NCBI GenBank assembly: GCA_903878275.1
Contig: CAIRHC010000007.1
Coordinates: 78,482 to 142,481, forward strand
DNA length: 64,000 nt
Direction of reading: 5' to 3'
Source of the DNA: Candidatus Vogelbacteria bacterium
Lineage (GTDB): Bacteria; Patescibacteriota; Minisyncoccia; Phycocordibacterales; XYD1-FULL-46-19
Shown here one piece after another: positions 1 through 64,000 of the stretch; the first letter of the stretch is position 1; each line of letters begins with the position of its first letter. The notes under the pieces are model-generated. The model saw nothing but the letters and a program-made list of their open reading frames with translations. It searched no databases and was not told where the DNA came from. The position numbers were made by a program, and so were the translations under genes.

Positions 1-65
1 CCAAAGATACTTCTTCAAGTAAGAAATAACTTTTAACTCAAAAATTTCTAAACTAATAAACTAAA

Positions 66-434
66 ATGAAAGCCTTTCTTAAAAATTATCGTGAAGCTCC
101 CCGCAAAGTTCGACTTGTGGCTGGCTTGGTGAAAGGCAAACCTGTCTCTGTCGCTATTTCCGAATTAAGTTTTTTAAGCAAGAAAGCTTCGTTGCCAATT
201 AAGAAATTGATTGATTCCGCTGTTGCCAACGCCAAAAATAATTTCAAAGCCAACACCGAAGATCTTTTTATAAAAAATATCACAATCAACAAAGGTAATG
301 TTTTGAAACGAAGTATGCCAATGTCTCGCGGTCGGGCGTTTCCGATTCACAAGCATATGAGCCACATCGAAGTGACTTTGGAAGAGAAAAAAGGGGCGAG
401 CAAGAAAGTTAAGCAAATTACTAAAAAGTGGTAG
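66..434 (+). CDS. rplV: 50S ribosomal protein L22
   Basis: 122 aa; sequence recognisably L22; first gene of the L22-S3-L16-L29-S17 run. Confidence 0.9.
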   Translation: MKAFLKNYREAPRKVRLVAGLVKGKPVSVAISELSFLSKKASLPIKKLIDSAVANAKNNFKANTEDLFIKNITINKGNVLKRSMPMSRGRAFPIHKHMSHIEVTLEEKKGASKKVKQITKKW

Positions 435-452
435 AAATTTTTAAATAATATT

Positions 453-1118
453 ATGACCCATTGCGTCCATCCATATTCCCATAGATTAGGCATCATCCGA
501 GATTGGAAATCTCGCTGGTTTGGGGTGGGACGCAAATATCAAGAATTTTTAAAGACTGATATTTTGTTGCGAGAATTTTTGACCAAGCGTCTCCGCGGTT
601 TTTATGTGGATTCTCTCGAAATGGAACGCAGTCAAAATGCTTATAAAATTTTAATCAAGACTTCTCGCCCCGGTATGATTATCGGTCGCAACGGTGAAGG
701 TGTGACCAAACTTAAAGCTGATGTTTTGGCACAAATTCGAAAACTAAAAGTAGAATTGCCAAAAGAATTTCATATTGATATTGAAGAGGTGAAGGAGCCA
801 GAAGCTCACGCCGCCATCGTCGCCTATATGATTGCCGAGCAACTTGAAAAGCGTTTACCTTTCCGACGTGTTTTAAAGCAAACGGTTGAAAAAGTTTTGG
901 CGAGCCGAAGCGTCAAAGGAATCAAGATTGTTTTGTCCGGTCGTCTTGGTGGGGCTGATATGAGCCGAACTGAAATGCTTAAAAAAGGTCAAATTCCTTT
1001 GCAGACTTTCCGTGCTGATATTGATTTTGCCAAAGAAAAAGCCAATATGTATTACGGTGCCACTGGTATCAAGGTCTGGATTTACCGCGGAGAAATTTTT
1101 AATGAAAAAGCCAAATAA
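453..1118 (+). CDS. rpsC: 30S ribosomal protein S3
   Basis: 221 aa, KH-domain S3 (VHP..RLGI..DWKSRW); gene order. Confidence 0.92.
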   Translation: MTHCVHPYSHRLGIIRDWKSRWFGVGRKYQEFLKTDILLREFLTKRLRGFYVDSLEMERSQNAYKILIKTSRPGMIIGRNGEGVTKLKADVLAQIRKLKVELPKEFHIDIEEVKEPEAHAAIVAYMIAEQLEKRLPFRRVLKQTVEKVLASRSVKGIKIVLSGRLGGADMSRTEMLKKGQIPLQTFRADIDFAKEKANMYYGATGIKVWIYRGEIFNEKAK

Positions 1119-1124
1119 AATATT

Positions 1125-1541
1125 ATGTTACTCCCGAAAAAAGTAAAATTCAGAAAGTGGCAAACAGATCGTGTCAATCCTAAAAAGAATCGATCAGATA
1201 CTCGAGGTATTACCTTGGCTTTTGGTTCGTATGGTTTGAAAGCGGAAACGGCTGGTCGCGTTCGTTCAAATCAAATTGAAGCCGCTCGTAAGACGATTGC
1301 TCGTCAGATGGGTAAGACTGGCAAACTTTGGATTCGGATTTTTCCGGACCGTCCTTTTACTGCCAAAGCCGCTGAAGTGGGTATGGGTAAAGGTAAGGGT
1401 GATCCACAAGGTTATCAGTTTCAAGTTTTGCCTGGACGGATGATTTTTGAAGTGGATGGTTTGACTGATGCGATTGCCCGTGAAGCGATGCGTAAAGCTG
1501 GTGCGAAATTACCCGTTAAGACTCGTATTGTAAAAAGGTAA
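1125..1541 (+). CDS. rplP: 50S ribosomal protein L16
   Basis: 138 aa, [12 protein letters not shown]-terminus typical of L16. Confidence 0.93.
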
Positions 1542-1654
1542 TGAATAATACTTGTCCCGTTAAAATTTTACATTTAGTTAAATAAATGGTAGAAATGGAT
1601 GGCGGAAATTAGTTAAGAATAACCAAAAATATTAGAAAATAAAATTTTAATGGG

Positions 1655-1840
1655 ATGAAAAAAGTTAATTTTCAAGATAAAACCGAAAAAGAATTAATGA
1701 AATTGCTGAACGACAAGCGAGAGGCTTTTACAAAATTTAAATTTGGTATTTCTGGTAGTCGAACCAAAAATGTAAAAGAAGGTCGGACATTGCGTCGTGA
1801 AATGGCCTCGATTATTACCGCTCTTGGCAAAACCAAATAA
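1655..1840 (+). CDS. rpmC: 50S ribosomal protein L29
   Basis: 61 aa, KELRE..L..LR-like helical protein; position between L16 and S17. Confidence 0.85.
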
Positions 1841-1848
1841 TATATTTT

Positions 1849-2091
1849 ATGGAAAAAGTAACAAAAACAAAAATGTTGAAAGGGACGGTCGTTTCCGACA
1901 AGATGGACAAGACCGTCGTGGTTGCCGTCGAAGATTTTGTAAAACACCCAAAGTACGGTAAGTTTATGGTGCGCACTAAAAAATACAAAGCTCACGACCC
2001 AGAAAACAAGAGCAAGGTTGGAGCCGTTGTATTTATCAAAGAAGTCCGTCCAATTTCCAAAGACAAATGTTTTGAGGTCGTGTACAAATAA
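1849..2091 (+). CDS. rpsQ: 30S ribosomal protein S17
   Basis: 80 aa, [14 protein letters not shown] motif. Confidence 0.9.
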
Positions 2092-2106
2092 TTCAGATAA
2101 AATAAT

Positions 2107-2478
2107 ATGATTCAACCACAATCCATTGTTAAAATCGCAGACAATTCCGGCGCCAAAATCGGACGGGTTTTTAAGATTCCGGGCGGTTCCAAAAAGCGCT
2201 ATGCTCAAATTGGTGAGTTGGTCATTTTGTCAGTGCAAATTGCCGAACCGCGCAAAGCGGTGAAAAAGAAAGAAGTTTTACGAGCGGTGGTTGTTCGTCA
2301 GCGAGCACCATTTCGTCGTGCCGATGGATCATATCTTCGCTTTGATGAAAATGCGGTGGTGGTTTTAGAAAAAGGTAAAATGGAACCAAAAGGTGGACGT
2401 ATTTTTGGACCAATTCCACGAGAAATTGCCGAACGAGGTTATCAGAAAATTGCGTCCTTGGCTCCAGAGGTTGTTTAA
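2107..2478 (+). CDS. rplN: 50S ribosomal protein L14
   Basis: 123 aa, MIQ..S.L.VADNSGAK N-terminus. Confidence 0.93.
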   Translation: MIQPQSIVKIADNSGAKIGRVFKIPGGSKKRYAQIGELVILSVQIAEPRKAVKKKEVLRAVVVRQRAPFRRADGSYLRFDENAVVVLEKGKMEPKGGRIFGPIPREIAERGYQKIASLAPEVV

Positions 2479-2488
2479 TCCTACGAAT

Positions 2489-2794
2489 ATGAAAATCAAA
2501 AAGAACGACAATGTAATAATCATCACCGGCAAAGACAAAGGTCAAAAAGGCAAAGTCTTGAAGGTTTTTCGTGAGACGGAAAAAGTTTTGGTGGAAGGCG
2601 TCAATTTAAAAAAGAAACGACAACGCCCACGAAAACAAGGTGAAAAAGGTCAGACCATCGATATGCCACACCCAGTCAGTTTTTCGAATGTTGCCTTGTA
2701 TTGTTCGAGCTGTGGCAAAGGTGTCCGTGTCGGCTCGTCTTTAAACGGCAAGAAAAAAATTCGGGTTTGCAAAAAATGTGGCAAAGAAATATAA
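2489..2794 (+). CDS. rplX: 50S ribosomal protein L24, Cys4 (zinc-ribbon-like) C-terminal variant
   Basis: KOW motif IIITGKDKGQKGKV; start chosen at internal MKIKK (the ORF-track ORF from 2393 overlaps L14); C-terminus has CSSCGK...CKKCGK. Confidence 0.85.
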   Translation: MKIKKNDNVIIITGKDKGQKGKVLKVFRETEKVLVEGVNLKKKRQRPRKQGEKGQTIDMPHPVSFSNVALYCSSCGKGVRVGSSLNGKKKIRVCKKCGKEI

Positions 2795-2800
2795 AATCAT

Positions 2801-3349
2801 ATGAATACCTTAAAGCAGAAAATCGAAAAAATAATTCCGGAGCTTAAGAAAGAGCTTGGTGTTAAAAATGTTATGGCTGTACCACGAATTATGAAAGTGG
2901 TGGTCAATTCTGGTACCGGTAAGGCTAAAGATAAAAAAAGAAATGAATTGGTGGCGAATCGTCTGGCGAAAATCACTGGTCAAAAAGCTTCACCTCGTGG
3001 TTCTAAGCAATCTATCGCCAGCTTTAAAGTTCGTGAGGGAGATATCATCGGTTACTGTGTGACTTTGCGTGGTCAAAGAATGTACAGTTTTTTGGATATG
3101 CTTTTGAGTATCTCAATTCCTCGTATCCGTGACTTCAAAGGTTATGATGCTAAATGTATTGATGAAGTCGGCAATATGACCATCGGTATCAAAGAAAATG
3201 TTGTGTTTCCACAAACTGCCGACGAAGAACTAAAAGATGTTTTCGGTTTTTCCGTCACGATTGTGACCACCGCTAAAGACAAGAAGCAAGCCCTCGCATT
3301 TTTCAAAGCTATCGGTTTTCCTTTTAAGAAAGAGATTGCAAAGAAATAA
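2801..3349 (+). CDS. rplE: 50S ribosomal protein L5
   Basis: 182 aa; typical L5 N-terminus and position. Confidence 0.92.
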   Translation: MNTLKQKIEKIIPELKKELGVKNVMAVPRIMKVVVNSGTGKAKDKKRNELVANRLAKITGQKASPRGSKQSIASFKVREGDIIGYCVTLRGQRMYSFLDMLLSISIPRIRDFKGYDAKCIDEVGNMTIGIKENVVFPQTADEELKDVFGFSVTIVTTAKDKKQALAFFKAIGFPFKKEIAKK

Positions 3350-3360
3350 AATGAAAGACA

Positions 3361-3390
3361 AATACCGCCCGACTTTCCAGTCGGGCGGTA
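3361..3390 (+). terminator. GC hairpin ataccgcccgac-tttcca-gtcgggcggtat followed by T-rich tract
   Basis: perfect 12-bp stem read directly after the rplE stop. Confidence 0.5.
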
Positions 3391-3408
3391 TTTGGTTATA
3401 ATACTATT

Positions 3409-3945
3409 ATGAAAATCGCTATTATCTCCGACACTCACGATAACGAGCTTCACGTTCAAAAATTTTTGACTTGGGCAAATGCCAATCAAATTGAAGGCAT
3501 TATTCATTGTGGTGATATCGCTCGTTCGGACACGTTGCATCTTTTACTCGACAACTTTAAAGGTTTGATTAAAGTGGTTTTTGGTAATGCCGAGCTGGAC
3601 AAGGTCGAAATGCTTAAACTTCCAGCCAAGCATCTCAATCTCGAGATTCATTCCGAAGAGGGGGAATGGACGGTCGGTAAATGGCGCCTGTATTTCACTC
3701 ATAAACCAGATCAGATAAATTCACTAGCTGAAAGTAAAAAATATGATTTTATCTTCTATGGACATACTCACAAGCCGTGGATTACCGAAAAAGCGGGGGT
3801 CTGGTTGGTAAATCCTGGGACACTGTCTGGTGCTCTGGAGCATACCAGTTTTGCCGTTTGGGACAGCGAGACCGGTAAGGTGGAATTGAAGGTTTTGGAC
3901 CAGGTGGTGCCCACCCAAAATGAAATGAAGCCACCTCTTATTTAG
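3409..3945 (+). CDS. metallophosphoesterase (YfcE/MJ0936-like phosphodiesterase)
   Basis: IAIISDTHDN..GD, GNAE.D, GHTH motifs of the calcineurin-like phosphoesterase fold. Confidence 0.75.
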   Translation: MKIAIISDTHDNELHVQKFLTWANANQIEGIIHCGDIARSDTLHLLLDNFKGLIKVVFGNAELDKVEMLKLPAKHLNLEIHSEEGEWTVGKWRLYFTHKPDQINSLAESKKYDFIFYGHTHKPWITEKAGVWLVNPGTLSGALEHTSFAVWDSETGKVELKVLDQVVPTQNEMKPPLI

Positions 3946-4068
3946 GGGGTTTCGAGGCTGTCGAGCCGAGAATTTCAGGATTTTTTAAGCTTCGAAAAAT
4001 CTGTACCCTAAATAAGAGGGTGGCAAGTGAACATTTTGTGGCTGGGCACTAGATATTGCTAGTTTTCG

Positions 4069-4097
4069 TTGACAGGCAAGGCTCTTCTTGCTAGGAT
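4069..4097 (+). promoter_or_regulatory. sigma70-like promoter candidate (TTGACA-17 nt-TGcTAGGAT) upstream of rpsN
   Basis: hexamers and spacing read from sequence in the 155-bp gap after the inserted gene. Confidence 0.35.
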
Positions 4098-4132
4098 AGA
4101 AAGTGGCTCTTAGGAGCCTTATTAATTTATTT

Positions 4133-4318
4133 ATGGCTAAAAAATCCGTTATTGCCCGGGCTCAAAAGACCCCAAAATTTGCTTCGCGCGTCGTGCGCCG
4201 TTGCTTTAAATGTGGTCGCAAAAGAGCCTATATGCGAGATTTTGGCTTGTGTCGTATTTGTTTCCGAGAGTTAGCCAATGAGGGCAAAATTCCAGGAGTA
4301 AGAAAATCATCATGGTAA
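4133..4318 (+). CDS. rpsN: 30S ribosomal protein S14 type Z (zinc-binding)
   Basis: 61 aa from internal MAKKS start; CFKCGRK...CRIC Cys4. Confidence 0.88.
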
Positions 4319-4704
4319 CAGACCCAATCGCCGATTTTTTGGTTCAATTAAAAAACGCCAGTTCTGCCAAGAAAGAATATGTGGTGGCGCCTTTTTCTAA
4401 TGTTAAGATGGAAATCGCCAAGCTTTTAGAAAGAGAGGGTTATATTCAAAATGTTTCGCAAAAAGGGAAAAAAGTTAAAAAATATTTATACTGTGAATTG
4501 GTCTATGGCGAAAAAAGTCCAAAGATCAATGAATTCAAAAGAGTGTCCAAGACTTCCCGCCGAGTTTATGTCGGAGTTCACGATTTAAAACCAGTTCGAC
4601 AAGGTTTTGGTTTGGCGGTGGTTTCGACCTCAAAAGGTCTGATGACTTCCGGTGAAGCCCGAAGGGAAAAGATTGGTGGAGAATTAATGTTTAATCTTTG
4701 GTAA
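4312..4704 (+). CDS. rpsH: 30S ribosomal protein S8
   Basis: 130 aa, [12 protein letters not shown] typical S8. Confidence 0.92.
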
Positions 4705-4714
4705 AAATAATTTT

Positions 4715-5251
4715 ATGTCACGAATCGCCAAACAACAAATTACCTTGCCGGAAAATACCACTGCGACTATCGCTGATGGTACTTTTGCGGTAAAAGGGAA
4801 GCTTGGCGCATTGAGTCGTTTGTTTCGTCGTGAAGTAAAAATTTCTATCGAGGGTTCGGAAGTCAAAGTTGATCCAGTCGGCAAATCTATTACCGCCAAT
4901 GCGATGTCTGGCACGACGGCTTCTCATATTAAAAATATGATTGAAGGTGTGTCGAAAGGTTTTGAAAAGAAATTGATTATCGAGGGCGTCGGTCTTCGTT
5001 ATAATTTAAATGGTAATAAAATCAAATTAGATATTGGTTTTTCTCATCCGGTTGAAGTGGAGATTCCTGATGGTTTGAAAGTGGTGATTGAAAAAAGCAA
5101 TATGACCATTACCGGTTTTGACAAAGAGTTGGTCGGTAGTTTTGCCGCCAAGCTTCGTTCCCTGAAAAAAGCCGAACCATATAAAGGTAAAGGTATTCGT
5201 TATTCTGACGAGGTCGTTCGACGTAAACAAGGTAAGAAAGCCAGTGCCTAA
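4715..5251 (+). CDS. rplF: 50S ribosomal protein L6
   Basis: 178 aa, MSRIAKQQITLPE.. typical L6. Confidence 0.92.
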   Translation: MSRIAKQQITLPENTTATIADGTFAVKGKLGALSRLFRREVKISIEGSEVKVDPVGKSITANAMSGTTASHIKNMIEGVSKGFEKKLIIEGVGLRYNLNGNKIKLDIGFSHPVEVEIPDGLKVVIEKSNMTITGFDKELVGSFAAKLRSLKKAEPYKGKGIRYSDEVVRRKQGKKASA

Positions 5252-5259
5252 AAACTAAT

Positions 5260-5634
5260 ATGAAAGTCATCCGATTTAAAACTCAAAAAGAAAAAAACAC
5301 TCGTCGACATTTGCGTGTGCGAGCGAAAGTTTCTGGTACCGCGGAAAAGCCTCGCTTGTCGGTTTTTCGTTCCAATAAAAATGTTTTTGTTCAGCTGATC
5401 GATGACGCTTCTGGTAAGACCTTAGTTTCAGCCAGTAATACCGAATTGAAAGCCAAGAAAAGTGCCGATGCTTTTGTCAAAGTTTTTCAAGCCAATGAGG
5501 TTGGAAAATTGATTGCCGAAAAAGCGGTCGCCAAAAGTATTACCAAGGCTGTCTTTGATCGTGGCGGTTATCGTTTTTCCGGTCGGGTAAAAGCGGTGGC
5601 GGAGGGTGCTCGTGACGGCGGATTGACTATTTAA
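5260..5634 (+). CDS. rplR: 50S ribosomal protein L18
   Basis: 124 aa, RLSVFRSNK..VQLIDD motif. Confidence 0.9.
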   Translation: MKVIRFKTQKEKNTRRHLRVRAKVSGTAEKPRLSVFRSNKNVFVQLIDDASGKTLVSASNTELKAKKSADAFVKVFQANEVGKLIAEKAVAKSITKAVFDRGGYRFSGRVKAVAEGARDGGLTI

Positions 5635-5642
5635 AAAAAATT

Positions 5643-6212
5643 ATGGAAACCACTAAACCAACAACAACCAATAGACCACAGACCGGAGGTTTTGCTAGTC
5701 GCAAACCAGAAGGTTTTCGCCCGCGCCGATCTGGCGGTGATCGAAAATTTACCGAACGAGAAAAACCAGAATTTGACCATAAAGTCATCAATGTTCGTCG
5801 GGTGGCGCGTGTTGTCGCCGGCGGTCGTCGTTTTAGTTTCTCGGTCGTTGTTGTGGCTGGTGATCGTAAAGGGCGAGTTGGCGTTGGTATCGGCAAGGCT
5901 GGTGATACTTCGCTTGCCATTGAAAAAGCTCTAAACAAAGCGAAGAAAGAGATGATTCGCGTGCCTTTGACCGACAACAAATCAATTGCTCACGAAGTTG
6001 AAGCCAAATTTAAAGCCGCTCATATCATTATTCGTCCAGCCAAAGGACGAGGTTTGATTGCTGGTAGTTCGGTTCGCGTTTTGCTCAATTTGGCTGGCGT
6101 CAAAGATGTGAATGCAAAAATTTCTTCACGCAGTAAAGATAAATTAAATATTGCTCGGGCGACCATTATTGCTTTGTCTAGTTTGCCGAAGACCAATACA
6201 AAATCTGCCTAA
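5643..6212 (+). CDS. rpsE: 30S ribosomal protein S5 with ~45-aa Arg-rich N-terminal extension
   Basis: S5 dsRBD/core motifs (RVVAGGRRFSF.V..GD..GRVG.G.GKA). Confidence 0.9.
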   Translation: METTKPTTTNRPQTGGFASRKPEGFRPRRSGGDRKFTEREKPEFDHKVINVRRVARVVAGGRRFSFSVVVVAGDRKGRVGVGIGKAGDTSLAIEKALNKAKKEMIRVPLTDNKSIAHEVEAKFKAAHIIIRPAKGRGLIAGSSVRVLLNLAGVKDVNAKISSRSKDKLNIARATIIALSSLPKTNTKSA

Positions 6213-6232
6213 AGAAAAATAATTTTAATACT

Positions 6233-6664
6233 ATGCAACTACACGAATTAAAACGAAAAAATAAAAACAAGACCAAAAAAATAATTGGTCGTGGCGGTAA
6301 GCGTGGCACGACTTCTGGTCGGGGAACCAAGGGTCAGAAAGCTCGGGCTGGACGCAAGCTCCATCCGGAAATTCGTGATATGATTAAGAAGATTCCAAAA
6401 CTTCGAGGTTATCGTTTTGGGACCGTTGAGCCAAAAGCTTTTCCCTTAAATCTTTATATGATTGAGCGGACTTATTCGGCTGGTGAGACCGTTTCGCCTC
6501 AAACTTTGGTGCTCAAAAAAGTGATGACCAAAAGTGGCGGTAAATTCCCAGAAGTCAAAGTTCTCGGCTCTGGTAGTTTGACCAAAAAAATCATTGTGGC
6601 TGGTTGCGAAGTTTCGGCTTCGGCTCGGGAAAAAATCGAAAAAGTGGGCGGGGAAATAAAATAA
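6233..6664 (+). CDS. rplO: 50S ribosomal protein L15
   Basis: 143 aa, GRGGKRGTTSGRGTKGQK Gly/Arg-rich N-terminus. Confidence 0.9.
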   Translation: MQLHELKRKNKNKTKKIIGRGGKRGTTSGRGTKGQKARAGRKLHPEIRDMIKKIPKLRGYRFGTVEPKAFPLNLYMIERTYSAGETVSPQTLVLKKVMTKSGGKFPEVKVLGSGSLTKKIIVAGCEVSASAREKIEKVGGEIK

Positions 6665-6665
6665 T

Positions 6666-7937
6666 ATGTTGACAGCATTTTTTAATAAACTCAATTTAAT
6701 CTTAAGCGACAAAAGTTTAAGAGGCAGAATCCTGTTTATTGTTGGTGCTTTGGCTGTTTTTCGTTTTTGTGCCGCTATTCCAATTCCTGGTGTTAATGTT
6801 TTACAGCTTGAGAAATTTTTAAGCAACAACCAGTTTTTTGGTTTGTTGAATATTTTGTCTGGTGGTGGTTTGTCCAATCTTTCAATTATGATGCTTGGTG
6901 TCGGGCCGTTTATTACGGCGTCGATTATTATGCAACTTTTGACGATGGTTTCGCCGAAATTGAAGCAACTTTACCACGAAGAAGGACAAATGGGGCGACG
7001 TAAAATTGCCCAATACTCTCGTTTGCTGACTGTTCCGCTTGCTTTTTTGCAAGGTCTCGGTTACTTGGTCTTGCTCGAAAAACAAGGTATTTTGATGAAT
7101 CTAACTAGTTTTGAAAAATTAATAAACATTATCGTCATCGTCGCTGGCTCACTTTTGATTATGTGGATTGGTGAATTGATTACCGAATACGGTATTGGCA
7201 ACGGTGTCTCGATGATTATCTTCTCTGGTATCGTGTCTCGTTTGCCGTCGGCGATGTCTGAACTCGCCGTGACTTTTGAACCATCCCAAGCCCCAATGCT
7301 CCTTGGTTTTGGCGTGCTTATTGTGCTGGTCTTGGCGGGCATTGTTTTTATGACCGAAGCCGAGCGACCAATTCCGATTACTTATGCCAAGCGGGTGCGG
7401 GGGATGAAAGTTTATGGTGGCACTTCCACTTATTTACCGATTCGCGTCAATAATGCTGGTGTGATGCCGATTATCTTTGCTTTGTCGATTATTTTGTTCC
7501 CGCAAATGATTGCCAATTTTTTGGGTGCTTATGGTGGTGCCACCAAAACAGTTGCTGATTTTCTCAATGCCTTTTTTGCCAATCAATGGTTTTACGGCGC
7601 CTCTTATTTCTTGTTGGTCTTTGTCTTTACCTATTTTTATTCCGCGATTACTTTCGATCCAGAATCAATGGCGGTCAATTTGCAGAAAAATGGTGCTTTT
7701 ATCCCTGGTGTTCGTCCTGGTAAACCAACCGAAGAATATGTGACTAAGATTTTGACTCGTTTGACTTTGGTCGGCGCACTTTTCTTGGGTACGGTGGCGT
7801 TGTTGCCGATTATCCTCAAAGGTTTGACCGGTATTGCTACTCTGGCGATTGGCGGAACTAGTATTTTGATCGTCGTCTCGGTGGCGATTGAACTAGTGAA
7901 GCAGATCAATGCGCAGATTTCGATGAGAGAATATTAG
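6666..7937 (+). CDS. secY: preprotein translocase subunit SecY
   Basis: 423 aa multi-TM; position after rplO. Confidence 0.92.
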   Translation: MLTAFFNKLNLILSDKSLRGRILFIVGALAVFRFCAAIPIPGVNVLQLEKFLSNNQFFGLLNILSGGGLSNLSIMMLGVGPFITASIIMQLLTMVSPKLKQLYHEEGQMGRRKIAQYSRLLTVPLAFLQGLGYLVLLEKQGILMNLTSFEKLINIIVIVAGSLLIMWIGELITEYGIGNGVSMIIFSGIVSRLPSAMSELAVTFEPSQAPMLLGFGVLIVLVLAGIVFMTEAERPIPITYAKRVRGMKVYGGTSTYLPIRVNNAGVMPIIFALSIILFPQMIANFLGAYGGATKTVADFLNAFFANQWFYGASYFLLVFVFTYFYSAITFDPESMAVNLQKNGAFIPGVRPGKPTEEYVTKILTRLTLVGALFLGTVALLPIILKGLTGIATLAIGGTSILIVVSVAIELVKQINAQISMREY

Positions 7938-7947
7938 AGAGGGTAGG

Positions 7948-8112
7948 CATTTGAGTGTAACTTTTAAAACCACAGAAAAAGCCCCAGCGGGGCTTTTTCC
8001 TTTGCTTCAAGTCGCCATTTCGCCCTCGTTCGCCAAAGGCGAACAAAAACAAAGGGCGAAAACCATGCTGGCGATAATTCCGCAGAGGTTTTTAAAAGTT
8101 ACACTCAAATGC
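7948..8112. repeat. 25-bp inverted repeat (gcatttgagtgtaacttttaaaacc / ggtttttaaaagttacactcaaatgc) enclosing ~115 bp with nested hairpins
   Basis: arms read directly; the overlapping ORF 7951..8244 is probably spurious. Confidence 0.6.
7976..7998 (+). terminator. rho-independent terminator aaaaagccccagcggggcttttt after secY
   Basis: GC stem + T run. Confidence 0.6.
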
Positions 8113-8140
8113 CTTGTGGTGTGGGAAGGTTGGAGGCTAA

Positions 8141-8168
8141 AACCGCCCGAGGCAAGCCTCGGGCGGTT
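8141..8168. repeat. REP-like palindrome family 1 (aaccgcccgaggc-aa-gcctcgggcggtt)
   Basis: the same or near-identical palindrome recurs at 8879, 9763, 12655 and 19758; related ACCGCCC stems at 3361, 28789 and 39371. Confidence 0.6.
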
Positions 8169-8202
8169 TAGTTATCCACCGTTATCTTTCCAAAAATCTA
8201 GC

Positions 8203-8229
8203 GGGGGGGGGGGCTTTATTTGTTATACT
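8203..8229 (+). promoter_or_regulatory. poly-G(11) tract + extended -10 (TGtTATACT) promoter module
   Basis: G11 at 8203-8213; TATACT at 8224-8229; the module is conserved upstream of 9915 and 19947. Confidence 0.5.
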
Positions 8230-8294
8230 AAAATTAATTATTAGTTTTTTAACAATTAATCAGGTTGGTCTTTGAAAAGGCTGACCAAAAAATA

Positions 8295-8849
8295 ATGAAA
8301 AAATATCTTTTTGTCTCATTAGTTGTCGCTTCTTTTGTAATTTTGCCGGTGTTTGCCTCGGCACAAGCAGTTTCGTATCATCCAGCGGATACGAATAATA
8401 ATTATAAAATAGAGAAGGATGAATTGGTCTCATACGTTATCTCGTTTCTTTCGCCGACCGGTACCCTTGTTGGGGTGACTTTGTCTCAACTTGCACGAGT
8501 TGTTACTTTCTACAATGCTGGAGGTTATAAAGTTTATAATGGTACTAGCGATGGTTTTGCTCCTAGCCCAGCTTTTCACCCGGCTGATACCAATAAAAAC
8601 TATAAAATAGAATTATCCGAGCTGAATGCTTATCGAGAACTTTATAATCAAAAAATGATAACTTTAACTCAAGTATCAAGGGCAATTACTTTTTATAATG
8701 CCGGAGCTTATAAAGTTGATCCTAGTTCATCTGATGGGTTTGCTCCTCGACGAGTTGTGGTTAGCGAATCAGCCAATAGTGCTCAATTGGCAAGTATTGT
8801 GACCGCGCTGTCTTCTCTGTTGAATGAAATTAAGCAACTTGCAAAATAA
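8295..8849 (+). CDS. secreted protein with two ~65-aa tandem repeats (dockerin/EF-hand-like D.N.N.KIE..EL loops) and a conserved C-terminal amphipathic motif
   Basis: MKKYL signal peptide; repeats YHPADTNNNYKIEKDEL / FHPADTNKNYKIELSEL. Confidence 0.6.
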   Translation: MKKYLFVSLVVASFVILPVFASAQAVSYHPADTNNNYKIEKDELVSYVISFLSPTGTLVGVTLSQLARVVTFYNAGGYKVYNGTSDGFAPSPAFHPADTNKNYKIELSELNAYRELYNQKMITLTQVSRAITFYNAGAYKVDPSSSDGFAPRRVVVSESANSAQLASIVTALSSLLNEIKQLAK

Positions 8850-8878
8850 AACTAAATAAGATTAAGAAATGGAAAAAT

Positions 8879-8906
8879 AACCGCCCGAGGCAAGCCTCGG
8901 GCGGTT
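8879..8906. repeat. REP-like palindrome family 1 copy (likely terminator)
   Basis: aaccgcccgaggcaagcctcgggcggtt. Confidence 0.6.
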
Positions 8907-8940
8907 TGTGTTGCCAGAGCATTTTTTGTATACTAGAAAT

Positions 8941-9345
8941 ATGGAGATAACTCACCAACATAAGCTTGAAGTTGCTAAAATTGCCAAAAAATTCCAATTA
9001 AATCTAGTTGTTATTTTTGGTTCTTTTGCTAATGGAAAACAGCGAGAAGATAGCGATTTAGATATTGCCGTTTTGGGCGACAAAGAAATTTCTTTTAATG
9101 AGCAAATCGGCTTAATAAATGAATTATCTTTAATTTTTAATAAAAACATTGACTTGTCGGTGCTAAACCGAGCGAATCCACTACTACTTTTTCAAGTTAG
9201 CCAGAATTCGGTTATTATTTATGGCAGTCACGAAGAATTTTTGAAGTTTAAACTTTACGCTTTCAATGTCTACAATGATTATGCTCCCTATTTTGCGATG
9301 GAAAATAATTTGAATAAAAAAATAATCAATACTTATGCCAATTGA
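8941..9345 (+). CDS. minimal nucleotidyltransferase (MNT; MntA-like antitoxin)
   Basis: GSFANGK....DSDLD NTase motif. Confidence 0.75.
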   Translation: MEITHQHKLEVAKIAKKFQLNLVVIFGSFANGKQREDSDLDIAVLGDKEISFNEQIGLINELSLIFNKNIDLSVLNRANPLLLFQVSQNSVIIYGSHEEFLKFKLYAFNVYNDYAPYFAMENNLNKKIINTYAN

Positions 9346-9757
9346 TAAAAAACTTATAAGTCGAAAAATTACTTTGATCAACGGTGATTTAAAGAGTTTA
9401 AAAGGCTTAAACAAACTTTCACTCAAAATTTATTTAAGCAACGCGGAGTACGAAACACTGGCGGAAAGATATTTAGAAAGAATAATCGGGCGAATGATTG
9501 ATATTAATTATCATATTTTGTCAGAAAAAGAAAATGAAATGCCCACTGATTTTTACAGTTCTTTTGTTCTGTTGGGCAGAAAAAAGTATTTACCGATAAA
9601 ACTAGCTGAAACGATGGCTGGTTCGGCTGGGTTGCGGAATCGTTTGGCTCACGAGTATGATGAAATTGATGCTAAAAAAGTTTTCGGGGCGATCGATTCT
9701 TGCTTAAAAGATGTACCGAAATACCTAAAGAATATTGTTGCATCGCTGGGTTTGTAA
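9335..9757 (+). CDS. HEPN domain protein (DUF86/HepT-like toxin)
   Basis: RNRLAHEYDEID = HEPN R-x4-6-H motif; overlaps the MNT gene by 11 nt. Confidence 0.7.
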   Translation: MPIDKKLISRKITLINGDLKSLKGLNKLSLKIYLSNAEYETLAERYLERIIGRMIDINYHILSEKENEMPTDFYSSFVLLGRKKYLPIKLAETMAGSAGLRNRLAHEYDEIDAKKVFGAIDSCLKDVPKYLKNIVASLGL

Positions 9758-9762
9758 AAAAT

Positions 9763-9790
9763 AACCGCCCGAGGCTTGCCTCGGGCGGTT
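9763..9790. repeat. REP-like palindrome family 1 copy
   Basis: aaccgcccgaggcttgcctcgggcggtt. Confidence 0.6.
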
Positions 9791-9824
9791 TAGTTATCCA
9801 CCATTATTTCCCTAAAATCTATCA

Positions 9825-9851
9825 GGGGGGGGGGGCTTTATCTGATATACT
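9825..9851 (+). promoter_or_regulatory. poly-G(11) + TGaTATACT promoter module
   Basis: G11 at 9825-9835, then ctttatctgatatact. Confidence 0.5.
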
Positions 9852-9914
9852 GAATAAAATATTCGGCATTTTTAAGTTTTTAAAATTTATTATTAATAAC
9901 TAATTACAAAAATA

Positions 9915-12629
9915 ATGAAAAAATATCTTTTAGGTTTTTTACTCGTCGCTTCTTTGGTGGTGCTTCCGTCGGTGTCTCAAGCTGCTGAAGATTTAACGGT
10001 TACTTTGTATGGTTCGGGTTTGACGAAGGGTGTGGTCGGTGAGCCAGTGGTCCAAACCAGTTTTTCGGTCATGGTCACGCCAAACAACGGTGATGTTTAT
10101 TTGTATACGGGTGGGATATTAGGCATTCAACTTATTCAAGATGGAGGTCGCCCAATGCCCGATAATTGTACTTATAGCCAGAGCCTTACGGGGACATTGC
10201 CTATAGTTACGCATCCTCTAGGAAGCCAATATTATAAACTTGCCAGAGGCACCACTGCTCGTTTCAATGCATCTGTTTATTGTAAGATCAGTCAAATGCA
10301 TCCTGGTACTTATTATGGAAAACTTAGTCACGTAACATATAGCAAGACTGATCCTACGACAACAAACAGTTGGTATGATCAAAATATAGAAAACATCAGG
10401 ACACCAGCATCTATAAATATGTATGTTCTCGGCGAGACTGGTCCGTGGATTAGTTTGGCTGTGGCTAAGGCTGTTCAAGGTGGTTATGAGATTGTTTTAA
10501 CAGGAGAAAGATTGGGTCAGGTAAGAAGCGTGTTCCTGAACAACAAAACATACACTCCCTCAGCCAAACCTGGTGACTCTGTAAGTTTTTTTGCCAGTAT
10601 TGCTGATTTACCTGCCGGTAATTATCCTAGTTATGCTAATTTCTCTGGTGGTAAAAGTAATAATTTTTATCTGATGGTTGGAGGTAGTTCGATTGGAATT
10701 ATTTCACCCAATGGAGGGGAAAATTTAAATGAAGGTTTCGATTATCCTATAAGATGGACAAATTATAATATCACCTCGCCAACCGTTAACGTGGGAATTG
10801 AAAGATATGATAGTTCTGGGGCGTCTCAAGGTTCAACAAATATTATCACTGTCCCAACTACACAAAACAATTCCTATCTTTGGAGGGTTAATCCAAATTT
10901 AGCTTGGCAGGGAACACCGGTGAATCCTTCTTCTGGCCCTTTTAAGTATAAAATTTATGTTAATACTCCAGTCGGTGTTTCCCCAGTTGTTTCTGATTAT
11001 AGTGATAATTATTTTACTATAGCTGCATTAAATCCGACAGCCAAAGTCGCTGTCACCTCCCCAAAAGGAGGAGAGTCATTAGCTCAAGGCTCTACTTATA
11101 ATATTACGTGGAATGCTGCTAGTACTGTCACTAAAGTTGCCATCAGTCTTCTTAAGGGTGATATCGTTCGCTCTACTTCTATTATCAATCCGGTATCAGC
11201 TTCGGCGGGAACTTATGCTTGGAAAGTTGGAAACACCGCAGCGGGAATGATGGAGCCTGGGACTGATTATCGAATCAAAGTTTATGGTGTGACCGATGCC
11301 GGTGTCCCTATTGCGGATGCTAACAGTACCAGTAATTATTTCAGTATTGTGGTATCAGCACCAGCGACCGCTCCCACCATTAATAGTATTACTCCAAACA
11401 CCGCACCGATCGGAACTGCTTCTCGGGTAATCATCCGAGGCTTAAATTTCAGTATCGGTGATACTGTGTATCGTTTTGACGGAGAAATTCAAAGTCAACC
11501 ATTCTGTACTATCGGCGTTAACGCCAATGGGAACTACGACTGTCTTCCTGCTAAACTACCCGCTGGTGCGTACAAGCTTGCGGTGGTAAACTCTCGTGGG
11601 ACGAGCAATAAAGTGGATTTTACTTTTACTCCAGCTACGGCTATACCCACTCTTTCTGTGTCGCTAGATCCTTCTAACCCAACCAGACAAAACATCGGTG
11701 CGGGATCTATTGATCAAGTTTTTGTTAGAATTAAAGTTACCGCCGGATCGATGGATGTTAATAATCTTCAAGGAATCCAACTTGGTTCAGATTCTGCTAA
11801 TGCCAATGATTTTATAACCAACATAAAAGTTTTTGATGGGGCAAATCAGTTGGGTGGAACCATCTCTGGGTTGGACAATAATGGAAAAATTTTTTATAAA
11901 TGGACTTATCCTACTGGCGTAATGATTCCAGCTGGTACCTCTAAGATTCTGACCATTGTCGCCGAAGTGAAATCGACAGCTTCTAGCAATAGCAATTTTC
12001 GTTTAGGTATAACTGGCTGGAATTTTGTTTTTCCGGGGACTGCTGTGGAGCCGTTCGGGACACCGATATATGGTAATTATATGACGATAACGGCTTTGAC
12101 AGATCAGCCGACAATCACCGCAGTAGCAATGGCTTTACCAAATTGTTCTCTTGGTGCGATCAACTGTACTTGGCAGGCGGGGACAGATGGATATTATCTT
12201 TGGGGTTACCTTAATCCTAATACTCCGACCGGTAATACCGTCTCGGTTAGTCTTTGTGCCCCAGACGGAATAACCTGTACGATAGCAAAAGATGCTTCAC
12301 TTAAGGATCTCAACAAAGTACCGTCAAAAACTGGAACCGGATTAGGTAACCTGAATTCTGATAAGGCACCGCTTGGTCGTGGTGTTTTAACCAACCCAGA
12401 TCTGGTGGGAGGGAAGAATCCTGTTATCGTCAATAATCAGTCAACCTTAAAAATCTGCCCAACCAATGCCGACGGTTCGCCTGTGACTAGTGGTATTTGC
12501 AAGGTTAGTCCGGTTTTTACCATTACTCCGCCAGCTACCGCTAGTAATTCTCTGGTGAGTCGACAGTTGGCAAGTATTATTACAGTTTTGTCGGATTTAT
12601 TGGCGAAGATTCGGGGATTGGCTTGGTAA
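9915..12629 (+). CDS. large secreted multi-domain surface protein (Ig-like SPNGGE..W..ITW domains, IPT/TIG-like module)
   Basis: 904 aa, signal peptide MKKYLLGFLLVASLVVLPSVSQA; shares a ~260-nt module with the 19947 gene. Confidence 0.7.
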   Translation: MKKYLLGFLLVASLVVLPSVSQAAEDLTVTLYGSGLTKGVVGEPVVQTSFSVMVTPNNGDVYLYTGGILGIQLIQDGGRPMPDNCTYSQSLTGTLPIVTHPLGSQYYKLARGTTARFNASVYCKISQMHPGTYYGKLSHVTYSKTDPTTTNSWYDQNIENIRTPASINMYVLGETGPWISLAVAKAVQGGYEIVLTGERLGQVRSVFLNNKTYTPSAKPGDSVSFFASIADLPAGNYPSYANFSGGKSNNFYLMVGGSSIGIISPNGGENLNEGFDYPIRWTNYNITSPTVNVGIERYDSSGASQGSTNIITVPTTQNNSYLWRVNPNLAWQGTPVNPSSGPFKYKIYVNTPVGVSPVVSDYSDNYFTIAALNPTAKVAVTSPKGGESLAQGSTYNITWNAASTVTKVAISLLKGDIVRSTSIINPVSASAGTYAWKVGNTAAGMMEPGTDYRIKVYGVTDAGVPIADANSTSNYFSIVVSAPATAPTINSITPNTAPIGTASRVIIRGLNFSIGDTVYRFDGEIQSQPFCTIGVNANGNYDCLPAKLPAGAYKLAVVNSRGTSNKVDFTFTPATAIPTLSVSLDPSNPTRQNIGAGSIDQVFVRIKVTAGSMDVNNLQGIQLGSDSANANDFITNIKVFDGANQLGGTISGLDNNGKIFYKWTYPTGVMIPAGTSKILTIVAEVKSTASSNSNFRLGITGWNFVFPGTAVEPFGTPIYGNYMTITALTDQPTITAVAMALPNCSLGAINCTWQAGTDGYYLWGYLNPNTPTGNTVSVSLCAPDGITCTIAKDASLKDLNKVPSKTGTGLGNLNSDKAPLGRGVLTNPDLVGGKNPVIVNNQSTLKICPTNADGSPVTSGICKVSPVFTITPPATASNSLVSRQLASIITVLSDLLAKIRGLAW

Positions 12630-12654
12630 GAAAAATATAGATTAAGAAACGGGA

Positions 12655-12686
12655 AAACCCCGCCGAGGCAAGCCTCGGCGGGGTTT
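12655..12686. repeat. REP-like palindrome family 1 variant / terminator
   Basis: aaaaccccgccgaggcaagcctcggcggggtttt. Confidence 0.6.
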
Positions 12687-12720
12687 TGCTTTTTGGTTAT
12701 GTTGGCGTTATGATTAGGAA

Positions 12721-13326
12721 ATGGAAAATCTCAAAACCTTTATTTTTATTGGTCGGTCGGGAAGTGGCAAGGGCACTCAAGCCGAGCTTCTTGTAAATCA
12801 CTTCAAAGAAACCGGTGTGATCAATGACCAAAATCCACTTTTTTACCTAGAGACCGGTCATCAGTTTCGTGAATTTATTACCAGCACTAGTCATACTGGG
12901 CGCTTGGCAAAAGCCGTGATGGATAAGGCAGAGCGCCAGCCGGATTTTTTGGCAGTGTGGTTGTGGTCGCATATGTTTGTGGAAAATATTGTCGGTGATG
13001 AGCATTTGTTTTTGGATGGCACACCACGTTCACTTAATGAAGCGCGAACTCTCGACACAGCGATGACTTTTTATAGCCGAAAAAATATTTGTGTTGTTTA
13101 TTTGGACGTCTCACGTGAAGAATCAAAACGGCGAATGGAAGAGCGTAGTCGGGCTGATGATAAAAAAGTTTCGGATATTGAAACTCGCCTGAATTGGTTT
13201 GATACCGATGTCTTGCCGGCGGTAAAATTCTACGAAGATAATTCCCGTTATCATTTTTTGAAAATAAATGGCGAACAGACACGAGAGAAAATTCACGAAG
13301 ATATCGTTTCGGCGTTGCCAAAATAA
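12721..13326 (+). CDS. adk: adenylate kinase (short type)
   Basis: GRSGSGKGTQA P-loop, LDGTPR motif; the usual gene after secY. Confidence 0.7.
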   Translation: MENLKTFIFIGRSGSGKGTQAELLVNHFKETGVINDQNPLFYLETGHQFREFITSTSHTGRLAKAVMDKAERQPDFLAVWLWSHMFVENIVGDEHLFLDGTPRSLNEARTLDTAMTFYSRKNICVVYLDVSREESKRRMEERSRADDKKVSDIETRLNWFDTDVLPAVKFYEDNSRYHFLKINGEQTREKIHEDIVSALPK

Positions 13327-13331
13327 AATTT

Positions 13332-14096
13332 ATGATTAAATTAAAAACTCCCGAACAGATAGAAATTTTGCGGGCTGGAGGCGAAAGATTGGCTAAGATT
13401 TTGGCGACGGTGGCGCGCGAAGTCAAAGCTGGCGTGGAAACTCGAGCACTTGACGATTTGGCGCAAAAACTTATTTTGGCGGGAGGTGATAAGCCCGCTT
13501 TTTTGAATTACCGACCAGCTGGGTCACGTCTGGCCTATCCAGCCTCTCTTTGTGTTTCGATCAACGAAGAAATTGTTCACGGCATTCCGAGTAATCGGAA
13601 AATTGCCGACAGTGATGTGGTAAGTATCGACCTTGGTCTGATTCACAATGGAATGTACACCGATATGGCAGTGACAGTGGCTGTGGGCGAGGTAGATAAA
13701 ATAAAAAAGAAAATGATTGAAGTGGCGCGCGAGGCTCTGAACGTGGGAATTAAAGAGGCAAAAATTGGGGGACATATCGGTGATATTAGTCAGGCAATCG
13801 AAGATTTTATTATCGGTCAAGGTTTCGATGTTGTCTTAGACTTGGCTGGTCACGGTGTCGGTTTCCAAGCCCACGAAGATCCGTTTATTCCCAATTATGG
13901 TAAAAAAGGTAAAGGGGAAAAAATCGAAGAAGGTTTGGTTTTGGCGATTGAGCCGATGGTGACACTCGGTGATGGAAAAATAAAACTGGAAAAAGATGGT
14001 TTTACTTTTACGACTCGCAACAAAGAATGGTGCGCGCATTTTGAGCATACGATTGCTGTTACCAAAAATGGTCCAAAAATTTTAACAAAATTATAA
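13332..14096 (+). CDS. map: type I methionine aminopeptidase
   Basis: 254 aa; pita-bread fold motifs; position after adk. Confidence 0.88.
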   Translation: MIKLKTPEQIEILRAGGERLAKILATVAREVKAGVETRALDDLAQKLILAGGDKPAFLNYRPAGSRLAYPASLCVSINEEIVHGIPSNRKIADSDVVSIDLGLIHNGMYTDMAVTVAVGEVDKIKKKMIEVAREALNVGIKEAKIGGHIGDISQAIEDFIIGQGFDVVLDLAGHGVGFQAHEDPFIPNYGKKGKGEKIEEGLVLAIEPMVTLGDGKIKLEKDGFTFTTRNKEWCAHFEHTIAVTKNGPKILTKL

Positions 14097-14112
14097 GGAT
14101 TAAACTTGCTTA

Positions 14113-14140
14113 CCGGAATTTTGCCCAGGCAAAATTCCGG
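14113..14140. repeat. REP-like palindrome family 2 (ccggaattttgcc-cag-gcaaaattccgg)
   Basis: same palindrome family as six copies in the pilin locus. Confidence 0.6.
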
Positions 14141-14156
14141 CAGGTTAAATATTATT

Positions 14157-14714
14157 ATGATAAAAGAAGAACAAACACTGATTGTCGTCAAACCCGATGG
14201 CGTCAATCGTGGTCTGGTCGGGGAAATCATTGCTCGTTTTGAAAAAGCTAGGTTCAAAATTATAGCGTTGAAGATGGTCGAAGTCGAAAAAACTTTAGTG
14301 CAAAAACACTACAACCACGACGACGCTTGGATGGAAAAAGTCGGCGAGCGGACGCGGGAATTTTACGAAAAACATGGCGAAGACGAGGGTGAGAAAATTG
14401 GCAAGATGACAAATAAAGAAATTGGTAAGATGATTGAAGATTGGAGTTGCGACTATATGACAGACGGTCGAGTAGTAGCGGTGGTCTTGCAAGGTCACAA
14501 TGCCATTCAAACGGTCCGTAAAATGGTTGGCGCCACTTATCCGAGCGAAGCTTTGCCGGGAACCGTCCGTGGTGATTATTCAAACGAATCACCCCTCTCC
14601 GCCAACATCAACAAACGTTGTGCCCACAATATCATTCACGCCTCCGGCAATCCCGAAGAAGCCAAATTCGAAATTGACCTATGGTTTAAAAATGAAGAAA
14701 TTTGCCAGAAGTAA
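14157..14714 (+). CDS. ndk: nucleoside diphosphate kinase with ~45-aa internal insertion
   Basis: TLIVVKPDGV, NIIHAS motifs; start set after the palindrome. Confidence 0.75.
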   Translation: MIKEEQTLIVVKPDGVNRGLVGEIIARFEKARFKIIALKMVEVEKTLVQKHYNHDDAWMEKVGERTREFYEKHGEDEGEKIGKMTNKEIGKMIEDWSCDYMTDGRVVAVVLQGHNAIQTVRKMVGATYPSEALPGTVRGDYSNESPLSANINKRCAHNIIHASGNPEEAKFEIDLWFKNEEICQK

Positions 14715-14740
14715 AAGGTTTGAATTATAATAAAGGGTAG

Positions 14741-14872
14741 ATCGTTTGATATAGTATTTCTAGCACAAATCATTTTTAACGGGAGTTTAATTATTACGAC
14801 TGGCTTTGGTCATATCGTTTAGAACACCCACTTGGATTTCCTCTAGGAAATACTATTATCAAACGATCTAAC
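14741..14872. repeat. ~28-bp imperfect inverted repeat flanking ~75 bp (gtagatcgtttgatatagtatttctag ... ctaggaaatactattatcaaacgatctaac)
   Basis: read directly; possible structured RNA or miniature element. Confidence 0.55.
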
Positions 14873-14931
14873 AAAAAAGTCACTACGGTGGCTTTTTTGC
14901 TTCTTCGCTGGTTTTTCGTTAGACTTAATGT

Positions 14932-15372
14932 ATGATTTTGAAAGTTTTTATTGGTCTCGAAGCTGTTATTCTTCCGCTACTCGGTATTTTAAACTATCTG
15001 GCGTTTAAGAATTATTGGTATTGGCGCTTTCGCTGGTTTGATCAGCCGATGCATTTTCTTGGCGGGCTAGCCTTGGGGCTTTTTGGAATAATCATCTATT
15101 TGTATTTTTTCAGAAACAAAACCGGAACAAAAAAAATCGATTGGAAAATGTGGCTTGTTGGTTTGTTTCCCGTCGCGCTTGTTGGTATAATATGGGAAGG
15201 TCTGGAATTTAAAGCTGATAAAATTCATTTGGCGAATGTTTATTTTAAAACTTTCGGAATGGTTTATCACGGACTTGCCGAATCGCTAAAAGATCTCTTA
15301 TTTAATTTGATTGGGGCTTTAACGGCGATTCTATTATTTTTAATCATTACTTTATGCAAGAAAAAAAACTAA
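14932..15372 (+). CDS. hypothetical integral membrane protein
   Basis: 146 aa, 4 predicted TM helices. Confidence 0.5.
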   Translation: MILKVFIGLEAVILPLLGILNYLAFKNYWYWRFRWFDQPMHFLGGLALGLFGIIIYLYFFRNKTGTKKIDWKMWLVGLFPVALVGIIWEGLEFKADKIHLANVYFKTFGMVYHGLAESLKDLLFNLIGALTAILLFLIITLCKKKN

Positions 15373-16718
15373 AAATTACTTTTTGTGGTGGTGTCGGAGA
15401 GGTGACCGGCGCCAATTTTTTACTCGAAGCCGAAGGTCTACCCAAGATGCTTGTCGATTGTGGTTTGTTTCAGGCGGGCAAAACTTTTGAAGATAAAAAT
15501 AAAGATGATTTTTCGTATAATCCGTCAGAAGTGGAATATCTTTTTGTTACTCACGCGCACCTGGATCATATCGGGCGTATTCCGTTTTTAGTCCGCAAAG
15601 GCTTCCGCGGTAAAATTTACTCGACGCCACCGACCAGAGAGATCGCCGAATATGCCCTGATGGACAGCTTGCATTTGCTTCAAAAAGAAAACGATGGCGG
15701 GGAACCTTTTTTTGATGAAAAAGATGTAAAGCAGACAATGTCGCAATGGGAGACTGTCGGCTATCACGAGCCGATTAAAATTGGTGATTTGGTGGTTGTG
15801 ATGCGAGATGCCGGGCACATCTTAGGTTCGACAATGTATGAGTTTAATTTAAATGGTAAAAAATTAGTGTTTACTGGTGACCTCGGTAATTCACCTTCAC
15901 CGCTTTTGAAAGATACCGAACAAATTACCGACGCTGATTATCTGGTGATGGAAAGTGTCTATGGTGATCGCAATCACGAAGATCGCGCCCAACGCAAAAA
16001 TATTTTGGAAGATGTGATCGAAGATACTGTCCGTTCCAATGGTACCTTGATGATTCCGGCTTTTTCGATCGAGCGAACTCAAGAAATTTTATATGAAATC
16101 GAGGGGATGATGCAAAGCTCGCGGATTCCATTGGTGCCGGTCTTTCTTGATTCTCCTCTTGGTATCGAAATCACGGCGGTCTACAAAAAATACGCCGATT
16201 ACTTAAATGATGAGGTGCGAAAATTGATAAAAAGTGGTGATGAGATTTTCCAATTTCCGCAATTACACAAGACCTTAAGTACCGCCGAATCCAAAGCGAT
16301 TTTTAATGGCAACCCTAAAAAAATAATTATTGCTGGCTCGGGAATGTCCACTGGTGGGCGGATTTTGCACCACGAACGACATTATTTGGGTGACAAAAAT
16401 AGCACTTTACTTTTGATCGGTTATCAGGCGGTCGGTAGTTTGGGTCGAGTTATTCAAGATGGCGCCCGGACCGTGAAAATTATGGGCGAAGAGATCGCGG
16501 TTAATGCCAAAGTCGCAAACATTCACGGCTACTCGTCTCACAAAGATTCTGATCATTTGCTCGAATTTGTTCGCGACACCGCCGATACTGTGAAAAAAGT
16601 TTTTGTTTTAATGGGCGAACCGAAAGCGTCATTGTTTTTGGTTCAGCGTCTGCGAGATTATCTCGGAGTTGATAGCTTGGTGCCTGCCGAGGGGCAATCG
16701 ATCGAAATAAGTTTCTAA
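15354..16718 (+). CDS. MBL-fold beta-CASP ribonuclease (RNase J/CPSF-like)
   Basis: HAHLDH metallo-beta-lactamase motif; ~450-aa beta-CASP architecture. Confidence 0.75.
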   Translation: MQEKKLKITFCGGVGEVTGANFLLEAEGLPKMLVDCGLFQAGKTFEDKNKDDFSYNPSEVEYLFVTHAHLDHIGRIPFLVRKGFRGKIYSTPPTREIAEYALMDSLHLLQKENDGGEPFFDEKDVKQTMSQWETVGYHEPIKIGDLVVVMRDAGHILGSTMYEFNLNGKKLVFTGDLGNSPSPLLKDTEQITDADYLVMESVYGDRNHEDRAQRKNILEDVIEDTVRSNGTLMIPAFSIERTQEILYEIEGMMQSSRIPLVPVFLDSPLGIEITAVYKKYADYLNDEVRKLIKSGDEIFQFPQLHKTLSTAESKAIFNGNPKKIIIAGSGMSTGGRILHHERHYLGDKNSTLLLIGYQAVGSLGRVIQDGARTVKIMGEEIAVNAKVANIHGYSSHKDSDHLLEFVRDTADTVKKVFVLMGEPKASLFLVQRLRDYLGVDSLVPAEGQSIEISF

Positions 16719-16742
16719 ATAATGCAAAATTGAAAAATCAAA

Positions 16743-17135
16743 ATGGAAAATGACAAGGCAAAATGTCAAAATGATAAAGAAAAATTCAAAAACGAGTTTA
16801 AAAGAAGAATTTATAGTTGGGTATTGAGATTAATAAAGTTCATTGATTGCTTACCTAAGAATCAGAGCGCTAATGTCATAGGCAAACAATTGATAAGAAG
16901 TGGAACAAGTATTTTAGCTAATTACGTTTAGGCAAATTCTGCTAGCTCAAAGAAAGATTTTATAAATTTTTTTACTTACTCATTAAAATCAGCTAACGAA
17001 TCAAAAGTCTGGATATCCCTACTTAAAGATACTGGTCAAGGAGAGATAAATGAGTTAGAGTATTTATTGAAAGAGCTGGTTGAAATATCAAATGTGGTGG
17101 CGAGTAGCATATTAACAATGAAAGGGCGTAAGTAA
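16743..17135 (+). pseudogene. four-helix-bundle protein (23S rRNA IVS-protein family) interrupted by an in-frame TAG at 16929
   Basis: ..IGKQLIRSGTSILANYV-TAG-ANSASSKKDFINF..SANESKVWISLL matches the family across the stop. Confidence 0.6.
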
Positions 17136-17194
17136 TTTTATAATTTTGTAAATGTCATTTTTCATTTTGATTTTTACATTTTAAATTAATAAAT

Positions 17195-17800
17195 ATGAAT
17201 GATCTAAGAAACGAACATTTGAAAATAAAAATCTGTATTTCAGGTGCTGCCGACACAACCTTTTGTGGTGATGGTGCTTTGGAAATTGCCAAAGAGCTCG
17301 GTCGGGAGATTGCTCGGCAAGGGGCGACGATTGTGACCGGTGCCACGACTGGTTGGCCACTGTGGTCAGCAATGGGGGCTAAGGAAGAAGGGGGAATGTC
17401 TATTGGTTTGTCGCCCGCGGCGACCGAAAAAGAACACGTCGAGCAGTGGGGCTTACCGCTTGATTATCAAGATGTCATTATTTATACAGGGCAAGGCTTC
17501 CCCGGGCGAGATATTTTGCTGACTCGCACTTCCGATGCGGTGATTCTGGGTTGTGGTCGGATTGGCACGATTCACGAATTTACGGTGTCGTTTGAAGACG
17601 GCAAGCCGATCGGCATTTTGGAAGGTGCTTGGGAAATGGACGATACGTTAAAAGAAATTATTGCCCACGGTCATCGTCCAAATGATAAAATTATTTTTGA
17701 TAAAGATCCCAAAAAACTAGTGGAAAGAATTATCGAAATGGTTAAAAAAGACAAAGAGGCACTTGATAAAAAACCAGTTCAAACTTCAGCAGAAAAGTAA
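17195..17800 (+). CDS. LOG/TIGR00725-family Rossmann-fold protein
   Basis: ISGAAD..C....A.ELG..IA..G..IVTGATTG pattern. Confidence 0.6.
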   Translation: MNDLRNEHLKIKICISGAADTTFCGDGALEIAKELGREIARQGATIVTGATTGWPLWSAMGAKEEGGMSIGLSPAATEKEHVEQWGLPLDYQDVIIYTGQGFPGRDILLTRTSDAVILGCGRIGTIHEFTVSFEDGKPIGILEGAWEMDDTLKEIIAHGHRPNDKIIFDKDPKKLVERIIEMVKKDKEALDKKPVQTSAEK

Positions 17801-17883
17801 AGCTAACTAAATTTTACCTGTTGGTGGCGGTTGTGATATACTTAAACAAGTTTTTATTATCAATTATTAATTAATTTAAATAA

Positions 17884-19713
17884 ATGAAAAAATATCTCGT
17901 AGTTTTAATACTTGTCGGACTAATCATCTCGACTCCTTTGGCAACCCAAGCTTTTAGTGGAGGGGATCTCTCTTCGCTTATTACTAAAATAGAAAATCTT
18001 ATTGTTCAGTTGAAGCAAGTGCAACTGGCAGCGGTTTTTAGTAGAAACCGGGTAGTCAAAAAAGCCCCGACACCGACACCTACACCAGCCACGGGTACTT
18101 ATTATGTCGATTGTGCCAGTACTGCCAACGATAATAATGCTGGTACTAGTGCAACAAAGCCTTGGCATACCATCGGCCGTGCTTCTTGTATGAGTGATAA
18201 TCCGCAGTGTGGCTCTTTTAAACCTGGCGATACTATTTTGTTTAAACGGGGTTGTACCTGGACTGGCGAGCAATTAACCATCAACACGTCTGGCACTGCT
18301 GGTAAGCCAATTACTATCGCTGACTACGGCACTGGTAATTTGCCGATTATACAGGGCAGTGTCTCTGCTCCAGTTGGTGTTGGTAACGTAAGAGATATGA
18401 TTAATGTAAACGGCAAGAGCTATCTGACATTTCAAAATCTAGAAATAAGATATGCTGAAAATCCGGTGGTTGTAAATAATTCTAGCAATATTGTTTTAAA
18501 TAATCTTAATATTCATGACAATATCGGCTACGGTGCCATTCTTTTAACCGCTGATAGTCAGAGTACAACAAATAATACCGTAAGTAATACTACAATATAC
18601 AATACCAAAGCCAGTACCGAATCAGGACAGATTGGCGAAAATGGCGACCCCAATAGTCGTGGTCATGGAATTTTTATGTTTTCTAATTCAAGTCAGTCAT
18701 TGGTAAATAATAACATTTTTACCGGCAATACTATTTATAATAATGGTGAGTCTGGTATCGACATGATTTTGGGATCAAATAATCGCTTTAGTCAAAATAA
18801 AATTTATAACAATGGCAGTTCCGGCATTAGTTTGGTAAGTGTTAACGGTGAATCTAATGGTAATATTGTTGAGAACAATCTTGCTTACAATAATGGTCAA
18901 ACAACCGACGACGTTGCCGGTATCGATTTGCATCGTATCGGTAGTAATAATATTGTAAGGTATAATGCGGTTTATAATACAGTTGATGCTTTAATAGCGC
19001 CGACAATCCCAGCTCGTCCATGGAATAATGGTACAAAATACGGCAACGTTGGCATTAGATTTGATAGTAATACTGACCAGTCAGTACCGGTGATTGCTGC
19101 CACTGGTAATCAAGTTTATTACAATCTAATCGTTGGCGGCACTTATAATTTTATGAATATTCGCAATACCGGTCTATCATTCTTCAACAATATTCTACAT
19201 AACAGCTCATCGGATAATGTCCGAATTCATAACAGTAAAGATGTTCTTGATTTTGTTTTTAAGAATAATATTCTTACTCGTAATAGTAATAACGAAAACG
19301 TTTATTTTGTTCGCATTCAAGATGCTAAAAATGTTACTGATCCTGCTAAGTTCAACAATAATATGTATTATTCTTCGGTCGCTGGTGGCAAGTTCTGCGC
19401 GCTTACAGATAAAGATGCTTGGTGCTTAAATCCGGTTACGACGCTGGCTGATTGGCAAAGTCAAAGTGGCTTTGATAAAACAAATTCGTTAATAGCTAAT
19501 CCTCAATTTTCAGCAACTGCTCCGACAAGTGTTTCGGCAACTAATATTGAGAGCGCAGTCAGTAGCTTTAAACTAAACGCTACTTCACCAGCCTTGGATA
19601 AGGGTGCCACAGATGTGACTGCTGGGTTATCGTTAGCTCAAGATTATTTTAGTCAAAGCGTGCCGTACGGCAGTAGCTTACCAGATCTTGGCTTTAGCGA
19701 AATTGCTAAATAA
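17884..19713 (+). CDS. secreted right-handed beta-helix (pectate-lyase-fold) protein
   Basis: signal peptide; PTPTPTP linker; repeated NN..IxNN and IYNNG.SGI PbH1-like turns. Confidence 0.7.
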   Translation: MKKYLVVLILVGLIISTPLATQAFSGGDLSSLITKIENLIVQLKQVQLAAVFSRNRVVKKAPTPTPTPATGTYYVDCASTANDNNAGTSATKPWHTIGRASCMSDNPQCGSFKPGDTILFKRGCTWTGEQLTINTSGTAGKPITIADYGTGNLPIIQGSVSAPVGVGNVRDMINVNGKSYLTFQNLEIRYAENPVVVNNSSNIVLNNLNIHDNIGYGAILLTADSQSTTNNTVSNTTIYNTKASTESGQIGENGDPNSRGHGIFMFSNSSQSLVNNNIFTGNTIYNNGESGIDMILGSNNRFSQNKIYNNGSSGISLVSVNGESNGNIVENNLAYNNGQTTDDVAGIDLHRIGSNNIVRYNAVYNTVDALIAPTIPARPWNNGTKYGNVGIRFDSNTDQSVPVIAATGNQVYYNLIVGGTYNFMNIRNTGLSFFNNILHNSSSDNVRIHNSKDVLDFVFKNNILTRNSNNENVYFVRIQDAKNVTDPAKFNNNMYYSSVAGGKFCALTDKDAWCLNPVTTLADWQSQSGFDKTNSLIANPQFSATAPTSVSATNIESAVSSFKLNATSPALDKGATDVTAGLSLAQDYFSQSVPYGSSLPDLGFSEIAK

Positions 19714-19757
19714 TAATATTTAAATTTAGTTAAGATAAATAAAAGATTGTAAGAATA

Positions 19758-19791
19758 AATCCCGCCCGAGGCTAGTCCTCGGGCGGGATTT
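19758..19791. repeat. REP-like palindrome family 1 variant / terminator
   Basis: aaatcccgcccgaggctagtcctcgggcgggattt. Confidence 0.6.
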
Positions 19792-19875
19792 GCGGTGAAG
19801 CTAATTAGAATGGGGATAACCCGTGAGCCGTGCGAACGGAGCAGTCCCCCGAAGTGGGGATAACTAAATTATACT

Positions 19876-19901
19876 GGGGGGGGGGCTTTCTGTGATATAC
19901 T
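19876..19901 (+). promoter_or_regulatory. poly-G(10) + TGaTATACT promoter module
   Basis: G10 at 19876-19885, then ctttctgtgatatact. Confidence 0.5.
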
Positions 19902-19946
19902 TAAACAAGTTTTTATTATCAATTATTAGTTTAATTTATTTTATTT

Positions 19947-21779
19947 ATGAAAAAATATCTCGTAGCCTTGGCACTAGTCGGGCTAATCATCTCGACTCCT
20001 TTGGCAACCCAAGCTTTTAGTGGAGGGGATCTCTCTTCGCTTATTACTAAAATAGAAAACCTTATTACTCAATTAAAACAATTTCAATTGGGTGCGGTCG
20101 GAACTATCACTGGAGAATCAGCGATTTTAAGTGATTTTGTTTTTACTCCATCCTCACCGTTGGCGATCAACACTACTATCACTGGGAAAGTTAAAATTAC
20201 CAACAACGGCACTGTCGCTCTTCCTGGAGCTGGATATGGTTTGAGGGCGACAAATGTGACAGATTCTAAATTTCTATTTTCTGTTTTTGTGCCCACTATT
20301 CAGCCTGGAGCTTCGGTTGTTCTCCAAAATGGTATGACCTTCTCGTTCCCGACAGCTGGCTACAAAGATACTTTGTGGGAATTAATAAAGGTGGGCAGTA
20401 CTGTGCCTTTGACGACGACTCATCAATATCTCGTGGCGGGGGAAAGTGCCGGTCTTCTTTTTGATTCTTTCTCGCTGGCTTCTCCTGTTGCTCCAAATAC
20501 CAATGTCACCGCGAGTATCAAAGTGGTCAGTAATGGTACCGCTTTATCTGGCTATCAGCTCGTCGGAACGAGTGACACTGGTTTAGTTATCCCAACTATT
20601 ACTGATGTTTCTGTCCCCTCGGCTAGCCCGGCTGGTATTCAAATTAAAACTTTTACCACCCCACCATTTAATTCTGGTACATCCGGAAACTCGGTCATTA
20701 CTTGGAAATTAATTAAAGGCACTACGGTTTTGGGAAATGCGGTGACGGGGACTTTGATGGTGGGTCAAGCAACTCCTTCTATTGCTGTAATTTCCCCAAA
20801 TGGAGGAGAAAATTGGAAAGTGGGTGAAACACATAATATTACTTGGAAGACTAAAGACCTTCCGTCGTCAGATATAATTAATATTAATTTGTTACAGAAG
20901 AATAATGCAATGTTGTTTGTGGCCAATGCTATTAATTCCGGTTCTTATTCTTGGACGATCCCTGTTGAAATGCATGGTTTCAATTTAAATGAGGACGATA
21001 ATTATAAAATACAGCTTCTCGATAATAAGGCGCAACCTTCTTATTTTTCTGACTTGAGCGATACTTATTTTAGTATTTTGGAATCACCTACCACTCCCAC
21101 CGTCAATAGTATTACTCCAAACACCGCACCGATCGGAACTACTTCTCGAATAATAATCAGAGGTTTAAATTTCAGCATCGGTAGCACCATCTATACTTTT
21201 AATGGAGAGACGAAGGACAAACTGTTCTGTACTATCAGCGTCAACGCCAATGGGAACTATGATTGTCCTCTTCCTGCTACTTTTTCCGCTGGTGCATACA
21301 AACTTGCGGTGGTAAACTCTCGTGGGACGAGCAATAAGGTAGATTTTACGTTTACTTCTATTCCTGTTATTACTAATTTAACTGTGGCGTCTACCTCAGC
21401 TATTTTAGGTCAAGGTATTGGTAGTCCGGTCGATCGTTATCCTGTCACTTTTTCTTTTACTCTGGTTAATTCAGGCGATATTCCTTTGTATTTGTCGAAT
21501 AATCCTTCAATTGCATTTGCAACAGTGACATCTCCCGTAAATTCTCCATCTAGTGTTTCTTCTTTTCTTGCGTCTCTTTTACCGGGGGATTCACCTGGTG
21601 CATATGTTATACCGGCGAACGGACAGAGAAGATTCGTAGCTTCTGGACTGATTATGAGTTCTCTTCAAGGAGCAGGGTTACAAATTGTGAGTATATTTTA
21701 CGGTACTTCAGCCAGTGATTTGAGAGCCCTGAACATAGATGTTTCTCGTAAAGGTTTGGGTCAAATGGTGCTTAATTAG
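19947..21779 (+). CDS. secreted surface protein (paralogue of the 17884 N-terminus; Ig-like and IPT-like modules)
   Basis: first ~45 aa near-identical to the 17884 gene; IPT module ~85% nt identical to 11383-11640. Confidence 0.7.
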   Translation: MKKYLVALALVGLIISTPLATQAFSGGDLSSLITKIENLITQLKQFQLGAVGTITGESAILSDFVFTPSSPLAINTTITGKVKITNNGTVALPGAGYGLRATNVTDSKFLFSVFVPTIQPGASVVLQNGMTFSFPTAGYKDTLWELIKVGSTVPLTTTHQYLVAGESAGLLFDSFSLASPVAPNTNVTASIKVVSNGTALSGYQLVGTSDTGLVIPTITDVSVPSASPAGIQIKTFTTPPFNSGTSGNSVITWKLIKGTTVLGNAVTGTLMVGQATPSIAVISPNGGENWKVGETHNITWKTKDLPSSDIININLLQKNNAMLFVANAINSGSYSWTIPVEMHGFNLNEDDNYKIQLLDNKAQPSYFSDLSDTYFSILESPTTPTVNSITPNTAPIGTTSRIIIRGLNFSIGSTIYTFNGETKDKLFCTISVNANGNYDCPLPATFSAGAYKLAVVNSRGTSNKVDFTFTSIPVITNLTVASTSAILGQGIGSPVDRYPVTFSFTLVNSGDIPLYLSNNPSIAFATVTSPVNSPSSVSSFLASLLPGDSPGAYVIPANGQRRFVASGLIMSSLQGAGLQIVSIFYGTSASDLRALNIDVSRKGLGQMVLN

Positions 21780-21841
21780 GAGTGAGGTCGAACCTCACCT
21801 AGGGGATGTCGTTTGTGTTGTAATGTTTTATCTAAAAAATT

Positions 21842-22063
21842 ATGACTACTATCTCGGTACCGTTAAATGCTAAATTAGAAAAAGCTATTAACCATTTGAT
21901 TGAGTCTGGTTATGGCTCTAATAAAATCGAAGTTATTCATCGAGCTGTTATTAGCGCCTCAGAAGAAGAGGCTATCGGAATAGTTCTAAGAGCTAAAAAA
22001 GAGATATCTCTGGGGAGGGGCATAAAAGGTGGTTTAAAAGAATTGGTTAAAAAGTTTAAATAA
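21842..22063 (+). CDS. ribbon-helix-helix (CopG/ParD-like) small protein
   Basis: TISVPL beta-strand followed by two helices. Confidence 0.45.
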   Translation: MTTISVPLNAKLEKAINHLIESGYGSNKIEVIHRAVISASEEEAIGIVLRAKKEISLGRGIKGGLKELVKKFK

Positions 22064-22097
22064 CATTCTAACTCACCGAGAGGTGAATGATAAAACA

Positions 22098-22131
22098 AAA
22101 AAACGGAGAAGTTAAACTTCTCCGTTTTTTT
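22098..22131. terminator. bidirectional terminator aaaaaacggagaagttaaacttctccgttttttt
   Basis: hairpin between convergent genes. Confidence 0.65.
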
Positions 22132-22142
22132 TGTTTTTAAAT

Positions 22143-22490
22143 TTAAGCTTTAGCTTGGCTGACGACTTGGGCGTAAACTTCGGGGTTGTTTTCAGCTAAT
22201 TCAGCAAGCATTTTGCGGTTTAGTCCGATATTTTTCTTCTTTAACATTCCAATAAATTTGCTGTAAGAAAGCTCGAATTCGGCAAGGCTGGCGCCGATCT
22301 TGATATTCCACAAACGACGAAAATCATTTTTCTTATCTCGGCGGTGGGCAAAAGCGTTGACACCAGCTTTTCGGATAGCAACTTTAGCTTCTTTTTCTTT
22401 GGTGCTTCGTCCGAAGCGATAACCCTTGGCGTCTTTCAAGACGTTGCGGCGGTGCTTCATTGAAATTGTTCCTCGTTTTACTCGGGTCAT
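22143..22490 (-). CDS. rplT: 50S ribosomal protein L20
   Basis: 115 aa; sequence recognisably L20; infC-rpmI-rplT order. Confidence 0.92.
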   Translation of the reverse strand: MTRVKRGTISMKHRRNVLKDAKGYRFGRSTKEKEAKVAIRKAGVNAFAHRRDKKNDFRRLWNIKIGASLAEFELSYSKFIGMLKKKNIGLNRKMLAELAENNPEVYAQVVSQAKA

Positions 22491-22516
22491 AATATTTTAT
22501 TAAAAATTATAAATTT

Positions 22517-22711
22517 CTATCGATTTACGGCAAGTGGTAAATAACGACTAACATCCTTGTTTTTTAAAGTGATAACTCTCATTTTCTTGCCTTTCATTTG
22601 AGTGTTTCGGGATTCTTTGGCATTGAAGTGGTTTTTGCCCGCTTTGCGCGCTAAAATCTTCCCAGTTTTGGTGATCTTGAATCTTTTAGATAGTGATTTT
22701 TTGGTTTTCAT
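22517..22711 (-). CDS. rpmI: 50S ribosomal protein L35
   Basis: MKTKKSLSKRFKITKTGK; start set at the internal M of the longer ORF. Confidence 0.85.
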   Translation of the reverse strand: MKTKKSLSKRFKITKTGKILARKAGKNHFNAKESRNTQMKGKKMRVITLKNKDVSRYLPLAVNR

Positions 22712-22790
22712 AGTATTTTTGCCGTCTAACAAACAAAAGAACAGAACCCTGTTCTTACCAAATAAGTGTACTACAAACAGCTTTTTTTGT

Positions 22791-23369
22791 CTATTGTTTA
22801 GGCTCCAATGGCTCTTCTTGGGGTTTGGTCGCTGTTTTTGGTGCCTCTTTGGCTGGGCTCGATTCTTTGGCTCGCTCAATAGTGACCGACAGACCTTTGG
22901 GGCTTTTCTTTGGCTCCTCGGAAATTTTATGATTTTCGGTAATTAAATTCAAGATGCGATTTAGGCGTTCTTTCAAGAAATTGAAGTCGAAATACTTGGT
23001 TCGTCCGGGCAAAAATAGGTTGATTTTGACGCGGTGACCATCTTTAAGAAAAGCCGAGGCTTGCTTGGCTTTAAGCTCTAGATCGTGCTCGCCAGTGCCA
23101 ATTTTGATCTGTAGGGCTTTGGTTTCGGTCGAATGAGTCTTGGCAAGTTTTTGCTTTTTTTGCTCTAAATACTGAAATTTGCCGTACTCCATAATTTTGG
23201 CAACTGGGGGCATCGCTTGAGGTGAAACCTCAATTAAATCAAGCTCGCGCTCGCGGGCAACAGCCAAAGCTTCTTCGGTTTTGAGAACACCCAAATTATT
23301 GCCTTCTTCGTCGATAACTCGCAATTCGGCCGCGCGTATTTGGTTGTTTATTCTAATGAAAGACTTCAA
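22791..23369 (-). CDS. infC: translation initiation factor IF-3
   Basis: IF3 N and C domains; start uncertain (TTG at 23369 or the atypical ATT four codons downstream). Confidence 0.85.
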   Translation of the reverse strand: MKSFIRINNQIRAAELRVIDEEGNNLGVLKTEEALAVARERELDLIEVSPQAMPPVAKIMEYGKFQYLEQKKQKLAKTHSTETKALQIKIGTGEHDLELKAKQASAFLKDGHRVKINLFLPGRTKYFDFNFLKERLNRILNLITENHKISEEPKKSPKGLSVTIERAKESSPAKEAPKTATKPQEEPLEPKQ

Positions 23370-23438
23370 AATAGTGTTTATTTATACCAAAAGTCTAACC
23401 TTTTTAGCCTTTTTAGTCAAATATGGTAAGATTACAAG

Positions 23439-23894
23439 ATGGCGAATTTAGTCGAAAACAAAAAAATATTCCTTAATTATGAAGTGCTCGACGAATATGA
23501 AGCGGGCATTGAGCTTTTGGGGGCGGAGGTCAAAATGATCAAAAGTCATCACGGCTCACTTGAAGGTGCTCGAGTTTTGATTCGTGGAGCCGAAGCTTTT
23601 TTGGTCGGTTTTAATTTGCCAATTTATCAACCAAACAATCCCAGCTCGGCTTATGAATCCGAACGAACGCGAAAATTAATGTTGAAGAAAAAAGAAATCG
23701 CGGAGCTTGTCGGCAGAGGGGAACAGAAAGGATTGACAATCGTGCCAATTTCAATGTATAATAAAGGGAGGTTAATTAAGGTAAAAATCGCCGTGGTACG
23801 CGGGAAGAAAAAATTTGATAAACGCGAGAGCTTAAAGAAAAAAGAAGCCAAGCGTGACGTCGCTCGTGAGATGAAGGGCTCTTTGAAAAATTAA
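23439..23894 (+). CDS. smpB: SsrA-binding protein
   Basis: 151 aa; sequence recognisably SmpB. Confidence 0.9.
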   Translation: MANLVENKKIFLNYEVLDEYEAGIELLGAEVKMIKSHHGSLEGARVLIRGAEAFLVGFNLPIYQPNNPSSAYESERTRKLMLKKKEIAELVGRGEQKGLTIVPISMYNKGRLIKVKIAVVRGKKKFDKRESLKKKEAKRDVAREMKGSLKN

Positions 23895-23899
23895 TAAGG

Positions 23900-24166
23900 A
23901 TGAAACATACCGTTTATATTTTATTTAGCCATAAAGATAAAAAACTTTATGTTGGTTGTGCTAAAGATGTAATGGAAAGGCTGAAGAGACACAATGCAGG
24001 GTCGGTGCTTGCGACTAAAAATCGTAGACCTTTTTCTTTAATTTATACTGAAACTTTTACCGATAAAGCCGAAGCTTTTAATCGGGAAAGATTTTTGAAA
24101 AGTTTATGGGGCGCTAGATTAAAGAAAAAGGTCTTGGACGATTTTTTAAAGGCCAAGGCTAAATAA
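23900..24166 (+). CDS. GIY-YIG nuclease-superfamily small protein
   Basis: VYIL.S..DKKLYVG....ERL..HN. Confidence 0.7.
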   Translation: MKHTVYILFSHKDKKLYVGCAKDVMERLKRHNAGSVLATKNRRPFSLIYTETFTDKAEAFNRERFLKSLWGARLKKKVLDDFLKAKAK

Positions 24167-24248
24167 ATTTTGAAGTATGTTTTATGGCTAAAACATTTTT
24201 GCAAGCAAAAATGTTCGCCCGAACAAATTTCTTTGAAATTTGTTTTAG

Positions 24249-24652
24249 GGGGATGATCGGCTTCGACAGGTAGCCTTTCTCTAGTGTGTATGTGGAGACT
24301 CCGAATCCTCCTTAAACATCGGAAAAACAGTCAAATGCCAACGCATCTGACAAGGGACTTGTGGCTTCGCCATATTTCTCTCCAGCCTTGGCTTTAGCCT
24401 AACGCTGGTGCTGGCTTAAATCGCAGTCTGGATGATTTAAGTTGGTATAATAAATTCTGGACTAGCAATTAAACATTTCTCGGTTTAAAAGCGAAACAAA
24501 GAGAATCGACTAATTAAGGTTTTGTTTGTTTAACACTTAGTTAGTTTAAATCCGCTCGGCGATTAGCCGAGCGGGACATAAACAATCTACACATATAGAT
24601 TCACTAAAGTAACCTATTTGCACGGGGGTTCGATTCCCCCCATCTCCACCCA
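24249..24652 (+). ncRNA. ssrA: tmRNA (ssrA)
   Basis: 5' GGGGATGATCGGCTTCGACAGG; 3' tRNA-like GGGGGTTCGATTCCCCC T-arm + CATCTCCACC with a G3:U wobble; internal tag ORF ending ..PALALA-TAA at 24337-24402. Confidence 0.8.
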
Positions 24653-24761
24653 AAGTTGACAATTTGTGTCAAAAGCATAATATATTGGTATAACTATGGA
24701 AGAGACCCTTATGTAGATACGTCTGCATCGGGGGCTTTTTCTTTTTGATTGGGCTTAAAGT

Positions 24762-25247
24762 TTAAGATGATTTTTTAGAAAACTTGTGATAATGTTCGTT
24801 AAGAAAAGTAATTTCGGTATTTTTATTTCTTAACAAAATTGAGCACTTGTTTTCGTCAGGAGAAATAACTCGATCTAAAACAGAATTATTATCCAAAAAT
24901 TCCACCAAGCAACCAAAATCGCCATCACCAGAAACGAGAATACATTTATCAAACGCTTTGTTATAAAAGTCAGAGACAGTTTTTAAAACCAGTTCGGCAT
25001 CGCAATTACCCTTAATTACTCCTCCAACCGAAACGGTTTGTTTGAAAACTAAAATAAAACCACATTCTTGCAGATGCTCGTAAAATTTGGTTCTCGTTGG
25101 AACGAGACCGATAAAAAGGTAGATATTTGAAGTGTCATATTTTTGCCGAAGCCAACCATAAAATTTTTTGTAATCAATTCCAAAACCAAGTTCTTTGGCT
25201 CCGCGATATAAATTATTGCCGTCAATATAAATGTTGGTTCTAATCAC
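24762..25247 (-). CDS. NYN-domain (LabA/DUF88-like) protein
   Basis: IYIDG.N...LVSGDGDF pattern. Confidence 0.65.
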   Translation of the reverse strand: MIRTNIYIDGNNLYRGAKELGFGIDYKKFYGWLRQKYDTSNIYLFIGLVPTRTKFYEHLQECGFILVFKQTVSVGGVIKGNCDAELVLKTVSDFYNKAFDKCILVSGDGDFGCLVEFLDNNSVLDRVISPDENKCSILLRNKNTEITFLNEHYHKFSKKSS

Positions 25248-25788
25248 GAAATTATTTTAGTATAGTTTCATCAAAAGACTGCTAAATATCCATATTCCTC
25301 AATCAGTAAGCATTAAAGGGTTGCGCTTATTTAAATTTTATATTTTTTATAAAAATAGGATAAATTTTGTTTTAATTTATTAATTGCTACTATTCGGAAA
25401 CAAATGTTTAACGGCGACCAAAAGCATTGTTGTGACTTGGGTTATGGTGGCAAAGATAACAAGGTTAAAACTCCATTCTTCTAAGTGAAATTGCAGAAAT
25501 TTGAAACCTTGGAAAAAGGCGATGATAAAAATAATGACAGTCTCGGCGGTCAAAAGGTCAAAAAGTAAAGATAAGGTTGTGCCTTTTAAATTTATATTTT
25601 GTTCGAACGCTTGATTTTCTAGTTGCCCCTTTTTAATTTTTATTTGTTCGTCGATGCTTCGCGGAGTAATAATTGGGTAACGATTAATTTTCTGCGGTTC
25701 AACTGGTCTTTTGACTAAAATTTATCGGATCCGCTGTTTTTGGTCAGTGATAGTCTCAAGATTTTTTTCTTCGGGCGTCTGCATAGTG

Positions 25789-26325
25789 CTATTCTTTGAT
25801 TAGCTCTAGTTTTGTAAGTCTGATCGTCATAGCCAAAACTGAAACGTTGAATATTTTTGCACACTCTTCTATATTTTTTAATTCTTTCCAAGCTTTTGCG
25901 ACTTGGTTTTCTGGCATAATTAAGGCGGCGGCAAAATTGTTGGCTTCAATCTCGATGGAGGTAGCGACTTGGTCGTCCAGCCTAAACAATGTCCGCCCTT
26001 CAAGAGTGGCGTCGTCATCGACAATTGGTTCTTCTTCGGTGATGAGATTTTGGTGGAGAAAATAATGTCCTAGCTCGTGGGCAATCGTAAAATGTTGTCG
26101 GGTTTGCGGTTTGTTTATATTGATAATGATCGTGAACTCGGCATCGTTTTTGTTGTAGGTAATTGCGCCAGAGATATTGTTGTCTTCTTGATCCATTTCT
26201 ATCAAAACAATTTTCAGATTTTTTTTATCTGCTTCAATATTTTCGTACGGAAAAGGGGAAAGTCCGTCGGGGTTATAATCAGTGATAATTTTTTCCGCTA
26301 ATTCTCGGCATTTTTGCACGTTCAT
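25789..26325 (-). CDS. ImmA/IrrE-family zinc metallopeptidase (DUF955)
   Basis: HELGHYFLH HEXXH motif. Confidence 0.7.
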   Translation of the reverse strand: MNVQKCRELAEKIITDYNPDGLSPFPYENIEADKKNLKIVLIEMDQEDNNISGAITYNKNDAEFTIIININKPQTRQHFTIAHELGHYFLHQNLITEEEPIVDDDATLEGRTLFRLDDQVATSIEIEANNFAAALIMPENQVAKAWKELKNIEECAKIFNVSVLAMTIRLTKLELIKE

Positions 26326-26442
26326 TGGTAATATTATTATACTATGTTTGATATAAAATCAATATTTTGTTTAAAAATAATGCCCGTTTTTTCTTGCGAG
26401 AAAAAACGGGCAGGTTTTTGGCTACTATTTTATTTTACCGAA

Positions 26443-27624
26443 TTACTCAACCGCGGATACAAATTTCGGGTTGATGCCGTTGAAAACTTTGCGGTCTTGA
26501 TAAAGGACGCGACCAACACCGGCGAGATCGACTTCGTTGAGCTGGGCACCAGCTGCTAATTTTGCCCAAACGTGGGGAATCGCAAATCTGGTGGCGTGGC
26601 CGCCGAGTTTGATTTCGGTCAGCATATCGCCGTCGCTTTGAGGAACGAAAACATCGCAGATATTGTCTGTCCCGATTTGGATGGGCACTTTTTGTTTGAT
26701 CAGCTCCAAAACTCGAGCGATACTGTTGTGCGTCGGCGAAAGATTTGGTCGGAGTTGACGCATTGAGATTGCCGCCGTCGGGCAAATGATGACCCCGATG
26801 TGATATTCCAAGAGGGAATTGATCAATCGAGCAAAACGCTCTTCGTTGTAGCACGACGGCGAGATCATATGGATTACCCAAATGGTCGGTCCGGGGTGAT
26901 TGGGAATTTTGGGCTGGTCAAACCAACGCAAACCCTCAATCAATTTTTCCGTGCCATTTTCCCTTGGATCGTTGGCTTGATCTAAGTGAATATGAACCTC
27001 TTTTTTTAGGTCGCAACCAAGCTCAATGACTTTACGTAAATGTCGACAGAAACCGATTTTGCCGTGACGCAGACTAGTATCAGTGTAGTCATCTTTTTCT
27101 GGTAACACTGAAAGAAAGTCGGCGTGTTTAGCGGCTTCGGCAAATATTTCCCAACGCCCACTGTCTTCTTTGAAACCAAATATCGGATTGGGAGCAATTT
27201 GGATCGTGATATCTTCGGCAAATTGGGCTTTAATTTCCATTGCGACACGCAAGGCGAGTAGTCCGTTTTCGCCAATATCTCCGGTCGTGTCGATGCAGGT
27301 GGCGAGCCGGGTGGTGCCGTAGCCAATCATTCTTTCTACTACACTGGTCATTCGTGTGCGCAAGTCGGCTTCAGAGTAAGCCAAACCGCGATGCAAATCG
27401 CCAGTTAAGCTTTGTTTGACCGACAAGGGCAAACTGCTGGCTTCTAGTGGGGTAGTGTTTATGTGACGCAGGTATTCGTCTGCCAATGTGTCCGCTCGAT
27501 CCAAATGAGCGTGGGCATTGTTGAATCCACCGTGAGCGCGCACGGCTTCCAAGAGTATTTTGTCGTACGGCGACAATGATCTCGGAACGAGCAATTCCTT
27601 TTTTAAAGGTGCTTTATTAAACAT
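26443..27624 (-). CDS. amidohydrolase-superfamily protein (cytosine-deaminase-like)
   Basis: HAHLD metal-binding motif; start set at the internal ATG preceded by AAGGAG; locally GC-richer. Confidence 0.6.
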   Translation of the reverse strand: MFNKAPLKKELLVPRSLSPYDKILLEAVRAHGGFNNAHAHLDRADTLADEYLRHINTTPLEASSLPLSVKQSLTGDLHRGLAYSEADLRTRMTSVVERMIGYGTTRLATCIDTTGDIGENGLLALRVAMEIKAQFAEDITIQIAPNPIFGFKEDSGRWEIFAEAAKHADFLSVLPEKDDYTDTSLRHGKIGFCRHLRKVIELGCDLKKEVHIHLDQANDPRENGTEKLIEGLRWFDQPKIPNHPGPTIWVIHMISPSCYNEERFARLINSLLEYHIGVIICPTAAISMRQLRPNLSPTHNSIARVLELIKQKVPIQIGTDNICDVFVPQSDGDMLTEIKLGGHATRFAIPHVWAKLAAGAQLNEVDLAGVGRVLYQDRKVFNGINPKFVSAVE

Positions 27625-27848
27625 CAGAAATCTCCTTTTCTGTTTATGGTTAAGGTTCCACGGTAATTGTGGCACCGTACAAAAGAGGTGTCAATTAATT
27701 TTTTAAACCCGCCATTTTCTGGAAAACCTGTGGAAAACTTGTTGGTAACTCGGGATAAGTTTTGTCTGGTTTTTTATTTCGTCCGGTTTATAATGGTCAC
27801 ATTACTAGATAATTAAAAATAATCGATTATTAATTAACTTAAATAAAT

Positions 27849-28766
27849 ATGAATAAAATAAAAATATTATTGCTGGTCTTTGTTTTGCTTGGGGTTAGTC
27901 AGGTGGCTTTGGCTGAAGATACTTCGGTTGTGCCGCCAGCAATGCCTGAAGTGGTGGTGCCACAAGTGGCAAATGAAATCGTGCCAGCTGGTTTGGATAA
28001 AGAAAATCGTTTGGAAAAAATTAAAATTGTTGGTGCTCGTTTGATTGCTGATCGCGTCAATGAGTTGAATAAGTTGGCAAATAAAATTAAAAAAGATAAG
28101 AGCGCTGTGGCAGCAAGTTCGACTTTGGTTGCTCGAATTGAAACCCAAAAAACTAGCTTGGTCGCTTTGGGTGATCAAATTAAGGCGGGGACCGAAGCTA
28201 GCTCGACCAAAGCTTTGGTCAAAACTATTTTAACTGATTATCGAATCTTTGCTGTGTTTATTCCGCAAGTTCATTATTTGAGAGCGATTGATACTCTGAC
28301 GAATCACATAAACAATTTGACTGGAAAATTTGTTAAAGTTCAAACGAATATTGATGCCGCGAAGGCTAAGGGTCAAGATGTCACTGCTCGACAAGCCTCT
28401 TTAGACAAAGCCAAGACAGCTTTGGTGGAAGTTAATGCTAGTTTGGTGGCTTTACGAGCAAAAGCTGATGGTCTTAAACCAGCTGATTATCCGGTGACAA
28501 GCAAAGCGGTTTTTGTGGAATTAAAAGCGGGGATTAAAGATGTGCAGGTTAAAATAAAGACTGTTCGGCAGTCTATCTGGCCAAGTCTTATCGCTAAAGT
28601 AAAAGCGGAAATTAAATTAGAAAACAAGGTAGAAAAGAAAGAGGCAAAAAAGATTGAAAGAGAAAACGCTAGTACGACCGGGACGACGACCGGATTGTCG
28701 AGCCCCTTAAAACAAAAAGAAGAGAAGAAAAATGGTAGTCCTTTGATGCGTCTGTTTGGACGATAG
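27849..28766 (+). CDS. secreted alpha-helical/coiled-coil protein of unknown function
   Basis: signal peptide; Lys/Ala-rich. Confidence 0.5.
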   Translation: MNKIKILLLVFVLLGVSQVALAEDTSVVPPAMPEVVVPQVANEIVPAGLDKENRLEKIKIVGARLIADRVNELNKLANKIKKDKSAVAASSTLVARIETQKTSLVALGDQIKAGTEASSTKALVKTILTDYRIFAVFIPQVHYLRAIDTLTNHINNLTGKFVKVQTNIDAAKAKGQDVTARQASLDKAKTALVEVNASLVALRAKADGLKPADYPVTSKAVFVELKAGIKDVQVKIKTVRQSIWPSLIAKVKAEIKLENKVEKKEAKKIERENASTTGTTTGLSSPLKQKEEKKNGSPLMRLFGR

Positions 28767-28785
28767 AAGATAATTGATAGGATAA

Positions 28786-28815
28786 AAAATACCGCCCCGC
28801 TTGTAGCGGGGCGGT
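28786..28815. terminator. bidirectional terminator taccgccccgc-ttgt-agcggggcggta
   Basis: ACCGCCC-type stem between convergent genes. Confidence 0.65.
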
Positions 28816-28833
28816 ATTTTATTTCTAAATTTT

Positions 28834-30540
28834 TTAATCAAAAACGCAATTTTTGTCGGTCAGTTTTTTGCCCAGCAGTTCATAAGTTTTTTGGCACAGA
28901 CTAATTAAGCTTGTTTTCTTGTGAAAGACGTGATCTTCGCCTGGATATTTAATTAGTTGGATATCTTGATCTTTACCTTTTGTTCGTAGCTCTTTAAATA
29001 AATAGTCCGCTTGGCTTGGTGAAACCGTCTTGTCTGCCTCGGCTTGGGCGATCATTATTTTTTGAGTCGTTAAGTTTTTGATTCGTTCATCGATAGCTGC
29101 TTGATAAAAGAGGTCGCTGTTTTCTTCTTGTACTGTTCCGCCAAATTGGACATTAAAAATAGAATTTTCCAGTTTGTTTAAAAGAACGTCCCAAGCGGTG
29201 ACACCGTTTATCGACAAAGCTCCACCAAAAGATTTCGGTTCTTCGACAATGGTTCGCAGGGCGAGATAACCACCATAACTATTACCCGATAAATAAGTTT
29301 GGCTGATTGAGTACTTTGATTTCAAAGTTTTTTGAGCTTCTAGCACGTCAGCGACATCACCTTTGCCGACATTTTTTGTAATTGATTCGGCGAAAGCTCG
29401 TCCGAAACCATAACTGCCACGATAATCAAGTTTGAGCACCGTCACGCCACTTTTGACCAAATCGTTAAGCATCCAATCATAAACCGCATAACTCAAATAC
29501 GAATGATAAAGCCAGCTGGCTTGGCGGTATGGTCCGCCGTGAAGCCAAATCAAAAGCGGTTGTTTGGCGGTTTTGGCAAATTTACTGGAACGCAAAACTA
29601 CGCCGTGTAAATTGCCCGTAGTAAATAAAGTGCTGGTCACCTCTGAATCTTTTGATGGATTGGCGACAATGTCTTTGAAATATTTTAATTTACCAGATGG
29701 CATGTTATAGATGACTGGGACAACCGAGTTGTTAATTATTTTAAGGTAAATTAAGTTGCCACTTTCTTTTTTTACTCTTTGATTGTAAGACAGATCGTCG
29801 TCAATCTTGGTTAATTTTTTTGTCACAAGATTAAATTTGTATAATGAAAAACGGTAAGGGTTGTCACGATTTGCGACAAAGACGATATTGTCATCATCTA
29901 AAAATTGAAAATCAGCCACCGAATAATTTTTGGCAAATAATTTTGTCCCGGGTAATGGTTTTTTGCTAAGCGGATCTAAATTGACTAGGTACAAAGTCGG
30001 GTAATTATCTTTGTCGTCCAAATAAAGTAAACGTTTTTCGTTTGGTGAAAAATCAAATAAACGTAATTCTTCGGTCAACAAATCCCAGTAGGCGGTTTTG
30101 GCGCTCAAACTGTATTTTTTTGGTGGGTCGGTTTTTAAATCAAGAAGAACGTGAGTTCTGGTCGTGGTTTTTCCGATGGTCGCTGGTTCGTAATAGGCGA
30201 GAAATTTTTTATGCAGAGACAGTGTCAATCTGGTGGCATTGCTTCGGTCGAAGTTTATGTCGCTAATTTTTTCGGTTAACGGTATATCTTTGTCGTTGAA
30301 AAAACTGGAAATTTCTTTTGGCGTCGCCACACCGAGGTTTTGGCAACTTAAACTAAAAGTATCACACAGGTAATTTGAAGAAATTTCTAGCCCACCATAT
30401 TGAACCAAGACCGAGCGGTTTCGGACTTCTAAAATTTTGGCGTATTTTAGCTCGGCGCCAAAAACATTTTGGTGAGGAATTAAAAATAATATTAATAAAA
30501 AAAACGACAAATAAAAAAAGCGAGATTTAAATTTAAACAT
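28834..30540 (-). CDS. S9-family serine peptidase (prolyl oligopeptidase/DPP-like) with N-terminal signal peptide
   Basis: GNSYGGY nucleophile elbow; alpha/beta-hydrolase C-domain. Confidence 0.75.
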   Translation of the reverse strand: MFKFKSRFFYLSFFLLILFLIPHQNVFGAELKYAKILEVRNRSVLVQYGGLEISSNYLCDTFSLSCQNLGVATPKEISSFFNDKDIPLTEKISDINFDRSNATRLTLSLHKKFLAYYEPATIGKTTTRTHVLLDLKTDPPKKYSLSAKTAYWDLLTEELRLFDFSPNEKRLLYLDDKDNYPTLYLVNLDPLSKKPLPGTKLFAKNYSVADFQFLDDDNIVFVANRDNPYRFSLYKFNLVTKKLTKIDDDLSYNQRVKKESGNLIYLKIINNSVVPVIYNMPSGKLKYFKDIVANPSKDSEVTSTLFTTGNLHGVVLRSSKFAKTAKQPLLIWLHGGPYRQASWLYHSYLSYAVYDWMLNDLVKSGVTVLKLDYRGSYGFGRAFAESITKNVGKGDVADVLEAQKTLKSKYSISQTYLSGNSYGGYLALRTIVEEPKSFGGALSINGVTAWDVLLNKLENSIFNVQFGGTVQEENSDLFYQAAIDERIKNLTTQKIMIAQAEADKTVSPSQADYLFKELRTKGKDQDIQLIKYPGEDHVFHKKTSLISLCQKTYELLGKKLTDKNCVFD

Positions 30541-30761
30541 AATTAGATTTTAACACTTTTAAGTGGCGAGAAAAACTATTTATCCTTGGGCGAACTTTTT
30601 TGTTGAAGGCAAAAAAGTTTTAGTCCTTTTTCTTGATGTATTCTTTGTAGTACCAGTAAGGGAAAGTAATGATGAAGATAAACTTATGCCAGTCCATATT
30701 TTTAAGTATAGCAAATTTATCAGAGCTTTCAAAAGTAAATAGTAAGTGGTAAATTTAAGTA

Positions 30762-31244
30762 ATGACAAAGATCGTAAAAATTGAGCCCTGTCTTTTTGAT
30801 ACCTATTTGCAGGTGATAAAAAATAGTGTGGGCTCGAAAATGTTTCGAAATTTTTATGCCAAAGTAAATGGTAAGAAAAAAGATGTTTTGAATGATGGCG
30901 ATTTAGCCTGTGCTTTTTACGTCTCATCGATTTTGGTGCAGTTTGGTTTGATAAAAAAAGTTCACTGCACGGTCGGTGGTACTGTTTTTGATTTAGAACA
31001 AAGCGGTTGGCGGAAAATAACTAAACCAAAAGTCGGAGCGGTGTTGGTCTGGGCGGAAAAATTTGGCACAGACGGTGAAGTGCACAAGCACATCGGTTTT
31101 TATTTGGGCAACAGTGAAGCGGTGAGTAACGATTCAAAAAAACGTCAGATTGCCAAGCATCATTTTACTTATGGCGAGCCGGGGAGTCGGCAGTTTCGAC
31201 TGATTTTAGAAATTTGGGAAAATCCGAATTTTGTGTTAAAATAA
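30762..31244 (+). CDS. hypothetical protein, possible NlpC/P60-like papain-fold hydrolase
   Basis: Cys (DLACAFY) followed by His (HIGFYLGN) in NlpC/P60-like spacing; weak. Confidence 0.4.
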   Translation: MTKIVKIEPCLFDTYLQVIKNSVGSKMFRNFYAKVNGKKKDVLNDGDLACAFYVSSILVQFGLIKKVHCTVGGTVFDLEQSGWRKITKPKVGAVLVWAEKFGTDGEVHKHIGFYLGNSEAVSNDSKKRQIAKHHFTYGEPGSRQFRLILEIWENPNFVLK

Positions 31245-31277
31245 CTCTCGTTAAGTTGGTTACTTTTTCTCAATAAT

Positions 31278-33236
31278 ATGGCGAAAAATAAAGATAAAAA
31301 AGAGCCGAAATTACCTTTCGGTCAAAATAAGATTGTTCGACAATTTGGCAGCCAGATTTTGCTGGCGGTTTTGATTTTGATGATTTTTGTTGGACTTTAT
31401 TCTTTGGCGACGGAAAAGAAAGACAACACGCCAATCGTGCCTTTGTCGCAAGTGGCGAGCGAGGTGATAAGTGGTCAGGTGGCGAAAATCAGTGTTCAAG
31501 GTGAAGATTTGACCGTTACGTTGAAAGATAAAAAAATACAAAACGCGAAAAAGGAAGTCGAAAATTCTTTGTCGCAATCTTTGGTCAACTATGGCGTGAC
31601 ACCAGAAAAATTGAGTGCGGTGTCGATTGAAATTTCCAATTCTTATGGTGCGAGTTTTTGGCTATTAAATATTTTGCCGATTCTCTTGCCGATTATTTTC
31701 GTCTTATTTTTATTTTGGTATATTTCGCGTCAGGTCAAAGGGGCGAGCGTGCAAGCTTTTACTTTTGGACAATCTCGAGCCCGTTTGATTGATCCGAACG
31801 ATACGAAGCAACGAGTGACCTTTAAAGATGTCGCCGGTGTCAAAGAAGCCAAAGAAGAATTGACCGAGATTGTAGATTTCTTAAAAAATCCCAAAAAGTT
31901 TTTAGATATCGGTGCGCGAATTCCCAAAGGTGTGCTGCTGATGGGAGCGCCGGGTACTGGCAAGACCTTGTTGGCTCGGGCGGTGGCTGGTGAAGCGCAA
32001 GTGCCGTTTATGTATTTGTCGGGTTCAGAATTTGTTGAAATGTTTGTCGGTGTCGGTGCTTCTCGGGTGCGTGATTTATTTAATATGGCAAAAAAATCGG
32101 CACCATCAATTATTTTTATTGATGAGATCGACGCAATCGGTCGCCATCGTGGTTCGGGTATGGGTGGTGGCAACGACGAGCGCGAACAAACTCTCAATCA
32201 GATTTTAGTGGAAATGGATGGTTTTGAACCGTCAGAAAAAGTGATTATTATGGCGGCGACCAATCGACCGGACGTGCTTGATCCGGCGCTTCTTCGACCC
32301 GGCCGTTTTGATCGTCGCGTGATGCTTGATCAGCCCGACAAAAAAGATCGCGAAGAAATTTTAAATATTCATTCTGGTAAAAAACCACTTGGTCCGGATG
32401 TAAATATGACCGTCATTGCCGAACGCACTCCCGGTTTTTCTGGTGCTGATTTGGCAAATTTAATGAACGAAGCGGCGATTCTGGCGGCGCGCGAAAATCG
32501 TACCGAGCTGACACAATACGATTTGTTGCGTTCGGTGGAAAAAGTAATGCTCGGACCAGAACGAAAAAGTCACATTCTTTCGACTCGCGAGAAAAAAATT
32601 ACCGCTTATCACGAAATGGGTCACGCCCTCGTGTCGTCACTGCTTGAATTTGCCGATCCGGTACATAAAGTTTCTATTATTGCTCGTGGTAACGCTGCTG
32701 GTTATACTTTGAAACTGCCCTTTGAAGATCGTCGTTTGCAGTCGCGTCGAGAATTTTTGGCAGATCTGGCGATGTCACTCGGTGGTTATGTCGCCGAAAA
32801 AATGATTTTCAATGATGTGACGACTGGTGCCTCAAATGATATCCAAGTGTCCACGGCTCTGGCACGTGATATGGTGACAAAATATGGAATGAGTGAAGAA
32901 ATTGGTCCGGTGGCACTCGATGGCACGTCGCGCGTCAATATTATGACTGGTGTGATGAGCGAACACGGCATTTCCGAAAAAACCTCATCGATTGTCGACG
33001 AAGAAGTGGCGAAACTTTTGACCGGCGCCTTAAATCAAGCTGAAGAATTATTGAAAGCTCATAAACCGGCACTTGATAAAATGACCGAAGAATTGGTAAA
33101 AGTGGAAACGCTCGAACGTGAAGATTTCGAAAAACTTTTGATTTTAAATGGCATCAAGCCAAAAGTAAAACCGGAGTTGGTTGGAAAAGAAGGTGGTATT
33201 TTTGCCCCGGGTTTAGATGGGGTGGAGGTGGTTTAA
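31278..33236 (+). CDS. ftsH: ATP-dependent zinc metalloprotease FtsH
   Basis: GAPGTGKT Walker A, HEMGHA zinc motif. Confidence 0.92.
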
Positions 33237-33302
33237 AACACAAATTATTTATTTTAACTTTGTGGGCAGGTTGTTTTTCAGATATTTACAACAACACTCC
33301 AT

Positions 33303-33343
33303 AATAATACTGCCGGCTTTTTAGACAAAAAAGCCGGCAGTAT
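33303..33343. terminator. bidirectional terminator aatactgccggcttttt..aaaaagccggcagtatt
   Basis: hairpin between convergent genes. Confidence 0.65.
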
Positions 33344-33360
33344 TATTGCTAATGAAACTT

Positions 33361-34689
33361 CTAGATATTTGGATTGTAACAAAACGGTGCACCATTTGGG
33401 CTATTTTTACAAATATCAGTTCCCCGGCAACAAAAATTATCCCCAGTATATTCTCCGGTGCCTGAACAAAAAACTGGTGCATCAACTGGACAAAACTCTT
33501 TTTTGGGTGGTGAACAGTAAATGGCTTCTGTTTTCGCTTTCTTATCTATCTTACAGCCATCTTTCGTCGGACAACAAACCGCTGTGCCATTATTTTTTCC
33601 GCAAATAACGTTATTTGGTGGTGCGCATGGTGGCGAGCAAACACCCATCGTGTATGGGAAAAGAACGGGCCAAACCCCAACCTCAAACGTTTTTATCGAA
33701 CAGATGTCACCCTTGTGACAACAAATCGCTCGGTCAGTATCCTTACCACACAGTTCTTCGTCCGGTAAACATTGTTTGTTGTTACACCGAAAGGTGCACG
33801 CCCCAAAGTTCTTTACCTCTTGATAAGGTTTCGGTCGACAGCAAAAACCATTTTTTTTAGGATCAGTTTCAGATTCAACATAATTACCAGGGCAACGTCC
33901 TGATTTGTTGGCATTATTTATGCCACGCCAAGCAGTATTGAGTACCCCTGAAGGATAGCCACCTATTTTGTCTGATGAGGCAACTTGAAGTGACGAACCA
34001 TTATTTGAATTGACAGTACAAACTGGAAAGACACAGGAACGTCTTCCCGTAGAAGCGTTTGGTAGACATTTGCCTCCAACACTTCTGATTACTCCACCAG
34101 CAGAGAGTGGCCCGGTATATTGACACTCTTTGTTGGTCACACATTCAGAACAACCACCATCGACACAGTATGGACTAGAACCTCCACAAGTCTTCACTGT
34201 TCCTGCGGGCAAAACACTGTCGTAAGCTGTGTAGTTGGCAAATGTTTTTTTCACTATTTTTCCTCTTGGATCCGTTGCGGTTATGGTGGTATTCCTACAC
34301 TGTAAGTAGATACCTGTACCACCACCGGAGTCACCGTTCATTGTCTCCCAGCAAGACGTCTTATCTCCACCGGGATAGGGAGACGGACCTTGCACTTCGG
34401 AAACCAATCGATAAAAATCTCCGTTTGGGGAACCCGTAAAGACCGAATATTCTAGTGTTTCGGGTTGATTCAGTGTGGGGTCTGGCCAGGCTTCTCTATC
34501 TACCAAACAAGGACAACCAACTAGGTTTTTTTGATAACTTGGGTCTTTGTATTCAAAACTGTTACGAGGACAGGATCTTAACGGCGGTGATATTGTAGAA
34601 GCATTTACTGATGATAGATTTGGAAGCCAGAAAGAGAGAAATAGAAAACTTAGCAAAAAATACAAGTGAAAAGTTTTTTTATTAGCCAT
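33361..34689 (-). CDS. secreted cysteine-rich protein
   Basis: signal peptide; C-terminal half with >40 Cys in CC/CxxC patterns. Confidence 0.6.
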   Translation of the reverse strand: MANKKTFHLYFLLSFLFLSFWLPNLSSVNASTISPPLRSCPRNSFEYKDPSYQKNLVGCPCLVDREAWPDPTLNQPETLEYSVFTGSPNGDFYRLVSEVQGPSPYPGGDKTSCWETMNGDSGGGTGIYLQCRNTTITATDPRGKIVKKTFANYTAYDSVLPAGTVKTCGGSSPYCVDGGCSECVTNKECQYTGPLSAGGVIRSVGGKCLPNASTGRRSCVFPVCTVNSNNGSSLQVASSDKIGGYPSGVLNTAWRGINNANKSGRCPGNYVESETDPKKNGFCCRPKPYQEVKNFGACTFRCNNKQCLPDEELCGKDTDRAICCHKGDICSIKTFEVGVWPVLFPYTMGVCSPPCAPPNNVICGKNNGTAVCCPTKDGCKIDKKAKTEAIYCSPPKKEFCPVDAPVFCSGTGEYTGDNFCCRGTDICKNSPNGAPFCYNPNI

Positions 34690-34697
34690 AATTAACA

Positions 34698-36653
34698 TTA
34701 TTTTTTAACTGATGGTACAATCGAGCAAACCGGTGTGCCATGATTTTTTTCGACGACGATCTTACTATTAACACCTTGGATACTTGGCAAAATGAAATTT
34801 TCTGGTGGCGTGGTAAAAACATTTTGCTGGTTGTATTGCTCAATTGACGAAAATAGTAATCGATTGCTGTTATCGTAAACTGAAATGTAATAATAATCTT
34901 CCCCGATCGTAGGTAGGGGGGAATTTTTCTGATCAATGAAAATTGGTAGCTCCGTCTCTGTCGTTGCCGGCTGAATCAAGGCCGAATCACAAGTTATTTT
35001 CGGGTTGCCATCTGTATCGTAAGTATAGGTTGTTTGAAAATATACTTTATTAGTGCGAGAAATTCCCGACGAGTCCTCGTATAAATTAACTGTCATCGGG
35101 TTTGAAGCGCAAATGTTTTGATCGCTGGCCAAGCAGATTTTTAATTGGTATTGTCCGGCGGGGATTGCTTTGTCGGTGATTTGTTCCCCGTAATTCTCTT
35201 TATTTCTGATAAAAACATTAATTGCCGTATTGTTAGAAGTTAAGGCGTCAACGTTTTTTATTGTGGTAGCCATTATGTTTTTGGCAATTACGTAGTCTTG
35301 GTTACCGTTATTTAAAATCAGTTTATAATGATTGAAAGAATCTAATCCGGTAGTTTCCCATTCAAGACTAAATGGTTGCCAGCGCTCAAAAGAATTGGCG
35401 CCACTGATGGCTGTCAACTTGGTAATTTTAATTTTAGGGACGATACTCCATCTGTCGTAAGTGCCCGAGAAGTCATTAAGGTTTCGATAGCTAATGTTGT
35501 TGTGATAAGGAGCATTGCCGACTACAAAATTATTTCTTTTACTAGTCCAAAACCCGCCGTTGCGACTATCTAAGAAAGAATAAGCTTGCCATGGGTGAAA
35601 GAAGCCACTAATTTCGCTAGTGTTTATGGTGGTATTTTCTGGAATCAAATTATCATTTCTTGTCCATGGAGACGAAACGCCTTTTACTGTGCTTTGGACA
35701 AAGACGGTGGCAGCTGGGGAATTTGGGAAATAACCCCAAAGATAAGATTTATAATTGGGAAATTCATTTGCTGGTTGGTTGATGTTTGGGTAGATAATGT
35801 TTTGTCCGGCGGTCGGGACAAAATTTGGGGGGACTTGATTGTTAGCAACGAGATTGCTGGTGCGGTTGATCCACGTCGGTGGAGTAGTGACAGGGTTGTA
35901 GATAAATACTGTTAAATTATTATTTCTGGTGTCAGTTCCCCAGAGGTGGATGCGATAATTTTTTAGGTCGTTGCTTAGCAGGACATAGTAGCCCGTGATT
36001 GGACGAAACCATTCTGGAATGCCAGGACCATCATAATTACCAAGAGTATTGCCGTAGTCGACGGTAGTTTGTGTCTGATTAACCCATTTGTTTAAGCCGG
36101 AATTAAAATTGAACAAACGCAAATTGTTTCCAACATCATATCCCCACAATTGGACAATGTATTTACTAATGTCTGTATCGCTAAATGCCGGCCAATAATA
36201 AGCGGTGAGTGGTTTAATATTTGCCGGGAGTAATCCGCTGGTGTTTGGCTGATCGGCACTTATGGCTGGGCCGAGCGAAGAGGTCTCATTACACCATTGT
36301 TTACTTTTTGTTGAATAAGTGAAGAAACTTAATACCGACGAACTATTGGCGTAACCCCAATACCAGAGTTTATAATGGTGATCGTTTATCTCACTACTAC
36401 TGTCTGGGCCATCAGGGATTAGGACGCTCGCTTTTATTTCAAAAACGCTGGGCAATTCGGATGAACACGTGGGTGCTTTTAGCGGAGCTTTTGCGACGAC
36501 GACAATTCCGACTGCCGCGAGTTGTTGTGTTGCCCAATTTGTAACCGAAGGTAAAGCAAGAGAAATCGACAAAGAAAAAAATACAACGACAAAACAAGCT
36601 AAAAGAATAAAGTAAGATTTACTAAAACGTTCCCAGCTTAAATTTTGTTTCAT
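34698..36653 (-). CDS. secreted protein with four Y(K/R)x.LWGY..N repeats
   Basis: 651 aa, N-terminal TM/signal; co-directional with the downstream Cys-rich gene. Confidence 0.6.
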   Translation of the reverse strand: MKQNLSWERFSKSYFILLACFVVVFFSLSISLALPSVTNWATQQLAAVGIVVVAKAPLKAPTCSSELPSVFEIKASVLIPDGPDSSSEINDHHYKLWYWGYANSSSVLSFFTYSTKSKQWCNETSSLGPAISADQPNTSGLLPANIKPLTAYYWPAFSDTDISKYIVQLWGYDVGNNLRLFNFNSGLNKWVNQTQTTVDYGNTLGNYDGPGIPEWFRPITGYYVLLSNDLKNYRIHLWGTDTRNNNLTVFIYNPVTTPPTWINRTSNLVANNQVPPNFVPTAGQNIIYPNINQPANEFPNYKSYLWGYFPNSPAATVFVQSTVKGVSSPWTRNDNLIPENTTINTSEISGFFHPWQAYSFLDSRNGGFWTSKRNNFVVGNAPYHNNISYRNLNDFSGTYDRWSIVPKIKITKLTAISGANSFERWQPFSLEWETTGLDSFNHYKLILNNGNQDYVIAKNIMATTIKNVDALTSNNTAINVFIRNKENYGEQITDKAIPAGQYQLKICLASDQNICASNPMTVNLYEDSSGISRTNKVYFQTTYTYDTDGNPKITCDSALIQPATTETELPIFIDQKNSPLPTIGEDYYYISVYDNSNRLLFSSIEQYNQQNVFTTPPENFILPSIQGVNSKIVVEKNHGTPVCSIVPSVKK

Positions 36654-36799
36654 AAATAATATTTGTTGAGGTTTTAGCTTGATCTAATTTTATACCTGAT
36701 CGTGACTAAAAGCAAAAATATTTTTTGACAATGATCGGTGTATAAGTTAAAAATAAAGTGGAATTTGAGATATTTGGTTTAAACGGAAAGGAGAGCGGA

Positions 36800-36904
36800 A
36801 ATGTTGTCGTATTTTGTGGTTGCCGTTTCGTGTTTTGTCGGCGGTTTTATTCTTGGCATTTTAGCTACGCTGTTGGTTATTGCGGCCGAAAGTGATAGCT
36901 AAAA
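36800..36904 (+). CDS. small hydrophobic peptide (~34 aa)
   Basis: AAAGGAGAG RBS 7 nt upstream; single TM; followed by terminator hairpin agtttgggcga..tcgcccaaactgctttttt. Confidence 0.4.
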
Positions 36905-37009
36905 TAATTGTGTTTAGCAGTTTGGGCGAAGTGTCGCCCAAACTGCTTTTTTGCAAAAAATTTAAATTGAAAAACTTAGTTTTTTAGGTTATATTTAATT
37001 ACGGTCGTT

Positions 37010-37082
37010 GCGCCTGTAGCTCAGTTGGTAGAGCGACGAGCTTATACCTCGTTGGTCCTAGGTTCGAGTCCTAGCAGGCGCA
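37010..37082 (+). tRNA. tRNA-Ile with anticodon UAU
   Basis: cloverleaf parsed by hand: acceptor gcgcctg/caggcgc, T-arm ctagg-ttcgagt-cctag, anticodon stem acgag/ctcgt, loop cttatac. Confidence 0.75.
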
Positions 37083-37090
37083 CACAAAGT

Positions 37091-39346
37091 TTATTCCCAA
37101 TGCGTCTCCTGTTTTTTGCTCGCCAACTTTTCGTTGAATTGCGGATAAGTTTTTAATTCGGGATCTTGGTCGATTATTTTTTCGGCTTCGGTTCTTGCCG
37201 CTTCAACCATTTTTAAATTTTTGATGGCTTCCATCCCGATGTCGGAAATGCCCCATTGTTTTTCTCCGGAGATGGTGCCGGAACCACGAAGAGCGAGATC
37301 GTGCTCGGCGAGCTCGAAACCGTTTTTGGCACTGACCAGAGCTTTTAATCGGCTCATCGATTTTTCATTTTTGGTTTCCGAAAAAATATAACAATAAGCT
37401 TGGTGATTGGAGCGAATGACGCGACCACGGAGCTGGTGAAGTTGTGCCAAGCCAAAACGTTCGGCACCTTCGATAATTATGATGGTGGCATTTGGTACAT
37501 TGACGCCGACTTCAATGACCGAGGTGGAGACGAGAATATTTATCTCGCCATCGGTAAATTGTTGCATCGTGTCCTCCTTGTCTTTTGGTTTTAATTTGCT
37601 GTGCATTACTTCAACCACGAATTCGGGAAAAACTTTATCTTGCAGGCGAATCGTCTCGGCTTTGGCGGATTTGGCTTGAACTGCCATTTCTTTTTCGGGG
37701 TCTGGTTCGTCAATGCGAGGGCAAATGACATAAGCTTGGCGACCAGCTTTTAATTCGGTGCGAATGTGCTCATAAGCTTCGTCGCGTTTGTCTGGCGGTA
37801 TAATTTTAGTAATGACGGGTTTTCGTCCGGCGGGCATTTGATCAAGTAAGGTCAAATCAAGGTCGCCAAAAACGGTGAGGGCGAGAGTGCGCGGAATTGG
37901 AGTGGCGGTCATCGAAAGTAGGTGAGGGAGTGGCTCCGGTTTGTTTTTGCCTGCACGAACGCCACTGGCGGGCGGGTCGCTGGTTCGACGGACAAGTTTG
38001 GCTCTCTGCATTACACCGAATCTGTGCTGTTCGTCGATAATTGCCAGACCGAGTTTTTTGAATTTAACCTTTTTTTGAATGAGCGCGTGGGTGCCGACGA
38101 GAATAGGGATTTCACCATTGGCGACCCATTTTAATAATGTGGTGCGAGAAATGTGGGTGGAATCGTGCGGGTCGATTTTTGAAGGAAATTTTTTACATTC
38201 TTTGCCGGTGATTAGCCCGATTTGAATATTCATATGCTCGAAATATTTTATAAATGATTCAAAATGTTGACGGGCGAGAATTTCGGTCGGTGCCATATAT
38301 GAGACTTCCAGACCGGCTTTGACCATCGCAAAAGTGGTGGCGGCGGCGACCATCGTCTTGCCCGAGCCGACATCGCCTTCGAGGAGGCGAACCATTGGTT
38401 TGTCGTCGGCAAAATCGGCTAAAATAATATCAATGGCTTTGGTTTGGGCGTCGGTCGGTTTAAAGGGAAAGCGATCAAGAAATTCTTTTAAATCTTTGCG
38501 ACCTAGTTTGGTTTTGAAGCTTGGGTTGCTTTGATAAATTTTCTTGTCCCGCAAACGAGCGAGTTGGATAAAAAAAACTTCTTCAAAAGCGAAACGTTTG
38601 CGAGCGGAAATAGAATCTTCTACTTTTTTTGGCAAATGAATCCAAACCAGCGCGGTTTTTAGCGACGGCAAATTATATTTTTTTAAAATTTCAGGTGGAA
38701 TCGGGTCAGTTATTTTGTCGTGCAGGTTGTTGCTAATTAATTTTTTGATGTGATAGTAAAACCAACCAGAAGAAATGCCTCGGGTTTCGGGATAGACTGG
38801 GATTAAAAAATTGTCGAGGTTGTTGCCGGAATCGCCTTCATAAAAAAGTGATTCTTTTTGGGCTTGCCAGCCAAGCGTGTCGCGGACTTCGGGGTTGGTG
38901 ATGTAGAGCTCGCCAGTTGGTGAAGACTTGGATGGCTCGCTGGTGCCCGCCGGCGACTTGTCGCCGGCGGGATGGTTCTTTCTTTTTTGCGACACTTTTC
39001 CGCGAAACTCGGCAAATTGTCCCTCGGCAATTTTTTTGGCGAGATATGGTTGATGAAACCAAACGATTTTTATTCGTCCGGTTTCATCTTCGACCACGGC
39101 TTCACCCATTGGAATTTTACTGCGGAAGCCTTTTTTGGTTTGAGCAGAAATAACTTTGCCGTAAATTACCACTTCATCGCCAGCTTTTAGGTCGGCAATT
39201 TTTTGGCGGTTGCCACTTTGTTCGTAACGGCTCGGCAAACACAAAAGCAAATCAGCCAAAGTTTCAACCTTTAGTTTTTTTAAGGCAACTTTTTGCAGGG
39301 GATTAAGTCGGAAGACTCGATCGATGTTGTCTTGAAGTTCCATCAA
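37091..39346 (-). CDS. recG: ATP-dependent DNA helicase RecG
   Basis: GDVGSGKT, DEQHRFG helicase motifs; N-terminal wedge domain. Confidence 0.88.
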   Translation of the reverse strand: MMELQDNIDRVFRLNPLQKVALKKLKVETLADLLLCLPSRYEQSGNRQKIADLKAGDEVVIYGKVISAQTKKGFRSKIPMGEAVVEDETGRIKIVWFHQPYLAKKIAEGQFAEFRGKVSQKRKNHPAGDKSPAGTSEPSKSSPTGELYITNPEVRDTLGWQAQKESLFYEGDSGNNLDNFLIPVYPETRGISSGWFYYHIKKLISNNLHDKITDPIPPEILKKYNLPSLKTALVWIHLPKKVEDSISARKRFAFEEVFFIQLARLRDKKIYQSNPSFKTKLGRKDLKEFLDRFPFKPTDAQTKAIDIILADFADDKPMVRLLEGDVGSGKTMVAAATTFAMVKAGLEVSYMAPTEILARQHFESFIKYFEHMNIQIGLITGKECKKFPSKIDPHDSTHISRTTLLKWVANGEIPILVGTHALIQKKVKFKKLGLAIIDEQHRFGVMQRAKLVRRTSDPPASGVRAGKNKPEPLPHLLSMTATPIPRTLALTVFGDLDLTLLDQMPAGRKPVITKIIPPDKRDEAYEHIRTELKAGRQAYVICPRIDEPDPEKEMAVQAKSAKAETIRLQDKVFPEFVVEVMHSKLKPKDKEDTMQQFTDGEINILVSTSVIEVGVNVPNATIIIIEGAERFGLAQLHQLRGRVIRSNHQAYCYIFSETKNEKSMSRLKALVSAKNGFELAEHDLALRGSGTISGEKQWGISDIGMEAIKNLKMVEAARTEAEKIIDQDPELKTYPQFNEKLASKKQETHWE

Positions 39347-39365
39347 AACATTATAGCAAAACAGA

Positions 39366-39400
39366 AAAAAACCGCCCCGTCCTTTGGCGGGGCGGTTTTT
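39366..39400. terminator. bidirectional terminator aaaaccgccccgtc-cttt-ggcggggcggttttt
   Basis: ACCGCCC-type stem. Confidence 0.65.
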
Positions 39401-39406
39401 AAAGTT

Positions 39407-39598
39407 TTAGCCTCCAACCTCGTTACTTATTGACGTGCCAGCGGGAATGTTTGGTTCACCCGTCGGGACAACCGTGGTTGTGGTAGGAATGATCGCTGGA
39501 GCTTCTGGAGCTTGAGCCGTATTTTTACTTGCAAAAAACCAAACTCCACTTGCGATAATAATGATAACGATAATTCCAATGATGTAGTTCTTATTCAT
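39407..39598 (-). CDS. small membrane-anchored protein (63 aa)
   Basis: N-terminal TM then Pro/Thr-rich tail; a second ~47-aa TM peptide is readable on the - strand at ~39630-39773. Confidence 0.4.
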   Translation of the reverse strand: MNKNYIIGIIVIIIIASGVWFFASKNTAQAPEAPAIIPTTTTVVPTGEPNIPAGTSISNEVGG

Positions 39599-39799
39599 AA
39601 TGTTTTATTTTAATAATATTTTTTTTAAATTTATTGTGGCTGACCAGGTCTTTCATTACATGGCCATAGCCCATTACAATCCTGTGCTCTTTTTGTTTTG
39701 ACAAAAAATAATACTGCGAAGGTCGATACTAGTAAAATAATAACAATTGCAATAATTAAATAAATTCTTTTCATATCTTCTAAATTTGTTTTGTTGTCG

Positions 39800-40003
39800 T
39801 TGTTGGGCAGGGATTTACCCTAAAGGGTATGAACTTCTCATCTCCGGCCTTCCGAGCAGAAGCCCAAAATTTGATAAAGAATTATCAAATTTTAAATTTT
39901 GCGGAGAGGCAGGGATTTACCCTAAAGGGTATAAACTTCTCATCTCCAGCCTTCCGTGCAGAAATTTAAAATCCGATACAAAAGTATCAAATTTTAAATT
40001 TTG
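39800..40003. repeat. two ~100-bp tandem direct repeats, each beginning with a copy of the tRNA-Ser 3' end (ttttgcggagaggcagggatt)
   Basis: read directly; the overlapping ORF 39786..40049 is a translation artefact. Confidence 0.6.
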
Positions 40004-40092
40004 CGGAGAGGCAGGGATTCGAACCCTGGAACCGATTTTACTCGGTTAACACATTAGCAGTGTGCCCCTTTCGGCCACTCAGGCACCTCTCC
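40004..40092 (-). tRNA. tRNA-Ser (anticodon GCU), class II long variable arm
   Basis: acceptor ggagagg/cctctcc, T-arm cagggttcgaatccctg, anticodon loop ctgctaa. Confidence 0.7.
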
Positions 40093-40179
40093 GTGATTAT
40101 TTAATTCTAGTCTAACCTTTAGACTTTATCACAATTTTGTATCTATGCCAAATGAGATTTTGGTGGTATATTTTAAACA

Positions 40180-40713
40180 ATGAATCAGAAAAATATTATT
40201 TTTAGCTTTATTATTTTGTCGCTTATTTTGATGGTAAGCTTTTTGGCCCTTAAATTTATTTCCCCTGCTTCACCTGTTGGTTTACCAAATCCCGCTTCGG
40301 TCAATTGTGAAGAAGTCGGTGGGACATTGGAAATTCGCACCGATTCAAATGGCGGGCAAACCGGCTATTGCACTTTGCCCGATAAAACTGTTTGTGAAGA
40401 ATGGGCGCTTTTGCGGAATGAATGTCGTCCTGCAAAGTGTGTTGATTGTGGCGTAGGTGGTTGGCAAAAAATGAGCGAAGTCTGTGTCCAACCTGTCCCT
40501 ACTAAAAACGACGCCAGAGGTTGTTTTATTAATTTTAGTTGGTCATCCGTTACCTCAACCACAAACATTGATGAAATAAAAGACGGATATATTGAAATAG
40601 GTGGCTTGGAAGTTCTTAAAAATCCAACCATCAAATCAATAAAAGTTTTTATTTATCATCAATGGGCGATTGACGAAGAAGGGAACCTGTATCTGTTGGG
40701 ACAGTTGGGATAG
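40180..40713 (+). CDS. DUF333 (putative-hemolysin-like) domain protein, membrane-anchored
   Basis: GLPNPASVNCEE.GG ... CEEWA..R.EC signature. Confidence 0.65.
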   Translation: MNQKNIIFSFIILSLILMVSFLALKFISPASPVGLPNPASVNCEEVGGTLEIRTDSNGGQTGYCTLPDKTVCEEWALLRNECRPAKCVDCGVGGWQKMSEVCVQPVPTKNDARGCFINFSWSSVTSTTNIDEIKDGYIEIGGLEVLKNPTIKSIKVFIYHQWAIDEEGNLYLLGQLG

Positions 40714-40847
40714 AAGATAAAAATTTGAAATCAAATTGGGTATAATTAATCAATGCGAAATTAAAAGAAAGAGGATCGCCCTTGTATTCAGCTGATTATT
40801 AAAAAATTAGGTTTGGTTTCGATATCTTATTTGTTATTATTTAGTGG

Positions 40848-42194
40848 ATGGATAAAAACAATAAAATGGTCGCTTGGTTTTTGTTGCTTGGTGTCAACAG
40901 CTTGCCTTTGTTGATCTGGCTTTTTATGGCACCTTGGTCAGAGCGGTTTGGTGGCTTCTGGCAAATTTTGACGAGCCTAGGGCAAATCTCGGCTTTGCTT
41001 GGTTTTTCTTTGATGGCGACGACGATAATTTTGACGGCACGTTTTCGCTGGCTGGAAAAAAATCTGCGTGGTTTGAATCGGGTTTTTATCAATCATCATT
41101 TGCTTGGCTCACTGTCTTTTATTTTGTTACTGTTTCATCCGCTGGTTTTGGCGATTCGTTATTTGTCGCTATCTATTAATAGTGCCGCGATTTTCCTTTT
41201 GCCAAGTTTAATTTTTTGGCAACGGACTCTCGGTACAATATCGCTTGCCATAATGATACTTCTGCTCATTATTACTTTTTATCTTGGCTGGCGTTATCAC
41301 CTTTGGAAATTTTCGCATCGTTTTTTGGTCTTGGCTTTTTTGATTGGCTTTTTACATACGGCTTTTATCGAAAGTGATGTTTCGCGAAATTTATTTTTGC
41401 GGTTTTATCTATTATCGCTTGGCGGTATTACTTTGATTGCCTATGCTTGGCGTTTGGCGGTGGAATTTGGCGGAATTGGCAAGAAAAAATATGTCATTTC
41501 AAATTTGCAGGAGGTTATCACGAATGTTTGGGAAGTGAGTTTGCGACCAAAAGGTGAAATTCTAAACTATCAAGCTGGTCAATTTGCTTTTTTATCGTTC
41601 ATTCAAGCGGGAATAAAAAGCGAAGAACATCCTTTTTCTTTCACTTCGGCGCCGGGTGAGTCGGAATTAAAATTTGTTATTAAAAATTTGGGGGATTTTA
41701 CTAGTCGATTAGGTGAATTAAAAGTGGGCGCCGAAGTTTTGGTGGAGGGTCCTTATGGTGTTTTTGGGCAGAGATTGGAAGATGCCGGCAGAATTTCTGC
41801 CGAAGCAGAAATTCTGCCGGCGGGTCAAACCTCCGAAATCTGGATCGCTGGCGGAGTTGGCATCACACCATTTATCAGTCTGGCGAAAGATTTAAAAAAC
41901 AATAATCGCCAGGTAGATTTGTATGTTGTTGCGAGATCAGAGAAAGAGGCGATTGGCATTGTCGAACTTAAACAAATTGCTCAAATGGCACCAAATCTCA
42001 AACTAATTCCGTATTATGATGATAGCGGTCAAGGTTTTTTGTCGGCTGATAAGGTTGAACAATTAAGTGGTTCGCCGCTTGGTCGCCAAATTTATATTTG
42101 TGGTCCGGCGCCAATGATGCGCTCACTTAAAACCCAATTTATTAATAAAGGTGTTGATACTAAAAATATTCATACCGAAGAATTTAGCTTGTAA
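40848..42194 (+). CDS. NOX/ferric-reductase-like flavocytochrome (TM heme domain + FAD/NAD-binding domain)
   Basis: 6 TM helices with His pairs; HPFSFTS FAD motif; GGVGITP NAD motif. Confidence 0.7.
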   Translation: MDKNNKMVAWFLLLGVNSLPLLIWLFMAPWSERFGGFWQILTSLGQISALLGFSLMATTIILTARFRWLEKNLRGLNRVFINHHLLGSLSFILLLFHPLVLAIRYLSLSINSAAIFLLPSLIFWQRTLGTISLAIMILLLIITFYLGWRYHLWKFSHRFLVLAFLIGFLHTAFIESDVSRNLFLRFYLLSLGGITLIAYAWRLAVEFGGIGKKKYVISNLQEVITNVWEVSLRPKGEILNYQAGQFAFLSFIQAGIKSEEHPFSFTSAPGESELKFVIKNLGDFTSRLGELKVGAEVLVEGPYGVFGQRLEDAGRISAEAEILPAGQTSEIWIAGGVGITPFISLAKDLKNNNRQVDLYVVARSEKEAIGIVELKQIAQMAPNLKLIPYYDDSGQGFLSADKVEQLSGSPLGRQIYICGPAPMMRSLKTQFINKGVDTKNIHTEEFSL

Positions 42195-42199
42195 CCAAT

Positions 42200-42739
42200 A
42201 TGAAAAAATATATTTCTATTTCTTTATTTGTATTTTTTTTAATTATTACCGTAATTTTGGTTTGTGGATTAGTTTTTAACGGACAAACTGGTCAAAATGT
42301 TCAATATACAGCGACAAGTTCGGTTTCGGTGGCTACCCCTTCAGCTGTGTCTGGCGGCACACCAGCCAATCCGACAATCAAACCGACAACAAAAGTTTTA
42401 GATATGAACGAAGTGGCGAAACACAATCAGGCTTCAGATTGTTGGCAGGTGATTGGTGGTAATGTCTATGATTTCTCGCCTTACTTAGCACAACATCCGG
42501 GCGGTGAGCGAGCGATGGTTCCATATTGTGGTCAAGAGGCGACACAAGCTTATGATTCAAAGGGCGGGCGAGGGCAAGGTCATTCGTCTCGAGCCAAAAG
42601 TGAATTGTCCAGCTTTCTTGTTGGTCCGCTTGGTCAAACGGTTTCCGTTTCGCAAAATCCAGTTGCCCCGGTGGTTTCACCGCAAGTCCAAAACTCAAAT
42701 ACCAGCAGTAGATTTTTCGGAAATAGGGAAGACGACTAG
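42200..42739 (+). CDS. membrane-anchored cytochrome b5-like heme-binding domain protein
   Basis: H.....D.W....G.VYD.S.Y...HPGG motif. Confidence 0.7.
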   Translation: MKKYISISLFVFFLIITVILVCGLVFNGQTGQNVQYTATSSVSVATPSAVSGGTPANPTIKPTTKVLDMNEVAKHNQASDCWQVIGGNVYDFSPYLAQHPGGERAMVPYCGQEATQAYDSKGGRGQGHSSRAKSELSSFLVGPLGQTVSVSQNPVAPVVSPQVQNSNTSSRFFGNREDD

Positions 42740-42740
42740 A

Positions 42741-43445
42741 TTAGCCATGCGCCCAAGTGAGACCAAAAACTTGCTTCGCGCCGGATTTTTTCAATACTTT
42801 GCGAATTTCTTCGATGGTCGCACCAGTGGTGCAAATGTCGTCGATAACAATTATGGTTTTGTTTTTAAGGCGCTTTTTGTGCTGGGCACAAAAAGCGCCT
42901 TTTAAATTATCTAAACGCTCGCGACGGTTTCGCATTGACACTTGTGGCGGTGTCTCTTTTGTTTTTACCACCAAATTTGTTTCTAAACTAAAATTTTTTG
43001 GATCAAAATCTGTAAAATGCCTAGCAATTTCTTCGGCCTGATTAAAACCGCGTTGGTGTAAACGTTTTTTCGCTAGCGGTGCTGGTATCACCAAGATTTT
43101 TTCTTTATTTTGATTAAACAAAACTTCGTCGGCAAGCTCATTTAGCGCCAATTCGTACATCGGACGTGCCATTATTTGTGCCAGATCTTTAATGCCACGA
43201 TATTTTAACAACCAAACCACTTGTTTGGTTGTCGGATTTTTGTAATTAAATACCGAAAAAATTTCGTCAGAAATTTTTTCGGTATTAATTGGTAAACTTG
43301 CCAAACAATTATCACACAAAAAAGTTTCAGCTTGTTTACAACCAGCACAATGAGGTAAAAAAATCAGCGTAATTAGTTTGCGAAAGAAAACAAAAATAAA
43401 AAAATTTTGCCAGAAATCTTTTTGTGGATAAGTCGTCTTTTTCAT
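42741..43445 (-). CDS. comFC: ComF-family competence protein (phosphoribosyltransferase domain)
   Basis: N-terminal Cys4 + C-terminal VIDDICTTGAT PRTase motif. Confidence 0.75.
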   Translation of the reverse strand: MKKTTYPQKDFWQNFFIFVFFRKLITLIFLPHCAGCKQAETFLCDNCLASLPINTEKISDEIFSVFNYKNPTTKQVVWLLKYRGIKDLAQIMARPMYELALNELADEVLFNQNKEKILVIPAPLAKKRLHQRGFNQAEEIARHFTDFDPKNFSLETNLVVKTKETPPQVSMRNRRERLDNLKGAFCAQHKKRLKNKTIIVIDDICTTGATIEEIRKVLKKSGAKQVFGLTWAHG

Positions 43446-43515
43446 TTGCTATTTTTTAATCTACATATGATATAATAAAAGTTGAATTAAATTAAGTTTT
43501 CAAACTTAAATATTT

Positions 43516-44673
43516 ATGAGTATTCTCGATAGCGTATCAAAAATAGTCAAAGACAATTTTGGCAAAAAAGAAAAAAGCGTTGTCGCCATTGACTTCGGTA
43601 TTTCTTCGGTGAAAGTTATTCAACTTCGAAATGAAAAAGGTTTAGCGGTTTTGGAGACTTACGGCGAGTTGGCTTGTGGTCCATATGGCGATTTGGCTGT
43701 CGGGCAATCTTCAAATTTACCACCAGAAAAAATATTTGAGCTGGTCAGTGATTTATTTCGCGAGGCAAATATTACCGCCAAGGTTGGAGCGATTGCGGTG
43801 CCTTCGCGTACGAGCCTGATTGTCTCAATTGGAATTCCGGAAATGGAAGAAAGCAAATTGGCAGAAGTTGTCCCGATTGAAGCCCGAAAATATATTCCGG
43901 TACCAATTTCGGAAGTGATTCTTGATTGGTGGGTTGTTCCGAAAAATGCTCAAGAAAACGAAGCCGAAAAAAATCGAAAAGTTGAAGCTGGCGGTCAAGA
44001 CGGCACTAGTGCCGACCAAAAATATGGCAAAAAAGTTGAGGTCTTGATCGCGTCGATTCACAAAGATGTTATCCGCGCTTATCAAGATTTGAGTACTAAG
44101 CTCGGTTTGGAAGTTGATTCGTTTGAAATTGAGACCTTCAGTGCCATCCGGGCGGTCATGCCAAATGATCTTTCTGCGACCGTGATCTTTGATATTGGTG
44201 CTGGTACTTCAAAAATTTCTATCGTCGACTATGGTATTGTTCGACTTTCTCACACGATCAACAAAGGCTCACAAGATATTACGGTTTCTATTTCAAAATC
44301 CCTAAATATTCCGTTTGGCAAAGCCGAAGAAATAAAACGTCGTTACGGCTTAGTGGGAGATATTGAAAAAGGCGATCTGGTAGAGTCGATCAGTCCGACC
44401 GTAGAGTATATTTTTGCAGAAGCAAACAAAGTGATGCTGACTTACCAGAGAGAGCGAAGCCGAGCCGTGGACAAAATGATTCTGATCGGTGGCGGAGCGT
44501 TGCTCAAGGGTATTTTAGAAACAGCGAAAAGTATCGTGTCAGTGCCGGTCGTGGTCGGATTACCTTTTGATAAGGTAGAAACCCCGGCGTTTCTTAATAG
44601 TGTATTAAAAGAATCTGGGCCAGAATTTGCAGTGGCAATTGGTCTGGCTTTGCGAAAATTAGAAGACTTATAG
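43516..44673 (+). CDS. pilM: type IV pilus assembly protein PilM
   Basis: actin-like ATPase fold; AIDFG.SS.KV.QL N-terminus. Confidence 0.8.
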   Translation: MSILDSVSKIVKDNFGKKEKSVVAIDFGISSVKVIQLRNEKGLAVLETYGELACGPYGDLAVGQSSNLPPEKIFELVSDLFREANITAKVGAIAVPSRTSLIVSIGIPEMEESKLAEVVPIEARKYIPVPISEVILDWWVVPKNAQENEAEKNRKVEAGGQDGTSADQKYGKKVEVLIASIHKDVIRAYQDLSTKLGLEVDSFEIETFSAIRAVMPNDLSATVIFDIGAGTSKISIVDYGIVRLSHTINKGSQDITVSISKSLNIPFGKAEEIKRRYGLVGDIEKGDLVESISPTVEYIFAEANKVMLTYQRERSRAVDKMILIGGGALLKGILETAKSIVSVPVVVGLPFDKVETPAFLNSVLKESGPEFAVAIGLALRKLEDL

Positions 44674-44697
44674 GTCGAAAATATAAGAAAATTTTTT

Positions 44698-45315
44698 ATG
44701 GAAAATAACTCATTTAAATCATTTATACCAAAACAAGCAATCGGCGATTCTCTAAAAAAGAAAAAACCGCCCATTGATTTGATCACTTACTCGGTCGTTA
44801 TTGTGTTTGTTTTATCGTTTGCGTATTTTGCGGGAATGTATGCCTATCGTTTTTATCTTTATGACAATATTAATCGTTCTTGTCCTGACAATAGTGCCTC
44901 CGTCGCTTCTTGTGGTTTGCTCGCGACACTAGAAAAAGAAAAACAGAATTTCAATTACGATGAAATGGCACACTTGAAGCGGATGGATACAAAATTAAAA
45001 GGCGGGGTCAGTATTCTAAATAACCACCAGACTTTGTTGCCATTTTTCTCGGCACTCGGAAAAATGACTTTAGCTAGCGTTCAGTACACCAGTTTTACTT
45101 TTGACAAAAATGGCATTACGCTCGAGGGTATCGCTCCAAATTATGAAGCTATTGCCAACCAGCAAAAAGTTTTTTCCGAGCAACAAAGTCAATACAAATT
45201 TGCCAGCTTTGTTTTCTCTGATTTCAAAATAAATCAAAACAATAAAGTCGCGTTTAAACTGGCTTTATCGGTCGACAAATCGTTATTATCATATACAAAT
45301 AACCAAGCCCAATAA
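44698..45315 (+). CDS. pilN: PilN-like membrane protein
   Basis: short cytoplasmic N-terminus, single TM, position after pilM. Confidence 0.55.
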   Translation: MENNSFKSFIPKQAIGDSLKKKKPPIDLITYSVVIVFVLSFAYFAGMYAYRFYLYDNINRSCPDNSASVASCGLLATLEKEKQNFNYDEMAHLKRMDTKLKGGVSILNNHQTLLPFFSALGKMTLASVQYTSFTFDKNGITLEGIAPNYEAIANQQKVFSEQQSQYKFASFVFSDFKINQNNKVAFKLALSVDKSLLSYTNNQAQ

Positions 45316-45316
45316 T

Positions 45317-45919
45317 ATGACAAGATTATTCGTATCAATATTTCTCCTTATTACTTCTTTATCTCTCGTCTTTTATTTTGGAGCGATAATTAAAAATGGT
45401 AGTACCGATGCTTGGGCGCAGGGTTATCTTCTAAACAATTCCGACAAAGGCATCACTGGTTTGAAAGCCCAAGAGTTAGGCTTAAACGAAGCTTTAGGCA
45501 ATGCTCGAACCTTAAAAACAAAAATAAACGAATTGTCCAAGATCGAGCAAGCTATTCCCCAGCTTGATCGAGACAGGTTAGACAAGTTCATCCCTGACAG
45601 TATCGAAAACATCAATTTAATTATTGATATCAATACCATTGCGGTAAAGAATGGAATGATCATAAAAGATGTCCAATTCAAATCGACCGGCAATGAAAAA
45701 GCCGTCAGTGATGCGGCCGCCAAAGCGACAAATAGCGTCAAAATCGCCGAAACCGCCATTTCTTTTTCCGTGACTGGTGGCTATAAATCTTTTGCCGAAT
45801 TTCTAAAAGGTCTGTCTGATAGTATCCGCGTCACTGATGTTTCATCTTTGTCATTTAAGGTCGATGACAAAGGGCTAAATCAATACAATTTCGAGGTTAA
45901 AACTTACTGGGTAAAATAA
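45317..45919 (+). CDS. pilO: PilO-like membrane protein
   Basis: N-terminal TM + coiled-coil; position. Confidence 0.5.
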   Translation: MTRLFVSIFLLITSLSLVFYFGAIIKNGSTDAWAQGYLLNNSDKGITGLKAQELGLNEALGNARTLKTKINELSKIEQAIPQLDRDRLDKFIPDSIENINLIIDINTIAVKNGMIIKDVQFKSTGNEKAVSDAAAKATNSVKIAETAISFSVTGGYKSFAEFLKGLSDSIRVTDVSSLSFKVDDKGLNQYNFEVKTYWVK

Positions 45920-45924
45920 AAAAT

Positions 45925-46362
45925 ATGGATTCAAAAAATATAAAAATAGGAGTGGTAGCAATTCTTCTTTTGGTCGTAGCTTATTTTGCTTATGGTTATA
46001 TTACTGGCGATTCGATTCCACCACCAGCTGGCGGGGTGACGGTTACTAGTGGCGAGGGGGCAAGTGTGGCTCAAGCTTCTGGTATTGATGATCCATTTTT
46101 TGATTTACTGTTGGGCTTAAACACTGTCACTTTGTCAGAAAAATCTCTTTTGTCTGATCCGATTTTCAAAGATAAAATGCAAGATTTTAGCCAACCTTTG
46201 CCAACACCGGAAATTGGTCGAGCCAATCCATTTTTACCGGTTGGTTCAACTACCTCGGCAACTGATGGCTATGGTTTCAATAATAACACCGCCACCACCA
46301 CTATCTCCACAATAAATACTAGTAGTACGACCAGTAGCACGACAAAACCATCGGGAATTTAG
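45925..46362 (+). CDS. hypothetical TM protein with Ser/Thr-rich C-terminus (PilP-position)
   Basis: position in the pilMNO cluster. Confidence 0.4.
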   Translation: MDSKNIKIGVVAILLLVVAYFAYGYITGDSIPPPAGGVTVTSGEGASVAQASGIDDPFFDLLLGLNTVTLSEKSLLSDPIFKDKMQDFSQPLPTPEIGRANPFLPVGSTTSATDGYGFNNNTATTTISTINTSSTTSSTTKPSGI

Positions 46363-46403
46363 TTGAAAAAGTTTAAAAGTTTTTAGCGGACAAATTATTT
46401 CTT

Positions 46404-47975
46404 ATGGATGATTATGGTGATGTTCCTATAAAAAAACTAGACGACCAAAAGATCGCTTTTGAGGTTCTAAAATATATTCCTTCCGAATCCGCGATTTATT
46501 ATCAGCTGGTGCCTTTTGCTGTCCAAGATGGTGTGTTGGAGGTCGGAATGGTCAACCCAGATGACGCCGAAGCTCGCGATGCTTTGCAATTCATTGCATC
46601 TAAGACTGGTGCACCGTTCAAAATTTATCTCATATCAAAAAAAGATTTCGATGTTGCCATAAAAAGTTATGAAGGTTTGGCTGGTGCCAATATGGGTACG
46701 ACCGGCAACATCCAAACTGAAATTCAAGCGGCGGAATCCGCCGTGTCCAAATTTACTGGTGGTCGCGGTGAAAAAACTCCGACCGCGACGATCGTCGAAG
46801 ATGCCCCGGTGACAAAAGTTGTCTCGGTTATTATTCAAAACGCTTTGTCTGGCAATGCTTCTGATATTCACATTGAGCCGACCGCCGAAAATTTACAAGT
46901 TCGTTTTCGTGTTGACGGTATTTTGCACACCAGCTTGACGCCACCAATGACAGTCCACGAAGCGATTGTCGCGCGCATAAAAATTTTATGCAATTTAAAA
47001 CTAGACGAAAAACGTAAACCACAAGATGGTCGTTTTTCTTACGAGTTTGAAATGCGTAAGGTTGATTTTCGTGTCTCGACTTTTCCGACCGTTTGGGGGG
47101 AAAAGGTGGTGATGCGTATTCTTGATCCAACGAAAAAAGATGTCAATTTGAAATCGATTGGTCTGTCCGAAGAACAGCAACAAATCATCAAGGAAGCCCT
47201 AAACAAGCCCTATGGCCTAATCTTGCTCACTGGTCCGACTGGTTCTGGTAAGACGACGACTCTTTACGCAATGTTAAACGAGCTCGATAAAATAAAATAC
47301 AATATTGTCAGTCTTGAAGATCCGGTCGAGTACGATATTCCTGGTATTAGTCAGTCGCAAGTGCGACCAGAAATTGATTATACTTTTGCCAACGGTCTTC
47401 GCAGTATTTTGCGTCAGGATCCGGATATCATTATGGTTGGAGAAATGCGTGACGCCGAGACCGCCAAGCTCGCGATCCAGGCGTCACTCACTGGTCACTT
47501 AGTTTTGTCCACGCTACACACCAACAATTGCATCGGTGTTGTCCCTCGTCTGATCGATATGGGTATCGAGCCATATCTTATTCCGCCGACCTTGATTTTA
47601 TCGATTGGACAAAGACTTGCTCCGATTATTTGCGATGACGCCAAACGCTCCGAACCAATTGAAGAAAGTTTGAAAGTGATGATGGATCAAGAGTTTGCTG
47701 ATTTGCCCGAAGAGTTTCGTGCTAAGCTTCCTTCGTTTGACAATGTCTATCACGCGGAAAGTACGACCACTTGCCCGAGTGGCACCAAAGGGCGAATTGG
47801 CGTCTTTGAATTTTTGAGCATGGATACCGATCTTGAGCGGTTGATTTTAGATCGTCCGGGTGAAAATGAAATTTATAAGTATGCTCGGTCAAAAGGTTTT
47901 ATCTCAATGAAAGAAGATGCGATCTTGAAATCTTTCCAAGGTGTTATTTCTTTTGAAGAGGTAAACAAACTATGA
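46404..47975 (+). CDS. pilB: type IV pilus assembly ATPase PilB (GspE family)
   Basis: GPTGSGKTTT Walker A; Asp/His boxes; N-terminal GSPII_E_N-like domain. Confidence 0.88.
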   Translation: MDDYGDVPIKKLDDQKIAFEVLKYIPSESAIYYQLVPFAVQDGVLEVGMVNPDDAEARDALQFIASKTGAPFKIYLISKKDFDVAIKSYEGLAGANMGTTGNIQTEIQAAESAVSKFTGGRGEKTPTATIVEDAPVTKVVSVIIQNALSGNASDIHIEPTAENLQVRFRVDGILHTSLTPPMTVHEAIVARIKILCNLKLDEKRKPQDGRFSYEFEMRKVDFRVSTFPTVWGEKVVMRILDPTKKDVNLKSIGLSEEQQQIIKEALNKPYGLILLTGPTGSGKTTTLYAMLNELDKIKYNIVSLEDPVEYDIPGISQSQVRPEIDYTFANGLRSILRQDPDIIMVGEMRDAETAKLAIQASLTGHLVLSTLHTNNCIGVVPRLIDMGIEPYLIPPTLILSIGQRLAPIICDDAKRSEPIEESLKVMMDQEFADLPEEFRAKLPSFDNVYHAESTTTCPSGTKGRIGVFEFLSMDTDLERLILDRPGENEIYKYARSKGFISMKEDAILKSFQGVISFEEVNKL

Positions 47976-48136
47976 TATAATTTTGTTATAATATTTACAT
48001 ACTTGTCCGGTTGGATAATTTCAGATTGGGATGTTTTTTATAAAATAGTTTATAATAAAAAGGTCATAATAAATTTTAATTAAAAATTTTAGAATCACGA
48101 TAGCAATAAAAAACGATCTGAAATTTTTACAACGGG

Positions 48137-48532
48137 ATGGAAAATAACAACAATAAAAAAACTATTTTGATTATCGATGATGATAAGTTTTTGCTCGATA
48201 TGTATTCGATTAAGTTTAATGAAAGTGGTTTTAGTGTGGAGATGGCTTCCGGTGGTCCCGATGCCTTACGAAAATTAGAAGAAGGGCTTGATCCAGATAT
48301 TTTTTTAGTGGACATCGTGATGCCGGCAATGGACGGCTTCGAGCTAATGCAAGATCTTGCCGAAAAATTTAAAACCAAAAATAAAGTATTGATTTTCTTA
48401 TCAAATCTTGGTCAGAAAGAAGATGTCGAGCGAGGATTGGGGATTGGAGCTGACGGTTATATTGTCAAAGCCAGCACGACGCCGACCGAAGTGGTCAATA
48501 AAGTTTTAGAAATTGCGGGAAATAAAAGATAA
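48137..48532 (+). CDS. stand-alone response-regulator receiver domain (CheY/PilH-like)
   Basis: ILIIDDD...LVDIVMP..DG REC motifs. Confidence 0.75.
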   Translation: MENNNNKKTILIIDDDKFLLDMYSIKFNESGFSVEMASGGPDALRKLEEGLDPDIFLVDIVMPAMDGFELMQDLAEKFKTKNKVLIFLSNLGQKEDVERGLGIGADGYIVKASTTPTEVVNKVLEIAGNKR

Positions 48533-48544
48533 ATTTTAAAAAAG

Positions 48545-49609
48545 ATGAAAGATTATCGTAAAGAAATTGAAGAGTTGGTTTTGATTGTCGCCAAAGAAGG
48601 CGCTTCGGATTTGCATTTGTCGGCTGGTCGTCACCCGACGATTCGGGTTTCTGGCGATTTGGTGCCGATTGTTAAGAAGCCAGTTTTGACACCAGAAGAT
48701 ACTTTAGGTATTGCAATGGAGATTTTAAACGATGAAAACAAAAAAATCTTTCTCGAACAAAGAGAAGTTGATTTTTCTTATACCCCGACCGCCAATGTCC
48801 GTTTTCGTGGCAATGCTTTTTTCCAACGTGGCTTAGTCGGTATTGCTTTGCGTTTAATTCCGATGAATGTGCGGACATTGAAAGAATTAAATTTACCAGA
48901 TCGCCTGCTCGATTTCACCTTGAAAAAACAAGGCTTCTTTTTAGTTGTCGGACCGGTCGGTCAAGGTAAATCGACCACGCTCGCGGCAATGGTCCAAGTG
49001 ATCAACCAGCAACGTGCCGAGCATATTATCACGATCGAAGATCCGGTTGAGTATCTTTTTACCAGCGAACGTTCGATTATTGATCAACGAGAAGTGCGTT
49101 TTGATACTAAAAACTTTTTCACTGCTCTTCGCTCGATGTTTCGTGAAGATGTCAATGTGGCAATGATTGGAGAAATGCGTAATCCAGAGACAATCAGTAT
49201 GGCAGTCACCGCCGCGGAAACGGGGCACCTCATTTTATCGACTTTGCATACCAATAGCGCCGCTCAAACTATCGACCGTATTATTGACTCATTCCCTGGG
49301 GCTCAACAACACCAGATTATGACCCAGCTTGCCGGTTCGTTGCTCGGTATATTTTCCCAACGTCTGATTCCGCGTGTTTCTGGCGGTTTGATTCCAGCTT
49401 ACGAATTACTGGTCAATAATTCAGCTGTATCCAATCTTATCCGCGAAGGTCGCACCGCGGAAATCGACGTGATGATCGAAACCGGTAGTTCCGAAGGAAT
49501 GGTTGATCTAAATCGCGTGCTGGCCGAGCTCGTTCGGAGTGGTGAGATTTCCGCCGACAACGCTTTTCGTTATGCCATCAATCCAGAAAGTTTAACCAAA
49601 CTTATTTAA
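48545..49609 (+). CDS. pilT: twitching-motility ATPase PilT
   Basis: GPVGQGKSTT Walker A; 354 aa. Confidence 0.88.
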   Translation: MKDYRKEIEELVLIVAKEGASDLHLSAGRHPTIRVSGDLVPIVKKPVLTPEDTLGIAMEILNDENKKIFLEQREVDFSYTPTANVRFRGNAFFQRGLVGIALRLIPMNVRTLKELNLPDRLLDFTLKKQGFFLVVGPVGQGKSTTLAAMVQVINQQRAEHIITIEDPVEYLFTSERSIIDQREVRFDTKNFFTALRSMFREDVNVAMIGEMRNPETISMAVTAAETGHLILSTLHTNSAAQTIDRIIDSFPGAQQHQIMTQLAGSLLGIFSQRLIPRVSGGLIPAYELLVNNSAVSNLIREGRTAEIDVMIETGSSEGMVDLNRVLAELVRSGEISADNAFRYAINPESLTKLI

Positions 49610-49632
49610 ATTAGAAATAACCAAATAATACT

Positions 49633-50841
49633 ATGCTCTTTATTTACAAAACATTAGACAAGGCGGGGACAGAACAATCTGGCAGTATCGAAGCGCCCAA
49701 TATTGACTTGGCGATTAGTTCTCTTCAGCGACGAGGTTTGGTGATCGTCTCGGTCAAGCCAGAAGAAGTGGCTGGGCAGAATTTTTTGAGTCGCTTCAGT
49801 ATCTTTCAGCGTATTTCAAATAAAGACGTCGTGATGCTTTCCCGGCAAATTGCGACAATGTTCGAAGCCAAAGTTTCCGTGATGGCATCTTTTCGTTTGC
49901 TGGCAAATGAGAGTGAAAATCCGATTTTGCGAATGGCTTTGACCGATATCACCGATGACATCAAAGGCGGTATTCCAGTCTCGGCCGCCCTTGCCAAGCA
50001 TCCCAATATTTTCTCTGATTTTTATGTCAATATGGTCCGGGCCGGTGAAGAAACCGGAAAAATGTCTGAAGCGTTTTCTTATTTAGCCGATCACCTTGAT
50101 CGATCCTACGCTTTGTCGTCGCGAGCAAAAAATGCTCTGATTTATCCGGCGTTCGTGGTCGCCTCGTTCGTGGTGGTGATGGTTGTAATGATTATCTTTA
50201 TTATCCCACGCCTATCGGCGGTTTTGATGGAAACGGGTCAAGATTTGCCGATTTATACCAAAGTCGTCATCGGAATTAGTAATTTTGCTTCAAGCTACTG
50301 GCTTCTTTTCTTGGTAGCGTTTGGGGCGATTGGTTTTTATCTTTATCAATATACTTCTACCATAAAAGGCAAAGAAGCCCTGGCACGATTAAAAATCTCT
50401 ATCCCATATGTTGGTAGTTTGTATCGCAAGCTTTATTTAGCCCGTATTGCCGACAACATCAACACGATGCTTTCTAGTGGTATTTCAATGGTGCGGGCTT
50501 TGGAAATTACCGGTGCGGTGGTGGGTAATGAAGTGTACAAAAATATTTTACTCGAATCAGCCGAATCAATTAAGTCGGGAAGTACCGTTTCCGATATTTT
50601 TTCGCGTTATCCAGAAATTCCGGGGGTGATGGTGCAGATGATTAAAGTCGGAGAGGAGACTGGTAAGGTTGGTTTTACTTTGGAGAAATTATCGGTTTTT
50701 TATGAAAGAGAAGTAAATAATGAGGTGGATACTTTGGTGGGCTTGATTGAGCCGGTGATGATCGTGGTCTTGGGCGTCGGCGTGGGTTTACTTTTGACCT
50801 CGGTACTCGTGCCAATTTACAACTTGGCTTCAGCGATGTAG
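49633..50841 (+). CDS. pilC: type IV pilus platform protein PilC (GspF family)
   Basis: 402 aa, two GspF repeats, 3 TM. Confidence 0.85.
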   Translation: MLFIYKTLDKAGTEQSGSIEAPNIDLAISSLQRRGLVIVSVKPEEVAGQNFLSRFSIFQRISNKDVVMLSRQIATMFEAKVSVMASFRLLANESENPILRMALTDITDDIKGGIPVSAALAKHPNIFSDFYVNMVRAGEETGKMSEAFSYLADHLDRSYALSSRAKNALIYPAFVVASFVVVMVVMIIFIIPRLSAVLMETGQDLPIYTKVVIGISNFASSYWLLFLVAFGAIGFYLYQYTSTIKGKEALARLKISIPYVGSLYRKLYLARIADNINTMLSSGISMVRALEITGAVVGNEVYKNILLESAESIKSGSTVSDIFSRYPEIPGVMVQMIKVGEETGKVGFTLEKLSVFYEREVNNEVDTLVGLIEPVMIVVLGVGVGLLLTSVLVPIYNLASAM

Positions 50842-50848
50842 GTGAGAA

Positions 50849-50884
50849 CCCCCAGAATTTGCCAAGGCAAATTCTGGGGGTTCT
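50849..50884 (+). terminator. terminator cccccagaatttgcc-aa-ggcaaattctggggg + T-run
   Basis: perfect 15-bp stem. Confidence 0.7.
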
Positions 50885-50994
50885 GGTTTCCGAGGTCGAA
50901 CCTTAAATCCCCAAAAAGTTTACCCTGTAGTGAAAAATTCTCGTTTTTCTACTACCGGGGGTTCGACTTCAAATTTAAAAAACAAAAAATAATT

Positions 50995-51369
50995 ATGGTC
51001 AAAAAAGAAATAAAATCAAAAGTTACTCTAGAAAGTCTGAATCAGACGGTTGAAAATTTGGCGACCATCACCAATCGTCGTTTTGATGATACTCATAAAT
51101 TGATAGAAAATTTGGCTACCACTATGGCCAAGGGTTTTTCGAATACCAATGAACTGATAGAAAATCTCGCAATTAGCACCAAGGCTGGTTTTGATAAGGT
51201 AGATGAAAGATTAGATAAAGTTGAATCAGATATTACCGTCATAAAATCAGACATTACCGGCATCAAACAACGCCTGACCAGCCTAGACAACCGCCTAGAT
51301 ACGTTTGTCGATCACGAAAAGCGTTTGACCAAAGTGGAGTCCACCTTGAAAATCAGGGTCAAACATTAA
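50995..51369 (+). CDS. coiled-coil protein, paralogue 1 of 3
   Basis: MVKKEIKSKVTLESLNQTVENLA...; C-terminal 30 aa identical to the 55833 copy. Confidence 0.55.
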   Translation: MVKKEIKSKVTLESLNQTVENLATITNRRFDDTHKLIENLATTMAKGFSNTNELIENLAISTKAGFDKVDERLDKVESDITVIKSDITGIKQRLTSLDNRLDTFVDHEKRLTKVESTLKIRVKH

Positions 51370-51621
51370 AATAGCGGGGAATTATCCACCGTTTACTCTT
51401 AAACCTCCTAGGCATTGCAATCTCTCGGTGCTATAATTAAAAAATTAAAAACAACATTATTATTTAATAATCAATTATTTCCGGAAAATTTTGCCAAGCA
51501 AAATTTTCCGGTCAACAAATAAGCTTCCCCGAGGTCGAGTCGTTTCTCGGAGGTCGAACCTTAAATCCCCAAAAAGGTTTGACCTCGGATAATTCGACCT
51601 CGGGGAAACAAAAACATTTCT

Positions 51622-52131
51622 ATGAAAAAATATTTAAATAAATCTAGTGGTTTTACTCTTATTGAACTCCTGGTCGTCATCGCCATCATCGGTATCCTGG
51701 CGGGGATTGTGCTTACTTCGCTATCGAGCGCTAGAAATAAAGCCAATGATGCTAAAATTATTTCACAACTTGGTCAGATCCGTTCAGCTGCCGAATTAAA
51801 TTTTAACCCCAATGATGGTCAAGGCGGCTGGGGCCAGGCAAGCTCTACCCAGACCTGTGGCAATGCGGCCGCACCTACAACACCCCCCACCGTAGCCCCA
51901 CTTTTTAAAAAGCCAGAGTTAGTCAAATTAATTTCTAGTACCGCAGCCCTCTCTAGTGGTGGGACATATTGTAACGTGATCCCTGCCTCGGGTACCGCCC
52001 GAGCTTCTTGGTTATTCGGAGCAACACTTGTTTCAGATACTAGTAAGACCTGGTGCGTTGATTCTTCGGGCAATTCAAAACTAATTACGCCAGGAACAAT
52101 CTTCAACACTGCAATGACTGTTTGCCCATAA
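51622..52131 (+). CDS. type IV pilin (prepilin, class III signal)
   Basis: MKKYLNKSSG|FTLIELLVVIAIIGILAGIV. Confidence 0.88.
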   Translation: MKKYLNKSSGFTLIELLVVIAIIGILAGIVLTSLSSARNKANDAKIISQLGQIRSAAELNFNPNDGQGGWGQASSTQTCGNAAAPTTPPTVAPLFKKPELVKLISSTAALSSGGTYCNVIPASGTARASWLFGATLVSDTSKTWCVDSSGNSKLITPGTIFNTAMTVCP

Positions 52132-52170
52132 ATATAATTTAAAATTATTAACTAACATAATTCAAAATTC

Positions 52171-52671
52171 ATGATTCATAATTCATCTAAAAAAGGTTTC
52201 ACCTTGATCGAGCTTCTTGTTGTCATCGCCATTATCGGTATTTTAGCCGGCATTGTGCTGACTTCACTTAGCACAGCTAGGACCAAGGCTCAAGATGCGC
52301 AGGTTATTTCACAATTAGGTCAAATGCGTTCAGCTGCCGAAATTTATTATTCAGGTACTGGTGGAGGTACGTATGGCGTAGTCGCAAACACTTGCTCGAC
52401 AGGCAGTTCTTTGTTTCTTGATGATACTACTGGTATGGGTAAATTAATTACTTCTACTCTTGCGATTGCTATCGCTGCTAATGTCGATTGTGGTGTTCTT
52501 GCTGGAGGTTCTGCGTGGTCTGTCGCCGCAAAATTGCCCGGCGGTTTATGGTATTGTGTTGACAGTACTGGTGTCTCAAGAGGGAGCACTGCTGCTGGGG
52601 CTGCTTACACTGCTTTGACTGGTGCTGCTAGTGCTGCACATATTTCTGCTGGCGGTTCTGCTTGTAATTAA
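52171..52671 (+). CDS. type IV pilin
   Basis: KKG|FTLIELLVVIAIIGILAGIV; C-terminal Cys pair. Confidence 0.88.
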   Translation: MIHNSSKKGFTLIELLVVIAIIGILAGIVLTSLSTARTKAQDAQVISQLGQMRSAAEIYYSGTGGGTYGVVANTCSTGSSLFLDDTTGMGKLITSTLAIAIAANVDCGVLAGGSAWSVAAKLPGGLWYCVDSTGVSRGSTAAGAAYTALTGAASAAHISAGGSACN

Positions 52672-53547
52672 AGCTGGAGGAGGCTTCGCCTCCTCTCAAA
52701 AACAAGGTGAAACAAGGTGAGGCAAAAACAAGGGGAGGTTGAAACAAGGGGAGGTTGAAACAAGGGGAGGTTGAGCCTCCCCTTTGGCGTTGGTTGTGTT
52801 ATAATATAATCAATGTCTCGTAATATTGAATTAGCGATTGATGAATATTATCACATCTTTAATCATGGCAACGGTGACCGACTAATTTTTATTGACGAAA
52901 AAGATAAAGAGCGATTTGTTAAACTACTCTTTTTAGCTAATGGTTGTAACTCTTTTGATTTTGAAGATCTTTCTTCTGGTCAAGAATTCTCTTTTGATCG
53001 TGGTGAGACACTCGTCGCCATTGGCACGTGGTGTTTAATGGATAATCATTATCATCTATTAATTAAAGAAACCACCGATGGTGGAATTAGTCAGTTTATG
53101 CATCGTCTAGCAACTAGCTATACAATGTATTTCAATCGTCGTCATAGAAAAAGGGGAAGTTTGTTTGAGGGACGGTTTCGAGCAAAACACTTAGGTCAGG
53201 ATGAATATTTAAGACATATCTTTGCTTACACCCATCTCAATCCCGTGAAAATGATTGAGCCAAAATGGAAAGAGGTTGGGTTGAAGAATTTGCCGACAGT
53301 CACTAAATTTTTAAAAGAGTATAGATTTTCTAGCTATCTTGATTATCTCGGCGTTGAGCGAAAAGAAAATAAAATTCTTGATAGAGGAGCTTTTCCGCAA
53401 TACTTTTCAAACCCGGAAGAGATCGAGGTTGAAATGATGGACTGGCTAGATTTCGGTAATTTTTATTAGGGTTAATTTTGGGGTGGGGGTCATCAATATT
53501 ATAACACAAATGATACCCCTAGGGGAGGCTCAACCTCCCGACGGGCA
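52672..53547 (+). mobile_element. IS200/RAYT-like element: HUH Y1 transposase gene flanked by inverted hairpin termini (ggggaggttgagcctcccc ... ttgtgttataatat)
   Basis: left end 52765-52806 and right end 53489-53541 are reverse complements of each other; stuttered partial repeats (aacaaggggaggttga x3) at the left end. Confidence 0.65.
52813..53469 (+). CDS. HUH-superfamily Y1 transposase (IS200-like / REP-associated tyrosine transposase-like)
   Basis: NHYHLL (HxH) and YTHLNPVK (Tyr + NPVK) motifs. Confidence 0.7.
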   Translation: MSRNIELAIDEYYHIFNHGNGDRLIFIDEKDKERFVKLLFLANGCNSFDFEDLSSGQEFSFDRGETLVAIGTWCLMDNHYHLLIKETTDGGISQFMHRLATSYTMYFNRRHRKRGSLFEGRFRAKHLGQDEYLRHIFAYTHLNPVKMIEPKWKEVGLKNLPTVTKFLKEYRFSSYLDYLGVERKENKILDRGAFPQYFSNPEEIEVEMMDWLDFGNFY

Positions 53548-53833
53548 TCAGCGGTAGGGAAGTAGCAAAAAAGCAAAAAGGGGATAACTACTTTTTCTCG
53601 GTTTATTTTTTTGTGGTATCATGCTTAAAGTAATATCAAATTTATTAAAATTATTAGCTTTTAAGAGATGTCCAGAAAATTTTGCTTGGCAAAATTTTCC
53701 GGAAAAGGCTAAAACATCAAAAGACGTTCGCCTAAACAAAAAAAATATGAAAAAAATTAAAGAACTAACCGGAAAAATTTTTTCAGGAAAAAATTTTTCC
53801 GGTCAAGTCCAAAATAATAAAGCCTGCCCCGTA

Positions 53834-54298
53834 GTGAAAAATTCTCGTTTTTCTACTACTGGGGGCTTCACTTTAATCGAATTATTAGTCGTCATTGCCA
53901 TTATCGGTATTTTAGCCGGCATTATTTTGGTTTCCCTAAGTAGCGCCAGGACCAAAGCCAAGACCACTGCCACCTTTGCTTCACTGAATGGTTTAAGACC
54001 AGCGATCGCGATGTGTTGCGGGAATGGGAGTGACTTGGTTGGGGCTGGAACACCACCAGAAACACAAATACCAGCTGTCGGCGGAACAGACATCTGTGAT
54101 GCGGCTAATCCTGTCGGTGTCAATTTACCGACCGCTGCCCAACTTGGGGTTAATATTGTAGAATATACTGCGACGAAAGGTTGTTCTGATCCCGAACCAT
54201 ATTTTTCTGTTCAAACCTCTGGTTCTTCTAATCCTCTTTGTGATAGTGCCGGCACATACACCATCGGTGTCTCAACTTCGTCGTCTCCGTGCAACTAA
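53834..54298 (+). CDS. type IV pilin; GTG start at 53834 preferred, alternative ATG at 53747 would give a 40-aa leader
   Basis: ..KNSRFSTTGG|FTLIELLVVIAIIGILAGII; the sequence between 53747 and 53834 contains a REP-like palindrome. Confidence 0.7.
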   Translation: MKNSRFSTTGGFTLIELLVVIAIIGILAGIILVSLSSARTKAKTTATFASLNGLRPAIAMCCGNGSDLVGAGTPPETQIPAVGGTDICDAANPVGVNLPTAAQLGVNIVEYTATKGCSDPEPYFSVQTSGSSNPLCDSAGTYTIGVSTSSSPCN

Positions 54299-54584
54299 CA
54301 TTAATTAGTAGCGAAGAATTTTATTTTTACCTCAAATTCTTAAGGTTGTGAAAAAGAATAAAGAACTAACCGGAAAAATTTTTTCAGGAAAAAATTTTTC
54401 CGGCCAACCTCATCACCAAAAAGCCTACCCTGATTTCTCGGAGGTCGAACCTTAAATCCCCAAAAAGTTTACCCCGTAGTGAAAAATTCTTATTTTTCTA
54501 CTACTGGGGTTCGACCTCGGAGAATACAACCTCGGGAAAACAGGCTAAAACATCAAAGATGTTCGCCTAAACAAAAACATTTTT

Positions 54585-55163
54585 ATGAAAAAATATTTAC
54601 AACCCACAACCCAGAAACTACAACTTAGCCGTGGCTTCACCTTAATAGAGCTTCTGGTTGTCATCGCCATTATCGGTATTTTGGCGGGCATTGTCCTGAC
54701 TTCGCTTTCTAGCGCTCGAGCAAAAGCCAAAGATTCCGCCCTTATCTCTGGCTTGTCTGGTTTAAGATCGCAGATTGAGACGGTGGCTAGTGATAATTAT
54801 GGACCAATAGTTGGAGCTTGGGGAGTTAAATCGGACGGCACAGGGACAACTGGTTCTAAGGGTGTAACGGATTCGTCTGTTTGTTCTACTTATGCTAGTA
54901 CTGATGGTGGCGTAGTTTATAAAATGATGAAAGATCTAGCCAAACAATCTGGTAATAACGTCGTTTGTGCGGTGGGAGTTGGTGGAAGAACCTGGGTAAT
55001 TTTTGGAGTTTTGCCTAGTACCGCTAATCCTAATGACCCTACTACTGCTGATTATTATTGTTATGATAGTTCTGGTGGTTCTAAAAAACAGGTCGGTTTC
55101 CCGGTGAATGTAGTTGGTGCTGGAGTGGAAAATGTCAATCTTGATGTAAAATGTCAGTCATAG
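54585..55163 (+). CDS. type IV pilin
   Basis: ..LQLSRG|FTLIELLVVIAIIGILAGIV. Confidence 0.88.
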   Translation: MKKYLQPTTQKLQLSRGFTLIELLVVIAIIGILAGIVLTSLSSARAKAKDSALISGLSGLRSQIETVASDNYGPIVGAWGVKSDGTGTTGSKGVTDSSVCSTYASTDGGVVYKMMKDLAKQSGNNVVCAVGVGGRTWVIFGVLPSTANPNDPTTADYYCYDSSGGSKKQVGFPVNVVGAGVENVNLDVKCQS

Positions 55164-55412
55164 ACATTATTTAAATTTAAAAAAATTATCCCCGGAATTT
55201 TTGCTAGCAAAAATTCCGGGGATAATTCTCAAAACTAAATTTCCTGAAAATTTTAAAAATCGGCTGGCGCAACCGCTCGGATTTGCCAGGGCAAATCCGA
55301 GCGGTTGCCACTTTTCCTCTCTGCGAACCTCCAAACCAGTGGATAACTCCGTATGTAATCTTTTTTTTATATGTTATTATTTAGACAATGGTGAAAAAGA
55401 GAAATCATAATT

Positions 55413-55754
55413 ATGATTAAAAAAGAAATAAAACCAAAAGTTACTCTAGAAAGTATTAATAATACGATTGAGCACTTGGCTATAAGTGTGGCAAATGGTT
55501 TTGCTGCCGTCGATGAAAGATTTAATAAGGTAGATGAAAGATTTGAGCAGGTAGATAAAAGATTCGATAAGGTTGAAAACGATATTGTCGTGATAAAAAA
55601 AGACTTAAATATCGTCAAGACCGATGTCGCTGTCCTAAAGACCGACTTGCGAAAATTAGACCACAAGATTGGTCTGGTAGATAAAAGAAATCGCGAAGAT
55701 ATCGACGCTCTCGCTTCCGATATGGTGTTGGTCAAGAAAAAAGTGTCTTTATGA
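55413..55754 (+). CDS. coiled-coil protein, paralogue 2
   Basis: MIKKEIKPKVTLE..; FNKVDERFEQVDKRFDKVE heptads. Confidence 0.55.
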   Translation: MIKKEIKPKVTLESINNTIEHLAISVANGFAAVDERFNKVDERFEQVDKRFDKVENDIVVIKKDLNIVKTDVAVLKTDLRKLDHKIGLVDKRNREDIDALASDMVLVKKKVSL

Positions 55755-55832
55755 GTTTGAACCTTACCGGAAATTTTGACTAGTCAAAATTTCCGGTAAG
55801 GTTCCCCAAACATTTTTAAAATAAACATAATT

Positions 55833-56174
55833 ATGATTAAAAAAGAAATAAAACCAAAAGTTACCTTGGAAGGTCTGAACCAGACGGTTGAGAAATTGGC
55901 TACTAGTATGATCAAGGGTTTTGCTCATACTCACGAGCTGATCGAAAATCTGGCGATCAGCACCAAGGCTGGTTTTGATAAAGTAGACGAAAGATTTGAT
56001 AAAGTGGATGAAAGATTAGATAAAGTGGAGGGGAGATTAGGTAAGGTTGAAAACGACATCACTGGCATCAAACAACGCCTGACCAGCCTAGACAACCGTC
56101 TAGACACTTTTGTCGATCACGAAAAGCGTTTGACCAAAGTCGAATCAGCCTTGAAAATTAGAGTCAAACATTAA
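55833..56174 (+). CDS. coiled-coil protein, paralogue 3
   Basis: MIKKEIKPKVTLE..; C-terminus identical to paralogue 1. Confidence 0.55.
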   Translation: MIKKEIKPKVTLEGLNQTVEKLATSMIKGFAHTHELIENLAISTKAGFDKVDERFDKVDERLDKVEGRLGKVENDITGIKQRLTSLDNRLDTFVDHEKRLTKVESALKIRVKH

Positions 56175-56340
56175 CAAAATTCCCCGAGGTCGAACCTTTT
56201 TGGGGATTTAAGGTTCGACCTCGGCAAGATCCCCCAATATTTTTAATAAAAAATAACCATTTTAAAAATTAATTTCAAGGCTAAAACATTTCAACCCAAA
56301 ACGATTCTCGTTTGACTACGAAATGTTCGCCTAAATCAAG

Positions 56341-58110
56341 ATGAAAAAACAAATCATAATCATCGCCTCCATTTTTATCGCCATTTTTGCTCTAGCCTCC
56401 GCCTACCTCCCCGGCGTGCTAAGTAGTTCGTCAAAAAAAGCCGAAGCCGATACCGCCTCGACAGTTGACAGCCGTCTCTTGGGGTACATCTGGAGTTCAA
56501 ATATTGGTTGGGTCAAGTTAGATCCCAGCACTCCAGCTCCAAAATTTGAAGACGAAAAAAATAATGTCCGGATTATGTCCGATGGCACTGTCGTGGGCTA
56601 TGCGTGGAGCTCAAACATTGGCTGGATTAGATTTGATCCGGTTGTTGATCTTGCTATCCCCACCGCAACTCCCCCGTCTTATTCACCGATAGATGTTTAC
56701 AGTAGTAATACTTCAGTTCGGTACGACAAAGCTGCGAATAAATTTTCTGGTTGGGCAAGAGTTTGTTCGGTTTTTGTCGGTGATACTTGTGCCGGGGCAT
56801 TAAAAGACGACGTAGTCAGAGGTGGCTGGGACGGCTGGGTCCAAATGCGAAATGTAAGTATCGACTTGTCTGGGACAGAGACTGGCCAAGTAGGTTCTCT
56901 GGTTGGCTGGGCGTGGGGCGATCTAAATATCGGTTGGCTTAAATTTGACTGGAAACATATTCCTCCTGGCGGATGTACTCCAGATCCCGCCAATTGCGGT
57001 TGTTGCCCTGGTATTTCCTGTTCTTGTCCTCCACCTATTCCGACTCCGCCCAACGCCCTCTGTGTCGCCGAAGGAGGCATAAATGTGCTCGATGCGAGCG
57101 GTAATGTTGTCGGTGTTAATTTCCCTTTGAATACTCCACCAACCCCTATTGACCTTAAAGTTGGTTCTTTGTCTGGAGGAAACGGTAGTTTTGCTTATGA
57201 ATGGACACAAGACGTTGGAAATTTATCTCCCCTGATCGGAAGTTTTGATTCCGCTGTTCCCACTACGACTTTCCAGGTCTTTTATGGTACTGTCGGTGTT
57301 TACAATCCAAAAATCAAGATCACCAGCGGTGGGGCTTCAAATGAAATTGAGTGTTCTGCAAGCGGAATCACTGTTGATAATTTTTATACCTTTAATTGCG
57401 AAAACGGAATGATCACCGCCAACAGTACAACTTATTGTAATCACGAAACAGCGACGACAACACTGGCTAGTGTATTCCAAGGAGCTTCGGACTTTGCCTT
57501 TACGGCTGTTCCAGATACTGGGTATAAACTTGATGCTTGGGGAGGTTCTCTTTGTAATGGATCAGCTGCCGGCTCTAATTGTACGGACAATAACCACAAC
57601 GGTTCTTCTCAAACCATCACTGCTAGTTTTGTACCGGACACTGCAGATAGTTGTGGATTTAGTTTTAGTGATCCCAATGCCCTTGATATAAGTCTCTCTT
57701 TTGGCAACAGTCCGACGATTGGTTATTTTTATCCAAGTTCTCCTAGCAATTCTGCCACTATCATTTTCACCCCGGGTGACCCGAACTGTACAGGAGGAGT
57801 TAATTTGACAAGTAGTAATTACCCCGCTAATCCTAGCCTCGATGAACCTTTTTACGAATCACAAATGGTCTGTGCCAAGAAGGTGGGTTCCGGTTATTCA
57901 TCTTTTACGGTGGCTAATTGTACCGGTCTAAACGATGGTGGTAAGGTTGGGGTTTCAGCCAGAAGCACGGCTGATCTACAAGCTGATCTCGGTACCGCTT
58001 CGCCAATGATTAATTGTAAAATGGTAAAGATAAAAAATAAAGCGGCTGCTCCAGTTGCTGTAACCGAACAGGAAGTAAAGGTTTGTATTAACGATATAGT
58101 AATTAACTAA
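56341..58110 (+). CDS. large secreted/membrane-anchored protein with three (L/V)xG(Y/W)xWSSNIGW(V/I)(K/R)(L/F)D repeats and a Cys-rich segment
   Basis: 589 aa; N-terminal TM; lies between the pilins and pilD. Confidence 0.6.
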   Translation: MKKQIIIIASIFIAIFALASAYLPGVLSSSSKKAEADTASTVDSRLLGYIWSSNIGWVKLDPSTPAPKFEDEKNNVRIMSDGTVVGYAWSSNIGWIRFDPVVDLAIPTATPPSYSPIDVYSSNTSVRYDKAANKFSGWARVCSVFVGDTCAGALKDDVVRGGWDGWVQMRNVSIDLSGTETGQVGSLVGWAWGDLNIGWLKFDWKHIPPGGCTPDPANCGCCPGISCSCPPPIPTPPNALCVAEGGINVLDASGNVVGVNFPLNTPPTPIDLKVGSLSGGNGSFAYEWTQDVGNLSPLIGSFDSAVPTTTFQVFYGTVGVYNPKIKITSGGASNEIECSASGITVDNFYTFNCENGMITANSTTYCNHETATTTLASVFQGASDFAFTAVPDTGYKLDAWGGSLCNGSAAGSNCTDNNHNGSSQTITASFVPDTADSCGFSFSDPNALDISLSFGNSPTIGYFYPSSPSNSATIIFTPGDPNCTGGVNLTSSNYPANPSLDEPFYESQMVCAKKVGSGYSSFTVANCTGLNDGGKVGVSARSTADLQADLGTASPMINCKMVKIKNKAAAPVAVTEQEVKVCINDIVIN

Positions 58111-58115
58111 TTAAG

Positions 58116-58871
58116 ATGCTCGAGACAACCGTTCTTCTCGTTCTTGGTCTACTTATCGGCAGTTTCCTAAATGTCGTGATTCTAAGATACAACACGGGTC
58201 GCTCGCTTGGCGGGCGATCGGGTTGTCTCTCTTGCAATAAGCGTCTTCACTGGTACGAGCTTTTGCCGGTCTTTAGTTACTTGGCACAAAAAGGGAAGTG
58301 TCGTGGTTGTGCTAGTAAAATATCTATTCAATATCCGCTAGTGGAAGTTTCTACCGCAATCCTGTTTGCCTTGGTGGCGTGGCGTTTTGCCGACGATCTG
58401 GTCAATCTGATTTTCTTTTTGCTCGTGATACCAGTACTCGTGGTCTTGGTCGCTTACGACACCAAGCACAAAATCATTCCCAATTTTTTTGTTTATTTTT
58501 TTATTTTTCTGGCTTTAGTGAAAGTCTTATTGATTAGCCCGGGCTGGGATGGCTGGCTCGGGGGCTTGGTCTTGGCTGGTTTTCTTGGTTTTCTTTGGCT
58601 TGTGTCGAGCGGTCGCTGGCTCGGTTTTGGTGACGTAAAATTGGTTCTTGGTATCGGTCTGATTCTGGGCTGGCGAGGTGGCTTGTCGGCGTTGTGTCTT
58701 TCTGTCTGGATTGGTGCCGCAGTCGGTCTTATTTTAATTTTTATTGGTCGGGCGAAGTTGTTTCGTTTTCAAAAATATATTACAATGAAGAGTGAATTAC
58801 CATTTGCTCCATTTTTAGTGTTAGGATTTTTATTAAATCTTTTGTTCTCAATCAATGTTTTGCCTTTTTAA
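58116..58871 (+). CDS. pilD: prepilin peptidase (A24 family)
   Basis: N-terminal CxxC..CxxC zinc knuckle, polytopic; LGLLIGSFLNVVI. Confidence 0.85.
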   Translation: MLETTVLLVLGLLIGSFLNVVILRYNTGRSLGGRSGCLSCNKRLHWYELLPVFSYLAQKGKCRGCASKISIQYPLVEVSTAILFALVAWRFADDLVNLIFFLLVIPVLVVLVAYDTKHKIIPNFFVYFFIFLALVKVLLISPGWDGWLGGLVLAGFLGFLWLVSSGRWLGFGDVKLVLGIGLILGWRGGLSALCLSVWIGAAVGLILIFIGRAKLFRFQKYITMKSELPFAPFLVLGFLLNLLFSINVLPF

Positions 58872-58938
58872 CAAAAAAATAAAGTTGAACTTTGCAAAAA
58901 AACTTGCTTCCTATGAAGGTTCGGCGGTTTACCGGGTA

Positions 58939-59553
58939 GTGAAAAATTCTCATTTTTCTACTGCCCGGCGGGGATTCACGGTCATCGAATTGGTCGTGGT
59001 CATCGCTATTTTTATTATTATCACCGGTATTGTCGTGGCTGATATTCCATCTTTTCAAAATAAAAGTTCGTTGGATCTGACGGTCAGTGAAGTCGCCACT
59101 TATATCCGTGGAGCGCAGGTTTATGGAGCTGTGCAAAAGGATACACCATCAGGAGTAGGAAAATCTGTTTATGGAATTAGCTTAACGCAAGGAGCTTCTG
59201 AATTTTATTTATTTCAGAATGATAAAGCACCTCTTCCGCACAAGGAAAACTACGTCATCAAAGGTTTTGATATAGCTAAGATTTGCCAGAAATCTACTGG
59301 TGGGACTGTTGATTCTTCTGCTTCTAGTTTAGACATAGTCTATACTCCAAGTAATTACGAAGTGAACATCGGGACAGCCGTCGGGGCAATTTTTTATTCT
59401 AATTTTGACGCCGATAACCCTGACGACAATAAAATGTCCGGTATCGAATATGTCGATATAAAAATTAGCAACAAAAGAAATCCCACCCTACCGGGTTGTG
59501 TGCGAGTTTATTCCAACGGGCAGGTGGCTATTACTAATTGTGATGGTTGCTAA
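58939..59553 (+). CDS. minor pilin/pseudopilin (GTG start)
   Basis: (M)KNSHFSTARRG|FTVIELVVVIAIF. Confidence 0.6.
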   Translation: MKNSHFSTARRGFTVIELVVVIAIFIIITGIVVADIPSFQNKSSLDLTVSEVATYIRGAQVYGAVQKDTPSGVGKSVYGISLTQGASEFYLFQNDKAPLPHKENYVIKGFDIAKICQKSTGGTVDSSASSLDIVYTPSNYEVNIGTAVGAIFYSNFDADNPDDNKMSGIEYVDIKISNKRNPTLPGCVRVYSNGQVAITNCDGC

Positions 59554-59569
59554 AAAAAGATTTTTAAAA

Positions 59570-60175
59570 ATGTTTAATAAAATAAAAATTAACAAAGCTG
59601 ATCGGGGAGCGGAAAAATCGGGTCTTTCTGCCGTCCGCGGTTTTACGCTTGTCGAAATGATGGTTTCGGTATCTATTTTTGTCATCGTCGCTTTTATTGT
59701 GGTCTCTACTCTTCTTACGATGTCCGCCGCTTATCGTAAAGCCCAAGCAATGCGCCTGCTTCTGGATAATTTCAACTTCGTTATTCAGTCGATGTCACTT
59801 GGTATCCGAGAGGGGGTTAATTATCGTCAGGGTAGTTTGTGTTCCACGGCAGATAGTTGCATTCAGTTTTTACCGATTGATGCTTGGATGGCAAGTCCTA
59901 TGGGGGATCCTGTCTGCTATGATTATATTTCTCCTACAATATACAAATGTACAGCTTGTCCTTGCTCTGATGTGAACACCAGAACCCAAATCGTTTCTGG
60001 CGATATCATCGTTGATAAATTACAATTTGATATTTTTAACCTTGGAGTTCCCAATAAAAAGAAATTGGTTAAGATTCGGATTGGTGGAAAAACCGGGAAG
60101 ACGTCAAAAGATCTAAGCAGCTTTTTTATCCAAAACTCTGTTTCGCAAAGAAACAAGGATGTTGCGATTCCCTAA
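59570..60175 (+). CDS. minor pilin
   Basis: ..SAVRG|FTLVEMMVSVSIFVIV. Confidence 0.65.
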   Translation: MFNKIKINKADRGAEKSGLSAVRGFTLVEMMVSVSIFVIVAFIVVSTLLTMSAAYRKAQAMRLLLDNFNFVIQSMSLGIREGVNYRQGSLCSTADSCIQFLPIDAWMASPMGDPVCYDYISPTIYKCTACPCSDVNTRTQIVSGDIIVDKLQFDIFNLGVPNKKKLVKIRIGGKTGKTSKDLSSFFIQNSVSQRNKDVAIP

Positions 60176-60177
60176 AA

Positions 60178-60699
60178 ATGGCAAAAAATTATAAAAACAA
60201 AAAAAGAGGATTTACGTTGATCGAGACTTTTGTGGCGATTACGATTTTAATGATCGCCGTTCTTGGTCCGTTATCCTTACTATCTAGTGCTCTTAAAAAT
60301 GCTAGTTATGTGCAAAATGAGATTATTGCTACTTATTTGGCTCAAGAAGGTCTCGAGCTGGTGCTCGACTTAAGAAACAACGGACCGCTTTCGTATGATG
60401 GTGCCTCCGGTTATTTGAATGGGGTATTAATTAGTTTCACTACTCAAAAAGTCACCGACTATACGGGCAATATTTGTCTTAATTCCATTAGTGGTTACTA
60501 TACAGTAGCCGATGCTAATCTCTGTAATAGTGGTGACAAATCAACGATTTTTAAAAGGACAGTTACTATCCATCAGACGGTTTATGATGGCTCTCCATCA
60601 GACGGTCAATTTTGGATTTCTTCATATGTAGATATCGGTAGCCCAGCTCGAAGAGTCCAAACAAGTAATCGAATTTTTATAAATCCACCAACATCTTAA
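60178..60699 (+). CDS. minor pilin (PilV-like)
   Basis: KKRG|FTLIETFVAITILMIAV. Confidence 0.65.
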   Translation: MAKNYKNKKRGFTLIETFVAITILMIAVLGPLSLLSSALKNASYVQNEIIATYLAQEGLELVLDLRNNGPLSYDGASGYLNGVLISFTTQKVTDYTGNICLNSISGYYTVADANLCNSGDKSTIFKRTVTIHQTVYDGSPSDGQFWISSYVDIGSPARRVQTSNRIFINPPTS

Positions 60700-61298
60700 T
60701 GAAACATAATTATTTTAAAAAACAAGGATTTGCCTTACTCTATGCTATTTTGATCAGCGGTGTTATTGCTATTGTGGGTATTATTTTGGTAAACATAACT
60801 ACCAAGCAAATAGTTTTTTCTTCTCTTTCTCGTAATTCTGAAATTTCTTATTATTATTTAGCTAATTCGGCACGAGAATGTTTAGAGCACTATGTTGCGC
60901 TTAACCCAGGTTATATGTTTTATAATAAGGACTGGATTGATCCTTCGAATCACCCACTTGGAACGAGAGTCATTTTTACCGACACCACATCGGCACCCTT
61001 AAAATTAAGTTGTTTTGGAACAAAATATGATGTTGAGTTATTTCTGAATAGCGCCGACCCGAACTATCCAATTTATCGCACCAATGGTAATGTCACGATC
61101 AATGATGTAGCAGGCTCTCGACAAGTAAATTTATCGGTTCAGTTTAATAGTGATTGCGTCTTAAACTTGGGTCATTGTCCAAATTCAACAGGCACCTCTT
61201 TAATTACAAAAAATAGAGCGGTCATAACAACCTATGGCCAAAACCCATCGACTGGTTCCCAAGTGACAAGGAGAACGGCCGTGGCCGCTTTTAATTAG
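60699..61298 (+). CDS. minor pilin (PilX-like)
   Basis: KKQG|FALLYAILISGVIAIVG. Confidence 0.55.
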   Translation: MKHNYFKKQGFALLYAILISGVIAIVGIILVNITTKQIVFSSLSRNSEISYYYLANSARECLEHYVALNPGYMFYNKDWIDPSNHPLGTRVIFTDTTSAPLKLSCFGTKYDVELFLNSADPNYPIYRTNGNVTINDVAGSRQVNLSVQFNSDCVLNLGHCPNSTGTSLITKNRAVITTYGQNPSTGSQVTRRTAVAAFN

Positions 61299-61306
61299 AG
61301 GCAAAT

Positions 61307-61530
61307 AAGAAAAAGGCAAGGTTCAAAAAGGCAAGGTTCAACCTTACCTCTGGGTACCATTTGTGTTGTAATATTTTTAAGCTTAACGGGTATAAAAAAA
61401 GGCAAGGTTCAACCTTACCTCTGGGTACCATTTGTGTTGTAATATTTAAAACTGTTTCGAAGGTAGGAAAAAGGCAAGGTTCAACCTTACCTCTGGGTAC
61501 CATTTGTGTTGTAATATTTTTAAGCTTAAC
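61307..61530. repeat. tandem array of three ~52-bp units (aaaaaggcaaggttcaaccttacctctgggtaccatttgtgttgtaatattt), period ~77 bp
   Basis: three identical copies read directly; each is a hairpin plus a TTGTGTTGTAAT tail like the RAYT element termini. Confidence 0.7.
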
Positions 61531-61768
61531 GGGTATAAAAAATCTTTTTCAATTTGTCATCGCTAAAACATCTCTCCAGTGAACGTAAAATAGATTTTAG
61601 CGTTCCTCGATCAAGCTCTTCGTGCAGGGGAATAGTTATGAAATAAGCCACTTTACCGACTTTCATTACTAATCTGGCGTGGCTACCTTTTTGTCTAATT
61701 TTCAAAAAACCTTCGGCGAGAAGAATTTGCAATAGGTTTTTACCAGAAATTCTGCGAAGTTTAGGCAT
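61526..61768 (-). CDS. hicA: HicA-family mRNA interferase toxin
   Basis: MPKLRRISGK.L..IL...GF...RQKGSHARL. Confidence 0.8.
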   Translation of the reverse strand: MPKLRRISGKNLLQILLAEGFLKIRQKGSHARLVMKVGKVAYFITIPLHEELDRGTLKSILRSLERCFSDDKLKKIFYTR

Positions 61769-61988
61769 GAGCGATTTCCGAAAAATCCATATTCATCATC
61801 ACTGGTGGAAAAGCATTTTTGATGTTTTTACCAGAAAAATCGTCAAGGCTGATTTCGATTGCCTCACGAATATTATTAAGAAGATCTTCAAAAGTTTTCC
61901 CTTGCGTAATTATTGCCAGACTATCTGCCGATGCAACGTAAAAACCATCTTCTCCTTTTGAAATTTGAAAGGTAACAATCTTGTTCAT
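61761..61988 (-). CDS. hicB: HicB-family antitoxin
   Basis: small protein overlapping hicA by 8 nt; the upstream gene of the hicBA pair. Confidence 0.65.
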   Translation of the reverse strand: MNKIVTFQISKGEDGFYVASADSLAIITQGKTFEDLLNNIREAIEISLDDFSGKNIKNAFPPVMMNMDFSEIAHA

Positions 61989-62086
61989 AAGATGTATATT
62001 ATCACACAAAAGTAAGGTAAATCAAGCTAGCTTAACTACGTATTTGCAAATTTCCTATTTTTTCTTGTTTTCTCTATAATTAGCAG

Positions 62087-64000
62087 ATGGTAGGAGATGT
62101 TTATAAAAAAGCTAAAGCACGGGCGGAAAAGCTCCGGGAGATTTTAAACCATCACCGGCATCTTTATCACGTGGAGGATAAGCCGGAAATTTCTGATCAA
62201 GCTTATGATTCAATGGAGGAGGAGCTCCGGCTTTTGGAAGAGCGGTTTCCGGATTTGGTGACGCCGGATTCACCGACCCAACGCGTGTCTGGCAAACCAC
62301 TAGATAAATTTGAAAAAATTACGCACACTGTGGCGCAATGGTCTTTTAATGATGCTTTTACGCCGGATGATTTGCGCGATTTTGACAAACGGGTGAAGAG
62401 GATGCTGGGGACGCCGGCATTTTTGCCGGGGGCAAAAATGCCGGCCGAACCGACTTATGTTTGCGAATTAAAAATTGACGGTTTGCACACCGTTCTAACT
62501 TACAAAAATGGTTTGCTGGAAACGGCGGCGACTCGCGGTGATGGCGTGGTGGGAGAAAATGTGACCGCCAACGTCCGGACTATCGAAAGTGTCCCGCTTC
62601 GTTTGAAAGAACCGGTCTCGATTGTTGCCGAAGGTGAGATTTGGCTAGGCTTGGATCAAATGCAAAAAATAAATGCCGAGCGGAAAAAAAATGGCGAACC
62701 AGAATTTGCTAATCCACGTAATGCCGCCGCCGGCACAATCCGTCAACTTGATTCGCGGGTTGTCGCGGGGCGCAAACTCGATACTTTTATTTATGATCTG
62801 TCGGCTGGTGAAAATCCCGACACGCAAGTCGCCGAGCTGAAGCGTCTTGAAAAGTTGGGTTTTAAGGTGAACAAAGAATTTGCCGAATGCAAAAATATTG
62901 AAGAGGCAATTAAGTTTTGGCAAAAATGGCAAAAGAAAAAAGATACGCAAGATTTTTTGATTGACGGTATTGTGGTCAAGGTCAACGAAAGATATTTTCA
63001 GGAAAAATTGGGTTATACCGGCAAAGCGCCGAGATTTGCCATTGCTTTTAAATTTCCTGCCGAACAGGCGACGACCGTGGTGGAAAGTATTGTGTTGCAA
63101 GTCGGTCGGCAGGGAAATATCACACCAGTCGCCAATCTTCGCCCAGTTTTACTTGCTGGCTCGACGGTCTCGCGGGCGACCTTGCATAATGAAGATGAAA
63201 TAAAACGACTTGATGTCCGTGTCGGCGATACGGTGATTTTGCAAAAAGCGGGCGATGTAATTCCCGACATTGTGCAAGTCTTGCCAGAGCTTCGTACCGG
63301 TAAAGAAAAAGTTTTTAAATGGCCAGATCAGCTTGAAGCTTGCTTGCCCGTCGGAGTTTCGACGAATAGGGGCGGTGGGGCGATCGAAAGAATTACCGGA
63401 CAGTCGGCGTGGCGTTGTGTTAATAAAAATTCTTTTGCGCAACAAAAACGAAAGTTTTATCATTTTGCTTCGAAGGGTGCGTTTAATATTGAAAAGCTCG
63501 GTCCGAAAATTATTGATGTGTTACTGGAAAATAAATTGCTATCTAGTTATGAAGATATTTTTAGTTTAAAAAAAGGGGATTTGCTGGCTTTGCCAAGATT
63601 TGCGGAAAAATCGGTGGAAAATTTGCTCGGGGCGATAGAAGAACGACGAGAAATTACTTTGCCGAGATTTATTGTGGCGATGTCAATTCCCAATGTTGGC
63701 GAAGAAACCGCCGAAGATTTAGCGGAGCATTTTGAGACACTAGAAAAAATTGCCGAAGCGAAACTTGAAGAATTGCAAGCGATCGAAGGTATCGGTGGTG
63801 TTGTTGCCCAGTCGGTTTTTGATTGGTTTCGTCAAAAAGAAAATAAAAAACTAGTGTCTAATTTACTAAACAAAATAAAGCTCATTTTCCCCGAAACTAA
63901 GTTTCGGGGAAAGGGGAAACTGGCTGGACAGACTTTTGTTCTGACTGGCACATTACCAACTTTATCTCGTGATGAAGCAAAAGAATTAATCAGGAAAAAT
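62087..64000 (+). CDS. ligA: NAD-dependent DNA ligase LigA (5' partial, runs off the window)
   Basis: open frame from ATG 62087 to the window end; CELKIDGL adenylation-site lysine motif. Confidence 0.85.
   Translation, partial: MVGDVYKKAKARAEKLREILNHHRHLYHVEDKPEISDQAYDSMEEELRLLEERFPDLVTPDSPTQRVSGKPLDKFEKITHTVAQWSFNDAFTPDDLRDFDKRVKRMLGTPAFLPGAKMPAEPTYVCELKIDGLHTVLTYKNGLLETAATRGDGVVGENVTANVRTIESVPLRLKEPVSIVAEGEIWLGLDQMQKINAERKKNGEPEFANPRNAAAGTIRQLDSRVVAGRKLDTFIYDLSAGENPDTQVAELKRLEKLGFKVNKEFAECKNIEEAIKFWQKWQKKKDTQDFLIDGIVVKVNERYFQEKLGYTGKAPRFAIAFKFPAEQATTVVESIVLQVGRQGNITPVANLRPVLLAGSTVSRATLHNEDEIKRLDVRVGDTVILQKAGDVIPDIVQVLPELRTGKEKVFKWPDQLEACLPVGVSTNRGGGAIERITGQSAWRCVNKNSFAQQKRKFYHFASKGAFNIEKLGPKIIDVLLENKLLSSYEDIFSLKKGDLLALPRFAEKSVENLLGAIEERREITLPRFIVAMSIPNVGEETAEDLAEHFETLEKIAEAKLEELQAIEGIGGVVAQSVFDWFRQKENKKLVSNLLNKIKLIFPETKFRGKGKLAGQTFVLTGTLPTLSRDEAKELIRKN

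Follow-up and report, generated by a model that had tools for sequence, protein, structure and literature searches.

The 64-kb window, as we call the whole stretch of DNA that was analyzed, carries at positions 42741 to 61298, the region under study, a complete type IV pilus operon of the monoderm/CPR style, as the initial annotation had claimed. The genes run in the order comF (on the minus strand), pilM, a pilN-like gene, pilO, pilB, a receiver-domain gene, pilT, pilC, four pilin genes, pilD, and four minor or pseudo-pilin genes, and open reading frames (ORFs), Pfam, and NCBIfam put every gene on the earlier list where it had been placed. The ComF-family phosphoribosyltransferase-like protein (42741 to 43445, minus strand, divergent from pilM) matches PF00156 (Pribosyltran) with 33.4 bits against a cutoff of 26.3, and TIGR00201 with an E value of 5.8e-26, yet under the family cutoff. 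All features given below lie on the plus strand unless noted. PilM, with the fold of an actin-like platform ATPase (43516 to 44673; PF11104, 117 bits; TIGR01175, 153.8 bits, cutoff 133), is followed by a PilN-like bitopic protein (44698 to 45315), assigned by position, with a sub-threshold PF05137 match (E value of 0.02); its identity as PilN is accepted because of that position and of synteny, a homologue occupying the same slot in 57 of 80 loci. Next come PilO (45317 to 45919; PF04350, 34.4 bits, cutoff 22), the assembly ATPase PilB (46404 to 47975; T2SSE, 408 bits, plus MshEN, 48 bits; TIGR02538, E value of 7.9e-147), a stand-alone receiver (CheY/PilH-like) domain protein (48137 to 48532; PF00072, 71 bits), the retraction ATPase PilT (48545 to 49609; TIGR01420, 415.3 bits, cutoff 319.1), and the platform protein PilC (49633 to 50841; T2SSF, 193 bits in two stretches), whose best relative is 72% identical. 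The prepilin peptidase PilD (58116 to 58871; A24_N_bact, 105 bits, plus Peptidase_A24, 41.7 bits) lies beyond the pilins. The key genes exceed their HMM thresholds, with PilN below threshold, the minor pilin mp1 just under, and the pseudo-pilin-like mp4 without a match, so the reading as a pilus locus stands.

Synteny comparison with 80 Paceibacteria loci found the same order in 57 to 80 of them: pilC has a same-order counterpart in 80, pilB and pilT in 79 each, pilD in 71, pilM in 65, the receiver-domain gene, again between pilB and pilT, in 63, comF, its position kept, in 62, pilO in 60, and pilN in 57. This recurrence makes the operon one of a known kind; colocalized PilB/T/C/M/N/O/D without PilQ has already been described in CPR (PMC6744442), and the operon here is without a secretin, matching reports on CPR genomes. 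The locus had been said to stand out for a transposase, coiled-coil paralogues, and palindromes, all of which are present, but its gene order is shared by most of the 80 loci. The DNA-uptake role also proposed for it fared worse: ComEC, ComEA, and DprA were not found among the 20 other ORFs of the window that were scanned, which leaves the label resting only on the one divergent ComF-family gene.

The interval from pilC to pilD is where the operon carries its variable cargo: in this lineage, the four pilin genes, the three coiled-coil genes, a gene for an anchored surface protein, and the Y1 transposase-family gene. pilA1 (51622 to 52131) starts with the leader MKKYLNKSSG|FTLIEL and matches N_methyl with 37.3 bits and TIGR02532 with 32.7 bits (cutoff 16.3); pilA2 (52171 to 52671; N_methyl, 38.4 bits) is 86% identical to it across the first 49 mature residues, and pilA4 (54585 to 55163; N_methyl, 35 bits) is about 42% identical to both over its full length. 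The ORF of pilA3 spans 53621 to 54298, with its N_methyl match (28.1 bits) at residues 81 to 103 and its upstream part recurring as noncoding DNA at 54349 to 54430; judged from the sequence, the long ORF is probably an artifact, with translation probably beginning at GTG 53834, which lies in the leader hairpin (MKNSRFSTTGG|FTLIEL). Downstream of pilD, mp1 (58855 to 59553) scores 20.7 bits for N_methyl, barely below the cutoff of 21.2, a threshold passed by pilA1 to pilA4, mp2, and mp3; it probably starts at GTG 58939, within a fourth copy of the leader hairpin (MKNSHFSTARRG|FTVIEL), and its orthologues have short, unrelated leaders. mp2 (59498 to 60175; N_methyl, 24.9 bits), present in 57 of the 80 loci, probably starts at 59570. 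mp3 (60178 to 60699; N_methyl, 25.8 bits; TIGR01707, E value of 3.7e-7) has a GspI/PilV-like N terminus, and mp4 (60699 to 61298), with the N terminus KKQG|FALLY lacking Glu5, has no Pfam or NCBIfam match and a conserved position, a homologue closing the operon in 21 loci. The four pilins are old paralogues that have kept their N-terminal helix while their globular domains diverged, and their N-terminal coding repeats measure 95 to 154 nt at 62 to 81% identity. Of the extensive internal duplication reported earlier, the repeats do exist and far exceed chance expectation, but they are mostly this old paralogy at about 42% plus short hairpin and leader modules; recent segmental duplication was rejected, the pilin paralogues being only that similar over their full length.

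The coiled-coil genes encode a small cytoplasmic protein that is specific to the clade and present in three copies, 39 to 67% identical to one another in amino acids. cc1 (50995 to 51369, 124 residues, start corrected to 50995), for which HMM matches are generic coiled coil only, is 67% identical to cc3 and 39% to cc2; cc2 (55413 to 55754) precedes a perfect 23-bp palindrome at 55759 to 55804, and cc3 (55833 to 56174), whose final 120 nt share 91% identity with the end of cc1, precedes a REPIN-like hairpin at 56184 to 56224. One sister lineage has likewise inherited a coiled-coil gene after pilC, the gene in L081, L094, and L110 being 48% identical to cc2. Two genes had been missed from the otherwise correct earlier list. 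The first (45925 to 46362) encodes a small membrane-anchored protein with a Ser/Thr-rich tail and no Pfam or NCBIfam match; at least 15 loci carry a homologue in the interval from pilO to pilB. The second (56341 to 58110) encodes a 589-residue membrane-anchored, beta-rich surface protein with GYAWSSNIGWI repeats in its N-terminal domain and variable Ig-like domains at its C terminus; it, too, has no Pfam or NCBIfam match, and its AF2 model (pLDDT of 66) has no significant fold match in the PDB. Its N-terminal region of about 200 residues is common to 660 Patescibacteria homologues, and its slot before pilD is kept in L001, L002, L003, L009, L010, L085, and L103. A 69-residue ORF at 55201 to 55410, over the palindromes that follow pilA4 and without an HMM match, is probably not a gene.

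What, then, is the "transposase" amid the pilin genes? The Y1 gene (52813 to 53469) encodes a RAYT-like tyrosine transposase-family (HUH) protein of 218 residues with a C-terminal extension, which matches PF01797 ("Transposase IS200 like") with 35.8 bits (cutoff 23) and has as its best NCBIfam match the REP-associated tyrosine transposase NF047646, with an E value of 4.5e-11 and 42.8 bits, below the cutoff of 80. Residues H79, H81, and Y139 are invariant across 40 homologues, and the AF2 model (pLDDT of 92.4) best matches PDB entry 4er8 (E value of 7.8e-6), an Escherichia coli RAYT with a REP hairpin bound, which outranks the also significant matches to IS608 and ISDra2 TnpA; no sequence-level match to solved RAYTs was found. 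Sequence and model together predict a resident, catalytically intact RAYT-type HUH enzyme. It is quite unlikely that the gene is instead a common IS200/IS605-type insertion sequence (IS) that arrived recently, with the palindromes as its ends or debris and the operon being disrupted. Such an element would agree with the Pfam family name, the IS608 and ISDra2 fold matches, the many different contexts, none beside pilins, in which homologues at 50 to 66% identity occur, the partial second Y1 copy in L035, and the direct hairpins of L035 and L088, which resemble IS200/IS605 ends. Yet the gene is single copy within the 64-kb window, has no tnpB beside it, and is flanked here by inverted rather than direct ends, and its product, with its length and C-terminal extension, has a RAYT as best fold match. 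Orthologues with 75 to 76% identity lie between pilins in L081 to L087, L094, and L110; at least two further lineages of species rank have the same slot filled at about 75% identity, and the neighboring genes have diverged similarly (PilC, 70 to 72%), which fits coinheritance. Local GC shows no anomaly at the gene, and no pilus gene is interrupted by it. A recent or intruding IS was therefore rejected on the shared slot at about 75% identity and the single copy in the window.

The Y1 gene lies between two inverted units, each a hairpin plus TGTGTTATAAT; the hairpin is a short AGG...CCT one, and the box reads TGTGTTRTAAT. Related hairpins, either single (REP-like) or as doublets (REPIN-like), are found between the adjacent genes and where the operon ends. 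The left REP-like unit (52708 to 52812) comprises four 16-nt half-arm repeats, the hairpin GGGGAGGTTGAGCCTCCCC, and then TTGTGTTATAAT; the right unit (53495 to 53540, minus strand) is an inverted copy of it (inverted repeat I24, alignment A3), and its hairpin and TTGTGTTATAAT read into the 3' end of the Y1 gene. In alignment A3, 90% of cells pair and three pairs are altered on both sides. Three tandem 71-nt REP-like units (61306 to 61542; TRF score of 353), with a half-arm repeat, the hairpin AAGGTTCAACCTT, and CATTTGTGTTGTAATATT, close the operon and form inverted-repeat pairs I4 to I6 with the right flank of Y1; L103 has a comparable unit after mp4. The core AGGTYSARCCT occurs at 11 sites in the window versus 0.19 expected, 10 of them at 50.9 to 61.5 kb, between pilC and the operon end, and the single unit outside the locus within the window lies at 21782. 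The full unit was found in only 17 stretches among 241 million metagenome records scanned. Among 93 loci, three or more AGGTYSARCCT sites occur only where a Y1 gene is present, and these hairpin-rich loci include the nonpilus contexts L088 and L090. In seven genomes, the hairpins flanking each Y1 homologue have an AGG/CCT core, with stems that are specific to the genome; they are in direct orientation in two of the seven (L035 and L088) and heterogeneous in L081. No conserved GTAG-type guide tetranucleotide was identified. L083 and L081, otherwise identical strains, differ in unit copy number. Copies of the Y1 hairpin account for part of the palindromes of the locus.

The other repeats comprise old pilin paralogy, the three coiled-coil gene copies, and duplicated structured leaders. 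Palindromes of at least 12 pairs number 11 in the 5.4 kb from 50.8 to 56.2 kb versus 30 in the remaining 58.6 kb, a density about four times that of the rest of the window, and a 26-nt hairpin core has four copies versus 0 expected. In the post-pilC block (50845 to 50971), a perfect 19-bp palindrome is followed by a REPIN-like hairpin, GAGGTCGAACC...GGTTCGACTTC, which encloses an orphan copy of the leader hairpin; the RNA fold of the block reaches -65 kcal/mol (z = -8.9). Upstream of pilA1, a structured leader region (51409 to 51606) holds a promoter-like site at 51409 to 51437 (10 of 12 matches with TG in a promoter scan), a palindrome at 51481 to 51511, and a nested REPIN-like hairpin at 51525 to 51606, with a leader fold of -70 kcal/mol (z = -9.6). 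The duplicated leader block before pilA4 (54349 to 54584; repeat families D6, D8, and D13) carries a copy of the palindrome found upstream of pilA3, a REPIN-like hairpin that likewise encloses an orphan leader hairpin, and a small stem, GGCTAAAACATC...GATGTTCGCC; two long palindromes of 23 and 19 pairs (55182 to 55308, no strand assigned) lie 3' of pilA4. Compared with shuffled sequences, leaders and intergenic blocks are much more stably folded (z = -9.6, -8.9, and -6.0). Several palindrome families, namely the CCGGAAAATTTTGC type and the leader hairpin, may be independent of the Y1 enzyme.

Could the palindromes be unrelated to Y1, that is, normal intrinsic terminators or terminator-promoter cassettes whose number grew through slippage and as pilin and coiled-coil gene cassettes were duplicated? 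Palindromes of at least 12 pairs total 41 across the window, including a different, GC-rich family, AACCGCCCGAGGCAAGCCTCGGGCGGTT, with five repeats between genes of the ribosomal region; most CCGGAAAATTTTGC-type palindromes have nothing in common with the Y1 flanks, and slippage could yield tandem copies. TGTGTTRTAAT resembles the ordinary extended -10 promoter of this organism, with similar boxes at 47978 and 61995, and is correctly placed upstream of at least two genes, 21842 and Y1, so that some units may be plain terminator-promoter modules. As an account of the whole, this is nonetheless unlikely: the AGG-loop-CCT hairpin accompanies Y1 into nonpilus contexts of other genomes, is essentially absent from Y1-less loci among the 80 pilus loci, and keeps its architecture while the stems are genome specific, and the unit faces inward on both Y1 flanks, an arrangement that makes no sense for a promoter at the 3' flank.

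A role of the RAYT/REP pair in pilin diversification, as a dedicated switching module in which hairpin-guided cleavage and joining of single strands would shuffle, duplicate, or replace pilin cassettes and leaders between pilC and pilD, is low-probability speculation and very unlikely. The enzyme has been kept among pilins over about 25 to 30% protein divergence, and REP-like units bracket the variable zone (50.9 to 61.5 kb). Two strains of a sister species with flanks 98.5 to 99.2% identical have replaced pilin globular domains, with the right breakpoint of the swap inside the loop of the REP hairpin that precedes Y1. One hairpin element also forms the leader of two unrelated pilins, with two orphan copies within REPIN-like hairpins, and a comparable association links TnpA_REP with hypervariable prochlorosin genes, although its authors later called the evidence for causation weak (bioRxiv 10.1101/2020.03.09.984088). 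Against this, a Y1 gene in only 2 of the 80 pilus loci (20 kb each) is about what chance gives for a single-copy gene in genomes under 1 Mb, homologues at 50 to 66% identity do not adjoin pilins, and the pilins of the window are old paralogues rather than fresh copies. Ordinary homologous recombination accounts for pilin allele swaps that have a breakpoint in the conserved N-terminal helix, and the hairpin breakpoint is a single case.

We consider it likely that the region is the usual type IV pilus operon of Paceibacteria (Parcubacteria, CPR), passed on vertically, taken jointly with the proposed RAYT/REP and RNA roles; its sole odd trait, the "transposase" amid the pilin genes, is by prediction a stably inherited REP-type hairpin enzyme. 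With the roles of the pilus parts taken from the established functions of these families, PilD would cleave pilin leaders at G|F(T/S)L(I/V)E, PilB, PilC, and PilM/N/O would assemble a fiber primed by the four minor or pseudo-pilins, and PilT would retract it; the receiver-domain protein may link assembly or retraction to a signal, and a secretin would be unnecessary in this envelope. The Y1 enzyme may bind the AGG/CCT hairpins as single-stranded DNA and now and then copy or rearrange them. In transcripts, these hairpins and the other long palindromes could act as terminators, attenuators, or stabilizers, setting distinct levels for pilins and for machinery genes.

The initial annotation had read the stretch at 42741-61298 as a complete type IV pilus (T4P) and DNA-uptake locus, and an ORF map combined with HMM scans (Pfam and NCBIfam) bore out its gene list. 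The stretch opens with a ComF-family gene on the minus strand (42741-43445), whose PRTase domain is above the Pfam threshold (Pribosyltran, 33.4 bits) and whose match to TIGR00201 (E 5.8e-26) is below cutoff (91.6 bits versus 233.55). It is followed by PilM (43516-44673; TIGR01175, 153.8 bits, cutoff 133), a PilN-like protein (44698-45315) that matches PF05137 only at E 0.02 and owes its assignment to position and synteny, PilO (45317-45919; PF04350, 34.4 bits, cutoff 22), and a small anchored protein missing from the earlier list (45925-46362). PilB (46404-47975; T2SSE PF00437, 408 bits, and MshEN PF05157, 48 bits) is of the assembly ATPase type, with a TIGR02538 match (E 7.9e-147) under the equivalog cutoff. 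Next come a receiver domain protein (REC; 48137-48532; PF00072, 71.2 bits), the PilT retraction ATPase (48545-49609; TIGR01420, 415.3 bits, cutoff 319.1), and the polytopic platform protein PilC (49633-50841; T2SSF PF00482, 193.4 bits, two stretches). Four pilins (pilA1 to pilA4) with the G|FTLIEL cleavage motif lie at 51622-55163, with a promoter-like site carrying a TG extension upstream of pilA1 (51409-51437). An ORF of 589 aa, also new to the list (56341-58110), precedes the prepilin peptidase PilD (58116-58871; A24_N PF06750, 105 bits, and Peptidase_A24 PF01478, 41.7 bits), and the operon closes at 58855-61298 with three minor pilins (mp1 to mp3, with N_methyl matches) and a pseudo-pilin-like ORF, mp4, assigned by position. 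The class III signal G|F(T)(L/V)(I/V)E is found in seven proteins, and mp4 has G|FALLY without Glu5. The starts of pilA3, mp1, and mp2 are probably GTG 53834, GTG 58939, and 59570, respectively. Going by the established roles of these families, PilD would process the pilins, PilB, PilC, and PilMNO would assemble the fiber, PilT would retract it, and the receiver protein would modulate the motor.

A scan with PilC, one genome per species, yielded 551 relatives, and the best 80 were taken as comparison loci and searched with the window proteins by tblastn. All of these best 80 are Paceibacteria/Parcubacteria-type CPR MAGs, the closest being 72% identical. In nearly all 80 loci the order is comF (minus strand), pilM, pilN, pilO, a small ORF, pilB, REC, pilT, pilC, one or more pilins, variable cargo, pilD, and minor pilins, with ligA directly 3' of the operon in close relatives. 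PilC is present in 80 loci, pilB and pilT in 79 each, pilD in 71, pilM in 65, REC in 63, comF in 62, mp3 in 61, pilO in 60, and pilN and mp2 in 57 each. The operon resembles other CPR/Patescibacteria T4P clusters in the colocalization of PilM, a putative PilN, PilO, PilB, PilT, PilC, PilD, and several pilins, in having no PilQ secretin, and in the nearby ComF-family gene. That such clusters lacking PilQ are widespread in CPR is known from earlier work (Meheust et al. 2019, PMC6744442), and the T4P of Saccharibacteria has been described as well (PMC9894109, PMC11623550). T4P function has been tested only in Saccharibacteria, whereas the Paceibacteria pilus here is predicted from sequence. The pilus operon is of a known kind, the conserved CPR T4P cluster already proposed for attachment and DNA uptake. 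The claim of a complete T4P operon stands, as one of a widespread type, but the link to DNA uptake is weak: no ComEC, ComEA, or DprA was found among the 20 other window ORFs scanned with Pfam, so ComF is the one gene that carries the label, although the others may be encoded outside the window. The ORF at 37091-39346 encodes RecG.

The features that set this lineage apart from other CPR T4P clusters, namely, a RAYT-like gene, three coiled-coil genes, and dense palindromes, lie between pilC and pilD. This interval is a hot spot of lineage-specific cargo and strain-level pilin replacement, and it is where host-specificity determinants in Paceibacteria should be sought. Pilins likely form the host-recognition organelle of these episymbionts. 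Its repetitiveness is not an assembly artifact, because the repeat copies have diverged (62 to 93% identity) and unique sequence is interspersed. An integron-like cassette array would also present small ORFs separated by imperfect palindromes, but this reading was rejected, since both an integrase and conserved ends of the attC type are missing and the genes belong to the conserved pilus set. The four pilins share 46 to 49 N-terminal mature residues at 67 to 86% identity and are about 42% identical over their full length, pilA3 resembling the others at the N terminus only; judged from these sequences, the pilin repeats represent old paralogy. The blocks upstream of pilA3 and pilA4 are duplicated as well (82 nt at 85% and 72 nt at 93%). 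A small stem, GGCTAAAACATC...GTTCGCC, lies upstream of both genes, and a longer variant of it lies upstream of the 589-aa ORF.

The coiled-coil paralogues (cc1, whose start was trimmed to 50995, cc2, and cc3) are 39 to 67% identical, and the last 120 nt at the 3' ends of cc1 and cc3 are 91% identical. These genes are absent from the 80 comparison loci; among other fetched loci of relatives, a cc2 homologue (48% identical) follows pilC in L081, L094, and L110; the L107 homologue is weaker (28%). Searches of Pfam, NCBIfam, PHROGs, and PADLOC returned only generic coiled-coil noise, with a single phiKZ_IP match just above cutoff (28.8 versus 27), and the database search gave 52 weak relatives. 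A phage or defense reading of these genes was rejected.

The 589-aa protein begins with an N-terminal helix, after which comes a conserved, beta-rich domain (~170 aa) that contains repeats of the GYAWSSNIGWI type. This N-terminal domain is common to 660 Patescibacteria proteins, whose C termini vary and sometimes carry PKD or Ig-like domains. Across the family (homologues P0173 to P0292 among them), the G(Y/W)AWSSNIGWIxF repeats have invariant Trp and Gly residues, and no Pfam model covers it. Members occupy the slot before pilD in several relatives, often adjoining pilD itself. The AF2 model is mediocre (pLDDT 66), and Foldseek against the PDB gave nothing at E <= 0.001 and only generic Ig-like matches. 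If its position is any guide, the protein could be a pilus-associated or surface adhesin.

The initial annotation had also placed a transposase among the pilins. The gene is there (52813-53469; Pfam Y1_Tnp, 35.8 bits, cutoff 23; here called the Y1 gene), but it is not a fresh insertion sequence; it is probably a resident RAYT-like gene accompanied by REP- and REPIN-like hairpins. The best NCBIfam model of its product is the REP-associated tyrosine transposase NF047646 (E 4.5e-11), with a score of 42.8 bits that is below the cutoff of 80. At least 964 homologues, mostly from Patescibacteria, are named "transposase" or "REP element-mobilizing transposase RayT" in their sources, and H79 and H81 of the HUH motif and the catalytic Y139 are invariant in a 40-sequence alignment. 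Neither the single sequence nor the 40-sequence profile gave a significant sequence match to solved structures, so that fold comparison alone is informative here: the AF2 model (pLDDT 92.4) has as its best solved match 4er8 (E 7.8e-6; TM 0.68 normalized by target length), the complex of the E. coli RAYT with a REP hairpin, followed by IS608 and ISDra2 TnpA.

The Y1 gene occurs once in the 64-kb window, with no GC anomaly. At least two other lineages (L081 to L084, L094, and L110; L085 to L087) have orthologues with 75 to 76% identity at the corresponding place, among the pilins, after pilC and before the large ORF and pilD, and the adjoining pilus proteins have diverged as much as Y1. Homologues at 66%, 55%, and 50% identity lie in unrelated contexts. 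A general association of Y1 with the pilus was therefore rejected: only 2 of the 80 pilus loci contain the gene, a frequency close to chance for a gene present once in a small genome, and the 50 to 66% identical homologues are elsewhere. An IS200/IS605 element, for which the predicted Y1 HUH fold and its hairpin-recognizing chemistry would also be expected, is multicopy and mobile, has direct-orientation subterminal hairpins, and often carries tnpB; by contrast, the gene here is a single syntenic copy in the window, with inverted flanks and no tnpB-sized ORF adjacent. Single copy number in the window, absence of a GC anomaly, equal divergence in the same slot, and rarity among pilus loci together argue that in this clade the Y1 gene is probably an inherited resident of the operon and not a newly arrived IS or a component of pilus loci in general.

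Inverted copies of a unit, consisting of the hairpin GGGGAGGTTGAGCCTCCCC, then 16 to 18 nt, and then TTGTGTTATAAT, bracket the Y1 gene; the two hairpin copies (52765-52783 and 53521-53539) are 100% complementary, and the left unit is preceded by four 16-nt repeats of the hairpin's left arm. In 7/7 genomes with Y1 homologues, the homologue is flanked by hairpins that have an AGG...CCT core within a stem specific to each genome. The two flanks are in inverted orientation in the window and in L085, L090, and L092, but in direct orientation in L035 and L088. In the alignment of Y1-flanking units from the window, L081, and L085, a TGTGTTRTAAT box faces inward on both sides of the gene, and the seven-pair stem is paired in 90% of cells, with three pairs changing on both sides; no obvious conserved GTAG-type guide tetranucleotide was seen in it. 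The core AGGTYSARCCT has 11 sites in the window versus 0.19 expected, and 10 of them lie at 50.9 to 61.5 kb, within 9 kb of the Y1 gene. Single hairpins with the box are located at 21782, at both Y1 flanks, and in three tandem 71-nt units (61306-61542), and inverted doublets that form longer, REPIN-like hairpins (GAGGTCGAACCTT, 11 nt, AAGGTTCGACCTC) at 50892, 51550, 54441, and 56186. Among 93 fetched loci, every locus with at least three copies of the core also has a Y1 gene, the nonpilus loci L088 and L090 included. A metagenome-wide scan for the full unit returned only 17 stretches; 7 of these belong to pilus or Y1 loci from the same clade, among them one that directly follows mp4, as in the window. 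Units also differ in number between close strains: L083 (about 1340-1430) and L081 (about 7950-8000) encode identical Y1 proteins and differ by one 44-nt unit, a hairpin plus TGTGTTATAAT upstream of Y1; one sample has two copies of this unit, and others that are otherwise identical have one. In L088 (7950-11400 of JGI contig Ga0265297_10000211), a 66% identical Y1 homologue lies outside any pilus operon, and 8 of the 9 AGG-loop-CCT hairpins of the 16.7-kb locus cluster by phage-capsid-like, RelB/YafQ, and Fic genes, which suggests that the hairpins travel with the Y1 gene.

RAYTs (TnpA_REP/YafM) are known with REP/BIME in E. coli, and RAYT/REPIN systems are known in Pseudomonas (PMC2817692, PMC3116915, PMC5581495). 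By comparison of sequences, the Y1 gene and its hairpins fit the described RAYT/REP pattern (PMC2817692, PMC5581495), with counts that come from the window only, a sequence-model score short of its cutoff, and no GTAG-type tag. Like the E. coli RAYT (4ER8), Y1 combines an HUH motif and a Tyr in a Y1 fold, is single copy in the window, and keeps its position in relatives, and as in RAYT/REP systems, short GC-stem hairpins form inverted flanks, with singlets and inverted doublets nearby. It differs from the E. coli RAYT in several respects: the structural alignment to 4er8 shows only ~12% identity, the score falls short of the NCBIfam cutoff, the C terminus is extended by 70 aa, and no GTAG-type tag is visible. 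The unit itself differs from REP in including the TGTGTTRTAAT box and in that the copies seen so far, within the window, cluster by the gene; moreover, the host is a CPR bacterium. In our literature search, no report tied RAYT/REP systems to Parcubacteria or Patescibacteria. Such systems have been studied almost exclusively in Proteobacteria; RAYT/REP-like ones seem to be present in Patescibacteria as well, with short genome-specific hairpins, and "IS200-like transposases" of this sort should not be annotated as active insertion sequences. From the roles of its family, the Y1 enzyme would bind the hairpins as single-stranded DNA and occasionally copy or rearrange them.

Pilin allele replacement is illustrated by two strains of a sister species, L094 (7806-8874) and L110 (1793-2782), in which the flanks are 98.5 to 99.2% identical and the globular domains of both pilins have been replaced. 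The left breakpoint falls in the conserved pilin N-terminal segment and the right one in the loop of a REP-like hairpin upstream of Y1, where L110 lacks 57 nt. Variable pilin islands are familiar from the pilA allele groups of Pseudomonas, pilE/pilS of Neisseria, and the Piv-driven pilin inversion of Moraxella. The interval here shares with them a conserved N-terminal pilin segment, a hypervariable globular part, a recombinase-family gene beside the pilins, and strain-level allele replacement (in the sister species), but neither silent cassettes nor an invertible segment nor a G4 element was found in it. TnpA_REP has been associated with hypervariable prochlorosin genes, for which the authors later judged causation unproven (bioRxiv 10.1101/2020.03.09.984088). 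This association and the L094/L110 replacement led us to entertain a RAYT/REP role in pilin diversification, in which a domesticated RAYT-type enzyme and its hairpins would mediate targeted pilin switching by hairpin-guided exchange of cassettes and leaders. We regard this as very improbable: we found no evidence of the Y1 enzyme acting on pilin genes, the reading depends on a single breakpoint, and ordinary homologous recombination accounts for the data just as well. If true, an active RAYT/hairpin pair in pilin variation would be a new mechanism of targeted diversification, for which the present evidence is thin.

A second type of hairpin, CCCCGTAGTGAAAAATTCTCGTTTTTCTACTACTGGGG (38 nt; 38 to 42 nt), is found in four copies versus 0 expected and in none of the 110 fetched loci. 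Two copies, in pilA3 (53822-53863) and mp1 (58927-58968), hold the probable GTG start and encode the leaders (MKNS[R/H]FST...) of these unrelated pilins, and mp1 orthologues have short, unrelated leaders. The two orphan copies (50918-50959 and 54467-54508) are nested within REPIN-like hairpins. The stem is maintained by compensatory changes, and the hairpin may serve to sequester the start codon or may be an element recruited as a leader. Rickettsia palindromic elements are in-frame palindromes in coding genes. The locus resembles them in that CCCCGTAGTGAAAAATTCTCGTTTTTCTACTACTGGGG makes up the leader-coding 5' end of two pilin genes and in that near-perfect long palindromes lie inside the ORFs of the ferric-reductase-like gene fre (41784-41821), ligA (62413-62445), comF (42862-42906 and 43245-43290), and ndk (at its start, 14109-14144); it differs in that palindromes here are candidate insertions only. 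For ligA and comF, the alignments gave no clean in-frame insertions: the comF palindromes are in alignable sequence, and the ligA palindrome is in a loop of variable length among relatives.

Palindromes with 12 or more pairs are about four times denser at the locus than in the rest of the window but are common throughout (41 in total). The intergenic blocks before pilA1, after pilC, and at pilA3 fold far better than shuffles (z = -9.6, -8.9, and -6.0, respectively). In RNA, such palindromes could act as terminators, attenuators, or stabilizers, through which pilin mRNAs might be expressed separately from the machinery. Rfam matches at gathering scores in the window comprise only the tmRNA and two tRNAs, none within the locus.

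Several neighbors of the operon deserve mention. Between the last pilin gene and ligA, a HicA toxin (PF07927, 46.6 bits) and a weak HicB-like antitoxin are encoded on the minus strand (61526-62009), and the three tandem REP-like units aim into the 3' end of this pair; in L083 and L085, ligA directly follows the operon with no such pair between. Directly upstream of comF (40848-42739), a gene for a NOX-like membrane ferric reductase (Ferric_reduct, FAD, and NAD domains) precedes one for a secreted protein resembling cytochrome b5, redox equipment unexpected in a CPR genome. A tRNA-Ile with anticodon TAT (UAU), uncommon in bacteria, is located at 37010-37083 and might decode AUA without lysidine modification. 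In the ribosomal-protein region, a second palindrome family, AACCGCCCGAGGC(AA/TT)GCCTCGGGCGGTT, has five intergenic copies (8140-8169, 8879-8906, 9763-9790, 12652-12689, and 19757-19791); these resemble bidirectional terminators and, because they are repeated nearly verbatim, may represent another REP-like family.

Follow-up and report, generated by a model that had tools for sequence, protein, structure and literature searches.

Intragenic REPs and in-frame RPEs are both documented (PMC3733652; PMC10969869). The Rickettsia palindromic elements (RPE) lie in frame in unrelated genes, where the peptide they add is tolerated, and they also occur in intergenic DNA (PMC10969869, PMC3733652). REP and REPIN sequences, which go with RAYT, are bulged hairpins of 20-40 nt whose subfamilies differ by compensatory stem changes; they form clusters or nests with other repeats and have intragenic copies (PMC3733652, PMC3116915). 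Cyanobacterial small dispersed repeats (SDR) are mentioned in PMC3116915. For pilin genes the described system is Neisseria pilE/pilS, where pilS stores variable 3' coding parts that have no promoter or 5' end and that recombine into pilE. Elhai et al. reportedly described SDR in 2008 as repeats of 21-27 nt in Nostocales, often in heptamer arrays or HIP1. The genomes of the CPR (Patescibacteria) are very small, and targeted full-text literature searches turned up no account of small palindromic repeats in these genomes.

We analysed a 64-kb stretch of DNA from a Candidatus Vogelbacteria relative, which we call the window. A first-pass annotation had described one of its loci as a patchwork of segmentally duplicated pilin heads. 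All sequences and coordinates given there were found in the window, the repeats are genuine and far beyond chance, and the locus is indeed a patchwork of short duplicated 5' pieces, one of which (54348-54430) is a truly orphaned pilin 5' end. The modules themselves probably reflect paralogy among pilin genes duplicated in tandem, together with three tiny hairpin-repeat families, inserted into one another and into pilin 5' ends. The best reading of the inner hairpin is a new family of mini-elements, similar to REP and RPE, in a CPR bacterium.

Hairpin repeats in the pilin locus

A module of ~90 nt had been said to occur four times. This holds for an inner 42-nt hairpin (n = 4), but the full imperfect palindrome of ~89 nt is present only twice, at 50887-50975 and 54436-54524 (93% identical); at 53822 and 58927 the inner 42-nt part stands alone without the rest of it. 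The inner core GTAGTGAAAAATTCTnnTTTTTCTACT starts at 50927, 53831, 54476 and 58936, always on the + strand and with at most 2 mismatches, where 0 matches are expected (100 shuffles). A covariance model and a structure-descriptor scan found no extra copies in the 64-kb window. The copy number is low (four in 64 kb, at a single locus). The high copy number and mostly extragenic placement that characterize REPs are not seen within this window.

In the inner element an unpaired 4-nt 5' tag (CTTG, CCTG or TTTA) leads into a hairpin of 38 nt. The 3' arm of this hairpin carries two bulged Ts, which separate stems of 4, 5 and 6 bp, and the hexaloop reads TTCTNA. The element is essentially a pair of inverted arms. 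One forward frame is open (..PVVKNSxFSTTG..), which means that the element can sit within genes without breaking them. The four window copies resemble each other in their flanks, with GTTTACC on the left and GG.TTC(G)AC on the right, so local spread by recombination rather than transposition is possible. We found no consistent direct repeat or target-site duplication around the element copies, the likeness of GTTTACC and GGTTCGACC being suggestive only. Neither solitary half-sites nor a parent element were found in the window or in ~130 kb of scanned loci.

Two of the inner copies are nested in a separate palindromic repeat, the outer repeat. The outer repeats, and a further inner copy outside them, are as follows:

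50892-50970, + strand: Composite A, with outer arms 50892-50902 and 50960-50970, the inner element in the loop and the hairpin core at 50923-50960
54441-54518, + strand: Composite B, with outer arms 54441-54451 and 54508-54518 and the inner core at 54472-54509, in the upstream region of pilin 54585
51550-51586, + strand: empty outer repeat, GAGGTCGAACC-TTAAATCCCCAAAAA-GGTTTGACCTC, upstream of pilin 51622
56186-56222, - strand: empty outer repeat with an oppositely oriented loop, close behind the coiled-coil gene 55833-56174
53827-53864, + strand: inner hairpin copy 2, in a leader-coding region, encoding CPVVKNSRFSTTG and adjoining the G|FTLIEL codons

The loop of the outer repeat measures 15 nt when empty, 57 nt in Composite A and 56 nt in Composite B. 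The open reading frames reported earlier read as described, with GTG codons at 53834, 58939 and 50930 (the last opening VKNSRFSTTGGSTSNLKNKK and a stop) and a 49-aa frame from 54479. The supposed orphan leaders at 50930 and 54476, however, turn out to be inner copies in the loop of the outer repeat, whose copies at 51550 and 56186 are empty. The alignment of the regions upstream of pilins 51622 and 54585 covers their full length and is interrupted by two blocks only, a 41-nt hairpin and a 31-nt hairpin of a further family (P-seg).

54543-54572, + strand: P-seg hairpin, a cleanly bounded block of 31 nt that the paralogous region upstream of pilin 51622 lacks
53707-53737, + strand: P-seg hairpin, GGCTAAAACAT..ACGTTCGCCTAAAC, 9 nt upstream of ATG 53747
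56279-56336, + strand: P-seg hairpin, 5 nt upstream of ATG 56341, with another small hairpin, AAAACGATTCTCGTTT, at its apex
24186-24224, + strand: fourth P-seg hairpin, ending ~25 nt upstream of the tmRNA gene (24249-24651)
53769-53802, no strand assigned: seg2, a perfect 34-nt palindrome in a leader-coding region; with one more base on each side it makes 12 codons, TGKIFSGKNFSG
54348-54430, + strand: 5' remnant of a lost pilin paralogue, GTG AAA AAG.., with a seg2 copy at 54370-54403 and ending ..AAAGCCTACCC

P-seg (GGCTAAAACAT..GTTCGCCTAAAC) does precede the ATGs at 53747, 54585 and 56341, as first described, but the copy at 24186-24224 had been missed. Its interpretation as a pilin promoter is not supported, as it is a third hairpin family that also precedes tmRNA. 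Seg2 (CCGGAAAAATTTTTTCAGGAAAAAATTTTTCCGG plus flanks) was recovered as a duplication of 82 nt whose two copies, 53748-53829 and 54349-54430, are 85% identical. The remnant begins at the start codon, spans 83 nt and is truncated at the hairpin foot; it is the sole genuine orphaned pilin 5' end in the locus.

Structure and distribution of the inner element

All modules fold better than shuffled sequences (z-scores -3.1 to -6.0). With 38 nt, 15 pairs and 2 bulges the inner element has the fold of a REP, i.e. a 20-40-bp imperfect palindrome forming a stem-loop. Across its copies we observed double substitutions in 10 of the 15 stem pairs, and a single one of 164 stem cells was unpaired; the bulges and the loop are conserved. 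All wobble cells (3/3) are T-G on the sense strand, and at each of the nine canonical loci the element points the same way as transcription. Two diverged copies (L011:3215 and L006:814) share the architecture with different stems. A GTAG in the hairpin pairs with CTAC in the stem and covaries with it (ATAG/CTAT, GTAA/..), and therefore it is not an unpaired REP-type tag. No Rfam family matches the inner hairpin.

The earlier view of the main module as a pilin promoter and leader is contradicted by its occurrence elsewhere: the same 42-nt hairpin was found in IleRS, GatA and intergenic DNA of other Paceibacteria. Exact-pattern scans placed it in frame in IleRS (L002/L011, plus a diverged orthologue in L014) and in GatA (L017), in both cases at variable linkers. 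Further copies lie in intergenic DNA or a 5' UTR (L019, L012) and within another hairpin (L006), and the 11-kb locus L011 holds 2-3 related copies. The identity of the element across these genomes is 95-97%, compared to only 59% for LigA and 60-64% for GatA; the GatA copy and the window copy at 54467 agree at 39 of 40 positions. Wherever an empty site exists, the element adds exactly 42 nt (14 codons). Exactly the 14 element residues are missing from all 22 closest IleRS homologues, and the peptide words of the element occur in none of the 120 best IleRS hits. In 241 million metagenome records we detected six canonical copies only, by exact matching, which misses diverged copies; one of the six sits on the very sequence that gave the single genome-contig hit.

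Could the 38-nt hairpin instead act in cis as a sense RNA kept by selection, for example as a protein site, a stabiliser of the mRNA or a gate on translation, and have been recruited to four genes of the pilus locus, its spread a secondary effect? The strong covariation, the conserved bulges and loop and the sense-strand bias of wobble pairs and copies all speak for this. Between orthologous IleRS genes, 42 of 44 element positions agree, compared to 65-73% identity in the flanks, and both changes are compensatory. Conservation above the flanks exceeds what is expected of a dead selfish insert and points to a role at the host or RNA level; it leaves room for a real function. Several copies occupy 5' UTRs and precede the start codon by 12-80 nt (window 50923 and 54472; L011:3215; L012), and in the pilin genes the GUG and the leader codons are locked in the 15-bp stem of about -21 kcal/mol. 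However, the in-frame copies at the IleRS and GatA linkers show no evident common regulatory logic, the element is absent from the pilin loci of relatives, Rfam offers no match and a recognition hairpin in single-stranded DNA predicts identical covariation and strand bias. We regard this explanation as unlikely. The broader version, in which the hairpin is a structure-constrained functional module of the sense strand (RNA or ssDNA), near-unchanged between Paceibacteria genera, intact in essential genes and recruited to four 5' ends of the pilus locus, appears to us rather improbable as well. If it were true, the 15-bp stem over the leader or start region could gate prepilin translation or be a protein recognition site.

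Prepilin leaders and the origin of the repeats

Genes of the locus that bear on the pilins and on possible mobility are the following:

53747-54298, + strand: prepilin gene with a 41-aa leader, MKKIKELTGKIFSGKNFSGQVQNNKACPVVKNSRFSTTGG|FTLIEL, that contains two palindromes; Pfam N_methyl; the start context is that of its paralogues
58855-59553, + strand: minor prepilin gene with a 40-aa leader, its ATG overlapping the end of pilD by 17 nt
52813-53469, + strand: RAYT-like Y1 transposase gene with different inverted hairpins of its own at 52765-52781 and 53523-53539

The type IV prepilin features are present, namely the N-methylation motif G(-1)|F(+1)..E(+5), a hydrophobic helix and PilD. Pfam N_methyl was detected in 51622, 52171, 53747, 54585 and 58939 and Peptidase_A24 (PilD) in 58116-58871. 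A leader of 40-41 aa is unusually long for a type IV prepilin.

Two pilins had been assigned GTG starts at 53834 and 58939. The leader of the minor prepilin 58855 holds inner hairpin copy 4 (58932-58968), and its N-terminus MFCLFNKK follows the pattern of four minor-pilin orthologues (L027, L033, L035 and L037), which start with MF(S/W/L)xF.. (MFxxF..KK) at an ATG overlapping pilD. As this upstream ATG is conserved in all four, a GTG start is unnecessary and the leader is merely longer (40 aa in the window vs 14-29 aa in the orthologues). For the other gene the start is probably ATG 53747, judging from a context common to the paralogous pilin starts. Removing 14 codons from its leader, or those and the 12 seg2 codons, yields ordinary leaders (..NNKG|FTLIEL and MKKIKELQVQNNKG|FTLIEL). 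Use of the upstream ATGs and processing of the 40-41-aa leaders by PilD are predictions from the sequence.

On the reading we favour, paralogy combined with hairpin insertion, the 42-nt unit would be a dispersed insertion-type element of Paceibacteria (CPR), found in unrelated contexts and always in sense orientation. In this Candidatus Vogelbacteria relative two copies would have entered outer-repeat loops and two the leader-coding parts of prepilin genes. PilD removes the leader, so an insert there would only lengthen a disposable peptide, to 40-41 aa, and leaders may be tolerated landing sites. Translation would start at ATGs 53747 and 58855, the GTG in the hairpin being incidental. The element may have spread through a mechanism like that of REP or IS200/IS605 sequences, one that recognises hairpins, is specific to single strands and leaves no target duplication. 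The RAYT-like gene is the only candidate enzyme near inner-element copies. It scores below the NCBIfam cutoff (42.8 bits vs 80) and is flanked by GGGAGGTTGAGCCTCCC instead of the inner hairpin, unlike the cognate RAYT genes of REPs. Its orthologues in L030 and L035 occur without the inner element, no such gene was found in the sampled element-bearing loci, and we found no link between it and the modules.

The model proposed earlier was that duplicated heads feed an ongoing pilE/pilS-like leader swapping, with GTG-start pilins and orphan leaders as donors. In its favour are the direct repeats of 89 nt (93%), 82 nt (85%) and ~31 nt within 8 kb, the one true orphaned 5' end and an independent 743-nt contig (L001) with its break in an arm of the outer repeat, the kind of place where a repeat would cause one. 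That contig, however, matches the window with 0 mismatches and thus reveals no alternative arrangement. The modules are not specific to pilins and the conserved upstream ATGs make the GTG starts needless. There are no silent cassettes of variable pilins: all pilin bodies are complete genes and the sole fragment is the 83-nt 5' end. Since the swapped leader is cleaved off, the surface of the pilus could not change, and the pilin loci of relatives whose PilC is 71-74% identical are compact and free of these modules. We consider the model very unlikely. Still less credible is a purely local origin, in which pilin genes and the DNA upstream of them were duplicated in tandem and decayed, with zero mobility. 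All window copies do fall within 8 kb, pilins 51622 and 54585 have paralogous upstream regions, the two composites resemble duplicates of each other and pilin and coiled-coil genes are clearly duplicated, but such an origin explains neither the clean 42-nt extra block in an otherwise intact palindrome nor the near-identical copies in IleRS, GatA and elsewhere in genomes at ~59% LigA identity.

If insertion of hairpin elements is the correct reading, CPR genomes carry families of extremely small elements, one of them 42 nt long and frame-neutral, which nest, cross genus boundaries nearly unchanged and can occupy essential genes. On the same reading, signal or leader peptides that are later cleaved off may be safe places for such elements to land, which would explain the long prepilin leaders. 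Annotation should take into account that repeats of this kind may by themselves create what look like GTG starts, 'orphan leader' ORFs and contig breaks at hairpins.

Comparison with known repeat and pilin systems

With RPEs the inner element shares the palindromic form, the tolerated peptide, the intergenic copies and the in-frame insertion in unrelated genes, here IleRS (+14 aa), GatA and two prepilin leaders. It is set apart by size and host, RPEs measuring ~100-150 bp with dozens of copies per genome in Rickettsia and the inner element 42 nt with few copies in a CPR bacterium. Unlike RPEs it is found both in enzyme linkers and in prepilin leaders that are cleaved off. The short bulged hairpin, the subfamilies formed by compensatory changes, the nesting with other repeats, the intragenic copies and a Y1 (RAYT-like) gene in the locus are common to REP/REPIN systems. 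In contrast to GTAG- or CGTC-tagged REPs, the GTAG is paired, the copy number is low and the RAYT-like gene has a different hairpin. The element can be likened to SDR by description, both being hairpin repeats of <50 nt with folds kept by compensatory changes and with nested insertions.

Like Neisseria pilE/pilS, the window has expressed pilin genes around which several partial sequences related to pilins are grouped. Unlike the contents of pilS, its repeats are non-coding or leader 5' pieces, and the mature pilin would stay unaltered. The G|F..E motif after a long basic leader and the PilD in the locus recall type IVb-class prepilins. However, both the mature parts and the orthologues resemble type IVa, with leaders of 3-29 aa; the extra leader length of the window prepilins is explained by the inserted palindromes.

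Small palindromic repeats in the pilus locus

The repeats scattered through the pilin genes are a new family of very small palindromic elements, nested in one another and in prepilin leaders; alongside them we found ordinary duplication and decay of pilin paralogues. The observation of the first-pass annotation is thus confirmed, its interpretation only partly supported. The source organism of the window is related to Candidatus Vogelbacteria (Paceibacterota, candidate phyla radiation, CPR), and the named PilC homologues are from Vogelbacteria and Paceibacterota. The type IV pilus cluster lies at 43.5-61.3 kb.

Gene order of the pilus cluster from pilC downstream
49633-50841: pilC
50995-51369: small coiled-coil gene
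51622 and 52171: major prepilins
52813-53469: RAYT-like Y1 transposase gene
53747 and 54585: prepilins
55413-55754 and 55833-56174: two further coiled-coil paralogues
56341-58110: 589-aa protein without family match
58116-58871: pilD
from 58855 on: minor prepilins

The core GTAGTGAAAAATTCTnnTTTTTCTACT occurs at 50927, 53831, 54476 and 58936, in all four cases on the + strand, where none would be expected by chance. The repeat finder recovered all three repeated segments described earlier. The module of about 90 bp was said to recur four times; this holds for the inner 42 nt (a 4-nt 5' tag and a 38-nt hairpin), whereas the full palindrome of about 89 nt is present only twice, and at 53822 and 58927 the inner 42 nt stand alone. 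Folding resolved the 89-nt module into two hairpins, one nested in the other, the outer being GAGGTCGAACC - TTAAATCCCCAAAAA - GGTTCGACCTC.

Copies of the outer repeat in the window
50887-50975: filled with the inner element
54436-54524: filled with the inner element
51550-51586: outer repeat alone (empty)
56186-56222: outer repeat alone (empty), loop inverted

Where the outer repeat is empty its loop has 15 nt; with the inner element inside, it has 57 or 56 nt and is longer by 42 or 41 nt. Upstream of pilins 51622 and 54585 the sequences can be aligned over the whole stretch between outer repeat and ATG; that of 54585 contains two clean added blocks, the inner hairpin and the 31-nt hairpin of a third family (P-seg). 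The pair provides an empty-site/filled-site comparison inside one genome.

A further repeat, seg2, is a perfect palindrome of 34 nt and is present in two copies. In P-seg the base (GGCTAAAACAT / ATGTTCGCC) is invariant and the apex differs between copies; that of the copy at 56279 holds an extra small hairpin. It lies 5-25 nt upstream of four genes, the tmRNA gene among them, and a sigma-70 promoter scan did not rise above shuffles; P-seg, earlier taken for a pilin promoter, is therefore neither specific to pilins nor clearly a promoter. The tmRNA copy (24186-24224) directly precedes the gene, is followed by a second small hairpin and may be a 5'-leader or promoter-proximal element common to highly expressed genes.

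Orphan pilin leaders had also been proposed, and one is real. Homology between 54348-54430 and 53747-53829 begins at the start codon, where ATG has become GTG, and extends as far as the foot of the inner hairpin; there the orphan breaks off, and a stop codon follows within the outer repeat. It is what is left of a pilin paralogue since lost. The other orphans did not stand.

Five pilus loci of relatives (L027, L030, L033, L035 and L037; PilC 71-74% identical) share the gene order and have compact intergenic regions. The inner, outer, seg2 and P-seg modules are absent from all five, which are more distant from the window than its closest relatives (87-88% PilC identity). One independent contig, L001 (743 nt), matches window 54516-55258 with 0 mismatches, and its end falls within an outer-repeat arm, as expected of an assembly break at a repeat.

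Several other features of the locus were observed. The three coiled-coil paralogues (about 115 aa, with internal 21-nt repeats) are scattered between the pilin genes and gave no family assignment above cutoff; one relative, L030, has a homologue after pilC (11302-11652). The 589-aa protein, with an N-terminal hydrophobic segment and repeated G(Y/W)(I/A)W(S/G)..NIGW motifs, had no match in Pfam or NCBIfam. In all relatives a gene of 422-496 aa fills the slot between pilins and pilD, and the protein is a candidate pilus-associated protein. Long near-perfect hairpins follow genes of the locus at 50845-50884, 51477-51511, 53668-53702, 55184-55227, 55269-55308 and 55759-55804. They share an apex resembling TTTGCCAAGGCAAA, differ in their stem bases, lack T-runs and may represent a further, related family of hairpins or terminators of an unusual kind.

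The inner hairpin outside pilin loci

When GTDB species genomes and JGI metagenomes were searched for exact matches to the pattern, the element turned up, together with its flanks (GCTTGCCCCGTAGTGAAAAATTCTGATTTTTCTACTACTGGGGT), in further contigs from CPR bacteria. Most metagenome matches (L004, L005, L007 and others) were one unrelated repeated contig, and L003, L008, L021 and L039 were chance matches.

Inner elements in other contigs
L002 (= L011), with a diverged orthologue in L014: in frame, C-terminal part of IleRS
L017: in frame in GatA
L019: between genes
L012: just upstream of a gene
L006: nested in yet another hairpin

The element is read as ..PVVKNSDFSTTG.. in all ORFs, the same frame as in the two pilins. 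Exactly 14 residues are absent at the insert point in 22 of the 22 closest IleRS homologues (49-70% identical), and none of the 120 best IleRS matches contains its peptide words. In GatA it occupies a linker of variable length. The LigA-GatC-GatA neighbourhood of L017 is common to Vogelbacteria-type loci; its LigA is 59% identical to that of the window and its GatA 60-64% identical to those of relatives, and its hairpin matches the window copy at 54467 at 39 of 40 positions. Genomes this divergent carry the element in unrelated genes, which excludes orthology of the copies; the element has therefore moved or been transferred. Its presence in these genes and between others also means that the inner module is not the pilin leader it had been taken for.

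A protein search for hosts of PVVKNSxFSTTG with a 51-aa concatenated query gave 10 word-sharing candidates, none with E <= 10, which shows that the peptide is rare and nothing more. Rfam returned generic hairpin noise alone at gathering and E-value thresholds, and viral contigs, scanned for the inner and the outer repeat, yielded a single chance match and no other.

Nine copies were used to build a covariance model, which identified two diverged ones, L011:3215-3250, with a start codon 12 nt downstream, and L006:814-849. A structure-descriptor scan recovered exactly the canonical and these two copies, with no hits in 20 shuffled windows. The two diverged copies have stem sequences different from the canonical ones; both keep stems of 4, 5 and 5-6 bp with two bulged Ts in the 3' arm, TTCTNA as hexaloop and CTTG as 5' tag. 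Double substitutions were observed in 10 of the 15 pairs, only 1 of 164 cells was unpaired, and the wobble cells (3/3) read T-G in the sense strand. At each of the nine canonical loci the element points the same way as the genes around it. Between the IleRS orthologues of L011 and L014 the flanks are 73% and 65% identical and the element 42/44; its two differences form one compensatory C-G to T-A pair, and none of 801 sliding windows is as conserved. Covariation, wobbles, co-orientation and IleRS conservation together indicate that the hairpin is maintained, and on one strand, which could be read as RNA or single-stranded DNA.

The strongest rival to a mobile mini-element is a functional sense-strand RNA hairpin, a reading favoured by the strand-specific wobbles and the conservation in orthologous IleRS copies. 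A role in pilus regulation, however, fits poorly with an element that sits inside IleRS and GatA and is absent from the pilus loci of relatives.

Immediately before the IleRS start, L011 has a longer hairpin (5747-5832); its base (CCCCGTAGT..ACTACGGGG) matches that of the 42-nt element and its apex (ATTTTGCCAT..ATGGCAAAAT) is different and longer. Exact-match scans may understate both the size and the variety of the hairpin family.

Start codons and prepilin leaders

In the annotation of four relatives, the minor pilin that follows pilD starts at an ATG overlapping the pilD end, with the N-termini MFSLFFKK, MFSFSKK, MFWSFGK and MFLFFKK. The window ATG at 58855 overlaps pilD by 17 nt and its product starts MFCLFNKK, so this ATG is the conserved start and the GTG formerly assigned at 58939 is unnecessary. 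The leader measures 40 aa, compared to 14, 16, 27 and 29 aa in the orthologues, and is longer because the hairpin lies inside it. The ATG at 53747 has a start context (AAACAAAAA..ATGAAAAAA, giving MKK..) common to the paralogues and the relatives' major pilins. If the 14 element codons are taken out, its leader becomes ..QVQNNKG|FTLIEL; if the seg2 palindrome (12 codons) goes too, what remains is the ordinary leader MKKIKELQVQNNKG|FTLIEL. On folding, the GUG sits in a 15-bp stem of about -21 kcal/mol.

There is no start codon between hairpin and G|FTLIEL in either gene, and the hairpin is thus translated at least partly in both; we infer that PilD would still process these leaders of 40-41 aa. 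Excising the bare palindromes (34 + 38 nt) likewise leaves an in-frame leader. The codon-wise reading, with its 42-nt unit calibrated on IleRS, is more parsimonious, and the idea that either insert alone breaks the frame was dropped. We discarded programmed translational bypass of the T4 gene 60 or byp-like kind, because the ORFs continue across the element without a change of frame and the insert length is a multiple of three.

The orthologous minor pilin leader of L027 (8590-8650) holds a different hairpin (peptide KGFTLWNIANYSAG|FTLLEL), flanked on both sides by direct repeats GGGTTTAC that duplicate the GFT codons; it scored only 13 bits with the covariance model and was excluded from the family count. 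L037 has another added block of 33 nt with TTTACT flanks. It appears that insertions have repeatedly hit the codons immediately preceding G|FT.

Ongoing leader-swapping recombination between pilin genes, like pilE/pilS, was the earlier explanation of the duplicated segments. Nothing supports it specifically: processing would remove the repeated parts from the pilin, variable cassettes are absent and the modules are generic.

Proposed mechanism and known systems

We favour a REP/RPE-like mini-element. Its hairpin would be recognised on one strand and inserted without target duplication, preferably into loops of other hairpins and tolerant coding sites, and the constant length of 42 nt would never shift the reading frame. 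No target-site duplications were consistent across the copies. An IS608-like TTAC target, suggested by the GTTTAC flanks, was discarded as copies outside the window carry CTTG or CTCG there.

The RAYT-like gene (region 52707-53539 in the window, 12290-13110 in L030, 11872-12525 in L035) is single-copy, lies between major pilin genes and matches Pfam Y1_Tnp; against NCBIfam REP_Tyr_transpos it scores 42.8 bits (cutoff 80). Its flanks are inverted hairpins GGGAGGTTGAGCCTCCC, not the inner element, and 4.2 copies of a 16-nt tandem repeat precede it. Orthologues 70-73% identical occupy the same slot in the two relatives, which suggests a domesticated, vertically inherited gene. A link to the inner element is unsupported, as the flanking hairpin differs and the two do not co-occur across the loci compared. 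Immediately after the pilus operon, at 61325-61542, a 71-nt unit (a small hairpin, AAGGTTCAACCTT, then TTTGTGTTGTAATAT) is repeated 3.1 times in tandem. The unit aligns with the sequence flanking the RAYT-like gene on its left, both in the window and in L030, and the copies look like solitary RAYT-end modules.

For the host phylum, the literature searched gave no description of such very small palindromic elements. REPs of 20-40 bp are known, some of them intragenic, with compensatory-stem subfamilies and RAYT association (PMC3733652, PMC3116915), and in-frame RPEs are documented (PMC10969869). Formal REP/RPE membership fails on several points. Unlike in REP-RAYT systems, the RAYT-like gene of the window is below the family cutoff, has another flanking hairpin and does not accompany the element; the copy number is low for a REP or RPE; and, in contrast to REPs, the GTAG of the element is paired and covarying.

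Follow-up and report, generated by a model that had tools for sequence, protein, structure and literature searches.

What are the short palindromes scattered through the type IV pilin cluster of this uncultured Vogelbacteria-like CPR bacterium, and what do they do? The earlier note listed seven of them and offered two readings, a REP/MITE-like repeat family or binding sites for a dimeric regulator of the pilin genes. Both were followed up in the window, that is, the whole 64-kb stretch of DNA analysed, and in other genomes. The palindromes and their relatives, here called P and P-like, are as follows (strand is given only where one was assigned).

14113–14140: P copy 1, 28-bp perfect palindrome, CCGGAATTTTGCC-CA-GGCAAAATTCCGG
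51481–51511: P copy 2, 31-bp perfect palindrome, CCGGAAAATTTTGC-CAA-GCAAAATTTTCCGG
53672–53702: P copy 3, 31 bp, the copy 2 unit with inverted loop (TTG) and a single A·C mismatch (CCAG versus CCGG), upstream of pilin 3
53768–53803: P copy 4 (variant P'), 36-bp palindrome with core 53769–53802, ACCGGAAAAATTTTTTC-AG-GAAAAAATTTTTCCGGT
54370–54403: P copy 5 (P'), 34-bp palindrome sharing its exact core with copy 4, part of an 82-nt duplicated segment
55184–55227: P copy 6, 44-bp perfect palindrome with core 55192–55219, 21 nt after the pilin-4 stop
55759–55804: P copy 7, 46-bp perfect palindrome with core 55767–55796
50845–50884: P-like hairpin, AGAACCCCCAGAATTTGCC-AA-GGCAAATTCTGGGGGTTCT, 4 nt after the PilC stop
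55269–55308: P-like hairpin, GCAACCGCTCGGATTTGCC-AG-GGCAAATCCGAGCGGTTGC, downstream of P copy 6
41784–41821, + strand: P-like 38-nt perfect palindrome, GCCGGCAGAATTTCTGC-CGAA-GCAGAAATTCTGCCGGC, encoding AGRISAEAEILPA

The P palindromes are a real, non-random family

All seven palindromes are present where the earlier note placed them, with one coordinate pair slightly off (copy 6 had been put at 55180–55211), and the 46-bp sequence of copy 7 is exactly as quoted there. The stems are AT-rich (58–82% A+T) with CCGG caps, as had been described. The seven copies in the window share the form CCGG-A(m)T(n)-(G)C-loop-(G)C-A(n)T(m)-CCGG, and the family lies far above chance: the generalised pattern CCGGAAWWWWN{2,20}WWWWTTCCGG has 6 matches in the window versus 0.01 expected, a number reached by none of 100 shuffles, and the literal pattern with up to three mismatches has 2 matches versus 0.00 in shuffles. 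Predicted RNA folding energies of the copies range from -14.5 to -32.1 kcal/mol, with z-scores of -3.8 to -9.6.

The copies differ from each other, yet each is faithful to itself. The CCGG-to-CCGG distance is 28, 30, 31 or 34 bp. The inner bases are GC, GCC, GAC or C, and what one arm has, the other mirrors. Likewise, the five A(m)T(n) states, (2,4), (4,4), (5,6), (2,5) and (3,4), each recur as A(n)T(m) in the opposite arm. About 118 stem pairs contain one mismatch; the stems are otherwise perfectly Watson–Crick, with no G·U pair. The loop occurs in both orientations (CAA at 51481 and its reverse complement TTG at 53672). Because the run states are mirrored, the length varies (28–34 bp) and both loop orientations are found, the units are read as hairpins and not as operators. 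These observations argue that an intrastrand hairpin is what has been selected for or generated, and the relevant structure is therefore an RNA or single-stranded DNA stem-loop rather than a double-stranded sequence read by a protein.

The flanks are unrelated in at least five contexts, and the repeat unit stops exactly at the palindrome. No target-site duplication is visible at the P copies, nor any conserved guide sequence, GTAG-type included, except that 13 of 14 flanks have a T at position -3. Copies 4 and 5 are clearly the product of duplication; within the 82-nt duplicate, the P core has 0 differences in 34 positions versus 11 in 46 for its flanks. Two copies extend outward by 8 bp. The extension of copy 6 (AATTATCC/GGATAATT) mirrors a TTATCC box; that of copy 7 (GAACCTTA/TAAGGTTC) equals the inner stem of a second hairpin family, S, so that P occupies the usual place of the S loop. 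The P-like hairpins at 50845–50884 and 55269–55308 have an inner core, ATTTGCC-NN-GGCAAAT, as in P, with no CCGG cap. A ferric-reductase-like protein carries an in-frame insertion of 14 residues in its FAD/NAD linker, missing from all 15 aligned homologs, and the P-like palindrome at 41784–41821 lies within this insertion.

Genomic setting and distribution

Other features of the pilus locus that bear on the interpretation are listed below.

51382–51437, + strand: predicted pilin-1 promoter (TTATCCACC box, 42 nt, TGcTATAAT)
51527–51609: nested S-family hairpins, CCGAGGTCGAACCTT ... AAGGTTCGACCTCGG, between P copy 2 and the pilin-1 ATG
50889–50975, 54438–54524 and 56184–56224: further S-family copies
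52764–52782, + strand: hairpin of a third family, R, GGGGAGGTTGAGCCTCCCC, left flank of the Y1 gene
52813–53469, + strand: Y1 (HUH) transposase-like, RAYT-like gene between pilin 2 and pilin 3
53522–53540, - strand: R hairpin in inverted orientation, right flank of the Y1 gene

P and P-like copies are found 4–21 nt past stop codons, in what are likely the 5' leaders of pilin genes, or 3' of a predicted promoter. Four hairpins are found just 3' of stops, those of pilC (P-like), map, pilin 4 and coiled-coil gene 2. The 5' leaders of pilins 1, 3 and 4, which are long and highly structured, contain three or four copies. Copy 1, 17 nt 3' of the methionine aminopeptidase (map) stop and 35 nt 5' of the ndk start, is the sole copy in the window beyond the pilus locus, 37 kb away from the other six, which are confined to 4.3 kb. 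Copy 2 is 111 nt 5' of the pilin-1 ATG and about +37 nt downstream of the predicted promoter, whose position places the copy within the 5' leader; the same promoter architecture recurs at 8172 and 9794, and the leader has a predicted folding energy of -70.6 kcal/mol (z = -10). Copy 5 is 72 nt past the pilin-3 stop and 182 nt ahead of the pilin-4 ATG, and copy 7 is 5 nt past the stop of coiled-coil gene 2 and 29 nt ahead of coiled-coil gene 3. The suggestion that two copies are embedded in coding leader sequence holds only in part. Copies 3 and 4 are indeed inside the 5' extension of a mechanical open reading frame (53621–54298), but the likely start is further in, at GTG 53831, with copy 4 between ATG 53747 and this codon. 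The GTG start gives the leader (M)KNSRFSTTGG/FTLIE, and a pseudopilin at 58941 begins with an identical GTG-plus-leader module.

Every P copy is in a co-directionally transcribed spacer, and stem-loops of 13–23 bp are thus expected in the pilin transcripts.

The family is restricted to this lineage. No P-type palindrome was found in 80 related pilus loci (943 kb), the motif is absent from 78 of them, and viral contigs gave no P match. Across 185,579 species genomes (596 Gb) there are only 53 matches, all single-copy, scattered look-alikes. Copy 1 is identical in a sister-population contig (L136), copy 6 in L138 and copy 7 in L137. The nearest relative with DNA downstream of pilC (L054, 72% PilC identity) has a canonical terminator after its pilin and no hairpin after pilC, and in an 87% relative the pilus spacers hold an AT-rich inverted-repeat element of another kind. 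A distant relative, L086, contains two P-like palindromes, placed exactly in the 5' regions (leader-coding DNA) of minor pilins, which hints at convergence from Lys/Asn/Phe-rich leader codons and not at mobility.

Interpretation as hairpin elements and alternatives

The best explanation, to which we give an even chance, is that P is a young, lineage-specific, REP-like family of dispersed hairpins acting as RNA stem-loops. Such elements would have spread within the pilin cluster and at least once elsewhere, possibly because hairpins were inserted ready-formed, because the 5' regions of pilin genes underwent segmental duplication, or because one arm was copied to the other by template switching, which would keep the arms perfect. 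Judging from the sequence and its setting, the copies are probably transcribed and most likely affect mRNA fate, through stability or processing. Candidate roles are a barrier to 3'-exonucleases, a substrate for a double-strand RNase, an intercistronic processing or pause site, and a 5' stabiliser; any of these, if true, would uncouple the expression of neighbouring pilus genes. The REP/MITE reading of the earlier note is thereby retained in part. In its favor are the discrete unit in unrelated contexts, the two loop orientations, the copy nested in an S hairpin stem (55759), the P-like in-frame insertion in a coding gene and the RAYT-like gene inside the same cluster. The bulge-free perfect stems, the missing GTAG-type guide and target-site duplication, and a Y1 gene flanked by a different hairpin do not fit.

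A different view, which we regard as unlikely, is that the palindromes are functionless by-products: a mutational tendency of the lineage would perfect quasi-palindromes by intrastrand template switching, and segmental duplication or recombination of pilin 5' ends would multiply them. Since AAA is the reverse complement of TTT, GAA of TTC and AAT of ATT, the AT-rich 5' regions of pilin genes are quasi-palindromic by nature. Perfect stems without G·U agree no less well with DNA-level copying or a recent origin than with selection on RNA. Perfect hairpins whose stems reach 12 bp or more number 27 in the 64-kb window, versus 7.9 per 64 kb in relatives and about 0.05 expected by chance. Some, with stems of 15–17 bp, lie within genes: those of a ComF-like gene (42867, 43249) show no length change against many homologs and are not insertions, and the LigA palindrome (62413) shows no length difference from the single homolog compared. 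A Vogelbacteria topoisomerase gene has a similar coding palindrome, and the L086 palindromes also lie in leader-coding DNA. Duplication is evident in the segment that holds copies 4 and 5 and in the pilin leader remnants (H module) repeated around the locus, and the pilin-2 domain is swapped in a sister strain, which indicates active recombination; in the 64 kb seen of a contig of about 150 kb, the six copies in 4.3 kb could reflect local segmental duplication rather than transposition. Against this, the CCGG caps and the order of A-run and T-run are common to seven copies in unrelated flanks, one of them far off between map and ndk, which makes independent convergence unlikely. Moreover, the P core is more conserved than its flanks, and the ferric-reductase-like gene gained both arms by insertion and not by conversion of existing sequence.

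P could also represent non-canonical terminators or attenuators, replacing the A-tract/GC-stem/T-tract terminators present after the pilin genes of relatives, but we consider this quite unlikely. Most relatives have a canonical bidirectional terminator 430–530 nt after the pilin N-terminal motif, and in this locus the corresponding sites 3' of pilC, pilin 3, pilin 4 and coiled-coil gene 2 are taken by P or P-like hairpins. Similar hairpins (GC clamp, T-run, loop, A-run, GC clamp) are found at convergent or 3' gene ends at 33303 and 26381. However, on the + (coding) strand none of the P copies leads into a U-tract, so the stems, AT-rich in addition, are not canonical terminators; of the hairpins here, only the P-like one at 55269–55308 has a T-rich tail after it on that strand. 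Canonical terminators are used elsewhere (3359, 8140, 8879, 9763, 12654, 19757, 28786 and 39367), and copies in 5' leaders would terminate the very genes downstream of them.

A role as sites for the Y1 nuclease, with P shuffling or exchanging pilin cassettes or being a strict non-autonomous REP/REPIN passenger of a RAYT, appears very unlikely. The Y1 gene lies within the cluster (Pfam Y1_Tnp, E = 9.7e-9), its homologs directly follow the major pilin gene in 6 of the 9 loci having one and are always flanked by hairpins, P, S and R hairpins border every pilin gene in this locus, and the swapped pilin-2 domain would suit cassette exchange. But the hairpin flanking the Y1 gene, here and in all relatives, is R, which resembles the S arms and not P; the left R copy is preceded by 16-nt tandem partial copies (52708–52771). 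Perfect, guide-free P stems are at odds with the needs of the E. coli RAYT (PMC3479197), the NCBIfam REP_Tyr_transpos score (42.8 bits) is under the cutoff of 80, and P is missing in relatives having the Y1 gene.

The proposed operators for a symmetric dimeric transcription factor controlling pilin genes are highly improbable: the sequence is palindromic, pilin genes have three or four copies upstream, in two cases at a similar distance from a predicted -10 box (+37, and +46 as read from the sequence), and an inner core ATTTTGC-N2-3-GCAAAAT recurs, also ahead of two minor pilins in L086, but half-site spacing varies by 6 bp, the inner bases vary, arm-mirrored changes fit a hairpin, four copies (one P-like) follow stop codons with one between map and ndk, nearly all related pilus loci lack the motif, and the expected cognate HTH regulator did not turn up, as 43.5–61.3 kb contains no HTH or other DNA-binding gene and a receiver-only response regulator as its only regulator-like gene.

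Comparison with known systems

The P copies resemble the REP, BIME and REPIN sequences of E. coli and Pseudomonas in being short (20–60 bp) palindromic units repeated in extragenic spacers just after genes; both have a species-specific sequence, occur in either orientation and are found nested in or clustered with other hairpins. The genome, like those of REP/RAYT hosts, has a hairpin-flanked RAYT-like gene, and the positions of P fit the known roles of REPs as mRNA 3' stabilisers and attenuators. However, REPs form imperfect palindromes. Their bulge and their conserved 5' GTAG guide are both required for binding and cleavage by the E. coli RAYT (PMC3479197), and the elements number hundreds of copies (PMC3116915). 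P, in contrast, has perfect, guide-free, AT-rich stems with CCGG caps, 7 copies in the window of which 6 are within 4.3 kb, and a Y1 gene flanked by another hairpin family.

P is also similar to the Correia elements (CREE/NEMIS) and inverted DUS pairs of Neisseria in consisting of small inverted repeats around pilin genes. Those repeats are abundant around pilin and surface-protein genes and are transcribed into hairpins that RNase III cuts, altering mRNA stability. Correia elements measure 100–155 bp, have defined inverted repeats at their ends and duplicate a TA target. DUS occur genome-wide at about one per kb, and DUS pairs form terminator-like hairpins 3' of genes; P, unlike these, is not genome-wide in the 64 kb seen and has no target duplication.

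Rickettsia palindromic elements (RPEs) are about 100–150 bp long and form a large family across Rickettsia. They reportedly (Ogata and co-workers, 2000) lie between genes and also in-frame in coding genes at tolerant sites. The ferric-reductase-like protein, with its palindrome-bearing insertion of 14 residues in the linker between domains, offers a parallel; however, the inserted unit is 38–42 nt, was seen once, and is only P-like, with common CCGG/CAGAATTT motifs and architecture but no exact sequence match.

Quasipalindrome-templated (template-switch) mutagenesis, worked out in E. coli, is a mutational process and not an element. It explains how palindromes can be perfect although the copies differ, as well as the loop flips, the outward 8-bp extensions (55184, 55759) and the perfect palindromes within genes. 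A purely mutational origin of P is possible, but this process alone leaves the common CCGG-A(m)T(n) in unrelated contexts unexplained.

Anatomy of the palindromes

All seven AT-rich palindromes that the earlier note had claimed (family P) are present in the window, and the coordinates it gave are correct for all but one pair: the copy placed at 55180-55211 is a palindrome at 55184-55227, with its core at 55192-55219. The perfect 46-bp palindrome that it quoted is exact at 55759-55804. The P copies and three P-like hairpins are as follows.

CCGG-capped palindromes (P) and P-like hairpins in the window
14113: P, just downstream of a stop codon, between map and ndk
51481: P, in a 5' leader
53672: P, in a 5' leader
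53768: P, in a 5' leader
54370: P
55184-55227: P, just downstream of a stop codon
55759-55804: P, just downstream of a stop codon
50845-50884: P-like, just downstream of a stop codon
55269-55308: P-like
41784-41821: P-like, in a ferric-reductase-like gene

The literal P consensus, with no more than three mismatches allowed, finds two copies in the window versus none in shuffled sequences, and the generalised pattern CCGGAAWWWWN{2,20}WWWWTTCCGG has six matches versus 0.01 expected; the seventh copy (53672), with CCAG on one side, escapes it. The copies are 28–46 bp long and all lie outside confidently coding sequence. Six of them fall within 4.3 kb, with a single copy in the remaining 60 kb.

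Each copy consists of CCGG, an A-run, a T-run, one to three G/C-rich bases and a centre of 2–3 nt, followed by the mirror image. The A/T runs differ between copies (A2T4, A4T4, A5T6, A2T5, A3T4) and are mirrored exactly in the opposite arm of every copy, as are the variable inner bases (GC, GCC, GAC, C). The span from CCGG to CCGG is 28, 30, 31 or 34 bp, and the loop of 3 nt appears in both orientations, as CAA at 51481 and as TTG (the reverse complement) at 53672. Among about 118 stem pairs there is one mismatch (a terminal A.C) and no G.U pair, and six of the seven copies are perfect. Predicted RNA folding energies range from -14.5 to -32.1 kcal/mol. The flanks, read by eye, are unrelated, except that 13 of 14 have a T at position -3. 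The inner core of P, ATTTGCC-NN-GGCAAAT, recurs in the hairpins at 50845-50884 and 55269-55308, which have no CCGG cap, and the 38-nt palindrome at 41784 is built like P. P is a genuine family of palindromes that form perfect hairpins, and it is specific to its lineage. Its mirrored variation and variable spacing are predicted by a constraint to form hairpins, and equally by copying from arm to arm, but not by binding of a symmetric dimer to DNA.

Placement in the type IV pilus locus and possible roles

The type IV pilus locus spans 43.5 to 61.3 kb of the window, with genes in the following order.

Gene order of the pilus locus
First part: PilM, PilO, PilB-type ATPase, receiver-only response regulator, PilT-type ATPase, PilC
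Middle: coiled-coil protein, pilins 1 and 2, Y1 (IS200/RAYT-like) gene, pilins 3 and 4
End: two further coiled-coil paralogs, 589-residue protein, prepilin peptidase, pseudopilins

The four hairpins downstream of stop codons are 4–21 nt past the ends of pilC (the P-like one), map, pilin 4 and coiled-coil gene 2. The best promoter match of the region, a predicted TAGGCA-17-TGcTATAAT, lies about 37 nt upstream of the copy at 51481, and the pilin-1 leader of about 180 nt counted from this promoter folds at -70.6 kcal/mol (z = -10). A coding leader peptide at 51481 was rejected, as an in-frame stop follows. The suggestion that two copies are embedded in coding leader sequence holds in part: those at 53672 and 53768, upstream of pilin 3, are inside a mechanical ORF (53621-54298), but the likely start is a GTG at 53831. 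Because this GTG gives a normal prepilin leader, (M)KNSRFSTTGG/FTLIE, and the same GTG-plus-leader module also starts a pseudopilin at 58941, there with non-coding DNA upstream, both copies are most likely leader RNA rather than coding sequence. The public pilin-3 protein (225 residues) appears to be over-extended by about 70–80 residues across the two palindromes.

A TTATCCACC box lies 42 nt ahead of the predicted pilin-1 promoter, and this layout is repeated at 8172 and 9794, in both cases after the terminators of ribosomal-protein operons. A DnaA-box-like TTATCCAC(C) box after terminator hairpins, with a TATAAT/TATACT box 42–44 nt downstream, was found in the window (8172-8235, 9794-9857 and 51382-51437) and in two relatives (L065, 12447-12504; L071, 11245); the two ribosomal-protein cases carry a G10 run between the boxes. 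The combination looks like a recurrent promoter architecture of the lineage. The canonical terminators at 8140-8169, 8879-8906, 9763-9790, 12654-12687 and 19757-19791 form a near-identical family of their own, AACCGCCCGAGG-CAAG-CCTCGGGCGGTT, with CAAG or CTTG as the loop.

Judged from sequence and position, the most likely mode of action, to which we assign an even chance, is that the P copies form stem-loops in pilin transcripts and so influence their stability, their processing or read-through. The pilus is the main surface appendage of these cells, and CPR bacteria are thought to use it for host attachment and DNA uptake. Hairpins that set the relative stability of pilin mRNAs, or that mark recombination boundaries, would bear on surface variation in these episymbionts.

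Other roles fit less well. An operator for a dimeric pilin regulator, one of two candidates offered by the earlier note, conflicts with a span that varies from 28 to 34 bp and with inner bases that vary as mirror images between arms; the cognate HTH regulator was looked for, and no HTH gene lies between 43.5 and 61.3 kb. The absence of P from 80 related pilus loci also speaks against an operator; the core motif occurs among them only in L086 (two copies), L099 and L114. The stems are, as had been noted, unlike those of GC-rich terminators (58–82% A+T, in a window of 40.7% G+C), and this composition argues against an intrinsic terminator, as does the lack of a T-run after P on the + strand, tails being found only on the - strand; canonical A-tract/GC-stem/T-tract terminators are present elsewhere in the genome. 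A site just past a stop codon, as is usual for terminators, is seen at 14113, 55184, 55759 and the P-like 50845 and not at 51481, 53672 and 53768. A DNA uptake sequence, which needs about one copy per kb genome-wide, is at odds with the clustering. Integron attC-like or hix/gix-like invertase sites seem unlikely given the varying central spacing and the lack of an integrase or invertase among the genes scanned. A restriction-avoidance signal was rejected because CCGG occurs at close to its expected frequency (observed/expected 0.9). Over the whole window, GGCC and CATG are some five times rarer than expected (observed/expected 0.20 and 0.22), which suggests HaeIII-like and NlaIII-like restriction pressure.

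At gathering score, Rfam 15 identified only the tmRNA and two tRNAs in the window and no match for P; in a permissive search the copies gave only sub-threshold matches to generic hairpins (miRNA precursors). No P match was found in viral contigs.

Distribution and origin of the hairpins

A scan of species-representative genomes (596 Gb; pattern CCGGAAAWWTTTN{2,14}AAAWWTTTCCGG) returned 53 loci from many phyla, about 14 of them from CPR, each with a single copy and none resembling the cluster described here. Several matches are in coding sequence, presumably ATP synthase beta, and others lie within conserved flanking sequence. By PilC, the next relatives that bear a name are Candidatus Vogelbacteria or Paceibacterota. 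Eighty pilus loci from metagenomes (943 kb; PilC 51–72% identical) contain no P-type palindrome and essentially none of the S, H and U modules described below. In the relative at 72% PilC identity, pilC is followed by no hairpin and the pilin gene by a canonical terminator. The 87% relative (L134), whose contig ends within pilC, carries AT-rich inverted-repeat elements of about 150 nt (AAAATCAAAAATTAAAAATCAAAATG...) at 4880-5031 and 6097-6264, in two pilus spacers whose counterparts in the window measure just 12 and 23 nt; these belong to a different MITE-like family. The exception is L086 (57% PilC), a distant relative in which two minor-pilin genes carry ..GAAAATTTGC-GAA-GCAAATTTTC.. palindromes in the 5' region that encodes the leader (8932-8962 and 10182-10212, both encoding ENLRSKFS in frame). 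Since P is absent from the 80 loci and matched elsewhere by scattered single copies, it is, on this sequence comparison, a young, lineage-specific family, with one possibly convergent look-alike in L086.

The locus holds further hairpin modules. The S family (CCGAGGTCGAACCTT-loop-AAGGTTCGACCTCGG) occurs in both orientations and is self-nested. The H module, an imperfect hairpin comprising a pilin start codon and leader, has four copies, two of them embedded in S. The U module (GGCTAAAAC-hairpin-GTTCGCCYRAAC) has conserved ends around a variable hairpin and matched no Rfam family; its copies are listed below.

Copies of the U module
24186-24225, 53706-53735, 54543-54572 and 56281-56334: window; 7–12 nt ahead of three start codons (pilin 3, pilin 4, 589-residue protein) and 24 nt ahead of the tmRNA gene
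L084: relative; about 208 nt upstream of a pilin motif

The seventh P copy takes the usual position of the S-hairpin loop, between GAACCTTA and TAAGGTTC.

In the ferric-reductase-like protein, the FAD/NAD linker carries 14 extra residues, inserted in frame and absent from 15 homologs; within this segment lies the P-like palindrome at 41784-41821, which encodes AGRISAEAEILPA. The arrangement is reminiscent of Rickettsia palindromic elements. As both arms are extra relative to these homologs, the palindrome was read as an insertion; this is the only case with empty-site evidence, which is at the protein level. By contrast, the palindromes of a ComF-like gene (42867-42901 and 43249-43286; stems of 16–17 bp) arose in place, because alignment with many homologs shows no length change. 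The LigA palindrome at 62413-62445 (15-bp stem) likewise shows none relative to the single homolog compared. Further perfect palindromes in coding sequence are at 63886-63912 (LigA), 38946-38971 and, in L026, 4390-4415 (topoisomerase I). The stems of these coding palindromes reach 17 bp. Of the two arms, one falls in a conserved motif and its partner in a stretch that varies, a pattern that suggests copying from arm to arm. Counting perfect hairpins whose stem is 12 bp or longer, the window has 27 per 64 kb and the relatives have 7.9. Both insertion and formation in place thus appear to operate.

Copying of one arm from the other would account for the perfection of all copies, the loop flips and two 8-bp outward extensions of P. 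The explanation by template switching is established in E. coli, and we infer the same process at P. The main rival to a role in transcripts is that the P copies are functionless products of such palindrome-generating mutation and local duplication. P copies 4 and 5 lie within an 82-nt duplicated segment, with 0 differences in the 34-nt core versus 11 in 46 positions of the flanks. No target-site duplication of the kind expected for a MITE is visible at any P copy. Sister-population contigs (L135–L138) are 100% identical over the three copies that they cover (14113, 55184, 55759), with no covariation and no empty site among these three.

One sister contig (L135) matches the window at 99.4% identity across pilin 1 and roughly 85 nt at the start of pilin 2, and then diverges completely (L135 689-934 against window 52257-52520); the alignment indicates that the variable domain of pilin 2 is replaced at the conserved N-terminal helix. 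Another (L137) diverges just past the S hairpin at 56251. Sister contigs terminate in S hairpins, so these repeats break metagenome assemblies and, as the false leader of pilin 3 illustrates, mislead gene callers.

Our literature search on palindromic repeats, either of Patescibacteria or of the pilus loci of CPR bacteria, returned nothing relevant, and short interspersed palindromes in these bacteria are hardly described. As the locus shows, even a reduced genome of this type can hold several nested, fast-evolving hairpin repeat families, here concentrated around type IV pilus genes.

The Y1 gene and comparison with REP elements

The Y1 gene scores 35.8 bits against Pfam Y1_Tnp, over the cutoff, and 42.8 bits against the NCBIfam model for REP-associated tyrosine transposases (REP_Tyr_transpos), under the cutoff of 80. 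The hairpin GGGGAGGTTGAGCCTCCCC (R) stands at either end of the gene, in inverted orientation, and has no other occurrence in the window; 203 nt separate the gene from the nearest P copy, which is downstream. Homologs with 37–47% identity are present in 8 of the 80 related pilus loci.

Y1 genes in the window and in relatives
Window: 52813-53469
L057: 12740-13396
L133: 10015-10650
L090: 4304-4927
L058: 12458-13129
L113: 2942-3526
L074: 3596-4234
L103: 432-1100

Y1 directly follows major pilin genes, in either orientation, in six of the nine loci that have it (the window included), among them several divergent Paceibacteria; either insertion that targets the pilin terminator or retention of the gene over long periods would explain this recurrence. 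In the seven of eight homologs whose flanks were examined, Y1 has its own hairpin alongside, GCAAGGAC-NGT-CCTTGC, often with partial tandem copies. The R hairpin resembles the arms of S, not P, and because every examined Y1 copy borders its own R-type hairpin, that type, rather than P, is the cognate one. It is conceivable, and in our judgement a long shot, that the P, S and R hairpins bordering every pilin gene form with the Y1 HUH nuclease a single-stranded DNA recombination system that exchanges or moves pilin cassettes, P being one class of site and the same hairpins being able to land in frame in ordinary genes. To our knowledge, no such mechanism of pilin variation has been described in any bacterium.

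The other candidate of the earlier note, a REP/MITE family, is borne out in kind, P being a dispersed, discrete, orientation-independent and nestable hairpin with one P-like insertion in a gene, but not as to membership of a RAYT-REP system. REPs are short palindromic units of about 20–60 bp, repeated and extragenic (PMC3116915), and P resembles them in this respect, one P-like copy being coding. REP copies number in the tens to hundreds and are dispersed over the genome; the seven of P were counted in 64 kb. RAYT binding needs an imperfect stem with a bulge or mismatch (PMC3479197), whereas P stems are perfect in six of seven copies and lack the bulge. In E. coli REPs, a GTAG guide tetranucleotide stands 5' of the hairpin foot (PMC3479197); P has no conserved guide, and GTAG is found only in the unrelated H module. 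Finally, RAYT genes are bordered by their own REPs (PMC3479197, PMC3116915), whereas the Y1 gene is flanked by GGGGAGGTTGAGCCTCCCC and not by P. Judged against these published criteria (PMC3479197, PMC3116915), membership of P in a REP-RAYT system is not demonstrated.
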